64,000 bases of DNA from Podarcis erhardii (lineage: Eukaryota). The stretch lies in NCBI GenBank assembly GCA_964252035.1, contig OZ176202.1. The stretch is one strand, 5' to 3'. Shown piece by piece: positions 1 through 64,000 of the stretch (positions are counted from its first letter, which is position 1; the number at the start of each line of letters is the position of its first letter). Position numbers and translations under genes: made by a program. The notes below the pieces were generated by a model. The model did no database searches, was not told where the DNA came from, and saw only the letters and a program-made list of their open reading frames with translations.

Positions 1-1559
1 AATCCTAAACACAGTTATCAGAAATCAAATCCAATTGAATATAAAGAGACTTATTTTTGAGTCAATATGCTTAGGATTGTGTTATATTCCGCTATCCCCA
101 ACAAGCATAGGAAAATTATAAATCAAAAGAAATATCCTAAAACTCTTCTAAGGTTACAACTGCAAAGCAGCAGAGCAGAAATTAAAAGATGATGAATTGT
201 GAGGTAAGCCAAAGGCTAATAGACATAAGTATTTAAAATTTATTTGGGTTTCATACCTATAAACAATCAGAACATTAAAAATCAATTATGAAATATTTAT
301 ACTTCCTAAATAATCTATTTAATTTCAATATCCCCATCTAAGAAACTGTTCCTCAGATGCTTAGCTGAAATGATTTTCAAACTAGCAGAATTTCTGAAAA
401 TCAAAGGCCAAAAGAGAAGTGAAGTACTTTGGGAACCAAAACAATTACAATTGCAACCAGTGTCATTATGTGCGTATTTACTCAGAATGACTCCACTATG
501 TGTAGTGGGACTTATTTCCTAGTTAGGTAATTTATGTTGCAGCCTCGTATATGGACAACTGCTTAACTACTTTTCATTCCTGTATAAATATTGCTCCTTT
601 TATTTTATTTTTGTTTATCGTACCTATTCCCATATACACCTGTGAAAATGGACACAATTATTATTTTCCAAAGGACAGGTTACTTTAGCCATTTGATGTA
701 TGACTAGCCTGTTTATTAACACTACTGATTTCTCCCGAAATATATTTCAAGTACCTATACTATTGTTTAGTTTCAAACTTAGCATGGTCCTACCTTCCTA
801 TTCAATCCACAAAGAACTAAGCTCCCATAACCCACAAGCATTCTCTGCTTTTCTAAGAAAGAATAATGACCAAAGAACCTGAAAATAAATTCCCAAAAAC
901 ATGTTGGGCAACCCTACCATTAGGAAATGAAGAGTGCGCCTTAGGCAACTGCTTTTAAGGGTAATGGAAGGGCAGCGAATTTGTAGTAGTCTGTTATTGT
1001 TATTATCTTCCTACTGCCAGCAAGGGGGGTGGAAGAGGTTTTTCTGGATTTTCTGTCTCATGTTCCAAAATCACTGAACCAGCCTTATGAACCATAAACG
1101 GAGGGCAGGTGTACCACTTGCTCCTCTACCTTAGGCAACCTCTTAGGGCAGCTCTAAACTTACTGAGACGTCTTACTAAATTAAATCACTCCCAAGTAAG
1201 TGTGCATAGGCTTGCGTCCTCCGTGACTTTTTTGTGGGGGGGGGGGGAAGCCCGCCAACTTTGGCTGAACAACTATGCCTTTGTGTTAGTCCTCCCCTAA
1301 CCAAAACTGTGCTTGCAGGTACAACTGTTGGGGGGATGCAAGAGGTTGCTAAGGCCCTGGCCCAGCGATGTGAGAGGTCTTTGTGCACTTCGGGAGCGCG
1401 AAAGGAAGGGTCGCCTTTCCTGAAACCTGCAGGAAAGGTGACGACTGGAAGAGACCAAAGGGATATATCCTCCGTTTGTCACCACTTCGGTGTGTGGCTC
1501 AGGCGAGCAAGCGAGCCGTTGCCATGGCCGTGAGGAGGGGGGATAAAGGGGAGGGCGGA

Positions 1560-2340
1560 CTAATATTCCCAAGGCCCGGTCCTTAGGTCGCTATGCCGGG
1601 CAAGCCTGCTCTGAGCCGGCTCGGCTCCGGCTCCCCACGGACGGAGACCGTACCCGACTACTGCGGCGCGGGGACGGCGAGCGGCGAGAAGAGCGGCTGC
1701 TGGACGGCGAACGGTACCGGCGGCCTCGCGGGGAAGGCGAGCGTGAGCGGCGCGGGCTCCGGCCCCGCGTCGAACCGGAGGCACCGGAGCGGGAACTGCG
1801 CGAGCCCGAGCTACTGCTCTCTTTGGACCGGCTGGAGGAAGACACGCTACTGGTACGGTACATGGCGCTGCCGGCGGTGGTAGTAGTGGCGGCGGCGGCG
1901 GCGGCTCAAGGAGCCCCGGAGGCCGCCCGCCCTCACTCCTCGCCGAGGCCGCTCCTCCTTGCTCCTCCTGCTGACCATCCTCCCTCAGCACGCTCCATTC
2001 GTGCATGCGCGCGCGCCCCGGACGCAAACGCAAGAGCCTGAGGTTACAAAAAGCTTCCTCGGGCTGCCCCGACAAAATGGCGGATAGGGAAATAGCGGTC
2101 ACGTGCCGCGTACGAGGCCGAGGGAAGAGGCGGGGTTGGGGGGGGGGAGATGCGTCGCGAGACCATCAGCGAGCCCTGCGAATGGCGCACGGACGGACGA
2201 AATGGCGGGGGGCGGGCCCTGAGTCACGTGATAGGGAGGAAGGTAAGCGCAACGGGAGGCGCTCCCCAGTGTAAACTGCAGTGTTATTAGGCTGCCCGCC
2301 TTATTAGGTCCAATCTCCGCCTCCCATGTGTGCGCTAAAT
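1560..2340. promoter_or_regulatory. CpG-island promoter of ZNF318a, possibly bidirectional
   Basis: Very GC/CpG-rich. YY1-type CAAAATGGCGG at 2073-2083, E-boxes GTCACGTG at 2098 and GAGTCACGTGA at 2221, NRF1-like GCATGCGCGC near 2003, and a possible plus-strand donor AG|GTAAGC at 2243. Confidence 0.7.
1654..1863 (-). CDS. ZNF318: ZNF318 (copy a) coding exon 1, Ser/Arg-rich N-terminus; remaining exons lie left of the window
   Basis: GCC-ATG at 1863 gives MYRTSSVSSSSRSKESSSSGSRSSRSG...RSPSPRRSSR (70 codons), then donor CGG|GTACGG at 1653. Resembles the recalled human ZNF318 start (MYRSSARSSVSSHRPK) and its phase-0 end at ..SR|. Lies head-to-head with ABCC10 as in the vertebrate synteny. Confidence 0.8.
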
Positions 2341-4799
2341 CTCCCCCTGCCAACGTCCTCTGAGCTTAATATGTCTGCTGGAAAAAGTTTAGTAAACTAA
2401 GGAGGTTTACCTGTTAGCAACGTGCGGAGGGGAAGCGTCACCTGTTGAATGCATGCCTGTGACGCGCTTCATTCAGGATATGAATTTAGATGCATGGATT
2501 CAATTCTAGTGAATGATTTCTGATCAGTTTTTAACTGTTGTTCATGGTGATGCTGTTCTCGTTGCTGATTTTAGTTTTGTGTTTTCTTGAATTGTTTTAA
2601 TATCGTATGCAAGCTGCTTTGGGGACCATTCACGGGCAGCATAGATGTTTTTGAGTAAATAAACAAAATACTTCTGAATAAACATTCTTAAGAATACCAT
2701 TGGTCACAGAGAAAGTTTGATCATAAAATTTATCCTTATCTTCAGTAATATCGCGAAAACAAGATAAGGTAGAACAAAGTCGAATGTGAAGGGAGTTACC
2801 ATAATTCAAAGGCTAAGGAAGTCATTGGTAAATGACGAATCTCTAGTAGTGTTTAACCACCTGTTTGGAGGTTACTATATATCATTAAAATGCAGTGAAG
2901 ATTTTAGGTAAGTGTCAATTACTTTTTGTGTTGAATTTTCAGTTGAGAGGTCTTCTGGCCTTTTTATCAGGAATTAGAAGACAGTGAGGAATGACAGGCA
3001 AGTTTCACCAGCCAACTGATTTGTTGTCTACTTTGCTGCATCACCTTTAGCCTCTGGGATGGCAGGCAGATAATACCCACCAACTAAGCAAATTTGGCCC
3101 ATGGGCTGCCAGAGCTGTAGCATTTTGCATGCAATCCTGGGAATCTTGAGGTAGAGCTGGGAAGGTGTTCTGTCTGAAATTCTGGAAAGTCATTGCCTGT
3201 CAGTGTTGATAGTACATACTAAGTTAACTGGACCAATGGTCTGAATCAGTATCAGGCAGCTTCCTTTGTCCCTGTCTCTGAACCCTACTTGACATTTTGC
3301 CTTTGGGGATTTTTGAAACAGAAGCCAAGTCAGTTATTATAAAAGAGATCCATATGGATCATCATAGTACTTACAAAGGACCCCCTCAAAACCACCATCA
3401 AATCATAGACTACCTCACACATATGTTCTGTGATTTGGTGGCTTTGTTGTCAATAGATGTAAAAATCATGAGGATTCTTGCCTTGGATCAATATATTTTT
3501 TTGTAGTGCTGCCGAACACTAGAGCTGTGATTTATGTTCTGCTCTATTTCAATAATTTTGTGTACACTCTAACTCTCATGATCCACTGCCCTGGAGGGGT
3601 GGGTGGGATGGTTGGTGGACTCCCTCTGCCCAGCCCAGAAGGTTGTAAAGTCAAACTATGGGAAAGGATCTCAACATTACATAACCAGCAACGCGATTAA
3701 TTCACCCGCTGCCAGCTTCTGCTCGCCCTGCCAACATGCCGAGACACCCTCCCACCCTCTAGAGGACGCTAGAGGGAAAGTAAGTTGGTTGCAGCAGGGG
3801 AACGAAATGCCCATAGACGAAAAAAAGGTATAGAGCAACATACCTGTGGCTTCCTGTTTTTGGAGGGGGCGGGGCTTTCATTTTACAATGAAAACAGCCT
3901 CCTCATTCAGGGAAGCGCAGGTCAAACTGGGCTGGGGTTTGATGGGGGCGATGTAAGTGACCACTCAACTGACATTTGCTTTAACGCGAGGTATGTTTTG
4001 AATGGGTTGTCTTTTTCTGTTCTGCATTCTGTTTTCCATACAATTGTGTGGAGCATTGCAGCTGACATAGAACAGCGGCGCGGGCGAGTTCACATGAAAT
4101 ACCTGTAACGTGTATTGTGATGTCGTTGCTCTCCTATCTCTCTGCTAGGCATCCCTGACGTTGCATTTTGCCAACAGGTGATAAGTTCTCAAAGCTGTCT
4201 ATGAAATACTTCCCGAGTCCGAGGATAACAAACGTTGCATCCAACGTTAGTTACACTCAAACTAGACCCGCTGAAATGAGCAGGCACATTAATTTCAGTG
4301 GGTTTCCTGAAATTACAGCCTTGGATACAGCCTTGGTCTACATAACAGGGTTGCTGTAAGCCACACTCTGCCCGTTTCACCTCTTGCAACAATGAGACAA
4401 TAAGGTACTGTATTGCAAAACTGCTGTAGATCACTCTCGGCCACTCGACCTTGCACTAGGAGGATTTAACAGCAGGCAACCCGCAGTACGAGCACAATAA
4501 ATCTCAGCCTCCCCGCTCCTGCTTAAATTTTAAAACCAGCCTAACACAATACGCACACGTGTTGGTGTCGTTGCAGATCCCACTTGGGTTATTCCTTGCT
4601 TTCGCTTCTACTTTAGTTTGCTCAGTTGGCGAGGGGAGAGACGGGAAAGCACAGCTGTGATACAATCCCGGATTCCCCTATTGTTTCCTATTTAGCAGCT
4701 CTCACTTTCACGTTTCCGAAGTATGAAAAGGCAAATCAAAACACAGTGGCAAAAATAACCAGGAAGCTCAGCGTTGTATTTATTTATTTATTTGCTCAT

Positions 4800-5300
4800 A
4801 TGGAAGGAGCCGGCTTTGGAGTTCCGGTTCTGCCGCTGAGTCAAGGTACTGCCTGGGAAAGAAAGGGCTTCGGTGGGTTGAACTATCCCGTCTCTGGGTA
4901 GGTCGACCGAAGCCTCCGTGAGGCTGGGGACCGACTGGAGGAGAGCGCCGGAGAGGAGGCTGAGCGGAGCCACTCGGCTTCTCCCACCCGCTCACTGTGC
5001 TTCGTAGAGTAGGCTTCCGCCTCTCCTATGTGCACCCACAGCTCCCTGGAGGCTCTTTTGCACTGCTCCGTTGCTCCTACGGAGGAAAAGGCATTTGCAA
5101 CGTGCAACGGAAATTTTATGGTCACGTTTCAGAACACACGGTAACGATAAACTCCAAGCCTTCATGTCATTATCCATCTGTCCATGCTAAGTCGTTGTGC
5201 GAAGGCGAAAGCCTTCCCCCACACCGGGCTTTACCGTGAGTTTGAGGCCGAGGCCATGATTTCTAGGCATCGTTCACACGAGGTTGCCCTCAATCGGAGG
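4800..5300. promoter_or_regulatory. Second CpG-enriched patch, candidate ABCC10 promoter or non-coding first exon
   Basis: Local CpG enrichment about 1.3 kb upstream of the ABCC10 ATG, ETS-like TTCCGG near 4821 and a donor-like AAG|GTACTG near 4845. No transcript evidence. Confidence 0.3.
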
Positions 5301-6262
5301 CGCCCTGCCTCCTTTTAAGGATTTCCCCCATCCTTAAAAAAATCTGAAAAGAAACTCAGCTGCCCAAGCAATTCTGTTCTTGCCTGGCTGCCCTTCATTT
5401 TAAGGTAGCACCAGAAAGATCTGTGCGATCTGAGGAAAGCCTGGGAGGAGGCGAGGGGTAGGAAATCCGTAGTTTGTGTTTGTTTGCAGAGTGGAAAGGG
5501 AAAAGAGGACCTTCCTTCTGCTTTCTCACTCCCAGCCATTCACTGAAAACTGGAGAACCCACATAATAATAATGGGGGTGGATAGGCAGCATGGCTTTGA
5601 CTTTGATAGAGGATGGAGGTTAGTGCTTGTATGAAGAAGCAGCACTTTGGAAGCCTTAGGTCTTAAAGGAGAAAATTCTACTTGGCTGTTTGGTTTGTAA
5701 AACAATTGATTGCATTTAGGATCCTGCCCTTGTATGGACCTGCCCTGAAAAGATCTAAAAGTGTTGGCAAATCACCACCACCTCATTTCAGTACTCATTG
5801 ACAGTTTCAATGAAACCTGCAGTAATGGAGAAGATTCTGTGAAAATGCATTTCTCTCAAAGGACTGACTACAGCCACCACTCCTGCATCCTGGGATGGGG
5901 GGATTTTTATGCAGGTTAGACCTGGATACCTCTTTACCATCACCCGTCATGTTGGAAACTTTAGCAGGTGGTCTCCCTCTCAAAAGTGCCAACGTACAAG
6001 ATTTTGTATTTTATGAGATTAATTATGAATTTTATTACTTTTTCCGACAGCTGGAAAAATGGTAGGTGGAATTAATGTGTGTATCTCATTTTGCAGTGCT
6101 TGTATAAAGAAGAGAAGGAAATATAGTGGTAAAAGGGTTTTATTCTTCATTGCAAGAATGTTCAGGTTGTGGCATAAATTACTTCTTCTTTATGCTTCAT
6201 TCATTGTTTCCCTGTCTTTTCCTTTAGAAACTCTTGACCGTTGTACTTGTTGCTGACAGAGG

Positions 6263-26867
<20,605 letters not shown>

Positions 26868-27232
26868 CCTCCCTGCAGAGACACAAACACTGGACAATTG
26901 GTACCTCACGACTGGGAATGTTCCCCTCTGCAATGTGGGACCCTTTCCTGATATCCGCAGCTTAACGAAAGATGCACTCCACACACGGCTGAGAGTCCAG
27001 CTTACAAATTGAGAACAGGTGACAGAACATTCTCTGTCCAGGACTGCCAAGGGCTGCAGTTAATCGCTCCAACACATCTCGGCATCAAGAAAGAACCCTG
27101 TGTGAGACCCTGGAGAGCTTGCTACAAGGCCATGTGGGCAGTGTAAGGCAGCTGAGCATTTAACACCGTGTCCTTCCCCTGTCCTGACTTTATTCAAGAC
27201 GTCCCCACCCTGTCCCAAGTGGCGTGGCCTAC

Positions 27233-27363
27233 CTTGGTCATAGAACCTGCTTGGCCAGCCACTTCGGCAACTGAATTGCCAGGGTTAGCAGCAAGTCCCA
27301 TGGCTACAGTCTGGCATCCTCACACATTGTTTGCAGTATTCCTCTTCCCAGCCTGTGTCACAC
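27233..27363 (-). pseudogene. DLK2: DLK2 pseudo-exon (degenerate duplicate of the exon at 63318-63448)
   Basis: Same 131-nt length with intact AG and GT. Translates CDTGWEEEYCKQCVRMPDCSHGTCC*PWQFSCRSGWPSRFYDQ versus [43 protein letters not shown] (26/43 identical). In-frame TAA at 27287-27285 and two EGF cysteines lost. Flanking intron sequence is also homologous. Confidence 0.9.
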
Positions 27364-29946
27364 CTACAAAAAGAATACAGGAGGGTCAGAAGAAGAAAAC
27401 AACAATATCACAAGTAGCAAAAATAAGGAAAGGGGTGGGCAGTGCCATAGGGCATTAGCTTTGCACTAACAGTCACAGTCTCAATTCTTGACGATGCTGG
27501 GAGCGAAGGGAGTTTCTCTTGCATAATGTAGACAAGCGCCTCTCATAAGAATGCTAGAGTTCTTGCAGAAAGCAACAGCAGGCAGGTGAGAAGCGTTTAA
27601 GTGGGTGGAGCCAAGCATGGGGCAAAAGGGAGCTGTGGGGAAGAGGGAGAATTTGGGGTGGGGCTTTTGCGCATCAATCAACCAGGAATGCCTGTCTAAT
27701 TCTTGCCTGGGGACAGTGAGAAAGGCATCTCCATTGAACAGATATGTGGATAGAAGCACAGCAGGGTTGGGGGGGGGGTACAGGGAAGCACAGCCCTGTT
27801 GTTTTTAAATAAAAATAATAATTTTGAATGAACCTCTTCAAAGGAAGTACAAACTCAATAAACAATATTCAAAACTTGGGTTACACGTCTCTCCTTCATG
27901 CAGCAGTACATAAAGTCAACCATACCCAATTCTACTGCAGTCTGTTCCTGTTGTCATCAGGTGTGGAAATCTCTAAAGAGAAGGAAAAAACAGCCCTTAT
28001 CCTCCAAATCTGCAATCTCTGTTAGTGTTCATGTATGAAACAAAGGGAGACCATTTCCCCAGGAAGGTGTCTTCTTGTGTTTTATTCTTAGCCAACCTAA
28101 ACTTGGTACATAAGCATTTCAGAGCTCTGGTACTTTTTTCAGTATGGAAGCAATGATGTCATTTGACAGAAACTCCTTGTTCCAACAAGTGAATGACATG
28201 ATAACAAGGTTTTCTGGGGTTTTTTTTATATAAAAAAAGTTAGATCAGCATAGAAGCCACAAAGAGGAAAACAATCAAAAGAGGCTGGGTACTCTCTCCC
28301 CTCCTTTTTATGGGGTTCCTATTTCCCATTAACAATTGAAATTAAACTGTGATTGATGCAAATGATGTCTTTCTCCACTTTCCCAGATGAAAAGAGGCAT
28401 GCTCTCTTCCACCAGCTGCAGAATGGCTGTATATACCACTAAAACACCTGCTAACTGCTTTGTTTGACCCTGACACACACCTCAGAAACCCCTGCCCTTT
28501 GAGTAAACTGATGGGTTCTGAACAATATCCTAAGGCAATAGTAGGCATATGTCAAACCCCAAACACAGCAACCAGCACTGGCATGTGGTGGTGTTGGAAT
28601 GCTGTACATGCAATATTATGCCATATTATTTGGCTGATTTTTGACACGTAATCAGCCACGCAAACATGATCTTGGTAACTCATTTGAAATCGAAATATGT
28701 CAGTGTCTTATCAAACTGTATCCCTGTCCTTTGGAACTTGTCAGAGGGATGGTATAACTGGCTAAGGGCACTATCTAACACAATAATGGAAGGAAAGGGC
28801 TTTTGGAAGTTTGTGCCCAATAATCAGTTGGCTTACTGCCCAGTCAGAAGTTCAGCAAAACGATTAAAATTCCTGCAGCAGACAAACTCTATCGGAGGTT
28901 GTTTTAATTAGTAAGCACAAATGCACACACTCGATACTGTTGCTTCAAGAAGGGTTCTCTCTCTGAGCCTTGAGAGGGTTTTCAGTCTTTGCTTCAAGTT
29001 CTCAGCAGATCGAAAGTCCAAAGTTGCCAAAATCCTGCAACTTCCGTCTTCTGTTTCTTCTTTGCAAGTCTTTACAACTCTCCCCAACAACCCTTCACCA
29101 TTCTCCGCCACCACCACGAAATTCTGTAATGACAACTTCTGATATAGACCAGAACTGCATGCCAGTATGCACAGCGACAGAGATCAGACAAGTACGAGTA
29201 ATCTGGGGGGCAGGGGATCCTTTTCTACCAACTCATGGAGAATTAACTCATGACTTAAAAAGGTCCACCTGACCCACCATCATACAAAGGACAAAATACA
29301 TGACTTGGCTAGCAACTTGAGGTGGTGACCTTCTGTAAGCGCAATAAATATGCAAAGTTTTCAGATATACGGACTCCATATGAGGATCTATTTGCTTGAA
29401 TGAATGAACCTGGGATTGATCTGGATGACCAGGTGTGCCCCCCTCCATCAAAAAACTACACACAGAAAGTAGGGTTTTGTTTTATTATGGTTTATTACAT
29501 CTTGTCTGATTACATTCCCCATTTCCCTTAAAAATATAATATTTATACAACTACAAATAAAAGGACAGGAAGCTGAGATCCAAAAGGCCCCCAGACCAAG
29601 CAGAAACCCTGCTACGAAGTTTAAGAGCCAAGCACAAGAAGCAAAAATGGGAAATGAGCTTTAGCACAGAGGTGTGGTCTCTCTCAGATTCCTTCACTCC
29701 ATGATACCCTTTGCTTTATGACTGCCTATTTCTCTCTCTCTCTTCATTTCTTTCCATCCTATTTCCCAACTAAAATTGTGCTGCATGTGGCTGGGGTCCA
29801 ACCCTTTGTACTACGTCTTCTGTACACCACTTAGAGGTGACGGCAGATTAAGTGGTATATAAATTGTCAAAATAAAATACAGTTTTGTATTGATGAATGA
29901 CAGATTGGGGGTAGAAACCTGCAGAAAGCTTTCCACTGCTTTAGGG

Positions 29947-30219
29947 CAGGGGTTGGCAAGGTTTACCGCGCCTGGGCCGGTTCACTCCAGCGGAGATCCC
30001 TCCGCGCCCATGATTTCCAGTGTCTGCACAGGTGCAATTTCCAGCGTCGGTGCAGATGCGATTTCCGGCGCCATGGAAACGTGTCCCCGCGCTACGCTGC
30101 TTTAGTGCAGCGTGCAGGGACTCGCCAAGTGGGCGGCTCAGTTCAGGGGCGGCTCATGGGCCAGTTAAACAACCCCTGTGGGCCACTTGTGGCCCATGGG
30201 CCTTAGGTTGCCAACCCCA
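29947..30219. mobile_element. hAT-type MITE
   Basis: Ends CAGGGGTTGGCAA ... TTGCCAACCCC with a GC-rich interior; no clean TSD seen. Confidence 0.6.
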
Positions 30220-32848
30220 CAAACATTCCATCAGCTTGTATTTGGACATATGCCGAAGACCATTGTATTACAAAGAGTTACATGTGATGCTCTGCAAATT
30301 TTCCCTTTGAACGTCCTCAAGAGGTGCACAGGCCTGGACCTAGCACTTGCAAGAAGTTACACTAGCACAGCTTTGTAGAGATCCGTAAGAGTTAATCACT
30401 GCTTGCTAGAATCAGCACTTATTCTAGAAAGCCTATCTGACCAACAGCGTGGGAGATATGGGACCATGTGTCCTTTGGAGGCCTGGCAAGCTGGATCCCC
30501 ACACATTAACTCAGCCCCACACATTAACTCAGTGCTGAATAGAGTAGCAGGTGAAGATCTTCACCATCACATCCCTTTATAGTCCACCATTTGTTCTGAC
30601 TGTTCTGACCATGCAGACAAGGCCATGGGAAGATGACATCAAGCACAGGTGACCAAGCGTCACCAGCATTCCCAGATATTTTCCAACGTGCAAGCCCAGT
30701 TACAGGCAGTAGGAATCTCAGTGCAGACCTATAAGGATTCAACCCATTGTTTGCCCAAAAAGGGAAAGTGATTCTCCAACCATAGATGGAGCTGTAAGAT
30801 GTCCGTTTCCTCTTGCTTTGTTCCTTATTTAACTCAGCCTGTAAATAAAGCCTGTTAATGAGCGACTTTAGTGGTCACCATTGTCCATCTTTGGCAGAAC
30901 ACAGCACAAGCATTTCTGTTTGCCTGACAGAAAGAGCTGCCCCTCCCTTCCTGTGTGCTGTTCTGGGAGTTTCCCTAACTCTCCCCACCTCCAAGTCAAT
31001 TTGGGGGGGGGGCAAAGGGAAGGCAGGGGAACTTATTGCACCAACAGGAACCTTGCACTGTCTCCTGCTAGCTACATAGTTGAATTAGAACTACATGGTT
31101 GAATGTCCTCCTCAAAGGGGTCCATTCTTCTGCCGTAGGACTATAGCTTTGTCAGTCTTCCTGGATCTCACAGTTCTTGCACGGATCGCTGCCCTCCAGA
31201 CAGTTAGTTCAGCCTGCTTCAGAACTGAGCCAGACTTGGCTTGACCAGTTTGCTTCCATTCTGTTCCATGGCTCTCCTGTAGACCCTATGTTCACAGCAA
31301 AAATTATTCCCCCCAAATGTGAACTGAACAACTCAGCACCTTCCAAAACAAGTTAACACCATGGGTGGACAAACAACCATTGGCCAAGTGCAGAAACCTA
31401 CCCAAGATTTTGGAGCTGAATTGCTACTAGATTGGTACTCCATTCCAGCCTTATAAAGATTCAGAAAGTGTGTATCAGACTCAAAGTCTACAGTAATTTT
31501 GCAACATCCTTCCATTATCTTTTGCATCTTGCCTCTGCCTCTATTGATTAACTAAAAGTCAAACACCTCTGGCCATATCTCCTTCCAAAGCGCACTCATC
31601 TAGCAAGAATTGGATTCAGCAGCATGTTAATGTGAAATCTCCTACCATATTTGATGCACCTCCCGAGTAAAACCATGCTTTTACTAAACACATATTCCAA
31701 GAGTCTCATGTATTAGGATTAAATTATGTTATCAATGCATGTTGGCAGATTTACTCAATGACTCACACAGGTCTTTTCCAAGACAGAAATGATGTTTATT
31801 GAGCACACCAAAACAAAATATATACATCCATTACAGAAATGAGGAATAGCTCAGCAAATTATGCCTGCCAACATATTCATTATCAAGGAGAGGATCAACA
31901 AACCAATGTCCCCTCCTTTGAGACCTCTTAAACGCATGTAACACTTTAACTAAATATCCAATGACACATCAGAAAGTGGCAACATGCTATTGTTGTTTTT
32001 TCATCGGTGTCCCCTCGCTTTTTGTGTAACATCCAGCCTGATCGAGAACTCAAAAGGTTTGCTACAAAGAGGATTGTAAAAGCAAGAGGGATTTCCCCCT
32101 TGCTGCGATACCTCTGGCTGCCTGCTTCTCTGGAGGTAGCTGAGCAATCCAGCTTTGCTCTTGCTCCACCACAGCCCAAGGAGGTGTGACTGAGTCAGGA
32201 CCCAATTAGGGGGCAGCACACAAGAACTGGAGAAAGCTGAGGTTTCACAGCAAGTACAGAGTTGGTTGGGGGCATCAGTTAGAAGCACCTCTCTGCCATG
32301 CAAATGGCTGTGTCCTGATGACTTCTGATTGGCTAATGTTGCCAATCACAAGGAAACTCTGGGTGAGGGATGAATGTCCTCTCAGGCTATTTTCAATGGA
32401 AATTGCTAAAAGCTCATTCTCCAAGAGAAGGAATTGCTTGAAAAAACTGTGAGCTGCAGATCAAAGTGGGACCTAGCAGCACAGTGATTGCTGACTGGAT
32501 GCATGCATAGACACCTTGCAGCTGACTGGCCAGTAGAGCTAGAGACTGAAAATCGACTCCAGTGAGACTGATCATTATGGTCGATGCTGGGGGCAGGGTA
32601 AAGACGTAGGAAGTTCTGGGTTTATTTAAATGACTTGTTTCTTTTCCGTTTGAGCAACGTAAGAAAAGATATAAAAACCCACACCCTCACCAGAGCACAG
32701 TCTCATTTCAAAGTAATTCAGTATCATGTAAATATTTCCCGTCAAATAAAAGTGTCCTTCCATAAATCTTCATGAGCTGTAGGTGGTCTGTAGTCATGTT
32801 CTGTTGTCAAAGCATACAAAAAAACCAAAACCATGTAGTATATTTGAT

Positions 32849-33290
32849 TTAGCATTGTTCCTCAGGTCTTGAAGTTGTTGTTGCCTTTTCTATTAAAATT
32901 AAGTCCCAAGCTTGCATAAACCACACTTCAAACAGGTCAGCATTTGAAGTTCTCCAGTGTCCAGCAATGGTAAGCTGTGCTGCCACGATAAGGCAGATAA
33001 GAAGATCCATTTGAGTAAGGTCCTGGGCATCCGCCGCAAAAATGGAGAGAAGAGCAATCTTGGGGTTCAAAATAATCACCTCTAGAAGTGCCTTCATCCT
33101 AGATCGCCAGAAAATAGAAGCCCTTCTTTTGGTTGTTTGAGAATATGGGCACTGACCTCTCTTACTTATTTGAGTATGGACTCTCAAAAAAACATTAGAA
33201 CCTGAACTCCTTCTTTGAATTGCTAGTAGCTCTCTTCTCTCAATCACATTTCTCCAATCCATTCTGTCTCCTATACCTTCAAACACCTAG
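32849..33290 (-). mobile_element. LINE-1/Tx1-like ORF2 C-terminal fragment
   Basis: ORF contains NPKIALLSIF..LLICLIVAAQLTIAGHWR..W...W..ILIEK, a pattern typical of squamate L1 ORF2 ends. Confidence 0.55.
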
Positions 33291-34629
33291 GAACCCATGC
33301 ACAACTGCTACCCCCCAAACTGAACATTTAGCCCTCCAGATGATGTTGAACTACAACTTTCATAATCTCTGATCATTGCCCATGCTTATGATTATTTGGC
33401 TATGGTTTTGATTTGGGTAAATGACAATTCCAGAAAGCTATCCTTTAATCACAGCTCTTCTCTTCTGCTCTCACCTGATCACACTATTCATGCAATTTTG
33501 TTTCTTTCCATTACTGCCAGGCATGTTACTACTTTTATAATGTTGCAGAGATCTCTTTACTAAAGACCTTTGCACAGTGTATATGGACAAATTTCTGCAG
33601 CTCTATTATTTATTTTTTGAAAAATTGCAATTTAAGGTTTCCAGCAATTCTGTTAGCACTTTATAATGAATGACCATAATAAATGTTCCAACTTTTAGTA
33701 AAAGGAGGTATTTGCCAGTTACATTGTGTGCATGTGTCATTGTACAGAAGACATAGGCTGTTTTTCAATCACACAATACAAATTATTGTGATTAGAAATG
33801 AAGTACAGTCGTAAAAGGAGAACTGACTGTGGCCAATCAGAATGTCAAAGTTCTGAAATACCAGCATTCCAATTTTTTTAAAAAAATTTAAGCACATGCA
33901 GGTCTATGAAATACATGCATTCGTGGTCAGGAAACACATGAGTGGAAAAGGGAAGTGATAGATATGATGGATGTGGTGCAAAGTGTGAATTGTTTTGTTC
34001 CAAACACATCTTGGCATGATCCACTCACTGGTATAGACTGGAAATAGAGTGATCAAATAAAATGAACACAAAAGTTTGACATGGTATGGATGGTAACTTT
34101 TAGTTCCACAGTCTCAAAAGGAAAAACAATGTCCTTGTTCACAAAAAGCCTTGCCTCTGGAAGCACATCAATATAATCAACAGGGTCACACTTCCTCATC
34201 TTTCAGCAAATCCAAGTTAAGAATTGGAGTATAAAACCAAATACTTTCAGTTCATAAAAGAAAAATCTCCATTCTACTGTATCAAATGCCTCTTTCTCCA
34301 CTGCTTTTTCTATAAGTACTTTTTATTGGTTTTCATATACATATAACAAAATATAACTAGACAAATAAACATAATCATAACACCCCTCCCCGAAGTCTCT
34401 CCAGATATCTGGTAAGTATTCATGTCCCTATACTATTTGTCCCTCTTTTCATTTTTCTGCAGGATTCTCTGATGTTATTCTTCCAGGGTTGCAGGGCAGC
34501 ATCTGTCCACAATGAGGTCATCTTCTCCAACTGAAGTATCCAACTATCAAGAAGTATACATGGTCACAACATCTAGATTTATAATGATGAAGCAGATAAC
34601 ATATTTTGTAGACCCCTTTCACTAGTACA

Positions 34630-34990
34630 CACAGGTCCCACTATTGGAACACTTGTTATCAAAAATTTCAGTTATACCCAAACTGCTGATTAAGATATCT
34701 GAACAGCTGGAGCTTGCCCACTTCCTTACTTGTTCATGCTCTGCTTGTTGCCAGCAGCCATTTTGAGCAGAAACCATGGAGGGACGGAGAGAGATCAGAC
34801 AAATCAGGGAGCAAGAGAGATTGAACAAATCAGCTTTTCTTTTGTTTGGTTTTGCTGATTGGCTGTGGCAGTTTCAGGCATAAACCAGGGAGGGATTGAG
34901 ATTGGACAAATCACAAATTAAAAATGTTCCCATAGGAAGTAATGGAAATCACCAGCTTTGTCATGTGAATGCTGACCTAACAAATTATTT
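34630..34990 (+). repeat. Interspersed repeat, inverted relative to 38870-39145
   Basis: Shares CAGGTCC..CTATTGGAACACTTG, GCAGAAACCA.GGAGGGA.GG.GAGAGATCA.ACAAAT and TGTTCCCATAGGAA.TAATGGAAATCA with the reverse complement of 38870-39145. Confidence 0.7.
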
Positions 34991-35573
34991 TCTTGTTCAG
35001 AGGAAGGCATTGCACTGGGAAAGCAGGACCTGCGTGTATATGAAATGCATGGCCATCAGATGGCATAAAAGGCATCTGTTGTTACAGATCAGCAGAAAAA
35101 CCAGATTGTACACAAAATCCTCTATAAAATGAATCTTTTAAAAAACACAAATCTATACATAATTTTTAGGATTGCAAAAATCACTATGCACAATAATTTG
35201 TTTTAGAAAATTTCAGTTGTTGGCTAAGCAAGTGTTAAAATAGATCATTTTACAATTGTATCTTTCTGATTATATAATGTAGCAATCTGAGTAATCTATA
35301 CGTGTACTTCTAATTATACATTTAGAGTCCTATAATGCACAATGGCAGAATCATTAACAGCTGAAATGATTATAAAAGGCTTTCTGTACCAAACATGTTG
35401 ATATAATACAGATTTGCTGATTGCAAAATCCAATCCTTTTTGTTGGTATATTTATGATGCTTGTTTATATTTTAAGCATTTTTACCCCGCTATTCAGCCA
35501 TAAAAAGCTTCTAGAATGTTTATTTTTACTAACAGCACAATAGGACTGCAGCCCCAAACACCTTAATGAGAAT

Positions 35574-35941
35574 GGTAAGGTAAAGGACCCCTGGATAGTT
35601 AAGTCCAGTCAAAGGTGACTATGGGGTTGCAGCGCTCATCTCACTTCAAGCCGAGGGAGTCGGCATTTGTTCACAGACAGCTTTCCAGGTCATGTGGCCA
35701 GCATGATTAAACTACTTCTGGCGCAACAGAACACCATGATGGAAGTCAGAGCACATGGAACCACTATTTACCTTCCCGTCGCAGCAGTACCTATTTATCT
35801 ACTAGTACTGGTGTGCTTTCAAACTGCTATGTTGGCAGAAGCTGGGACAGAGCAATGGGAGCTCATCCTGTCAGGCAGATTCAAACCGCTGACCTTCCGA
35901 TCAGCAAGCCCAAAAGAATCAGTGGTTTAGACCACAGCGCC
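35574..35941 (-). mobile_element. Sauria SINE, older diverged copy
   Basis: GGTAAGGTAAAGGACCCCTGG tail and body homologous to the copies at 6510 and 10407. Confidence 0.75.
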
Positions 35942-36968
35942 ATTCATAATTAACAATTGTTTGAATACTTGGAATGGCTGCAACAGTCACATTTTATTGC
36001 TTTTGTCTCCTATGATGCAAATTCCTCGTAACAATGTGAATGATGTCTCACTGTCACTTGGTTCTCATAACACTTGTAAAACTGGGCTTTGCAATAAGAC
36101 TTCTCTTAATCTGTCTTTTGCATTCTGTTAATGTTAAATGATCAGTTTGTTATTCGTCAGTTCTTGAATATCCAAAGGGCAACTGAAACACAAACCAATG
36201 GAGTTTCAATGTTTTTCTTTTAAAGAATCCCCCTCCCAACTTCTTTCTTGATATATGAAAATGGTCTAAATGTTCTAGTACTGCTATGTACAATTTTATA
36301 TCATTACCATTTATATTATAGTAACTATTGTACTTGAAACTGTTATGATAGTTTCCATCCTACCCATAATCCTGCTGGTCACTTCTCTCCTCGTCCCCTG
36401 GATCAGCCCCCCCCCCATGCACACAGAAATAGAGAGAAAATGTGTGCACAAATATACATTGCTAATTTGAGTAAAAGTCCAATTTAGTAGAATTAATATG
36501 AGTCTTAAGCACTGAAGAGGTTAAAGAGGAAATGGGAAAGAAGGTGACAGAATTACATCTGGGTTGACAAGTCTTTCTGAGATCTTTCAGTGGTGGGGAC
36601 ATAATTGGATAAAGGTTTACAGCAGAGGGCTTTTTCTATTTAAAGTATTTGCTGCTATAGCAAAGCCAGAGCAAAGCAAAGCAGTGCTGGTACTCTGAAT
36701 CTTCTATGGGGTTATACCACCCTACATTTAAGTTACAACTTATAATCCTTCTAAGTGCACTGGAGGGAAGGGTGAAGTACGGAGCCATGTTTTCTCCTCA
36801 CAATGTTTACTGAAGGATGCTACATCATAACATAACATCCTTTCTGAGATGCATATAAGGTGATATAGTCCTAGAGAGAAGAGTTGGGATGGAAGGATCT
36901 ATCAATTTTGGTTCTCTGTTCCCATTTTTCTAATCTGAAATGCAGTTTCTACAAATATTTGCTATTAA

Positions 36969-36970
<2 letters not shown>

Positions 36971-37010
<40 letters not shown>
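36971..37010. repeat. (AAT)n microsatellite
   Basis: Direct inspection. Confidence 0.9.
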
Positions 37011-37012
<2 letters not shown>

Positions 37013-37975
37013 ACCAGCACTTTAGTGTGCATTTCTTCTAATTAAGAGATTTTTGTATGCAGTTCTGACTAATGGACACATTTTTGCATTTTCCTCTAAT
37101 ATCACGTGTACGCTATTTTTACTAATATCTTAATTTTTATGCACTTTCTCCCAACAGAGGCATTTTTTAAATATATGCATTTGGTTGTTTGGCTGGAGAA
37201 CTGCATTGCAAAATTTGGATATGGGTGAAATTTAAAGGATGGCTGTGTTTCAGTTTTCATATTGTTTTGGAAAGTGAGAATTTGATAGATTCAGCATTCA
37301 ATGAGAACTGATCAAATTTCTCTCCTATCCCCTAGTCAAGTTTTTTATGTTGTGAACAACACAGAGATCTATAGATTTAGGGCAATATGCAAATTTAATG
37401 AACAAAACAAAACAAAACGCCACTATTGATTTGCTACAACAGTAAAAGCTATTTATAAAAAGGAGTGGTGCGGGGGAGAGAACTCTCTGCTGCTACCTTT
37501 TACATGTGAAAGTCTCCTACCTCTGAAAGGCTTCTGAGTTTTGACAGCCCATTGCTGGGAGTGAAAAAAGTTTCTCCCATCATTGCAGTCTGACAACAGA
37601 GCTGTGAAGGAGGGGGGGAACTGTAGATAATGATTTAGGATTAACCTTGAGCGGCTTAGAAAATTTAGAGATATCTTACCTTCTATTTCTGTGAATTTGG
37701 TAGAGTTGTTATATTGTATCAGCATTTAATTTAAACCAAAGACCCAAGAGACAAAACTTCTTAACAACTATTTTACTTTCCTTTAGACATAAAACAGTAA
37801 TTCACAACATAGGACTCATAAAATAGGAAGTTAATTGAAGACTTCCTGGTTTGTTTATTGGCTTGTACAAACGGAGATGCGAAGGGGATACATGCATGGG
37901 CAAAAGGCTTTTATATCCAGACTAATTAAGTAATTATTATCTGAACTCCCTTGGTGAGTGCACCTGTTATTTTAC

Positions 37976-38248
37976 CTGGATTGAGTTGCAAGTTATCTCC
38001 TCATTTTTTTCCATTTTCTGACTTGTCTTTTTCTGATGAGTCTTTATTTTCAGAAGACAGCTTCCAGGCTTTCTTAAAAATGTTAATCCCCAAGATCAGA
38101 GCTACCTTATCAAGCTCAGATTGCTTTTTATCTGCCGCATCAGAATGCATCTGTAGCTGAGCAACTTCCTTTGCTATCTTCTCTCGTAGTTGGTTCACTT
38201 CCACCAGCAAGGGATCTTTTGCCTTACGCATCTTGCGCATCATCTCCC
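37976..38248 (-). CDS. ZNF318: ZNF318b exon 6 (coiled coil) with in-frame TGA at 38003-38001
   Basis: Acceptor TAG|GG GAG ATG; EMMRKMRKAKDPLLVEVNQLREKIAKEV..SENGKK*; donor CAG|GTAAAA at 37975. Confidence 0.85.
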
Positions 38249-41200
38249 CTAAGCCAGTCAAAGTGGTAGAGTGGAAAGCATAAGAAAATCATTAATACAT
38301 GCAAAATTATTTTGGGTCATCAATTATAAGGTACCATTTTGGTATACCCAAAAGACAGAAGCAGGGTTTGCATTACTGTATGAAGAACTGACAGTTACTT
38401 GCAATGATTTGGTTGCACCCTAATTAATTCCCTGTTTAGGATAATACCCTGAGATAAAAACAAATTATGCAATGTCCAGCATCACCACTTTAGAGGATAG
38501 TAGGGGAAAAGGAAGAATAAAATGAGTGCAGTACCTTCCTGTTTTGTAAGTCTGTTTAACTCAACTGTCAGATAATGCAGTTTCTTCTGTCGTGCTTCTT
38601 GTTCAGCCTTCAATTTCTCTCTTTCCTCCAATACCTAGAAAGGTTTGTGAAGGGAAGGAAGGTATTAAAAATCCCCCTTTCATGGATTACAACCCAACTA
38701 AAACTACAACAATCATTGAAAGTAAATATTTTCATCTTATGCTTGCTAACTCAGCCTGTGATTCATTGCACCCAGCTCCTAACATACTAAATGCCACTAA
38801 ACATGAAACATACTAAAACTTACTAAAGCTTAAAAGCATGCAGGTCCTGCTTTCTGAACAAAATGTGTTCCCAGGAAATCATTTGTTAGGCGTATGTTCA
38901 CATAATGAGCTTATGATTTCCATTATTTCCTATGGGAACACTTCTATTTCGTAATTTGTTTGATCTCTCCCCCTCCCTCCCTGGTTTCTGCCCAAAAGGG
39001 CTGCTGCTGACCAGCAAAACATGAAGTAGGCAAACTCCATCTGTTTGGGTATCTGAATTTGCTGCTTGTGTAGTGAGGTTTGGGTATAATTCTTCGTGTT
39101 TGGCTGAGATTTCAGTTACCAAGTGTTCCAATAGCAGGACCTGCATGTAGATTGTATCCTTAAAGAGAGACTGTTTAAGACCTTAGGGTGAAGAGCAGGT
39201 AATAAACAATAACAACAATTAACAAGGTGTGTCTTGCCACAGTACCATAAAAACAGCCATTAGATAGCTCAAGACATTAGAGGTACATCCTGTTCAAAAA
39301 AACTATACATAATCCAATGTCAAATAAAAAGTGCAGAAAAAAGTTAAAATAAAATTGTATGTGCTTTGAACTTCTGTAAAACGGCAGACCTTAAATCCAA
39401 GAATGTAATCTTAAACAAGGAATCAATTCTGCACTTGGTTTCATATTTCATTATGTGTTAGGAAAAGATGTGCAGTAGAAAAAGTATTACAGTGGTACCT
39501 TGGGTTAAGAACTTAATTCGTTCCGGAGGTCCGTTCTTAACCTGAAACTGCTTTTAACCTGAGGTACCACTTTAGCTAATGGGGCCTCCCGCTGCCGCAC
39601 AATTTCTGTTCTCATCCTGAAGCAAAGTTCTTAACCCGAGGTACTATTTCTGGGTTAGTGGAGTCTGTAACCTGAAGTCTGTAACCTGAAGTGTTTGTAA
39701 CCCGAGGTACCACTGTATATATTTTTAAACTACAGTATAAGGCATTCAGAAGTAAGTCTATAAGGATACTATCCACTTCTCAATAGCAGCAACTACATTG
39801 CTGCTATGTGGAAAAGGAAATGTGGGGGGGGGGGGAGGAAGATACATCTGCTTGTAAGATAAACATTCTCACCTTTCGTTTCTGAACAGCTCGATTTCTA
39901 TCATCAGGTATTTTTTCCTTAGCGCCTTTGGGGGTAGGCTGAGGGAGCAATTTGGAATGAGGAGCAGAGAAAGGGGTTTGAACCATCATAGATGTATTTC
40001 TTTTGATATCACAAGTCCTTCGTGTTGTGGAAATTGTCTGAATAACTCTGACGTTGGAAACTGAATGATTTGGTGGCACTGTTGGAGTACCGTACTGAGG
40101 TGCATTTGGAAATTCAGGATCAGCCTGCTGGGGAGGAGCATACGTGGCCCAGCCAGAAGCTGCATAAGTGAAATACTGTCCATATGGATTATAGCCAGGA
40201 GGGGGCATTGTGGGAGGTGGATAGTTTTGTGGCAGGTGAGTTGCACCGAATGGTAAATAGAATGGAACACTATACTGGGGATATATGGGAGCAGGAAACA
40301 TATGAGGAAGACAAGGTGGGGCAGAGGGAATTGGAGATGCCATGGGAACAGCTTGCTCTTGTGGGAAATGATAATCTTGCCTTACAATTTTGCTTTCAGT
40401 GTGCTTAGAATGTGAAGCAGGAGACATCTCTTTAGATGGTGGGAAATAATCAGGAGAGGGAGAGTGGTTCCACCTTGACTCTGGATAATGAGTGTCACTT
40501 TTACTGCAGTGCCTTTCCTTAAACTCCATAGATTCTTTCCTAGGTTTATGAGAAGCCACTGAACGACGATCAGGAGAATGAGATGCTTTCTTCCCATGGA
40601 GGCGTTCCTGAGTGCGGGCAGCAAGCTTACCAATTTCAGCCACCCCAATGTCAAGACCAATAGTTTTGAGCAAGTCATAAATTTTCTCATGCTCTGGTCT
40701 GGATTCTTCTAAAGTGTCTGATTTTACAGACAGACTAGCAGGAGGAGAGTTTATTTTCTTCCTTCCATGTTCTTTATCACCACTCAATGTTATCCTTTGA
40801 ATAAAAATTGAGTCATCCCCATTATCACCATAAAGAAACTTCTCTTCAGCCTCAACATCATCAAGGAGGCTGTTCCTTCTCTTTTCTTGAGTGCTGGAAG
40901 AATCTGTTTTCATACTCAGAATGTGTGAAAAGCCATTCCCATCCTGGCTGGCTCTTTCATGGGGAAGCAAGAAGTAACTGTGCTGGTCTTCATGCTCTGA
41001 TGTGGACTCATGACACTCTCTCTGATTCAAAAAGCTCCCAAAATTCTGTTTATAATGGGAAATGTTTTGGTTTTGGCCAGAATGCAGCTTCCAATTATGC
41101 ACATTGCCTTCAGATGTTGTATTTGCAGGTTCTACATCTGCATTTTTATTGAACTGTTTGAGGAATTTCACCTCCTCAGTTGAAAAAGGAGCAATGCTGT

Positions 41201-44200
41201 TGGTTCTCTGGGGAAAAGGAGGATCATCTGAAAGAAGAGGGGGCTCTTTGAGAGAGGCAGAACTGCTAGAAAAGACTTCAGGCTAAAAAGAAAGAAATTG
41301 CCATTTGTTACTACATTTTGCAAGGAGGCTAATCACTTTCCCAATCTATTAAGACAGACATAACTTTAATATAAAGGGTTTATAGTCAGTAGTTCATAAC
41401 ACTAACGAAAACTGTAAGACAAAGATAAAAATGGAATTGAAAGAGACAAAATAGTTCCTAAATACCACACTGTTACATCTGCATAAGATGGCCATTTTGA
41501 TTAGGGATGGGCCATACTTTAAGAATGTGAGAACAGTCTGCTGGATCCAGCCAGTGGCCCACCTAGCCCAGAATCCTGTTCTCATAGTGGCCAACTAGAA
41601 GCCCAAGGGAAGCCCACAAGCAAGAGCTGAGAGCAATAGCCCTCTGCCCACCTGCAGTTTCCAGCAACTAGTATTCTGAAGCATACCACCTTCAACACAA
41701 CAGTGAAGGCAGAGCATATCCATCAGGGTTAGCAGCCACTGATAGCCATAACCTCTGTGAATTTGCCAATCCTCTTTTAAAGCCACCCAAGTTAGCGGCT
41801 ATTACTGCCTCTTGTGGGCAGGAATTCCACAATTAAACTATGTGCAGCGTGGAGAAGTACCGTATTTTTCGCCCCATAGGACGCACCGGCTCATAGGACG
41901 CACCAAGTTTTTTGGGGGGGAAATAAAGGGGGAAAAATATTTTCCCCCCCCCAGGCGCTTGTGGGGCCGGCAGCGGGGAGAAGCGCTCTTCTCCCTACCG
42001 CCCGCCTGCAGACCAGGTCCGGGGACAGCAGGAGGACGCGCTGCGCCTCCCAACTGTCCCCGGAGCTTGCGGGGCAGGCAGCGGGGAGAAGCGCTCTTCT
42101 CCCCGCCGCCCGCCTGCAGATCAGGTCCGGGGACAGCGGGAAGACGCGCTGCGCCTCCCCGCTGTCCCCGGAGCTTGCGGGGCTGGCGGCCGGGAGAAGC
42201 ACGCGTCTCCCCGCCGTCAGCCTCCAAACCACATCGGGAGACAGCAGGATGGCGGCGTTCCGCCTCCCCGCTGTCCCCCGACCTTGTGGGACTGGTGCTG
42301 CGGCTCTCCTGAAGCCTGGAGAGCGAGAGGGGTCAGTGCGCACCGACCCCTCTCGCTCTCCAGGCTTCAGCGAAAGCCTGCATTCGCCCCATAGGACGCA
42401 CACGCATTTCCCCTTCATTTTGGGAGGGGGAAAAGTGCGTCCTATAGGGCGAAAAATACGGTACTTCCTTTTGTCTGTCTTGAATCTTCCAACATTCAGC
42501 TTCCTTGGATGTCCATAAATTCTAGTATTATGAGAAAGAGAAAACTTTTCTCTAGCTCCTTTCTCCATGCTGTGCATAATTTTATACACTTTTGTCATGT
42601 CACTTTCACTGCCGACAATCAACACTCCTGCCTGATCGTCTTTAATAGGGCACTGGAAGAGAAAGTGACCGATTATCCCCCACTAAAGGCCAACCCTGGC
42701 TTGCAACACTGATCTAATGAGCTATAAAACTGCCAGTACAGCGAGGTAAGATTTGTCAGCTTGATACCTTGGTAATAGCTGTTCAATTCTTGCCCCTACT
42801 CAAGCAAACCCTCGTTCACAGTGAGGGCAATGAGAGGGCTTTGTTTGCCCTGAATAACACTGTCATTTAGACAAAGCTGAGGGGCTATGCAGTACCCTGG
42901 GAATCATTCTGCGATGCCTGATTTGCTGAGATTACACAGCAATAATAGAGGAGAAGAAAAACCATGTCAAATGAGTAACTGAGGAGCAACACAGTGGCTG
43001 TGGACAGGGACAAACATATGTAAAACAATACCTTTGGAGATTTGAAATCAACATTTTCCACCAAACCCAAAGTGTTTTTGCACCAAAACATTCACAAGCA
43101 AGCATTGTGTGCAGCTCTGGTTATGGCAGCTACAAAAAGATAATTCCCACAGGCATATTGTTACTATTATCAGAAACGAACTGATTTTTTCATATGATGA
43201 AACCCTGAGATAGAGAGAGCAGGATGCAAAAAAGGTACTTGCCACATCACAGTTGGCATGGTTTTGAAAAGCATTATTTATTTACAGTATTTAGTATTGG
43301 AACCACCTGCCAAGGTGCTCTCTCTCCACAGCTACACAACAGAAAAACAATCCAGTCATGATAGTATGAAATGTCACCTGTTCAGAGCATTCCATACCAG
43401 TTTGAGAGAATGTTTGCAGTCCAATCCAACTAGGTAATTCTAGTATTAAGATTCTTTTATTAGGTTCAAGCAGGTTAAAAAAATGCACAACATGGTAAAT
43501 TTACTGCATAAATTGCCAACTCTTCAATTTCAGCCTACACACAGATGTGAATAATAGTACCCTTATTTTGTTTGCATTCAACCCATTGCAAGTGCCATTA
43601 AATGGTTCAAAACAAATCCCAGATGTACCATTACAAAAACCACCTTAATTTGGTGGTCTTGACTATTCTGATTTTTCTACTGTAGAGGTAAAAAACCCCA
43701 TCATGTCCAGATTAATAATAACAACAATAACAATAATAATTTATTATTTGTATCTCAGCCACTCTGGGCATCTTCCAGAATATATATAGAAACATAGTAA
43801 AAAATTAAACCTTATAAAGCTTTCCTATACAGGGCTGGCTTCAAATGTCAAGGTGTTAAAACATTTCTGGCACCTTGCCGCAGGTTCTATCTATAGGAGA
43901 AAAACATTACACGTATACAAGTGGGAGGCTCTTCTGTGTGATAGCATCACAGCTACAGAATGTACTGCCAAGGATAGTGAATCTGGTGCTCGAACCAGGT
44001 AAAAATGTTTGTCACCCAGCCACTGCAAATTGTTATATTATCTAGCTGAATAGTTCTGCCATTCTCAACTTTATTGTATTCTCGGTTGTTTTAGATTGTA
44101 GTACAGGTGGCGATCACCTTGTACCTGTCTACCTGACATGTGACCACCAAGACATGCGCTGCTTTCAGTTTTGGAAGGGAGCAAAATGGGCTTACGCACA

Positions 44201-47200
44201 ATTGCTGACATGCACAATGACCTGGAAAGCAACCCCCACACTAACAGGGAATCGCCTGTATTTAAATTCCTATGTATACTACCTGGAAATCTGTTTCTGG
44301 AAAGCTTAGGGGTTTTTTTAATAAGTAAGGATTTTGATTGTGTGTGAATTTTAAAGCTATATGAATAAGCTGAATGAAAACTTTTGAAAGGTAGAATTGC
44401 TCATGAAGTGGGATGCTCTAAATACCAAAACTAGTAAAATGTCCTCATTCCAAGAAAAATGGGATCCAATATGCTGATTATTCTACAAGTTATACCAAAC
44501 AAACTCCACAACTGTGAGGGAAGCCTGGATATTATTCTGAGGGTATTTGTTCCAGAATTAACAGAGATTAAGTTAAGTAATAAAATTTAAGATTCAATAA
44601 AAGAGCAGTAAAAAGTGTAAAGGACAGTTTAACCAGAGAGAGAAATACATGCCAAACCTGCACCGAAGGATCATCCCTGTGTTTCTTCAGAATAGATTTT
44701 TTGGGCATTGCTGTGATTTCATTAGGTCTATAAATATATTTATGTTCAGGGTCTTGACTGCAATTTCTGCTCAGCTCCTCCTCTTTGCTTTTTCTCCCAG
44801 CATATTCAAGTACACGTAAATCCACATCGTGAAATGGCAGGCTTGGGCTCTTACTAGGATCTTGTTTGCAGAAGTTCCACGTCCCAGACAAGAAATCCTC
44901 AGGCTCTATGTCTATCTTAAGCAGTCTGTCATCTCTGTCATGTTTAGGAAGTTCTAGGTCTTGCCCTGTATCCTCTGATGGCTTCCCAAGTAGCATTCTA
45001 TACCTTTCCGTTTCCCTTGGGAGATATTGTAGATGGTTATAGCTGGTGCTATAGTCTGATTGATGGAGGAAATCATCTCTAAAGCGATAATCCTCATCTT
45101 GTCCTGTATTGAAAGGTGAAGAAGGAGTTTCCTTGGTCAAGGAATACCGCTCAATGCTTTGAGGGCGTGGAAGGCCACTGCTAAATATTGGACCATCAGC
45201 CAAGTCATCCCTAATAAGAGAGGTACAGAACAAAATCAGCAACTTGGAATAACCCCCCCGAACTCCAGCTGGCATAAAGTGCCCTTTGTATGACAACTCA
45301 ATACTTCTTGCCTTGAACCCAAGATGGCTGGTTCTGAAGATTTTATATACTCAGCAATAACTTCACCCCTTGACAGTCCAAACTATGCTGCAGTGAGCGA
45401 AATAATTCATTTCAGAAGTCTTGTTATTTATGCGCATAGGAGATATGCAACAGGAACAGAAGGAACAGAAGCCCAAACTTGAGAGCACTCAGGTTCCAGT
45501 TTGTCTATTTATCTTACACAAAAGGCCTGCATACTTCAATTATTTTATGGTGGATTTGAACAACACACATTTAGGGTTGGTATCTGAAGAAGTGTGCATG
45601 CACACGAAAGCTCATACCAAGAACTGACTTAGTTGGTCTTTAAGGTGCTACTGGAAGGAATTTGTTTTGTTTTGATTTAGGGTTGTGTTTAGCTTTTTTA
45701 GATGGTCTCATAAAAAAAAAAAAGAACACAAATGTCTTGCTGGCTATCTAGGGGGAAAGTAAGCAACAGAACATTTTGGTATGTTTTACAATAGTAGAAT
45801 TCCCCCTTTCATCAGCAACAATATTGTAGTTCCAAATTCAGCAAAGTTTCTTACCCTCCACTCCTCAAATAATTTCCTTCACATACTGTACTGTTTTCTG
45901 CATGTTACTTTAGCAAAAAAACAAAACAAAAAAACCCCCTCAGAATTACTACTGAAAATAACTTCCATGCATGTTTTTAAATGAGGATTGCTGAAAGCAT
46001 TGAACCTAAATACATGTGTTCATCACACTCAGCCTGCTGAATGTTTTCCCAACAATAATTGTGAAGAGATCTTCATGCACCTAACATGTCAAAAACAGTA
46101 TGAAGCAAAATATCAAAATATGGAAGACAACTTCCTTATCAGTTCAAAGCAGTGTTCAAAATTAGCCAGGCACCAGGCGCATTTTGCCCCAGGCTTTTGA
46201 CCACTTGCAACCAAGTGAAGATGCCTGGGCACCAGGATGGCACCCGACATCACCATCTGCGGATCACTGGATCTGGACTGTTTTCACACACTAATATCTC
46301 ACTAATACCCTGTAAAATGTTATCAGTTACATTTTATCTGCACAAACGGAATGAATTTCTGGAACCAAATTGCTTTTTCTGTGCAGCCTGAGGAGGAACA
46401 GTCACCATTAAGAAAAAGAGGTAAATTTAGGTCAATATATATGTATGTGGACTATCCCTGGATCAAGTGACGTTTCTTCTTCCAGTTCTCAAAGCTCTTA
46501 ACCTAGTTCAAGGTAGTCAGAAGTTTAACTCAGAATCAATCATGGAAAGTCCATCATTTGAAAACTAAGACTGGAGCTGTCTTGCCCCAAAATGGAAACT
46601 AGGCATTCCATTTTGACGACAGCAAACTTGGTTTAAGGAACCATTTGGGAACCTAGCATATATATCTAATTTTCTAATACTGCAGGAGAATAAGATCTAT
46701 AATGGGAAACTGGATTCAACCGAAAAAAATTGTCCATCAAGACACAGACCTATACCAGCTCAAGCTATTATAAGCCCTTAAAAAAGGGGAGCGGGGGGCG
46801 GTTCATAGGATCAAGATATCAGTTGAAAAAAAGTTATACCGTATTTTTCGCTCTATAGGACGCACTTTTTCCCCTTCAAAAATGAAGGGGAAATGTGTGT
46901 GCGTCCTATGGAGCGAAGAAGCCATAGCCCCGCAACCCTCTCCCGGCTGGAGAGGTCACGGGCGGCTATGGCAGGAGCATCTTTAGCTGCACGCCACCTC
47001 TCCAGCCGGGACAGCGCGCACGGGGCTAAAGAAGCCCCCGCGACCCTCTCCCAGCTGGAGAGGTGATGCGCGGCTATTGCAGCAGCCTCTTTAGCCGCGC
47101 ACCACCACTCCAGCCGGGACAGCGCGCGCGGGGCTAAAGAAGCCCCCCGCGAACCTCTCCCAGCTGGAGAAGTGACGCGCGGCTATGGCAGCAGCCTCTT

Positions 47201-50200
47201 CGCTGTACGCCTTTCCGCTGCTCCCCGACCTGCCCTTTGGGGCTGGTGGTGGGCTTCCCCCCGTCAGCCCCAAAGAGCAGGTCGAAAGGAACCTGAAGCC
47301 TGGAGAGCGAGAGGGGTCGGTGCGCACCGACCCCTCTCGCTCTCCAGGCTTTTGAGGTAGCCGCCTGAAGGCGACTGAACGCACCTTAAACGGCACCTTG
47401 TTTTAGAGGGGGAAAACAAGAGGGGGGAAATTCTCCCCCTCTCTGCGCAGCAGCTCCTGCCACTTCGCTGAAGGGGCACTGGGCAGAGAGGGGGAGAATT
47501 TTTTTTCCTTGTTCTCCGCCCTCTAAAACAAGGTGCATCCTATAGTCCGGTGTGTCCTATAGTGCGAAAAATACAGTAATTTGCATTGTTCTTATCACCA
47601 CGACAGAGTTAAAATCACTTTAACAGTACCCTGTTAGCAGAGACACTGAGCAATGTGCCCAGCAATAAAATACTGGCCAAAGTTTATTGAACAAATCAAA
47701 CTCCAGCACAGGGCTGTCTTAAGCATATGCGGCGCAGGGGTGCAAAGATCCGCCCGGCGCCCCTCCCAAAGTTGCCCAGTTGTCAACCTTTTTTAGGGGG
47801 GGAACCCCAAAGTTGCTGACCTTTTTAAGGAAAGGTTCCCCAGAGTTGTCAGGCACCTGGTTGGCGAAAAGAGGCGAAGCTGCTCACTCTCTTTCTCTCT
47901 CTCAGGGAGCTGCCGCCAGCACACTGCGAGTCCCAAAGTCGGACCGAAGTGGAGAAATGCACAGGAAAGGCAAGCGGCGGCAACCCTTTGGCCCACCTGT
48001 TCCTTCCACCACCCAGGGCAGCATGAGGAGGGGCTGCTTGCCTGCTGCTGCTGCTGCTTCCAGCGTCGGAGGAGCGAAGGGACACCGCTAAAGCCGAGGC
48101 GGGAAAGGCATGCTGAGGAGAATGCTGCTTGCCGCCTTTTCTGTCGCTGCTGTTGCCGTCGTCTCTTGTCCTCCTCCTCCTCCTCGCTGGGTGCGTGTCT
48201 GTCTGCTTGCCCACCCACCTACCTGCTTGCTTGCTCTCTGGCTCCCGGAAGAGCCCACTGCAGTGCTCCGACCAACAGACAGGCTCTTCCCGGACTCAAC
48301 TCTCGAGCTCTGGACTCTCAGCCTGGCGCCCCTGAGAGCCTGGCACCCGGGTGCCCTGCACCCCTAGCGCCTATGGGTAAGACAGCCCTGCCCAGCTGAA
48401 AGAAAGAAGTTTTGCCTTTCGACAGGCCTTGTTGACAGCAGTCTTAGATTCAATGAAACAGCCACAAGAAAATTCACTCACAGCTAGACAGCTTACCAAA
48501 GCAGCTACTACCTCAGTAAAGATCATGCCACCCGCCCTGGTCACAACTTACCCCCTCTTGTCTAGATGACTTACAGACAACATAATTAACCCTTAAATTA
48601 CACACTGAATTATCTCTGCTGTTATACTTCCATATTCTACATACTAACAGCAAATTAATACTGGATCTTCTGTAGCCAAAATGACCACCCAAACATTAAG
48701 AGGTGGCTATATTTTGGCCCAGGGAAATCCCAAGATTTGCAGATGCACAAAAAATATTTTCAAAAACTCTAAGGAGAGACATAAGGAAATAACCAGCCCA
48801 AGGAAAACTGAATAAGCTCTGTCAACATGGAATATTGGGTGAGTGTTGGGGGCAAAAGCACAGGACACTGATGGGGGAGTGAAGAGGAATGGAATGGAAT
48901 AACTGAGAGAACCCTGATCAGCAGCACTCTATGTGGCAACATTTTCTTGTGGGTCCAATTTGGGTTTTCCTTATTCTAGTGTTGATATAGCTTTAACACT
49001 TTCACACTGAACAATGAAACTTCCCGGTTGCTTCTACTTCTAGAAGTGGCTCTAGAAGTAAAAGCAACTAGGAAGTTTCATTGTTCAGTGTGAAAGTGTT
49101 TTACAACTTCTGTCATTCACGCAATTATCTTTCCTAAATATACCCTTTTTCATGTACATGTCTGTGTATATAACCCTATTCTAAATAGAAACCTGCTGTT
49201 GGGGATCTGAAGAAGAAATTTCACCCCTAAAAATGGATTAGGAAAACAGGATGTTTGGGCAGTGAAAGCAAATTATAATATAGATCTTCACACAGTTTCT
49301 GTACCTGCAGGAACATGTGAGTTTAAAATAGCAGCTAAATTGTCATGAGGTAACAAGAAATTTACTAAAAGGGTGTTTCATCATTTTGTTTTTCAACTGG
49401 GGTTCATTTTTAGAAAAGAAGCTGTTTCAGTTCCACATCTACTCTCACGGGTTACTCAGAATCCACTGAAGACAAAACTGTCAGAAAAATTCAAAGAAGT
49501 AGATGTAAAAACTAATGATTTCAATCAAACAAAAGGTTTTCAAAACTGAGCTATGTACTTTTTATCCATCTCAATCCTGCTCTTATTTATAAAAAGACTG
49601 TATGAAATTAAACGGAGACATGTTTTCAATACCTCTCTTTAATTCCTAATATTTTAAATCCATACCAAGGGAGGTATTAAAAATATGTCAATAAGAGAGC
49701 TAAATATGTCTGTCCTATATGTGAGATTCCCAACATGTCCTATACATTTCCCACAACGTCTTACAATCAGGTTGTGGGGTTTTATATTACCCATGGGACA
49801 AGTACCAAGAAAGATAACCAAGGTTAATTATGAGAGACTGGCCTTCAGAGAAGCCTTACCTGTTCCCATCACTCAAACTTGGAGAGCGTTTGTCTGGAGA
49901 GTGAGAGCGCTTGCCCGGAGAGTGAGAGCGCTTGCCCGGAGAGTGAGAGCGCTTGCCCGGAGAGTGAGAGCGCTTGCCCGGAGAGTGAGAGCGCTTGCCC
50001 GGAGAGTGAGAGCGCTTGCCCGGAGAGTGAGAGCGCTTGCCCGGAGAGTGAGAGCGCTTGCCTGGAGAGCGTCTCTACAATTAAAATAACAAGACATCAG
50101 AATTCTTACGGCCAAGTAAGTTACTATGGGGCAGGGGGTTCATGATGCTATTTAAGAAATAAGCCAATATTAATGCAGTATGCAAATTTTACTACAATTG

Positions 50201-52496
50201 ATGTGGATTTGAAAAACACTACATGCATCTAATGTTTATGTGCAGTGAAGACATCTGATAATATGTACACCAACAATGTAATGAGACAATGCAGCTAAAT
50301 TGACAATTGTACCATTTAGAAGAATAAGAAGCCTCCCAATTTATTGTCAGTGACACAAACCACCAAAAAACCACTGTCCACCCCCATTTTTCACAGAAAA
50401 GCGGTCAATTCTAGGAATGGGTTGTTTCTTAAAATTAATTAGTAATGGAACAGGGGGATAGCCCATCAGTCGTATAGGGCACTTCCAAGTTCTAATAGAC
50501 ATTTTTAGATAGGTGAACTTATCTCTTGGAAGCATTTATCTCCTCACTCTGCTTCCTCCTGCTATCTAGATAATCAAATATCAGTTTATTAAGCCAAGAT
50601 ATGTGCAGAGTCACAAATCCACATGCAGCTTGCTCAGCTCCCTGTTCCCAAAGCCAGGCATCAAAACTAACAGCAGTGTACTGTTACATCCAAACACTGG
50701 CTTCCAAACAAGACAGGAACTGGAAGCAAATTTTATTTCAATGGCTTCATTTTCTAGCCTCCTTGGGAGCCATTGACTAGCTTTCCAATTATTTGTTAAC
50801 AGAATAACTATGGTTAACTGGTTTCCTGGCATATTTCCCACTTGAACAAAGGGGGCAGGGGACCAAAGAGATTGCATGCGGGTTCAGTAAATTGATGCAT
50901 ATCTCAGCTCATTAATCATCCAAATGCAGCCTCTTTTCTTCTTCATCTCTCCCCCAGCCTTTAAGATCTTTAAGTATTTGGTTATTGACAAATATGAAAA
51001 GTGAAGCACAATCACTTCCAAAGGCTAATCTTCTCTGAAATTCACAGTTTGATCCTAACCATGACTATCCATTAGCTGTGTTGATTTTGGTTGAAATAAT
51101 TTTCAAGTAATCCAACCAGGTTTTAGGCGCCCAATATGCCTTAGCAGCCATCCTACTTTTCAAATTCATTCAACGATCCACGAACCTTTGGTAAAAATAA
51201 ACCTAAGCTCCTCCCCACCACAAGCCAAGTCTACAGGTATTGCCTTAACCTGTTAAGCGTATTTTGTGTGCGGGCAAAAATCACCGGCCACTTTCCTTCA
51301 TGTAGAAATGAAGGAAAGAAAGGAGCGTGCAGCTCAACCTGAGACGGGCCTACTCAGAAGTCTTACTAAATCCAAGGTGATTTCCTCTCAGATGTAGGAT
51401 ACACAGGGCTGTTGCACATTTAATGTTTCTCTACTTTGAGGCAAAGCTTCCCCTCCAGCTGTCATTAAGCCTTTCGACCTCCTTCGCATCACCACAGAGC
51501 CAAGGATGGGATCGCAGGTAAGATTGCTTAGGGATGCTCAAGGCTGCTGGGCGCATGCCCAGAAATGTGGGCCATGATATTATATATAACTAAGTTGGGG
51601 GCAGGAAAACGGCTGGCTATTCCAGTAAGTGGCAGTTAGGTGCAAGAGATGGGGGATGCTCCTTGGGGAAGGTACAGTGGTACCTCGGGTTAAGTACTTA
51701 ATTCGTTCCGGAGGTCCGTACTTAACCTGAAACTGTACTTAACCTGAAGCACCACTTTAGGTTGGGGCCTCCTGGTGCCGCTGCACCACCACAGCACGAT
51801 TTCTGTTCTCATCCTGAAGCAAAGTTCTTAACCTGAAGCACTATTTCTGGGTTAGCGGAGTCTGTAACCTGAAGTGTATGTAACCTGAAGCGTATGTAAC
51901 CCGAGGTACCACTGTACTGAGGCAAGCGGGCGGGCGTTACCCCTGGACGCTGGGGAGGCGGAAGAAGAAGAGTTTGGATTTGATATCCCGCTTTATCATT
52001 ACCCTAAGGTGTCTCAAAGCGGCTAACATTCTCCTTCCCCTTCCTCCCCCACAACAAACACTCTGTGAGGTGAGTGGGGCTGAGAGACTTCAGAAAAGTG
52101 TGACTGGCCCAAGGTCACCCAGCAGCTGCATGTGGAAGTGCGGAGACCCGAACCAGGTTCCCCAGATTAGGAGTCTACCGCTCTTAACCACTACACCACA
52201 CTGGCTCTCGGAGGCGGCTTAAATTCGCTCAGGCCGGGCCAATTCCCCAACCCGTAACCCCCTCAGCCTCCGCCGCCACGGGCAGAGCGTACCCGACTAC
52301 TGCGGCGCGAAGGCGGCGACCGGCGCGAAGAGCGTCCGCTGGAGGGCGAGCGGTGCCGGCGGCGGCTCCGCGGAGACCGGGAGCGCGAGCGCGAGCGGTG
52401 CGAGCTGCGGCCTCGAGCCGAACTGGAGCTGGATCCGCTGGCTTTGGACCGGCTGGAAGACGGCTTGCTCGAACGGCTGCTGCTGGCGCGGTGCAT
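38001..52496 (-). CDS. ZNF318: ZNF318-like paralogue (copy b), six exons, 909 aa as written, no zinc-finger exons
   Basis: Exons 52496-52293, 50074-49860, 45210-44658, 41282-39873, 38634-38535 and 38248-38001(TGA). All are GT-AG, phases 0/2/0/0/1, total 2730 nt. ZNF318 motifs: RDDLAD, DEDYR, MPKKSILKK, FLLPHERASQDGNGFSHILSM, EEKFLYGD, IYDLLKTIGLDIGVAEIGKLAARTQERLHGKK, EEREKLK..EARQKK, KDPLLVEV, KKQSELDKVALILGINIF. Confidence 0.85.
38535..38634 (-). CDS. ZNF318: ZNF318b exon 5
   Basis: 100 nt, TAG|GTATTG...GAAG|GTAC; VLEEREKLKAEQEARQKKLHYLTVELNRLTKQE(G), compared with recalled human VIEEREKLKNDREARQKKMYYLRTELERLHKQQG. Not in the ORF track. Confidence 0.9.
38870..39145 (-). repeat. Interspersed repeat, inverted copy of 34630-34990
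   Basis: See 34630-34990; accounts for the spurious ORF 38898-39146. Confidence 0.7.
39490..39715. mobile_element. Tc1/mariner-type MITE
   Basis: TA-CAGTGGTACCT ... AGGTACCACTG-TA; same family as 51675 and 59511. Confidence 0.85.
39873..41282 (-). CDS. ZNF318: ZNF318b exon 4 (1410 nt)
   Basis: TTTAG|CCT GAA GTC...AAA CGA AAG|GTGAGA; open for 470 codons and contains HERASQDG and LLKTIGLDIGVAEI. Confidence 0.93.
41521..42610 (-). mobile_element. CR1 LINE 3' fragment, interrupted by a MITE
   Basis: CTGCTGGATCCAGCCAGTGGCCCACCTAG..CCTGTTCTCATAGTGGCCAAC resembles the reverse complement of a CR1 3' end. The sequence GGAGAAG-TA-CTTCCTTTTGTCTGTCTTGAATCT is split at the TA by the MITE. Confidence 0.6.
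41860..42461. mobile_element. Tc1/mariner-type MITE with GC-rich internal tandem repeats
   Basis: TA-CCGTATTTTTCGCCCCATAGGACGCAC ... GTGCGTCCTATAGGGCGAAAAATACGG-TA. Confidence 0.88.
44658..45210 (-). CDS. ZNF318: ZNF318b exon 3 (553 nt)
   Basis: TTATTAG|G GAT GAC TTG...GTG CAG|GTTTGG; (R)DDLADGPIF..DEDYRFRDDFLHQSDYS..YRPNEITAMPKKSILKK..PSVQ. Confidence 0.92.
45585..45665. mobile_element. Short Penelope-like retroelement terminus
   Basis: CTGAAGAAGTGTGCATGCACACGAAAGCTCATACC..TTAGTTGGTCTTTAAGGTGCTACTGG resembles squamate Penelope ends (from recall). Confidence 0.4.
46839..47576. mobile_element. Tc1/mariner-type MITE with ~110-bp internal repeats and a perfect palindrome
   Basis: TA-CCGTATTTTTCGC ... 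GCGAAAAATACAG-TA; opposite orientation to the copy at 41860. Confidence 0.85.
47709..48390. mobile_element. hAT-type non-autonomous DNA transposon
   Basis: 13-bp TIRs CAGGGCTGTCTTA / TAAGACAGCCCTG; no exact 8-bp TSD. Confidence 0.7.
48995..49100. repeat. Long inverted repeat (50-bp arms, 6-nt loop)
   Basis: AACACTTTCACACTGAACAATGAAACTTCCCGGTTGCTTCTACTTCTAGA-agtggc-TCTAGAAGTAAAAGCAACTAGGAAGTTTCATTGTTCAGTGTGAAAGTGTT, 3 mismatches. Confidence 0.9.
49860..50074 (-). CDS. ZNF318: ZNF318b exon 2, built from a 21-bp coding minisatellite
   Basis: TTTTAATTGTAG|AGA CGC TCT CCA GGC ... GGG AAC AG|GTAAGG, 215 nt, phase 0 in and phase 2 out as exons 1 and 3 require; RRSPG-(KRSHSPG)7-KRSHSPD-KRSPSLSDGN(R). 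Confidence 0.85.
49896..50063. repeat. 21-bp minisatellite, 8 units (GGAGAGTGAGAGCGCTTGCCC)
   Basis: Seven identical units plus one ending CCT; counted from the sequence and consistent with the ESESACP repeats in the ORF track. Confidence 0.95.
51675..51914. mobile_element. Tc1/mariner-type MITE
   Basis: TA-CAGTGGTACCTCGGGTTA ... TAACCCGAGGTACCACTG-TA. Confidence 0.88.
51960..52209 (-). mobile_element. Squam3-type tRNA-derived SINE
   Basis: Minus strand reads GAGAGCCAGTGTGGTGTAGTGGTTAAGAGCGGTAGACTC (A/B-box head) ... GATATCAAATCCAAACTC(TTC)n tail, with a GGAGGCGG TSD. Confidence 0.8.
52293..52496 (-). CDS. ZNF318: ZNF318b coding exon 1
   Basis: MHRASSSRSSKPSS...RSPSSGRSSRRSPPSRRSSR (68 codons). 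Shares CCGACTACTGCGGCGCG and CTTTGGACCGGCTGGA with 1654-1863 and has the same CGG|GTACG donor. Confidence 0.85.
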
Positions 52497-52499
52497 CAC

Positions 52500-52820
52500 G
52501 ACAACAGCAGCGCCTCCGCCGCCGCCAAGGCCGCTCTCGCTAGCTCCCTGCCCAGCCCCCAGCCCGCTCTGCGCACGCATCAACTGCCCCCGCTCCTCGC
52601 GCGCGCACGTAGCACCGGACGCAAACGCAGCTCGCGCGGGGCTGGGTGGGCGGGCCGGGAAGACGCTTCCTTCCGACGTCCTTACAAAATGGCGGCGGCG
52701 GAACTCGAGTCACGTGGCCTTTGAGCCTGCCCGGGGATGTAAGGCATCCTCCCAGACGCTAGAGGCCGCTGGGGGGGAGCAAAAATATATCAGGGGGCTC
52801 CGTCCGGCCTGGTAACTCAG
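52500..52820. promoter_or_regulatory. CpG-island promoter of ZNF318b
   Basis: CCGGACGCAAACGCA 52615-52629, YY1-type CAAAATGGCGG 52685-52695 and E-box GAGTCACGTG 52707-52716, the same motifs in the same order as at 2018-2105. Confidence 0.75.
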
Positions 52821-55800
52821 AATTCATAGAGAGAGAAAACGTGTAGAGTTTTCGAGTTTCCCGTTCTCCTTTTGATGTGTTCTGTATTCAGCAGTGGTCT
52901 GCGAGAATTTCAGCTGATTCAGAACACGGGCTTCCTCTGGATCTCGTGTCATTTGATCACTGATCTGTATATAGGCGGATTTCTGAGGAAAGGCCCAAGA
53001 AAGCAGGGGGCTTGCAATGTTTAGTTGGCTGACCAAAAAAGGCTTTCCCCCAATTAATCAGTCCTCAGATGTAAGATAATAAAAATCGTAATGAAAACTA
53101 AATTGATGTAAATAATCAAACGGAAAGTATCATTTTAAAATGACAATAAGGGGGGGTGTGACTCTTCTAATCCGATTATAGGAAGGTGCCTTATTGCGGC
53201 TCAGAATATTTGTCCATTTAGTTTACCGTTGTCTACTCTGACAGGCAGCACCTCCCAGGGTCTTGGACAGAGATATTTCACGTTGCCTGCTAGATTTCTG
53301 CTTGAGATCCTAGAAAGATGCCCCACCAGCTCTGACTCATTGTCATTGTACATTGATTAAAACCAAAGGAGATAGCTTTTTGTTCCTCTTGTTCTTATTC
53401 ATATGCTGATTTAAGATTTGACTGATTAAAATTCATATTATTAACCAACTGCTGTTTTAAACCTTTTCATTGTGCTGTTCTAATGGTCTTATTTTTATTA
53501 CATATTTTAATTGTGAATGTTTATCTTAGTGCCTTAATTAACTTGTTTTATTATATATTTTAATTATGTATCATTGGTTTTATACTTATAAACCAGTAAG
53601 AGGCCATCTTGGAAATGAAGTAGTATATAACTTAATAATAATATTTATATAATCAGATTCATAAAATAGTATTCACCAAACAATGTTGGAAGCCTAATTC
53701 CTTAATGTGTTTGTGTTTATTTCAGACATGATTTCCAAGCTGAATCGGAGTCTTTGATTTTGTATCTGGCAGAAATTTTGTAGTTGCAATTTTTGTAAAC
53801 CTGCTCTTGTTCTAAACTGTCAGGATGATGTCAATCATGCTCGCTTTCAAAACTGAATATGCATATCTGTTTTGTTCGCTGTGCATTTGACTAGGTGCTC
53901 CTTACATAATTACACACTCTGAGATTATTCAATTCATTGTCCCAAACTTTCATCAAGGTGTCATCGGTCCGGTTCATAATGTGAAAAGATTGTTTGAGTT
54001 GTGCATACTTTTGTGAGCTTCTCTGAGAGCAAGAGTAAACAAGAGAGGTAGGTACTAAATAAGAAATATAGTACACATTAGAAAGTTGCTAAGGGGCAGA
54101 AACTAATATGGAGCAGGGTCCATAGCTTGGTGGTAAGCACATGCTAGCAACCACTACTGCTCAAAGTAGATTAGCCTTTTCCAACCTGTCCTCCAGAGGT
54201 TTTGAACCTTAATTCCCATCAACCATAGTCAGCATGCACTGGCTGGGGCTGATGCAATTGTAGTCCGAAACCTCTTGAAGTCATTAGCTGGGGAAGTCTG
54301 GAGTAGACATTACTGGGTTCCATGGACAAATGCTGGACTAGATGGTTCAGCAGCTTCCTATGTTCCTGTACAGTTTTAAACCCTATTTAACTGAATTTTG
54401 TCTGCAAGTAGTGCAGAAGCTCCTACTGTATAGAGAAGTAGGATGAGATAAGTGCAGTTTAATTGTTGCAATTGTTGGCTCAGGAGTTACCCACCTTGAG
54501 CCGTTCTGATACGGATAAACAGAAAGGAATTTAAAACATTATGGTACTCTTTTGGTTTGAGTCTACCATTGCCATATTAAACTTGAAATACGTTGAACGG
54601 TTGAACCTATTCTCTGGACCATCTGTCCAGAAGGAATGCAAAGTGCAATTGAGGACATGAATTACAGTACCCGCTTATGCAGGGTGGTACCCCTGATCTA
54701 TTAACTTAAGCTGCAGTGCTGTGCAGTTTGATAGATGGGATTCAAGCTGACTGGCTGTACACAGGAATGCACCCTTAAAGAGTACATTTTCCTGGAATAA
54801 CTAACTTTATAGAAGCCAAATATTAATATGAATTAACATAACTATGAAGACATTTAGACCTATACAAAGTCAGAACAAAACACATCAGAAGCAGGGCTTG
54901 CAGTGACATGCAAGTACAAGATTTATGCCTCTGACAAAAGGATAGCTACTCCAGTGAAATGATGCTTGGAAGTAGTAATGCAGGAAGTTGGCTGACAACT
55001 CTTCTGCTGCATTCAAGCACACCTTGGCAATATGTTCAAGTGCTTTTTTGGCAGATTCTCCCTCTGTTGATTCTTTGTAACTCGTTGGAAGGAAATGGAA
55101 CCCAAGCATGAAAGTACGGAACCCAAGTATGAAAGACACCAATATTATAAACAGTGTAGTAGAGAAGTTTGAAATGGCCCTAGTTCAGTGGTAGAGCACA
55201 TGTGTTGCATGCAAAAGGTTTCAGATTCAATTTGTGCTTTTTCACATGCAGAAAGAAAGAACTAAAAGTGCACCACTCAACTAGCTGAGCACCAATGCAG
55301 CTTGCATGTACAAAGTTTCAACACATATGCAACATATTCTTAAGGGATAAAGCATGGATATATTGTGGAAAACAACAAGTTAATTTTACATATGCGAAAC
55401 ACTGGGAGAATTCACACTTGCGATAGGAAACATCATAGATAAGAAATACTTGGCCTTTCAGATGTTGTTGGACTCCAGCTCCCATTAGCACTAGCCAGCT
55501 TGGTTAATGGTCAGGAATAATGGGAACTGTAGTCCAACAACATTGGAGGGTCACACATTCCCTGTACTGGTTTTACATTGTTGTGTGTCTGTGTGTATGC
55601 ACGCACACTTGTGATGTCCACTCTGGATCCTATCTTCACTGCAATCTGCAGTGTAAATAGGCAGAGAGGCAGGAATCAGTAGGGGATGGAATTGTGTACA
55701 AACTGAAACCAATGAAGGTGCACTAGATCCGCTTGCAAAATCACCATCAGGAAGTACCCTTCAATGGAATGTTGGAAGTAATGTTTGGAATTCCACAATG

Positions 55801-58800
55801 TTTTTAAAGAGCAAGTAAGAGATTGTGTGTACGTAACCTGACATGTTCAGCAGTGGGTGTTGCAGCATAATCAGGGAAGTTGCTGTGCAGCTGGAATCTG
55901 GAAAGAGCTTGGCAGAAGTAGATTCATGCCACGCCTCATGTTGAAAAAGGTGGGACCTGTGAAGAGGGGTTTTCCTTTCTGGGTTGAAAATAGTATGTGT
56001 ATGGAGAATGGTGGTGTTTGCATAAAGAAATAAAGAAATTAATATTTTCCTGTAACAAGATTATGATGCTTTTAAAAACATTACAATTTTGCCTTTCCCC
56101 CTTAAGAATCATCACTCTTCTGTCACCACTGCCTACTATTCCATGAACCCAGGACTCCTCTTTCCCCCCACCTTCCAAATGGATTTCTGGAAACATTGGA
56201 TATCCATTTTGTCTGCAAGCTGTGCATCTCATCAGTTAATTTGCACAAAATATGCACTCTACAGGTAAAAATGGCTAGGAACATAGGAAGACCTTTGATG
56301 CATCAGGCCAAAAGCCTATCAAGTCCAGCACCTTGTTCTCACAGATACATACAGGAAGCCCACCAGCAAGACCGGCATGCAACAGCTCTTCTTGCTTTGT
56401 GTGTTACTTATTCTCTGACACTAGCAAACAATGAAGCCCTACAGCAAACTGGCATATTCAAAGGATGCTTTGCTTGTTTGCTTCGTTGCACCCTCCCCTC
56501 TGCTCTGCCCCATCTACCGTCAGCTGTTTTTCTTCCCTTCTTCAGTCTCACTTTCTTTTCTGCCACTTCCTATGCTTGGAACAATCTCCCTTTGTTTGCT
56601 CCTTAACTCTGTACATTTTCCCTCAAATCCCAATTTCAGAAAGACTTGTTCTCAGCCTCCATAGGAAAGCCACTTTTTACATGCTTTCAGAGCAAAAGTA
56701 AGGACATTGGTACTGGGTGCAGATTGTAGCACCTTTGCTCAGGACCTCAGCTAGCGGCGAGGATAGTGCTAAGTTGCTTTTTCGTAAAACCTGCAAGGAT
56801 GAGCTTGAAAGCACGGAGGCAATAACTGGTGAAGTCTCAAAAAACCTGGGGAAGGGAGGGCAGGATTCCTAGGATGGATGACACTGCCTGATACAGCTTC
56901 TTTGCCTGTCCCACATCTAGCAGAAGGAAAATAAAGCATGCAAAAAGGTGGAGGCAATTTTGCAGGGTATGGACAGGTTACAGAAACCAGCTTTCTCTTG
57001 ACGCAGTTTCAACTTCACCGTGTTACTTGATGCAATTCTCACTTGCGGCACTTCCAGGCTGTTGGTATTTCCAGGTGGGATTCAACCACATACTGGCAAA
57101 TTCAGGTTGCACAGCTAGAGTTGACGTGGAGGTCTTGCACAACTATTTCCCCTAAAGGCTGGACTTTTTGCGATACGGAAAGTAACAGGGGAATAGACTA
57201 GAAAATGTGAGACAACACCTGCTTTGATGCCGTGTCTTCTGACCTCTTTACAAACAAATCAGAAGGAATACTCAATAAGCCGGTTGCCTGGGAGTGCTTT
57301 TGGTCATTCCCAAGCTTTTACTTTTCCCAGTGTGTGCAGTGGGGTCCCTGTCTCCAGCATCTTAGCGCCACCCACTCAGAATGAAAGGGGGGCTTTTAAG
57401 CATTTAGGAATGCTGAAAACACAAGAACACAAGGTGTTTCATTTTTAAGAGAATGGCGTGCAAGTTTGGTTATGTACAATGGAACTTCATGGCAAACATG
57501 ACTCTAAATCATTTGCCCATATATGTGCAGAGAAAAAACCCCCCAGAAGATCTAGGTGTATAGATTGTTGCAATATGTCCCTAATTATTACAATTCTATA
57601 ATTATAAAATTGTGTAATCTTAGGTTATATAATCTGAGAAGGGGCGTGGCTGTGACTATCATGAAGGGACCCCACCTTTCTGAATTTGCTGCTCATGAGT
57701 AGGCGGCTTGGTCCGCAGGGCCTGAATAGCTGCTCTCCCCTCTGAATGAACCAAGCCCAGGCAGCACCAGGCAGCTGTTCATTCCGTACTATTTGTAACT
57801 GGGATCTTTCCTCGCTGCTCTCTTTGCCATCTACACTGAGACATGAAAGCTGTGTTGCATTTGAGCAGTTAGGGGAGGAGGGGTACACAGTTTCGCATTC
57901 TGCATTTAAGTCATGCTTCATACTGGATAGTTTTGGGTAGGTCACTCTATTTCCCTGCTTAACCTACAGGACATGATGGAGATACAGTTGATTACAAATA
58001 ATATTTCTAAAGCAAGTTGTACATGAAAAAGTGTAGTGGAAATTACTCTCCCAGATGCATATGGTTTTTAGTACTCTTCTCTTCTTGGTTGGACCACCTC
58101 CTCCCTCCAGACCTTTTAGAGCAGTTCAAAATGGCAGTACTTTCTTGAAATCTGGACATAAGAGATTTTCAAGCACTTGTTACCCCTCTGTAGGGATTTT
58201 GGAATTCTTTTGCAAGGGAGGTCATCCTCTTTCTCTTAGGGCTGACAGTGAGCCAAAGACGATAGCAATTCTGGCAGGTCAGGACCTGTGGTTAGAGGGT
58301 AACCATTGTGGTTTGGAGATGGGCCCAGTGGTACGTGATGGGACAAGGCATGGAATGACATCATCCAAGAGAGGGGAAGTCTATGGAGGGGAGCAGGAAG
58401 GTGCGGGTTCATATACTCCATTTCCTGAATTTATTTTATAAAGTTACAACCATTCATCAACTGTGTATTACAAAAATAATATTTATGGTGAAATCTCCCC
58501 CTTTTTTTGCTTTACTCAAGTTGCATTTCCAGACATGTAACCTATAGCTCCTTGACCATGAAACTAGGGTGTTCATGTATTCTTATTTTGGGGTCAGAGG
58601 TGAAAGAACAATGGAAGTCAATGAGGAAAACCTGCATGGTGTACCTAAGCCACAGCCTCAGGGACGACCCTGACAGAGAGACCACTGTCTCTGACATACC
58701 TGAAGTGGAACTGGCCCTATTGAATGGGGTGCACTTTGCCACTGAAGGTAAGGGAACTGTTTACCATACCTCCGTCTGACTCAGTTGTGTTACTTATTAA

Positions 58801-59510
58801 AACAGGAGATTTGAAGGCTGAGCTGAAAACAGGGGTGGGAATAAAAGTTCAATAATCATTTTTATGCCTCTGAAAGAGCACCTGCCATTTTGGGGGGATT
58901 TTAAAAACAAACAAACTAGGGAGTGTTCCACCAAAAGGGAGCAGAAACGTTTAAGGCAGCAGGAGGAACAGGTCCCTGTTGCCTTGGGAACCAGACTGGT
59001 ATCTGTCGTGACTACGAAGTGGCATTACCCCCAGTCTGAAGCCCAACCCTGGGTCGAAATGTTATTCTGCTTACTGATCCCACCTGTGACCTCTGTTTGT
59101 TGGTATTCTGCGCAAGGGACTGCGTGCATACAGTTCGATGCAAATAGACTCTGAATGTGCAGTTTGTACCTTCCATTTCTGTAGGGCACAGATTGTGTGT
59201 TGTGATCCTATAAATGCTGGATCTGTATGTACGCAGGTTCTCTGCAGAAGTTAGGAAGGCGGAAGTCAGAGGCGGGAGTTGGAGGCAGGCCAACAGAGCA
59301 CCCCAAGCACCCCTCTCCAGATGAGCATCTCTACCTACACAAACATAAGGGGGCATCGAGATGAGAGCAACAGTGTGCATAGACACCACCTGCATTTTGA
59401 CGTGCACCAAGCACATGCACCCAAGTATAGACAGTGTCTATACAGACTATCTTGTCCTCCAGCAAATGGGTCTTTGAATGAGTTTTCCAACCCTTTTCCA
59501 AATGTGTGTA

Positions 59511-59734
59511 CAGTGGTACCTCAGGTTACATACGCTTCAGGTTACACACTCCGCTAACCAGAAATAGTGCTTCAGGTTAAGAACTTTGCTTCAGGATAAT
59601 AACAGAAATCAGGCTCTGGCGGCGCAGCAGCAGCAGGAGGCCCATTAGCTAAAGTGGTGCTTCAGGTTAAGAACAGTTTCAGGCTAAGAACGGACCTCCG
59701 GAACGAATTAAGTACTTAACCCGAGGTACCACTG
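59511..59734. mobile_element. Tc1/mariner-type MITE, inverted relative to 51675
   Basis: TA-CAGTGGTACCTC ... GAGGTACCACTG-TA. Confidence 0.88.
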
Positions 59735-61003
59735 TACTGCCTTCATTGTTGTCACTATGTAGCCAAATATGAATTGTTTTATGAGATCACCCACCGCCTT
59801 TACTTCCACTTAGGGAAGGAGAATAACAGAACCTTTGCATGCCAAAGATCTCAGGCTCCATCCTCACCAACTTCAGGAAGGGCTGAAAAAGATCCCCAAT
59901 TTGAAACCCTGAAGAGCTGTTGCCAGTCAGTGCAGACACTACCAGGCTTGATGGACCAATGTTTTGGGATACATCCTTGGAAGTATACTTTTTTGCCTTA
60001 AGGCATCAGTATGGTTCAACATGTGCTACTGAAAAGTGCTATCATGGTTGCTTCTGGTTCACTCCCAAGTTTGATCTCTCACAGACATCAGGCCTTGGAA
60101 TCAGGATTGCTAGGCCTCATATTTCCAGCTTCGTACACAGCCATTTCTTTTCCGGCAAGTGAAGAGTCTCAGGCCAACAATCTGAGACTGAGAAGGGGCA
60201 GTTGGCTTGCTGCTTGCTTTTGACCCTTCCTGACACCAGAGCTGAGAAAATGAGGGAGTACGATGTGTGAAATCAGGGTCTGAATAAACCTTCAGGGAGG
60301 AGGGGAAGAGAAGGGTTTTGTTTCAGAGGTTCCATACATTTGCAGCCAGATCAAGACCGGACATAGTACAGGGCACAGTGGGCAAGACAATGATCTAGAA
60401 TGGTCAATGTAGGCAGCAAAGTGGCTCATGGCACCACAAGGTCCTTAGGAAAACAGACTGAAAGGCCTCTAGGCAGAATGGGGATCCCATATCACCTGTG
60501 CTAGAGGGTGGTGGGGCATACACAGAGCAGTTCCTGGGCCCCCTTGAGTAAACAGACAGGCCATAGGATACCTCCAATGACTCTGACCAAGAGTTACCAG
60601 ATGCTTAAGGGCTTAGCCAAATACTACAACCTGTCCTGGCATGCTTAGCCTCATTCTAGCAACTCCCTTGGAGCGCTTGTGGGATGACATCCACCTATCT
60701 TGCTTGCTGTTTCCAGCCCTGGCTTTATCGTGACCCAGCACTTCCTTGGCTGCCCTTAAGACGTTGCTGCCACCAAGCCCGTGGCTTTAAGCTGCATGCA
60801 TTCAAGGACTCCGCTTTCAAGCAAAGGCTCTGCTGCCTCGTGGACATCCTCTTCCCTGGCAATGCACGGCCTTGAGTTCGATCAGAGCCCGCGGTGCTTT
60901 GGAGGCGGACGGCCAGAGCATCCCCCTGGACGCTGCTCGGAGAATTCCTTGACTCATCTGGTGGGTGTACAGAGGTCAGCCAGGCTCCGACTCAGGGGGG
61001 TCC

Positions 61004-63448
61004 TTACAGCTCAGTCGTTTTCCTGGGTTCTATCAAGACCGTACTCAACATGCCCACTTGGCACTCTTGGTCCTGGAGTTTCCTTGCAGACTGCGAGGGG
61101 CTTTGGCACCTCCGGCGCCCCCTCTGCCAGTTCTTCAGCAGCACCAACACAGTTACCAAGACTAGGAGGGCCGTGAGCAGCCCAAACACCAGCACTAAAA
61201 TCAGCTGCGACTGACTCAGCCCCGAGTCCTGCTGAGTCACCACCTCTTTCACGGAGATCAAGAGCCCTCCCCCGTTTGATTTCTCACTATAGGTAGTGAC
61301 CCGCTTCCCAGTCACCACAACCCGGACGGGCTCAGACTGGGTTGTCCAAGGGTTGCTGCTGGTCGTGCTTCTCACGACGTCGTTGCCGTGCCCCTTGGGA
61401 TCAGCGTGAAACGCGGTGACCCACGTCGGCTCGGGAGCAAGGAGCTCACAGGTCTTGCCGACAAAGCCCTCGGGACACAGGCAATCGAAATCGTTGACGC
61501 GGTCGTAGCACTTTGCCCCGTTTCTGCACGGCTGGCTGGCGCAGTCGTCAACATTGATGCTGCAGAAACGCCCTTCAAAGCCAGTAGGGCATTGGCAGGA
61601 GAAGCGGTTGATGCCGTCAAGGCAGGTGGCACCGTTGGCACAGGGACGCATCAGGCAATCGTCGACGTCAATCTCGCAGTGGGTGCCAATGAATCCTGCC
61701 AGGCACTTGCAGGTGTAGTTGTTAGCAAAGCCATTCTGGTCCAGGCACTCTCCGCCATTCTTGCAAGGGGACCTGAAAGGAGAGAATGGGGACCAATCAC
61801 AACATCCATATGGGCCGTCCTACATTTTATTCATCTGTTTAAATACCCCTTAACCATTAGCATTTCTAATAGCAGTCATTATTATTATTTTATTATTTGT
61901 ACCCCACCCATCTGACTGGGTTGCCCCAGCCACTCTGAGTGGCTTCTAAGTGCACGTAAAAGGTGCATGCAAAAATAAGCCACACAGGAAAAAATAACAA
62001 CAAAAGTCGTCATAAAACTGAACGCTGCCTTGAAATCCTTGTTCGTGAAATGGTGCGTTTTAAAGCCTTTTACGGCTGATCCTATACGCGTTCACTCAGA
62101 AGTAAGCCCTACTGAGCTTAATGGGACTTATTCCTAGGCAAAGGACTGGAGCCTTTAAAAGGTTTTGCTCCTTGCGCCTGCCTTTCCTCCCATCTATTTC
62201 TGCTAGGATCTCTCACCCTGCCTTATCACATGGCCCCGTCTTCAGCTCACAGTTCTTTCCATGGAATCCTTCAAGGCACAGGCAGGAATATTCCCCATCT
62301 CGGTCGTAGACGCACTGGGCTCCATTCTGGCACGGGGTCTGGTGCTCACAGACATGCACGTCTGAAAGAGATGGGGGGGGGGAGAGGAGGACGAGGAGAA
62401 AATGCAGGTCAAAAGTACTCAGGGCTGGTTTTTCATGCCAGACACCCACACCCACACATAAAAGTTCTCTCTTTTTTAAAATTTACTGTGATAATGGAGG
62501 CTGTACAAAGAAAAGGTGGCCAGCTAGCACAGCATCCTCCTTCGCAGTGTCCAACCAGATGTCCCCTGCTCTTCAGAGGCACAAGGCCACTGATTCTGAA
62601 GGTGGAAGTGGGCTCCTGTATCGGAGCAGAAGCTGCCGCCTTACTTCCTCCTAGCCCAGCACTGTGTACAGTTGTACCTTGGATCCCAAATGCCTTGGTA
62701 CTCAGACACCTTGGCTCCCAAACGCCGCAAACCCGGAAGTGAGTGTTCTGGTTTGTGAACATTCTTTGGAACCCAAACGTCCAATGGGGCTTCCGATTGG
62801 CTGCAGGAGCTTCCTGCAGCCAATCAAAAGCCGTGCTTTGGTTTCCAAACGAAAGGACTTCCAGAACGGATTCCGTTCGACTTCCAAGGTATTCTGACTA
62901 GCAGTGGTTCTCCAAGGCCTTAGGACAACTTCATGTAGCTGGGAAGTATTGGAGTCAATAGCAAAAGTGGTTGTTTTCTCCAGGGAGGCCTCAAAGCAGA
63001 AAATGGGAAGACGGCCGAATTACTGCTGCTAATAAGTCTGTGCGGTTCTTCTGTTAAGGCTGAATTGCTGTTGTTCGGAAATGGCTTCATTAATCAGTAG
63101 TGAACGTGTTGTGCCTGGAGAGGACCCGAGTTTCAGCCTTTCAAGGCAGCAGCAGCAGAAGCTATTGTCTGAAACTCTGGAGAGCAGGTACCAGCCCATG
63201 TGTTCTGGCTTGGTATAAGGCAGCTTCCCAATAAGCTTCTACTGCAGTGCCCTCCTTTCCCTGTCGTCCCCACTCTCCTCAATAAGTCCCCACCCTGTTC
63301 CAAGTGGAGCGACGCACCTTTCTTGCACAGCTTGCCAGCCCAGCCACTTTGGCAGATGCATTGCCAGGGTTGGTGGCACGTTCCATGCTTGCAGCCTGGC
63401 ATCCTCACACACTGTTCACAGTATTCCCCTTCCCAGCCTTTGTCACAC
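61004..63448 (-). CDS. DLK2: DLK2 (protein delta homolog 2 / EGFL9), last three coding exons; 5' exons beyond the window
   Basis: Exons 63448-63318 (131 nt), 62361-62217 (145 nt) and 61772-61004 (769 nt, stop), with compatible phases. EGF repeats ([18 protein letters not shown]; [21 protein letters not shown]), LLISVKEVV, a TM helix ([23 protein letters not shown]) and the tail [15 protein letters not shown]. Confidence 0.95.
62669..62896. mobile_element. Tc1/mariner-type MITE related to 24188-24414
   Basis: TA-CAGTTGTACCTTGG start, shared GGCTCCCAAACGCCGCAAACCCGGAAGT core, degenerate right TIR. Confidence 0.7.
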
Positions 63449-64000
63449 CTGCAGAAGGAAAACCAGAAAGTCAGAGCAGGAGAACACCACCGCAGGCACC
63501 AAGCAAAGGCACTAACAAAGCCATGTGCAGTAAACATCGCAAGGCATTAGACTGGTGTTTCATAGTCATGGGACTCAGCTGCATTAGTCAAAAAACAACG
63601 TTTTGAATGCGTTATAACATGCAACACCAGATGGTGCCAGAGAGCAAAAGAAAAATTCTATGTGATTTTTATACAGTGGGGTTTTTTGTGTGTGGTTGTA
63701 ATAATGATTTAATTTCTGACTTATTTATAGCAGTTCCCCCCGTGTGTAGATCCACCAATGGTCTCTGGTCCTGGTGATGGGTGGAGTCAGGATCCAGGAT
63801 CCTTTTCAGTCTCAATAGTATGATAGGAACAAGTACCTCACACAAGAATGTGAGGAGAATTCTTGAAGGAAGCAGCAGCAGGGGGATGGAGCCAAGGGTG
63901 AGGCAAAATGGAGGCACTTTGGGCAGGAGGCAAGAGGAGGGGTGGGGCTTATGAGTACCACAAGTTTTGGTGAAGAGCGTCAACCAGCCAAGATTGCCGC

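Follow-up and report, generated by a model that had tools for sequence, protein, structure and literature searches.

The long ZNF318 gene of Podarcis is accompanied by a second, shorter copy, which was duplicated at the DNA level, is cut just after exon 6 and occupies the same position in other squamates. Both genes are represented in the window, i.e. the whole stretch of 64,000 nucleotides of Podarcis erhardii DNA that was analysed. The duplication is old and shared with other squamates, and not specific to Podarcis, since an amphisbaenian, an iguanian and a gecko have the short copy in the same order and orientation; it probably took place in the squamate stem, before the split between lacertoids and toxicoferans. 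We give about an even chance to the explanation of the locus by one old head-to-tail segmental duplication accompanied by gene conversion.

Organisation of the locus

Along the window we observed exon 1 of ZNF318 (-), an ABCC-type transporter (+), a dead EGF exon of DLK2 (-), a ZNF318-like gene (-) and, 8.5 kb further on, intact DLK2 (-) (Table 1). This order and these strands are those of the original prediction, in which the successive elements were called ZNF318a, ABCC10, dead DLK2 exon, ZNF318b, a gap and DLK2; we keep ZNF318a as the name of the long, parental gene and ZNF318b as that of the short copy. The window is 96-98% identical to P. muralis. Its beginning (1-4184) is 93.5% identical to positions 12007-7843 of the P. 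muralis sequence L002, the site of the first exon of an annotated ZNF318 of 2670 amino acids. The window holds exon 1 of ZNF318a, the remainder of the gene lying to its left, and the ATG and a conserved splice donor are visible when this exon is aligned with ZNF318b. Intact DLK2, which is 99% identical to the P. muralis protein delta homolog 2, has its last exon at 61004-61771, then an exon at 62216-62362 and the EGF exon at about 63319-63453; its 5' exons lie past the end of the window.

The transporter has about 21 exons, with a first coding exon at 6263 and a stop codon at 26865-26867, and it matches the Pfam family ABC_membrane. Its best solved relatives are MRP1, ABCC2 and ABCC3, with the TMD0 region included, and its last five exons show 72-90% protein identity to the ABC transporter found in a tail-to-tail arrangement with DLK2 in a bird. 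This gene is taken to be ABCC10. In the RNA run X23, the depth of first mates on the minus strand is 0.3-5.6 over 26652-27621 and zero past this point (low values, from a run whose organism label differs from that of the best DNA match). It is probable that the 3' untranslated region of ABCC10 runs antisense over the DLK2 relic.

Table 1. Features of the window, with the basis of each assignment
Feature	Position	Strand	Basis
ZNF318a (long, parental), coding part of exon 1	1597..1863	-	aligns with P. muralis ZNF318 first exon
Block common to both ZNF318 5' ends	1588..2032	-	exon 1, some 170 bp of upstream sequence, some 10 bp of intron
ABCC10-type transporter, first coding exon to stop codon	6263..26867	+	exon-like open frames, Pfam
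Probable ABCC10 3' UTR	26868..27620	+	RNA depth
DLK2 relic: one EGF exon and parts of both flanking introns	27099..27764	-	nucleotide match
Dead DLK2 EGF exon	27233..27363	-	translations compared and nucleotide alignment
Spacer of about 10 kb, DLK2 relic to ZNF318b 3' end	27765..37930	.	repeat matches only
Short-copy-specific conserved element in ZNF318b 3' untranslated region	37695..37794	-	once per short-copy locus
ZNF318b exon 6 (last)	38004..38249	-	tblastn with P. muralis 'ZNF318-like' protein
ZNF318b exon 5	38533..38634	-	tblastn with P. muralis 'ZNF318-like'
ZNF318b exon 4, large, 471 codons	39870..41282	-	protein match; 75% nucleotide identity to ZNF318a exon 4
ZNF318b exon 3	44658..45212	-	tblastn with P. 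muralis 'ZNF318-like'
ZNF318b exon 2, 21-bp repeat encoding Arg/Ser-rich heptads	49841..50074	-	protein match
ZNF318b exon 1 (coding part)	52284..52496	-	protein match and alignment with ZNF318a
Gap, ZNF318b 5' end to DLK2 3' end	52630..61003	.	repeats only
Intact DLK2, 3' part	61004..64000	-	Pfam EGF and EGF_DL_JAG; P. muralis match

There is practically no chance that this layout results from an assembly artefact, either an uncollapsed haplotig or a mis-join. A haplotig had already been dismissed, and rightly so, because the copies are too diverged, with a nucleotide identity of only 63-81%. In addition, the ABCC10/relic junction (25987-29990) is bridged by a short-read contig of run X1 (3998 nt) and by another of run X7 (4040 nt, 58 differences), the latter run being labelled as another organism; the relic itself is confirmed in the contigs of these two runs only. 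The chromosome assembly of P. muralis has the same layout of the locus and is collinear with the window over 29.2-64 kb.

The DLK2 relic is the counterpart of about 0.9 kb of DLK2. Positions 27099-27404 match 63166-63489 (72%, E 1e-49) and positions 27511-27676 match 63808-63960 (63%, E 2e-10), and when P. muralis sequence past the window end is used the match extends to 27764. Compared with DLK2, the exon part of the relic is 77% identical, the upstream intron 65% and the downstream intron 67%; the intron divergence (K 0.43-0.47) is close to the dS between the long and short ZNF318 of Podarcis. Since introns are common to both copies, the duplication occurred at the DNA level, as had been proposed from shared intron sequence. 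The dead exon has an in-frame stop (27285-27287) and has lost one cysteine; its splice acceptor and donor are still recognisable. With the P. muralis DLK2 locus and 10 kb upstream of it as query, neither other DLK2 exons nor upstream sequence were found in 27.8-38 kb. A match between 24184-24408 and 62665-62891 was rejected as a third relic of the duplication: its position is within an ABCC10 intron, and it looks like a SINE-related element, with an internal palindrome and ends that match local SINE heads.

A ZNF318 copy cut after exon 6

ZNF318b consists of six exons between 52496 and 38004 (-) and retains five introns at the parental positions, which rules out an origin as a processed retrocopy (intronless, with poly(A)). 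Its protein is 93-97% identical to the P. muralis 'ZNF318-like' protein in exons 1 and 3-6 and 80% in the repeat-bearing exon 2; the latter matches residues 60-141 of the P. muralis protein and residues 75-158 of the long protein of Anolis sagrei. The ZNF318 5' sequence reported earlier as common to both copies is indeed so, as 1588-2032 aligns with 52225-52629 (64% identity over 461 bp, E 1.5e-31), a block that takes in the first exons and about 170 bp of upstream sequence; in its core, 1635-1780 with 52276-52428, identity reaches 79%. Another pair of sequences upstream of both copies (3172-3302 and 54263-54403, 68%) was discarded as evidence, the match being too weak and gapped. Within the gene, homology to ZNF318a includes the intron between exons 5 and 6 (P. 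muralis L002 22059-22802 against window 38686-37970, 74%) and reaches 110-150 bp into both introns adjoining exon 3. The Podarcis long/short pair shows 78% nucleotide identity over exons 4 and 6, and the large exon of the short copy is 58% identical to the long protein of Anolis sagrei.

At the 3' end, the stop codon (38004-38006) lies about 10 codons short of the end of ancestral exon 6; homology to ZNF318a passes the ancestral exon 6 donor and is gradually lost some 45 bp into intron 6. Nothing homologous to ZNF318 exons 7 onward was found in the window or at any of four short-copy loci, and no zinc-finger motif in any of the squamate short proteins examined. ZNF318b has the Arg/Ser-rich N-terminus, the central conserved region and the coiled coil; it has neither of the two U1/matrin-type C2H2 zinc fingers, nor the large last exon. 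The statement that ZNF318 survived twice must therefore be withdrawn, the second copy being made of exons 1-6 only, without zinc fingers. The short copy belongs to the ZNF318 family by its strong full-length homology to ZNF318 proteins. The precomputed Pfam entry PF27978 (ZNF318_helical) is listed for short and long proteins; a Pfam scan of both returned no family, perhaps because the library copy is devoid of the ZNF318_helical model.

The sequences on the two sides of the breakpoint, i.e. the DLK2 relic and the 3' end of ZNF318b, are 10 kb apart. The duplication junction itself is hidden by this spacer, in which nothing homologous to ZNF318a or the DLK2 locus was detected. Neither a tandem nor a non-tandem duplication accounts for these 10 kb. 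Between 31.9 and 38 kb, collinearity with the locus of Rhineura is retained in eleven conserved blocks (65-88%). The conserved 100-bp element of the 3' untranslated region is found in the short-copy loci of P. muralis (98%), Rhineura (83%) and Sceloporus (80%, there inside the terminal exon), and it is absent from all the long-gene and DLK2 loci examined.

In a tandem block, every gene of the unit is expected twice or as a relic, and this is not the case for ABCC10. In 52.6-61 kb, tblastx with the whole ABCC10 region (E up to 1) gave repeats only and no ABCC10 relic; the same outcome was obtained by lenient tblastx in the 10 kb upstream of the short copy of Rhineura, Sceloporus and Eublepharis. 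The original prediction, a tandem duplication of a ZNF318-ABCC10-DLK2 block with reciprocal gene loss, is thus upheld in part. The copying at the DNA level, the order and the orientation stand, as do the ABCC10 and the dead DLK2 exon of copy 1; a second ABCC10 and its loss by copy 2 remain conjectural, as no relic was found. Because a second ABCC10 has left no trace, we infer a reciprocal loss rather than observe it.

The short copy in other squamates

The long and short ZNF318 genes are arranged alike, in order as in orientation, in P. muralis, in the amphisbaenian Rhineura (66 kb apart), in the iguanian Sceloporus and in the gecko Eublepharis (38 kb apart). In Sceloporus an ABC transporter is annotated upstream of the long gene, towards the short copy; the presence of ABCC10 between the two genes is confirmed in Podarcis and Sceloporus only. 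Every short-copy locus examined contains exons 1-6 and nothing of exon 7 onward, and the exon-6 donor with about 40 bp of intron 6 is common to all short copies. The two genes can be aligned through most introns in Rhineura and around exons 3-6 in Podarcis. Upstream of the start codon, the Podarcis genes remain homologous for about 170 bp and those of Rhineura for about 7 bp. The bird examined has the ABC transporter and DLK2 in a tail-to-tail arrangement, and the 2.5 kb that separate them are empty, which appears to be the ancestral state of this interval.

Neither skinks nor a cordylid yielded a short copy, so that a single old origin would need a loss. In the skink Lerista, the DLK2 locus contains neither ZNF318-like nor ABCC10 sequence within its short downstream flank of 10 kb. 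In Erythrolamprus there are additional recent copies, which group with the Erythrolamprus long gene, and several copies are present in geckos; the ZNF318 locus therefore does re-duplicate.

In coding trees, the gecko, lacertoid and toxicoferan short copies are each placed with or near the long gene of their own lineage (support of 98 for the gecko short and long genes and of 99 for those of lacertoids), and a single clade of short copies is rejected by the AU test (p 5.5e-6, log-likelihood difference 116). The dS between long and short genes is 0.41 in Podarcis and 0.28 in Rhineura; that between Podarcis and Sceloporus is 0.56. The coding tree and the AU test are in conflict with the position, exon content and 3' element that the short copies share.

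When Podarcis is compared with Rhineura, dN/dS is 0.65 for the short copy (bootstrap interval 0.49-0.89) and 0.18 for the long gene (0.13-0.24), and the reading frame of the short copy has been open since the two lineages split. The short copy is under relaxed purifying selection, and the selection on the second ZNF318 that had been suggested is borne out by these values and by the open frame.

The first exons of the two Eublepharis genes, long and short, show 95.8% identity over 380 bp and the identity elsewhere is 66-77%; this is a clear gene conversion tract. In Podarcis no such tract was seen, the two genes being uniformly 69-81% identical; gene conversion would have occurred in this lineage too, and its direction would have been from the long to the short gene. 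The shared position, exon content and 3' element, together with the gecko conversion tract, favour one old duplication with gene conversion.

Origin of the duplication and known parallels

According to the preferred model, the duplicated unit would have begun just inside ZNF318 intron 6, taken in the 5' half of ZNF318 and all of ABCC10, and ended in a DLK2 intron. The junction would have left a DLK2 relic and a ZNF318 copy cut after exon 6 between the retained ABCC10 and intact DLK2. Later, the redundant second ABCC10 and the 3' exons of the relic would have been deleted, and about 10 kb inserted at the junction. The truncated copy would have become a separate gene with its own 3' end, and its exons 1-6 would have been overwritten now and then from the long gene by conversion, because of which its coding sequence would look younger than its position. 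The succession of ABCC10 3' end, relic (-), 3'-truncated copy (-) and intact DLK2 (-) appears to be exactly what a tandem junction predicts; the presence of ABCC10 within the unit and a single origin of the short copies are what we infer. The lack of an ABCC10 relic, the 10-kb spacer, the coding trees, the low dS of lacertoids and the failure to find a short copy in skinks or a cordylid speak against this model.

It is possible, although we regard it as rather doubtful, that a complex non-tandem duplication, for example by replication template switching, copied only two pieces, ZNF318 from the promoter through exon 6 and some 0.9 kb of DLK2, which came to lie in the short interval between ABCC10 and DLK2. 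ABCC10 would then never have been duplicated and therefore no reciprocal loss would have occurred. Such an event requires no 25-kb deletion, and it agrees with the count of ABCC10 relics (none in four lineages), with the short homology upstream of the ZNF318 start codon and with the single EGF exon of DLK2, where a tandem product should include neighbouring exons. It does not predict, however, that the relic and the truncated copy are ordered and oriented exactly as at a simple tandem junction, and neutral ABCC10 relics could simply have been deleted over well over 100 million years. We consider recurrent duplications improbable, with separate origins of the gecko, lacertoid and toxicoferan short copies and that of Podarcis and Rhineura dating from the lacertoid stem. 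Their strength is the coding sequence: the grouping by lineage, the rejection of one short-copy clade, the lineage-specific dS between long and short genes, which in lacertoids is below the lacertoid-iguanian divergence, and the K of the relic introns near the Podarcis dS. The extra copies of Erythrolamprus and geckos point in the same direction. Yet the position and orientation relative to the long gene are identical in all four lineages examined, the exon 1-6 content is identical with the exon-6 donor kept, the 3' element specific to short copies is common to lacertoids and an iguanian, and in the gecko conversion was seen directly.

As in tandem segmental duplication followed by loss, the copy is intron-bearing, has the same orientation as its source and adjoins it, and a truncated gene and a relic mark the junction; unlike in that case, the middle gene ABCC10 has neither second copy nor relic, and 10 kb interrupt the junction. 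The locus also resembles the concerted evolution of linked paralogues, in that position and structure indicate one origin while coding sequences group by lineage, and in the Eublepharis tract, which stands out from a background of about 70%; it differs in that for Podarcis conversion is deduced, with no tract.

ZNF318/Zfp318 affects IgM/IgD splicing. The squamate short copy resembles ZNF318/Zfp318 (TZF) in being derived from exons 1-6, with the Arg/Ser-rich N-terminus, the central region and the coiled coil. In mouse, two alternative Zfp318 transcripts were reported to have opposite effects on androgen-receptor-driven transcription, and Zfp318 null males to be infertile (PMC11520953). The two transcripts are therefore an isoform-level precedent for a stand-alone short form. 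The predicted short ZNF318 isoforms of mammals (about 1130 aa) end after the first zinc finger, whereas the squamate copy has none; unlike an isoform, it forms a gene apart, with a promoter and a 3' end of its own, and its non-synonymous evolution is about three times faster than that of long ZNF318. We suggest very tentatively, and think it more probably wrong than right, that all squamates, or all but scincoids, have a zinc-finger-less ZNF318 paralogue about 200 million years old, which would serve as a hard-wired short form or decoy and be kept compatible with the long gene by recurrent conversion throughout this period. The short protein could for example pair with the long one through the shared coiled coil.

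We found no literature discussing a ZNF318 duplication in squamates or lizards. Squamates appear to have kept a zinc-finger-less N-terminal half of ZNF318 as a separate gene for well over 100 million years, a natural experiment on the role of this half alone. The locus is also a compact case of disagreement between gene trees and synteny, which calls for caution when duplications are dated from coding sequence. It is otherwise an ordinary old segmental duplication, whose gene models are already in public annotation, where NCBI names the short copy 'zinc finger protein 318-like'.

Gene order and structure of the second ZNF318

The window aligns with two stretches of Podarcis muralis chromosome OZ076956.1 at 96-98% nucleotide identity and thus belongs to a close wall lizard relative of P. 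muralis. The transporter was called ABCC10 because it lies head to head with ZNF318 and because its last five exons share 72-90% identity with a bird transporter lying tail to tail with DLK2.

Features of the window and their positions
Feature	Position	Strand	Remark
ZNF318 (long), exon 1	~1597-1863	-	remainder of gene left of window
Long ABCC-type transporter (called ABCC10)	6263 to stop codon 26865-26867	+	
Dead DLK2 exon	~27233-27363	-	
ZNF318-like gene (ZNF318b)	52496 to 38004	-	six exons
DLK2	61004 to window end	-	99% identity to P. muralis protein delta homolog 2

Window 1-4184 matches the P. muralis locus carrying the first exon of an annotated 2670-aa ZNF318 (93.5% aligned identity). 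Beyond that point the P. muralis locus does not align with the window, and in P. muralis the two ZNF318 genes lie ~12 kb farther apart than in the window; this suggests that the two Podarcis differ by a large indel in the 5′ region of ABCC10.

As the original prediction had held, the duplication is not an assembly artefact. Indeed, short-read contigs from run X1 (3998 nt, 4 differences) and from run X7, which is labelled another organism (4040 nt, 58 differences), bridge 25987-29990, a span that takes in the ABCC10 end, its junction with the DLK2 relic and the sequence past the relic, and the P. muralis assembly is collinear with the window over 29.2-64 kb.

ZNF318b, the short copy between ABCC10 and DLK2, corresponds to the P. 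muralis "zinc finger protein 318-like" (904 aa), with 93-97% identity in exons 1 and 3-6 and 80% in the repeat-bearing exon 2, perhaps because repeat copies differ. Exon 2 (49841-50074) holds a 21-bp minisatellite encoding Arg/Ser-rich heptads and is an ordinary annotated exon (residues 60-141 of the P. muralis short protein); a repeat of the same kind is present in the long ZNF318 of Anolis sagrei. The large exon of ZNF318b is 58% identical to that A. sagrei long protein. Aligned to the long gene of P. muralis, ZNF318b is homologous in exons 1, 3 and 4 and in exons 5-6 together with the entire intron between them; around exon 3 the homology extends 110-150 bp into the intron on either side. 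Since introns are homologous, ZNF318b was copied from DNA, and the same holds for the DLK2 relic, in agreement with the DNA-level duplication originally predicted.

The homology passes the ancestral exon-6 donor and fades ~45 bp into intron 6. Exons 7 onward, which in the long gene encode both zinc fingers and a 1570-codon last exon, have no likeness in the window, nor in the 10 kb on the 3′ side of the short copy in P. muralis, Rhineura, Sceloporus and Eublepharis. No squamate short protein contains a zinc-finger motif, unlike the predicted mammalian ZNF318 short isoforms, which retain the first finger. With these exons absent, ZNF318b is, judged from its exon content, a truncated copy and not a second full ZNF318, the truncation being structural and not a one-nucleotide slip. 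The proposal that ZNF318 survived twice needs correction, since only exons 1-6 of the second gene survive. The finding is real; this truncated paralogue is already in public annotation, yet our literature search found no paper on a second squamate ZNF318.

The DLK2 relic and the mechanism of duplication

The relic consists of a dead DLK2 EGF exon with parts of its flanking introns. Its exon translation, RCDTGWEEEYCKQCVRMPDCSHGTCC*PWQFSCRSGW, was compared with a 37-residue stretch of live DLK2; an in-frame stop (27285-27287) interrupts it and one cysteine is gone. The match extends beyond the exon on both sides into the introns, 27099-27404 pairing with 63166-63489 (72%) and 27511-27676 with 63808-63960 (63%), the latter being the stretch quoted in the original prediction, whose gene order, relic and shared intron sequence are real and were accurately described. 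The match reaches 27764 once P. muralis sequence past the window end is used, and global alignment gives 77% identity for the exon part and 65-67% for the introns. The relic probably sits antisense in the ABCC10 3′ UTR (26868-27620), since reads of RNA run X23, of low depth and labelled a different organism (E), span 26652-27621 in the ABCC10 sense and then stop.

We rejected the pair 24184-24408 and 62665-62891 as part of the duplication. These are two copies (73%) of a palindromic, SINE-related element of ~220 bp, lying in an ABCC10 and a DLK2 intron, which mimic a duplication relic; the element's ends are similar to SINE heads found nearby (39488-39717, 51672-51916, 59518-59737).

The mechanism is only partly established. 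The order is ABCC10 3′ end, DLK2 relic (-), 3′-truncated ZNF318 copy (-) with its own promoter and intact DLK2 (-), which is what a head-to-tail duplication of a unit that begins in ZNF318 intron 6 and ends in a DLK2 intron would predict, and this is the main argument for it. The whole-block duplication of the original prediction, with its reciprocal gene loss, fits this order and orientation, but it would require a second ABCC10, since deleted, of which no trace was found in four lineages, and the loss of the relic's own 3′ exons. Nor does it account for the ~10 kb that separate the relic from ZNF318b; this stretch matches neither parent locus, and part of it is conserved in Rhineura. Alternatively, template switching could have inserted only two pieces between ABCC10 and DLK2, which would account for the same data with no loss of ABCC10; we place this behind tandem duplication, which predicts the observed arrangement, though not by much.

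Distribution and number of origins

Pogoniulus, a bird, has DLK2 and the transporter tail to tail, 2.5 kb apart, with no ZNF318-like sequence between. Among squamates, annotation lists "ZNF318-like" proteins (700-1100 aa) for geckos, an amphisbaenian, lacertids, iguanians, anguimorphs and snakes, each of which also has a long ZNF318; this survey of annotated proteins found no short copy for two skinks and one cordylid. In the skink Lerista, the 10 kb past the 3′ end of DLK2, too short a flank to be informative, showed neither ZNF318-like nor ABCC10 sequence. By record coordinates, the order and orientation of the two genes are the same in P. muralis (48 kb apart), Rhineura (66 kb), Sceloporus (67 kb) and Eublepharis (38 kb); in Sceloporus an annotated 1560-aa ABC transporter lies 5′ of the long gene, on the side towards the short copy. 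On these sequence comparisons, the duplication is far older, and occurs far more widely, than originally assumed.

Coding sequences and genome structure disagree on the number of origins. In a maximum-likelihood tree of 53 proteins (long ZNF318 and short copies), gecko short copies join gecko long genes (support 98), lacertoid short copies join lacertoid long genes (support 99), and toxicoferan short copies form one clade beside iguanian long genes. Trees of exons 3 and 4 agreed with this; resolution was poor for the short segment of exons 5-6. A single short-copy clade was rejected by an AU test (p 5.5e-6), for which the group was named after the tree was seen, though it was an obvious prior hypothesis. 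Long and short genes differ by a dS of 0.41 in Podarcis, 0.28 in Rhineura and 0.52 in Sceloporus; for the long gene, dS is 0.36 between Podarcis and Rhineura and 0.56 between Podarcis and Sceloporus.

Repeated independent duplication is possible: these trees and the AU test speak for it, as do extra, younger copies in Erythrolamprus and geckos. However, in four out of four lineages the short copy lies at the same place and in the same orientation with respect to the long gene, and has the same exon 1-6 content, with the exon-6 donor kept. In addition, a 100-bp element in its 3′ untranslated region (37695-37794) is common to Podarcis, Rhineura (83%) and Sceloporus (80%), where it sits inside a spliced terminal exon, and is absent from all long-gene and DLK2 loci examined. 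The locus does undergo gene conversion: the long and short genes of Eublepharis macularius share 95.8% identity over 380 bp in and around exon 1 (L005 10022-10395 and L008 10046-10425), against 66-77% for the remainder, and this tract is a recent conversion. Because position, exon content and 3′ element are shared and conversion is seen in Eublepharis, we favour one old duplication, with the short copy later converted by the long gene. Relic intron divergence, with a K of 0.43-0.47 taken only from alignable parts and so biased low, falls between the Podarcis-Rhineura and Podarcis-Sceloporus values and favours neither a single nor a repeated origin.

Eleven collinear non-coding blocks (65-88%) lie 3′ of the short copy between window 31862-37975 and Rhineura locus L003 (23900-32800), with top identity in the first 500 bp past the stop codon, which suggests that the 3′ UTR, and perhaps regulatory sequence, has been conserved. 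Also in Rhineura floridana, ~1.7 kb upstream of both genes are 98% identical (L006 926-3557, L003 3252-4937), which reflects either two insertions of a young repeat or a recent event of conversion or duplication. Several ZNF318-like genes occur in Erythrolamprus (P0009, P0158, P0160), Eublepharis (P0008, P0126), Gekko kuhli (P0006, P0012, P0127) and Paroedura (P0013, P0017); the extra Erythrolamprus copies group with their own species' long gene, so duplication at the locus continued. The Elgaria protein P0003 (residues 1290-1405) and the C-terminus of P0126 have in common a DGVHLS motif unrelated to ZNF318, and P0003 weakly matches a GDSL-like lipase, under the curated cut-off; these C-termini resemble captured exons of a mobile element, or annotation fusions.

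Selection and possible role

Between the window and the Rhineura short copy, exons 4 and 6 gave a dN of 0.185, a dS of 0.283 and a dN/dS of 0.65 (bootstrap interval 0.49-0.89; none of 300 replicates reached 1), compared with 0.18 (0.13-0.24) for the long gene between Podarcis and Rhineura. Because this ratio is below 1 and every lineage sampled keeps the frame of ~900 codons open, purifying selection is indicated, relaxed but real, which supports the predicted selection for the second ZNF318. Mouse Zfp318 is reported to be necessary for male fertility and to yield a long and a short transcript that act in opposite ways on androgen-receptor-driven transcription (PMC11520953). By analogy, it is a reasonable hypothesis that the finger-less, stand-alone short form may work with or against the long protein.

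Follow-up and report, generated by a model that had tools for sequence, protein, structure and literature searches.

A comparable described system is that of mouse Zfp318, a single gene with two products, of which the short one bears one U1-like finger and the long one bears two (PMC11520953). Upon overexpression, the short and long forms of mouse ZFP318 have opposite effects on the androgen receptor (PMC11520953). Mice require Zfp318 to express IgD and for the fertility of males (PMC11520953, citing Enders 2014 and Pioli 2014). Mammalian short ZNF318 models retain the first finger. Human SRGAP2C is a truncated paralogue that arose by partial segmental duplication; it kept the N-terminal interaction domain, lost the C-terminal effector and can thereby act on its parent. 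In the literature searched, we found no published account of a ZNF318-like paralogue in squamates, the lizard-linked mention of ZNF318 belonging to unrelated population genomics.

We analysed a stretch of 64,000 nucleotides from Podarcis erhardii (contig OZ176202.1; hereafter, the window), which contains a ZNF318-like gene, designated ZNF318b. Its product has in common with full-length vertebrate ZNF318/ZFP318 proteins (approximately 2000–2700 aa) an RS-rich N-terminus, a disordered region and the ZNF318_helical domain, and its exons 5 and 6 are 64–80% identical to the snake full-length ZNF318. Unlike these proteins, it is without both U1/matrin-type fingers and the C-terminal half, and shows a deletion of four residues in the helical domain. 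As with SRGAP2C, the N-terminal part is kept and the C-terminal part lost, although ZNF318b is much older and predates the split of lacertids and snakes. Compared with the mouse short form (TZF, approximately 900 aa), ZNF318b is of similar size and is also a short N-terminal product beside a long form. However, TZF is a splice variant that keeps one finger, with an alternative 3' exon following it, whereas ZNF318b is a separate gene with no finger and no finger exon. The first-pass annotation had proposed that it could act as a genomically fixed short form, which is plausible, but ZNF318b is no equivalent of TZF, since one finger is retained in the latter (PMC11520953).

ZNF318b is located on the minus strand between DLK2 (61–63.5 kb, same strand) and the 3' end of ABCC10, which is encoded on the plus strand, with its first long open frame from 7368 and a coding end at approximately 26.9 kb as judged by comparison with P. 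lilfordi and Elgaria. The coding part of exon 1 (52496–52293, ATG at 52496) was identified by tblastn with residues 1–73 of the P. muralis model P0142 (94.5% identity) and ends at a donor site. Exon 2 (50074–49860), containing arginine/serine heptad repeats, was delimited by homology and splice sites, and exon 3 (45213–44658, 556 nt) by tblastn and splice sites. Exon 4 (41282–39873; 1410 nt, 470 codons) is mostly disordered and was defined from its open frame, splice sites, RNA contigs and homologues. The helical domain starts in exon 5 (38634–38535, 100 nt), which was delimited by its splice sites and by the RNA joints 38247->38534 and 38632->39871, a placement of the joints one or two positions further on fitting equally well. 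Together, mapped exons 1–6 amount to 910 codons up to the TGA, in keeping with an initial estimate of about 909 aa.

Repeats are also present in and around the gene. A very high-copy interspersed repeat occupies 39480–39870, in intron 4, and 35600–35990, downstream of exon 6; its summed contig depth in DNA runs reaches 10^5–10^6, with joints from 35942 to about 39488. GC-rich repeated units lie at around 41.8–42.7, 46.8–47.5 and 25.7–26.0 kb, with the same translated motif in several places, and probably constitute one SINE-like family found in ZNF318-like introns and near ABCC10.

The public databases contain three models of Podarcis for this gene, named zinc finger protein 318-like: XP_028580143.2 from P. 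muralis (904 aa), XP_053238819.1 from P. raffonei (909 aa) and CAI5770719.1 from P. lilfordi (895 aa). The window exons, searched singly and not as a joined protein, were around 96% identical to these three models at the protein level, with an exact match to none, as befits a fourth species of Podarcis. Precomputed matches to PF27978 (ZNF318_helical) exist for the orthologous Podarcis models, and window exons 5 and 6 align with the invariant residues of ZNF318_helical, indicating that they belong to this domain. The RS-rich N-terminus encoded by exons 1 and 2 and the linkage to ABCC10 and DLK2 are those of the ZNF318 family; conversely, the U1/matrin-type C2H2 finger of ZNF318/ZFP318 is missing from ZNF318b. 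ZNF318b thus corresponds to the paralogue that squamate annotations call zinc finger protein 318-like. The homonymous models, for instance those from P. muralis, P. raffonei, Python, Elgaria and Rhineura, represent the same gene, with the same exons, a shared position between DLK2 and ABCC10, the same deletion and no fingers, all of these records being automatic models only.

Exon 6 (38248–37976, minus strand; 273 nt) is the last coding exon, bordered by ...ggcttag/GGGGAG at 38248 and ...ATCCAG/gtaaaa at 37976 and supported by these AG/GT borders, an RNA joint and homology to exon 6 of ZNF318. It encodes the end of the helical domain and a disordered tail; its frame covers a conserved coiled-coil-like stretch and terminates at ...SENGKK*. 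On the minus strand, positions 38012–38001 read GGA AAA AAA TGA, so that a run of seven A (A7, 38010–38004), identical across four Podarcis assemblies and with one base more than in other squamates, is directly followed by the TGA of the main product (38003–38001), 25 nt short of the donor of exon 6. This in-frame stop before the CAG/GT donor had been described in the first-pass annotation and was confirmed on the letters of the window, which is free of N runs. We also reproduced its reading without one A, in which the frame continues as ...NEEITCNSIQ and reaches the donor in phase 0, a frame also present in model P0191 from P. lilfordi. For the C-terminal 181 residues, AlphaFold2 predicts two long helices (pLDDT >90) followed by a tail (pLDDT approximately 40–45) that holds the stop.

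Altogether, we consider it likely that the TGA is a real and fixed stop in an old, fingerless partial duplicate of ZNF318 that has been kept by selection. Four other explanations were weighed against this reading, concerning the fate of the transcript, the decay of the gene, the bypass of the stop and the accuracy of the assembly.

Our read evidence consisted of assembled Logan contigs of public runs, in which depth figures are contig means. Runs X18 and X22 contain RNA, because they carry the GT-AG joints of exons 4 to 6, which are absent from the DNA runs. In X22, a 1157-nt contig joins exons 4, 5 and 6 and terminates precisely with the last base of exon 6, 37976. The final 30 bases of this exon recur in a second contig that extends into the intron to 37612, and a further one covers 37608 to 37022, adjoining an ATT microsatellite. 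Contigs built with 31-base words break where two continuations exist, and the break at 37976 therefore indicates another continuation besides read-through at the exon 6 donor, presumably a spliced form. The exon contig had a mean depth of approximately 97 and the read-through contig one of approximately 15, values that are a hint only and unfit to rank gene parts. RNA contigs stop at the (ATT)n microsatellite (36958–37021), with almost none below, and the read-through transcript may end near it. Poly(A)-type signals were observed in this intron, with ATTAAA at 37399 and 37730 and AATAAA at 37859.

Two further exons are suggested downstream. The tail of P. lilfordi P0191 aligns with exon 7' (27972–27926, minus strand; 47 nt), which would be non-coding in the main form and has a polypyrimidine-AG acceptor and a GTATGG donor. 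The second, exon 8' (27363–27189, minus strand), would be part of a relic of DLK2, consisting of an EGF exon with its intron flanks and an in-frame TAA (27404–27099, minus strand, near the ABCC10 end). Model P0191 ends in this relic, which contains an old donor after 27233 and an AATAAA at 27194–27189. P0191 enters exon 7' in frame only by way of a 61-nt internal intron (38105–38045), which is implausible. Because this intron is absent in the RNA contigs and the stops of the extension differ between species, exon 7' and the relic exon are best read as 3' untranslated sequence. Some transcripts thus read through the exon 6 donor, and others would be spliced to non-coding exons, among them the DLK2 relic. 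With approximately 350 nt between the relic and the ABCC10 coding end, the transcripts of ZNF318-like and ABCC10 probably have 3' ends that overlap in antisense.

If the exon 6 donor forms the last junction, the TGA would lie 25 nt before it; use of both exon 7' and exon 8' would raise this distance to 72 nt. Nonsense-mediated decay (NMD) is usually avoided by stops closer than 50–55 nt to the last exon junction. The value of 72 nt exceeds this limit, and therefore the fully spliced form may be sensitive to NMD; the read-through form would escape. The first-pass annotation had expected escape with exon 6 as the penultimate exon. The 25 nt between TGA and donor were correct, but exon 6 is not clearly penultimate, because P0191 and the splice sites add two exons. 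The good splice sites of exons 7' and 8' and the contig break at the exon 6 donor would also suit a transcript serving chiefly as a regulated NMD target or as a non-coding product, with its TGA 72 nt before the last of two junctions. We regard this as unlikely, although it is the strongest of the four alternatives, since selection on the coding frame (see below) implies that the protein is made and a read-through form that avoids the downstream junctions exists.

To evaluate selection, we estimated dN/dS on 769 codons of exons 3–6, analysing each exon separately and summing the counts. Values were 0.42–0.98 among the four Podarcis (the window, P. muralis, P. raffonei and P. lilfordi), 0.54 against Elgaria, 0.48 against Python and 0.58 against Gekko. 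Helical exons 5 and 6 reached 0.15–0.35 in deep comparisons and exon 3 showed 0.1–0.25, whereas exon 4 gave 1.5–2.0 among the window, P. raffonei and P. lilfordi, from small counts, and its disordered region is possibly under fast or adaptive evolution. No stop and no indel were found in exons 3–6 among the four Podarcis and, in pairwise comparisons, there were no gap openings in 2.3 kb of exon as compared with 2.9–5.1 per kb in introns of the same gene. Additionally, more than 20 squamate species preserve an intact frame of around 770–910 codons, and exons 4, 5 and 6 are joined at canonical GT-AG sites in RNA contigs. These results indicate that the open frame of ZNF318b is held by selection (dN/dS of about 0.5), with much of the protein evolving fast, and bear out the initial description of an otherwise intact paralogue.

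Truncation by a premature-looking stop, the fairly high overall dN/dS (0.4–1.0 among Podarcis, and above 1 for exon 4 in some pairs) and 3' exons derived from a dead DLK2 are also what might be expected of a decaying pseudogene, that is, a dead partial duplicate that is still transcribed. This explanation is a little less probable than an NMD target. Its frame would have to be intact in more than 20 squamates since before the split of lacertids and toxicoferans (snakes, anguimorphs), with zero indels in 2.3 kb of exon against 3–5 per kb in introns, with an omega of 0.15–0.35 in the helical exons over deep time and with correct splicing of exons 4-5-6. Both dN/dS and the presence of RNA, which the first-pass annotation had named as the way to recognize a decaying copy, thus argue against one.

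A third explanation is a bypass of the stop, through +1 slippage of the ribosome at AAA-TGA or removal of the 61-nt intron at 38105–38045, yielding a longer protein that continues through exon 7' into the DLK2 relic. Model P0191 is constructed in this way, and the shifted frame is open for about 50 codons in the window, into the EGF relic. Nevertheless, the exon 6 RNA contigs are continuous across 38105–38045, and an intron of 61 nt is unusually short for a vertebrate. Furthermore, the extension ends differently in the window and in P. lilfordi, a TAG having arisen early in the relic, and it is therefore not conserved coding sequence. Such a bypass is very improbable, and we retain the TGA as the end of the protein.

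The stop was examined in assemblies, models and contigs. When exon 6 was aligned in the window, P. muralis, P. raffonei and P. lilfordi, all four read GGAAAAAAATGA, and the three public models (XP_028580143.2, XP_053238819.1 and CAI5770719.1) all terminate at ...SENGKK. A DNA contig from organism A, possibly derived from the source sample, showed zero differences over 37245–38880. A contig from organism B spans 37192–39512 and contains eight gap letters, located at 37612, 37909, 38410, 38661 and 39208, with none of the eight inside exon 6; the RNA contigs from X18 and X22 also span exon 6 free of gaps. The early stop is thus real, with A7 and TGA common to four Podarcis genomes, and is not a sequencing slip. 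Homopolymers are prone to errors, and one A fewer would restore likeness to the tails of other squamates, but a true genome with A6 and a frame open to the end of exon 6 has next to no probability and counts as already refuted at the species level, given A7 and TGA in four separate assemblies, gapless DNA contigs of two organisms and RNA contigs, and a gain of just about ten residues before conserved coding sequence ends. Hence, of the initial alternatives of a real truncation or a 1-nt homopolymer indel, the truncation stood and the assembly error did not, an ordinary outcome for a stop already present in public gene models. As the evidence consists of assembled contigs, a rare A6 allele may exist beside A7.

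Alignment of the exon 6 tail with Elgaria, Python and Gekko kuhli showed one additional base in the A-rich stretch of Podarcis and a donor (AAG or CAG, then GTA) that is kept in all four. From these comparisons, the extra A is a genuine frameshift fixed in a lineage, rather than an assembly indel, and dates to after the split of lacertids and amphisbaenians and before the divergence of the four Podarcis species. The insertion of an A in the run, in the lineage leading to Podarcis, shifted the frame onto the TGA located 25 nt before the donor. Its cost is only about ten residues of disordered tail, a minor and recent trimming. Rhineura, a worm lizard and the nearest relative with a model, has the old frame and a stop three codons before the exon end. 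The ZNF318-like proteins of Python and Varanus terminate in ...SSENNL and ...KSKSEK, respectively, and in elapids the stop is the last codon of exon 6. In Elgaria and Gekko, exon 6 is open throughout and a stop is expected 3–7 codons into the intron. With no coding sequence further downstream, the frame of every lineage thus ends at or just past the exon 6 terminus, at codons that differ.

The stop is not the cause of the missing fingers; in relatives that retain the old frame, the protein likewise terminates within a few codons of the exon 6 end. We searched both strands of the 64 kb by tblastn with finger-bearing ZNF318 proteins from bird, snake, coelacanth and mammals, obtaining matches to exons 2–6 and none to a finger or C-terminal exon. 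Likewise, the 1,240 residues downstream of exon 6 in full-length ZNF318 of Protobothrops had no match in the window or in eight related loci, of which those from P. lilfordi, Elgaria and Protobothrops read through to ABCC10. The tblastn search with the C-terminal part, suggested in the first-pass annotation, thus matched no intact finger exon downstream of exon 6, and its claim that the protein is fingerless in either frame held for the whole window, including 28–38 kb. A C..C...H...H motif was found in none of the ZNF318-like proteins examined. It is most likely that ZNF318b never had fingers, the duplication having taken the front part of the gene alone.

Two gecko and anguimorph models have longer tails. 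The tail of Elgaria model P0099 (residues 1120–1429) scans as GDSL/SGNH-esterase-like, and that of Eublepharis model P0012 is like it, as judged by eye only; neither has a match to ZNF318. These tails, which we assume may be transposon-derived, may be exonised sequence or an annotation artefact.

The origin of ZNF318b was examined from synteny and from remnants in the window. The order DLK2, ZNF318-like and ABCC10, with the last two tail to tail, is alike in Podarcis (the window and P. lilfordi), Elgaria (Anguimorpha) and Protobothrops (a viper); no DLK2 or ABCC10 was found within 10 kb of the Python and Gekko loci. At the other end of ABCC10, and head-to-head with it, homology identified the first exon of a canonical-type copy, ZNF318a (1863–1603, minus strand). 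This exon is 72% identical to the N-terminus of the snake full-length ZNF318, as compared with 62% for exon 1 of ZNF318b, and 54.5% identical to the N-terminus of ZNF318b (as P. muralis P0142); its region shows 78.7% DNA identity to 52276–52428. Judging from this first exon alone, Podarcis would have a finger-bearing ZNF318a, the remainder of which would lie to the left of the window. Residues 1–79 of the Phrynosoma model P0098 match the antisense of the ZNF318 first exons, at 1658–1864 and 52297–52491 on the plus strand, and its N-terminus is likely an annotation artefact because it matches this antisense strand.

The DLK2 relic shows approximately 72% nucleotide identity with DLK2 at about 63489–63166, and 58% amino-acid identity (tblastx, 74 codons). 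It is known from Podarcis alone, with none downstream of the gene in Elgaria or Protobothrops, and no second ABCC10 remnant was found at 50.1–60.9 kb. A second DLK2-like match, at 24184–24354, was discarded as part of the relic because it is inside ABCC10; this sequence, in an ABCC10 intron, and 62665–62850, in a DLK2 intron, are 73% identical and probably represent a shared repeat.

The relic and the ZNF318a first exon in the window fit a partial tandem duplication broken in intron 6 of ZNF318. Synteny, these remnants, a shared four-residue deletion and the trees (see below) all argue for one ancient partial duplication. In this most likely model, an ancient tandem duplication of the block ZNF318-ABCC10-DLK2, with one breakpoint in that intron, would have given the second copy a promoter and exons 1–6, which encode the RS-rich N-terminus followed by the long disordered region and an entire ZNF318_helical domain with its two helices. 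The second copy would have begun without both U1/matrin-type fingers and the long C-terminal exon, because the breakpoint left the finger exons out. The upstream copy would have stayed complete and the downstream copy would have read into the first DLK2; later, the second ABCC10 would have been lost and the first DLK2 would have decayed to a relic exon. We infer the breakpoint, the usage of the 3' exons and the function of ZNF318b, and the breakpoint model draws on the relic of one genus together with synteny. The duplication predates the lacertid/snake split, and a rough guess from the approximately 72% DNA identity between paralogues and an assumed rate would put it at well over 100 million years.

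A deletion of four residues just before DPLLVE was present in 14 of 14 non-gecko ZNF318-like proteins of alignment A1, from lacertids, Rhineura, anguimorphs, iguanians and snakes. It was absent from the snake full-length proteins, tuatara, birds, mammals and coelacanth in A1, and from the Anolis sagrei full-length protein, checked outside A1. The window reads RKMRKAKDPLL at this site, and shows both the deletion and the frame ending at or near the exon 6 end that distinguish the squamate ZNF318-like proteins. Full-length, two-finger ZNF318 proteins exist in snakes and in Anolis sagrei (2676 aa); the latter was recovered by an exhaustive search, an earlier protein search with a ceiling of 2500 aa having left out the lizard canonical proteins.

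A first tree, without a lizard full-length protein, was a polytomy, and the AU test on it did not reject a single clade of the snake canonical and snake ZNF318-like proteins (p = 0.61). In the tree with the Anolis sagrei canonical protein, the full-length proteins formed a clade with SH-aLRT 84 and the ZNF318-like proteins of iguanians, anguimorphs and snakes another with SH-aLRT 91; lacertoid and gecko copies had ambiguous placement. Gekko kuhli contains two ZNF318-type models (P0009 and P0015) on one chromosome, which group together in trees, and P0009 has an insertion at the site where the other ZNF318-like proteins have the four-residue deletion. The history of ZNF318 in geckos may thus differ from that in other squamates.

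With respect to function, what is seen is that ZNF318b retains a complete helical domain, and the role of a dominant-negative or fixed antagonist is plausible. It is possible, if tentative, that ZNF318b binds ZNF318a or its partners through the RS region and the helical domain, without binding nucleic acid, and so modulates or competes with the full-length protein. It is more doubtful that the fingerless squamate gene is a built-in antagonist or partner of the full-length protein that tunes IgM/IgD processing or germ-cell and androgen-receptor programmes. If true, this would be a gene-encoded counterpart of what mammals achieve by splice forms.

For annotation, the stop should be kept and the gene labelled as a fingerless ZNF318 paralogue, rather than as a damaged ZNF318. 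A natural ZNF318 without fingers offers a ready means of studying the action of the N-terminal and helical parts in isolation. ZNF318b would also have recycled its 3' end from a dead neighbour gene, DLK2, and is a clean case of a front-half gene duplicate kept under selection across lizards and snakes.

What the first reader, a model, noticed from the sequence alone, without database searches (positions are those of the whole stretch)
49860..50074. Hidden exon: a 21-bp minisatellite encodes a (KRSHSPG)8 heptad phospho-repeat in ZNF318b
Seen: the repeat appears in the ORF track only in meaningless frames (ESESACP, RVRALAR, ASALTLR). In the remaining minus frame it sits between a good acceptor and a GTAAGG donor, begins RRSPG (the recalled start of human ZNF318 exon 2) and bridges exon 1 (phase 0) to exon 3 (phase 2) exactly. 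The recalled conserved exon-2 core (SDSLEKSLRITVGNDHF..LSDRLGSP) is replaced by eight basic Ser-Pro heptads. Seven units are identical, implying recent expansion and probable length polymorphism that always stays in frame. Inference: this is a tunable RS/SP low-complexity domain (SRPK/CLK/CDK substrate, speckle or condensate targeting), loosely analogous in format to the Pol II CTD.
Basis: partly seen in the sequence, partly recalled or inferred. Interest (0 to 1): 0.78.

Follow-up and report, generated by a model that had tools for sequence, protein, structure and literature searches.

The report
Repeat-coding exon 2 of lizard ZNF318-like
The 21-base tandem repeat is a genuine, spliced coding exon of a short ZNF318 gene copy in a wall lizard (Podarcis). 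Public gene models of three sister species already contain it, and its arginine/serine heptads are an old squamate feature of ZNF318 that has merely re-expanded here.

Summary
A 21-bp array lies at 49882-50069 (9.0 copies, 97% matches, seven DNA-identical units). On the minus strand it reads RRSPG-(KRSHSPG)7-KRSHSPD-KRSPSLSDGN. It is bounded by an AG acceptor (exon starts at 50074) and a CAG|GTAAGG donor (exon ends at 49860).

The exon is 215 nt long and joins exon 1 (phase 0) to exon 3 (phase 2). With it, a six-exon model with canonical splice sites gives an intact 909-aa ORF.

RNA contigs from two studies carry the exact 49860>45210 junction. By 14 of 14 diagnostic variants these contigs are Podarcis muralis, so they come from a congener, not from the window's own species.

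The exon is not really hidden. The P. muralis RefSeq model XP_028580143.2 and the P. raffonei and P. lilfordi models contain the same exon with 7, 8 and 6 heptads. The heptads are not paralogue-specific either. Long ZNF318 of squamates carries about 2-12 (RRSRSPG)-type heptads at the start of exon 2, ahead of the conserved core, and a short Elgaria copy has about 25. Turtle, birds, mammals and shark show none. The short copy shared by Podarcis and Rhineura lost the core, and Podarcis then re-expanded one heptad.

A phosphorylated RS-like disordered segment is plausible but inferred. A tunable function is not supported: dN/dS is 0.46-0.98.

This is a correct reading of low novelty.

The parts
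49860..50074 (-). Exon 2 of the short ZNF318 paralogue (ZNF318b). It is 215 nt long, enters in phase 0 and leaves in phase 2, and encodes RRSPG-(KRSHSPG)7-KRSHSPD-KRSPSLSDGN.
   Evidence: Sequence and translation. Spliced RNA contigs join 49860 to 45210. The same exon is present in public models of three Podarcis species. It is required for the intact 909-aa ORF.
49882..50069 (.). 21-bp tandem array (coding minisatellite), 9.0 copies, seven of them identical.
   Evidence: TRF. Unit listing. Copy number differs by whole units in P. muralis (one fewer) and P. lilfordi (two fewer), and is equal in P. raffonei.
50075..50076 (-). Acceptor AG of intron 1, preceded by tgtcttgttattttaattgt.
   Evidence: It is identical in three congeners. 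The exon 1 to exon 2 junction itself was not seen in reads here.
49858..49859 (-). Donor GT of intron 2 (CAG|GTAAGG).
   Evidence: The joint 45209/10-49859/60 has ends CT..AC on the + strand, in runs X1 and X9.
52293..52496 (-). Coding part of exon 1 (68 codons, RS-rich), ending in phase 0 at the donor CGG|GTACGC.
   Evidence: tblastn of the P. muralis model gives 94.5% identity. The P. muralis model reads ...SRRSSR|RRSPGK.
44658..45210 (-). Exon 3 (553 nt). It is the conserved ZNF318 N-terminal region DDLADGPIF...PKKSILKK...
   Evidence: phmmer finds 20 ZNF318 relatives. RNA contigs cover it at 97.5% identity.
39873..41282 (-). Exon 4.
   Evidence: tblastn of P0035. Canonical AG/GT boundaries and an open frame.
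38535..38634 (-). Exon 5.
38001..38248 (-). Exon 6 with the stop codon. The protein ends ...SEKDKSENGKK, before any zinc finger.
   Evidence: The P. muralis 904-aa model ends the same way.
1591..1863 (-). Exon 1 of the long copy (ZNF318a), head to head with ABCC10. Given as context only.
   Evidence: ORF list. It matches the N-terminus of P. muralis ZNF318 X2, P0124.

Best explanation
The array is the body of constitutive coding exon 2 of a roughly 900-aa ZNF318-like paralogue. This paralogue is the short, zinc-finger-less copy lying between ABCC10 and DLK2, and the genome belongs to a Podarcis wall lizard.

Shown: squamate ZNF318 carries a variable run of basic Ser-Pro heptads, (R/K)RS(R/H)SPG, at the 5' end of exon 2, followed by a conserved core. 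In the paralogue shared by Podarcis and Rhineura the core is gone and only a short stub remains (KRLYPV-KHSRSPV-KHSPSLSDAN in Rhineura). In Podarcis one 21-bp unit of this stub is amplified to 6-8 copies.

Inferred: the duplication was specific to Lacertoidea. The core was lost by deletion in the stem of the short copy. The amplification arose by replication slippage or unequal exchange. In this genome the array was homogenised or recently expanded.

Because the unit is 21 bp, every gain or loss keeps the frame. The exon cannot be skipped without a frameshift, since exon 1 ends in phase 0 and exon 3 starts in phase 2.

Inferred: the peptide extends the RS-rich disordered N-terminus of exon 1. 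Each heptad offers an R-S dipeptide and an R-x-x-S-P site, so it is probably multiply phosphorylated by SR-protein or proline-directed kinases. It probably contributes to nuclear or RNP association, as RS-like regions do. Copy-number change is most likely nearly neutral within a tolerant disordered region.
For: - Anatomy and frame.
- Gene model: only a six-exon model that includes this exon gives an open 909-aa ORF with AG/GT at every boundary.
- Splicing: a joint at 45209/10-49859/60 (GT..AG on the minus strand) appears in RNA contigs of two studies. X1 has a 619-nt contig at depth 85.6 with 67 nt inside exon 2. X9 has a 979-nt contig at depth 65.4 with 82 nt inside exon 2, and it continues 345 nt past exon 3. 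These contigs carry 14 of 14 P. muralis-specific variants and the KSS unit variant (50014 G>T).
- Public models: P. muralis XP_028580143.2, P. raffonei XP_053238819.1 and P. lilfordi CAI5770718.1 contain the exon with 7, 8 and 6 heptads. The genomic alignment shows identical splice sites and whole-unit length differences.
- Ancestry of the heptads: long-copy exon 2 has about 9-12 in Rhineura, Anolis and Pogona, 6 in Lerista and 2-3 in Podarcis a, Candoia and Varanus. A short Elgaria copy has about 25. Turtle, birds, opossum, echidna and shark have none.
- Orthology: Rhineura b groups with Podarcis b (SH-aLRT 95), sister to their own long copies (82).
- Isoform parallel: mouse Zfp318 makes 902-aa and 2025-aa isoforms (PMC11520953), so a roughly 900-aa product is a known form of this protein.
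Against: - The RNA evidence comes from a congener (P. muralis), not from the window's own species, and it consists of assembled contigs, not raw reads.
- The exon 1 to exon 2 junction (52293>50074) lay outside the 5.8-kb stretch that could be laid. It rests on gene models and on the ORF.
- A 1.6-kb contig runs unspliced from the repeat into intron 1 in three runs, at depth 9-22.
- One run (X2) showed the repeat but no exon 3 contig.
- dN/dS of the gene against three congeners is 0.46, 0.66 and 0.98 on few substitutions. The paralogue is only weakly constrained, and the protein may matter little.
- Nothing here tests phosphorylation or localisation.
- Each heptad has a single RS dipeptide, so it is a poor match to the long RS runs that SRPK prefers (my own knowledge).
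Confidence: 0.9

Rival explanations
1. The heptad array is an adaptively tunable phospho-module. Copy number sets the strength of speckle or condensate partitioning, or of kinase docking. Selection acts on length, and the module is specific to this paralogue.
For: Copy number differs among four Podarcis genomes: 6, 7, 8 and 8. P. muralis isoforms X2 and X3 differ from X1 by exactly 2 and 3 heptads, which could be allele lengths. Arrays of the same format vary from 2 to about 25 across squamate ZNF318 genes. Every unit keeps the S-P and R-S positions. Substitutions fall mainly on codon 2, a CpG codon.
Against: The format is not paralogue-specific. A 21-bp unit stays in frame whatever selection does. 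The gene shows weak constraint, with dN/dS of 0.46-0.98. Rhineura's orthologue works with about one heptad. There are no functional data of any kind.
Confidence: 0.12
2. The minisatellite is intronic and only mimics an exon by chance. The true transcript uses another exon 2, or none.
For: The unit has no stop codon in at least four of six frames, so openness alone means nothing. The intron holds 394 frame-compatible AG..GT candidates. Unspliced contigs cross the acceptor.
Against: Spliced contigs end exactly at the predicted donor and continue into exon 3. Three independent gene models include the exon. No other candidate in the intron resembles ZNF318, and this one ranks in the top 3 of 394 by a crude splice score. 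Without it the ORF is out of frame. Rhineura's model has a homologous short exon ending ...SPSLSDAN.
Confidence: 0.03
3. The exon is spliced, but ZNF318b is a decaying, transcribed duplicate. Its protein has no maintained function, and the repeat is drifting junk inside a dying gene.
For: dN/dS is close to 1 against P. lilfordi (0.98) and is 0.66 and 0.46 against the others. The Podarcis b clade sits on a long branch of 0.54. The exon-2 core and all zinc fingers have been lost.
Against: The ORF is intact in four Podarcis genomes. An 866-aa ORF is kept in Rhineura, a deep split within Lacertoidea. RNA contig depth of 65-86 is comparable to an expressed gene. The short form parallels the natural 902-aa mouse isoform.
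Confidence: 0.15

Closest known systems
Annotated 'zinc finger protein 318-like' genes of Podarcis muralis (XP_028580143.2), P. raffonei (XP_053238819.1) and P. lilfordi (CAI5770718.1)
   Same: They share the six-exon, roughly 900-aa gene, exon 2 with RRSPG + (K.SHSPG)n + KRSHSPD + KRSPSLSD(G/V)N, and identical splice sites. Genomic identity is 95.5-96.7%.
   Different: Heptad number is 7, 8 and 6 against 8 here. Their arrays carry KSS, KCS and KHS variants and synonymous changes, whereas this genome's seven units are identical at the DNA level.
Exon 2 of long squamate ZNF318 (for example Anolis carolinensis, Pogona vitticeps, the Rhineura floridana long copy, and P. muralis ZNF318 X2)
   Same: The position in the gene and the opening RRSPG or RYSPG are the same. 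The heptad format, basic-basic-S-basic-S-P-G, is the same. The exon ends in ...SLSD..R just before DDLADGP.
   Different: Their heptad is RRSRSPG (two RS dipeptides), and it is followed by the conserved 45-residue core SESSVEQNLRITVGNDRYGIDTPERKRLSDRLGSPVD. Here the heptad is KRSHSPG and the core is missing.
RS / RS-like domains of SR-related nuclear proteins (for example SRRM1, SRRM2; recalled from general knowledge, not tested)
   Same: A basic, Ser-rich, Pro-containing low-complexity sequence that is tandemly reiterated, in a protein linked to RNA processing. ZNF318 is a matrin/U1-type zinc finger protein (PMC7532188).
   Different: There is only one RS dipeptide per seven residues. This paralogue has no RRM and no zinc finger. 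No phosphorylation or speckle data exist.
Short isoform of mammalian ZNF318/Zfp318 (TZF, 902-924 aa in mouse)
   Same: A roughly 900-aa product that shares the N-terminal exons and lacks most of the long isoform (PMC11520953).
   Different: In mammals it is a splice isoform of one gene. In lizards it is encoded by a separate duplicated gene. The mouse paper reports a zinc finger motif in both products, whereas this lizard model ends before any.
RNA polymerase II CTD heptads (YSPTSPS)
   Same: A period of seven residues, with an S-P in each unit.
   Different: There is no sequence relation. This array is basic rather than Tyr/Thr-containing, and it has 8 copies against 26-52. The similarity is one of format only.

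Membership tests
ZNF318 gene family (short 'ZNF318-like' paralogue) | Sequence homology of the flanking exons to ZNF318. | tested here: met
   The exon 3 translation finds 20 ZNF318 or ZNF318-like proteins, the best at E 1.7e-55. They are named. The P. muralis model maps to six window exons at 80-97% identity.
ZNF318 gene family (short 'ZNF318-like' paralogue) | Conserved exon-2 core (SESS.EQ.L.ITVGND.Y...DRLGSPVD). | tested here: not met
   The core is absent from the window exon and from all Podarcis b and Rhineura b models. It is present in long copies and in other squamates' short copies.
ZNF318 gene family (short 'ZNF318-like' paralogue) | Matrin/U1-type C2H2 zinc fingers. | tested here: not met
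   The model ends at 909 aa (...SENGKK*), as does the 904-aa RefSeq model. Pfam gives no hit. The precomputed label is PF27978 ZNF318_helical only.
ZNF318 gene family (short 'ZNF318-like' paralogue) | Neighbourhood with ABCC10 and DLK2. | tested here: met
   ABC-transporter ORFs lie on the + strand at 7368-25523. EGF-repeat ORFs lie at 61004-63537. The P. lilfordi locus has an ABC transporter next to the gene.
Internal coding exon | Canonical AG...GT boundaries and phase compatibility with neighbouring exons. | tested here: met
Internal coding exon | Spliced transcripts that contain it. | tested here: met
   The 3' junction is present in contigs of two RNA studies of a congener. The 5' junction was not examined, and no run of the window's own species was recorded as RNA.
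Coding minisatellite (in-frame VNTR) | Tandem units of 10 bp or more, with a unit length that is a multiple of 3. | tested here: met
   Period 21, 9.0 copies.
Coding minisatellite (in-frame VNTR) | Copy number varies between genomes. | tested here: met
   There are 6, 7, 8 and 8 heptads in four Podarcis genomes, with gaps of exactly 21 and 42 bp. Variation within a species was not shown. The P. muralis isoforms X2 and X3 are only suggestive.
RS domain / SR-related protein | Runs of consecutive RS/SR dipeptides. | tested here: inconclusive
   Exon 1 has several (HRSRSRSRSPRSRRRHRS). The heptad itself has one RS per unit.
RS domain / SR-related protein | Phosphorylation by SRPK/CLK and nuclear speckle localisation. 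| not testable with these tools
   No proteomic or imaging data are available here.
Pol II CTD-like heptad array | The Y-S-P-T-S-P-S consensus. | tested here: not met
   The unit is K-R-S-H-S-P-G. Only the period and one S-P are shared.

The most novel reading that the evidence does not exclude
Squamates evolved a length-unstable heptad RS module, (R/K)RS(R/H)SPG, at the start of ZNF318 exon 2. It has 0 units in turtle, birds, mammals and shark, and 2 to about 25 units in lizards and snakes. It expands and contracts independently in lineages and in independently duplicated short copies. Its copy number modulates phospho-dependent nuclear-body partitioning or RNA-processing activity of ZNF318. 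The homogeneous eight-unit Podarcis array would then be a recent, possibly polymorphic, functional allele.
Probability: 0.12. Interest if true: 0.5.

Novelty: new member of a known kind. Interest (0 to 1): 0.22.

Why it matters
Biologically it is a clean example of a coding minisatellite inside an RS-like disordered region. It has a traceable history: an ancestral squamate heptad run, a lineage-specific gene duplication, loss of the conserved core, and re-expansion of one unit. It has limited reach. The exon is already in public gene models, the paralogue is weakly constrained, and no function is attached to the repeat. If repeat length proved to affect ZNF318 behaviour, it would offer a natural allelic series for studying how RS-repeat valency sets nuclear-body partitioning.

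Tried and rejected
- Pfam scans of the window's exons and of the P. muralis short and long proteins gave no family. The local library lacks PF27978, which appears only as a precomputed label.
- A word search with residues 1-140 of the P. muralis protein was meant to find transcript-derived fragments crossing the exon 1-2 junction. It returned nothing at E<=1e-8 because low-complexity words swamped the 8000-candidate limit. That blank means nothing.
- The look-up of the Rhineura short protein's locus failed because it is not on record. Its exon-2 DNA and splice sites could not be compared.
- Another exon 2 in intron 1: of 394 AG..GT, frame-compatible, open candidates, none is ZNF318-like. The others in the top three by crude score lie in interspersed repeats. 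Rejected.
- Origin of the unit from a transposable element: an interspersed hairpin element in the same gene carries a 16-mer that matches the unit core at 14 of 16 positions. Judged a coincidence, because the heptad is conserved at protein level across squamate long copies. Not followed further.
- An Rfam scan of the very deeply covered intronic spots gave only sub-threshold hairpin (miRNA-like) hits. These are repeat elements, not part of the finding.
- Repeat-length typing from DNA runs was not attempted. Only k-mer contigs were on offer, and they cannot cross seven identical 21-bp units.
- One protein cluster looked up in passing (P0066) turned out to be primate/human ZNF318. It was not fetched, compared or searched further. 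The mammalian comparison used rabbit and opossum proteins only.
Full report
**1. The observation**

Tandem Repeats Finder reports a single array at 49882-50069: period 21, 9.0 copies, 97% matches, no indels. On the minus strand the stretch 50074-49860 translates to RRSPG, seven KRSHSPG, KRSHSPD, then KRSPSLSDGN. The seven KRSHSPG units are identical at the DNA level (AAGCGCTCTCACTCTCCGGGC). The flanking units are degenerate copies.

The exon is preceded by ...tgtcttgttattttaattgtAG and followed by CAG|GTAAGG. In this frame a TAG sits on the acceptor itself (50075-50077) and a TAA directly follows the donor. There is no ATG, GTG or early TTG. That is why the mechanical ORF list shows only the other three open frames. 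The window has no N.

**2. The frame**

Exon 1 starts at ATG 52496 and ends at 52293 with donor CGG|GTACGC. That is 204 nt, so it ends in phase 0. Exon 3 begins at 45210 after ctctcttattAG, and 45210 is the third position of a codon in the long open frame. The 215-nt repeat exon (215 = 3x71+2) therefore joins the two exactly.

Mapping the P. muralis protein on the window gives six pieces. A search over nearby AG/GT sites finds one combination that is open throughout:
- 52496-52293
- 50074-49860
- 45210-44658
- 41282-39873
- 38634-38535
- 38248-38001

This model encodes 909 aa. Leaving the repeat exon out breaks the frame. Among 394 frame-compatible AG..GT candidates in intron 1, the repeat exon ranks in the top three by a crude splice score. 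It is the only candidate with ZNF318-like composition.

**3. What gene and what organism**

The exon 3 translation finds 20 relatives in the 1.84-billion-protein library. All that carry names are ZNF318 or ZNF318-like. The nearest named protein at 90% clustering is XP_028580143.2, 'zinc finger protein 318-like isoform X1' of Podarcis muralis (904 aa).

Its N-terminus reads ...SRRSSR RRSPG KRSHSPG KSSHSPG KSSHSPG KRSHSPG KRSHSPG KRSHSPG KRSHSPD KRSPSLSDVNR DDLADGP.... This is the same exon in the same place. The same cluster holds models of P. raffonei (909 aa) and P. lilfordi (905, 895 and 830 aa).

The gene region of the window is 95.5% identical to P. muralis, 96.7% to P. raffonei and 96.1% to P. 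lilfordi. The window therefore comes from a further Podarcis-like lacertid.

The window layout is as follows:
- exon 1 of a long ZNF318 copy at 1591-1863 (-)
- ABCC10-like ORFs on the + strand at 7368-25523
- the short copy at 38001-52496 (-)
- a DLK-like EGF gene at 61004-63537 (-)

**4. Transcription and splicing**

No holder of the stretch is recorded as RNA. The tool lists small contig sets guessed to be RNA. I laid four of them (X1, X2, X9, X13) on 44600-50400, which is 5801 letters and within the operators' limit.

Two runs from different studies show one and the same joint: 45209/10 to 49859/60, skipping 4649 nt, with ends CT..AC on the + strand (GT..AG on the gene's strand).
- X1 has a 619-nt contig at depth 85.6, with 67 nt inside exon 2.
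- X9 has a 979-nt contig at depth 65.4, with 82 nt inside exon 2 and 345 nt running on past the end of exon 3.

Intron 2 has depth 0-2 in the same runs, so these sets are spliced RNA. The exon 3 parts differ from the window at 14 places, and all 14 are the letters of the P. muralis genome. One repeat contig carries 50014 G>T, which turns KRS into KSS as in P. muralis. The RNA evidence is therefore from a congener. It is probably the same kind of data that supports the RefSeq model, so it is direct but not fully independent.

Three limits apply:
- The exon 1 to exon 2 junction lay outside the stretch.
- Contigs cannot cross seven identical units.
- A 1.6-kb contig at depth 9-22 runs unspliced from the repeat into intron 1 in X1, X2 and X9. 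I cannot explain this (note in the notebook).

**5. Comparison of the exon among Podarcis genomes**

The loci of the three congeners align with the window without any change at the acceptor or the donor. They show gaps of exactly 21 bp (P. muralis) and 42 bp (P. lilfordi) inside the array. P. raffonei has the same length as the window. Heptad counts are 8 (window), 7, 8 and 6.

Unit variants are:
- CGC>AGC, TGC or CAC in codon 2 (KSS, KCS, KHS)
- synonymous CGC>CGT, CCG>CCA or CCT, and AAG>AAA

There are no stops or frameshifts. The window's array is the only fully homogeneous one.

P. muralis isoforms X2 (890 aa) and X3 (883 aa) differ from X1 by exactly two and three heptads. I suspect these are allele lengths read as splicing, but this is not shown.

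**6. Where the heptads come from**

In part that is what I find. Long ZNF318 proteins of squamates open exon 2 with RRSPG or RYSPG followed by (RRSRSPG)-type heptads. Then comes the conserved core SESSVEQNLRITVGNDRYGIDTPERKRLSDRLGSPVDSLSDVDR, then DDLADGP of exon 3.

Approximate counts by eye and by pattern:

| Group | Copy | Heptads |
|---|---|---|
| Rhineura, Anolis, Pogona | long | about 9-12 |
| Lerista | long | 6 |
| Candoia, Notechis, Varanus | long | 3 |
| P. muralis (RRSTG RRSCSPG WHSRSTG) | long | 2-3 |
| Elgaria | short | about 25 |
| Gopherus, Anser, Apteryx, Numida, Monodelphis, Tachyglossus, Callorhinchus | long | 0 |

The non-squamates go straight from RRSP(S/G)L to the core.

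The heptad format is thus a squamate-wide property of ZNF318 exon 2 and is not specific to this paralogue. The loss of the core is what is specific to the short copy of Podarcis and Rhineura. Rhineura's short protein has KRLYPV KHSRSPV KHSPSLSDAN between exon 1 and exon 3. That corresponds to the window's RRSPG / KRSHSPD / KRSPSLSDGN without the expansion. The final SLSD(G/A/V)N lines up with the SLSDVD that ends the core in long copies. An internal deletion therefore explains the structure better than a replacement.

**7. History of the paralogue**

A quick maximum-likelihood tree was built on the exon 3 region (37 rows, 204 columns, SH-aLRT only). It puts the window with the Podarcis short copies (support 100). 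These group with Rhineura's short copy (95). That clade is next to the long copies of Podarcis and Rhineura (82). Short copies of geckos, snakes and iguanians group with their own lineages' long copies.

This suggests separate duplications, or gene conversion, in several squamate lineages. It also places the core loss before the Podarcis-Rhineura split. The tree rests on one short, fast-evolving exon, and four rows have long end branches, so I treat it as indicative.

The stem of the Podarcis short copies is long (0.54). dN/dS over exons 3-6 between the window and the three congeners is 0.46, 0.66 and 0.98, based on 8-19.5 synonymous differences. Constraint is weak. The ORF is nevertheless intact in four Podarcis genomes and in Rhineura.

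**8. Likely function**

Nothing here measures function. From the sequence, exon 1 is RS-rich (HRSRSRSRSPRSRRRHRSPSSGRSSRRSPPSRRSSR) and the heptads prolong this basic Ser/Pro-rich region. Each unit has one R-S dipeptide and one Ser followed by Pro with Arg at -3. From general knowledge of kinase preferences, that suits proline-directed and CLK/DYRK-type kinases better than SRPK, which prefers long RS runs.

ZNF318 is described as a matrin-type zinc finger protein found near the HUSH subunit TASOR and RNA-processing factors (PMC7532188). In mouse it is a testis-expressed gene with 902-aa and 2025-aa products (PMC11520953). A roughly 900-aa product is therefore a known form, encoded here by a separate gene.

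My best reading is a phosphorylatable, disordered RS-like spacer whose length drifts nearly neutrally. The 'tunable' reading is possible but unsupported. The CTD comparison holds for period and S-P only.

**9. Novelty and verdict**

The exon is already part of public gene models in three congeners. Full-text searches found no paper that discusses lizard ZNF318 or these heptads.

The thing is a new, undescribed member of a known kind: an in-frame coding minisatellite in an RS-like region. The only part that goes beyond routine annotation is the squamate-wide, length-variable heptad run. Interest is low to moderate.

One protein cluster that proved to be primate/human (P0066) was not used further. 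No N stretch was involved.

Noticed in passing
window 50046-50400 and upstream to about 51620: In three RNA-like contig sets of P. muralis, a 1.6-kb contig (depth 22, 9 and 10) runs unspliced from inside the repeat, across the acceptor, into intron 1. Intron 2 has depth 0-2. It could be a retained intron part, an internal start or another transcript.
   Followed up: no
P0035, P0088, P0090 (P. muralis RefSeq isoforms X1, X2, X3): The three 'isoforms' differ only by 0, 2 and 3 heptads inside exon 2. This looks more like allele-length differences between sequenced individuals than like splicing.
   Followed up: partly
proteins P0001-P0130; tree: Short, zinc-finger-less 'ZNF318-like' genes seem to have arisen separately in Lacertoidea, geckos, snakes and iguanians. 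Each groups with its own lineage's long copy, and each mimics the short splice isoform of mammals. The alternative is gene conversion.
   Followed up: partly
window 38001-52496 against L001-L003: dN/dS of the short copy over exons 3-6 is 0.46, 0.66 and 0.98 against three congeners, and intron mismatch is 2.5-3.5%. The gene is weakly constrained.
   Followed up: yes
window 42308-42378, 47292-47362, 25885-25900: An interspersed element with a roughly 35-nt hairpin carries CTCTCGCTCTCCAGGC. This matches the minisatellite core CTCTCACTCTCCGGGC at 14 of 16 positions. In all, 12 matches to the degenerate 16-mer were found against 0 expected, and 7 of them are the array itself. Probably a coincidence.
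   Followed up: partly
window 45570-45763 and 46734-46927; 108-bp tandem units at 41950-42290 and 46928-47200: RNA contig depth is above 10,000 at two intronic spots next to 108-bp tandem repeats. These are transcripts of a genome-wide repeat family. Rfam gives only sub-threshold hairpin hits.
   Followed up: partly
window 1591-1863 (-): Exon 1 of the long ZNF318 copy stays open past the ...RRSSR donor position (VRSPSVGSRSRAGSEQACPA). P. muralis isoform X2 and several other squamate models use this extension (...GSEQACP|RRSTG). The short copy hits a stop after VRSARGGGG at the same place.
   Followed up: no
window 27168-27458 against 63304-63606: Similar ORF translations (…WHPHTLF.VF.FPA.VTP…) appear on the strand opposite a DLK-like EGF exon, once downstream of ABCC10 and once in the DLK-like gene. 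This fits a remnant of a duplicated block.
   Followed up: no
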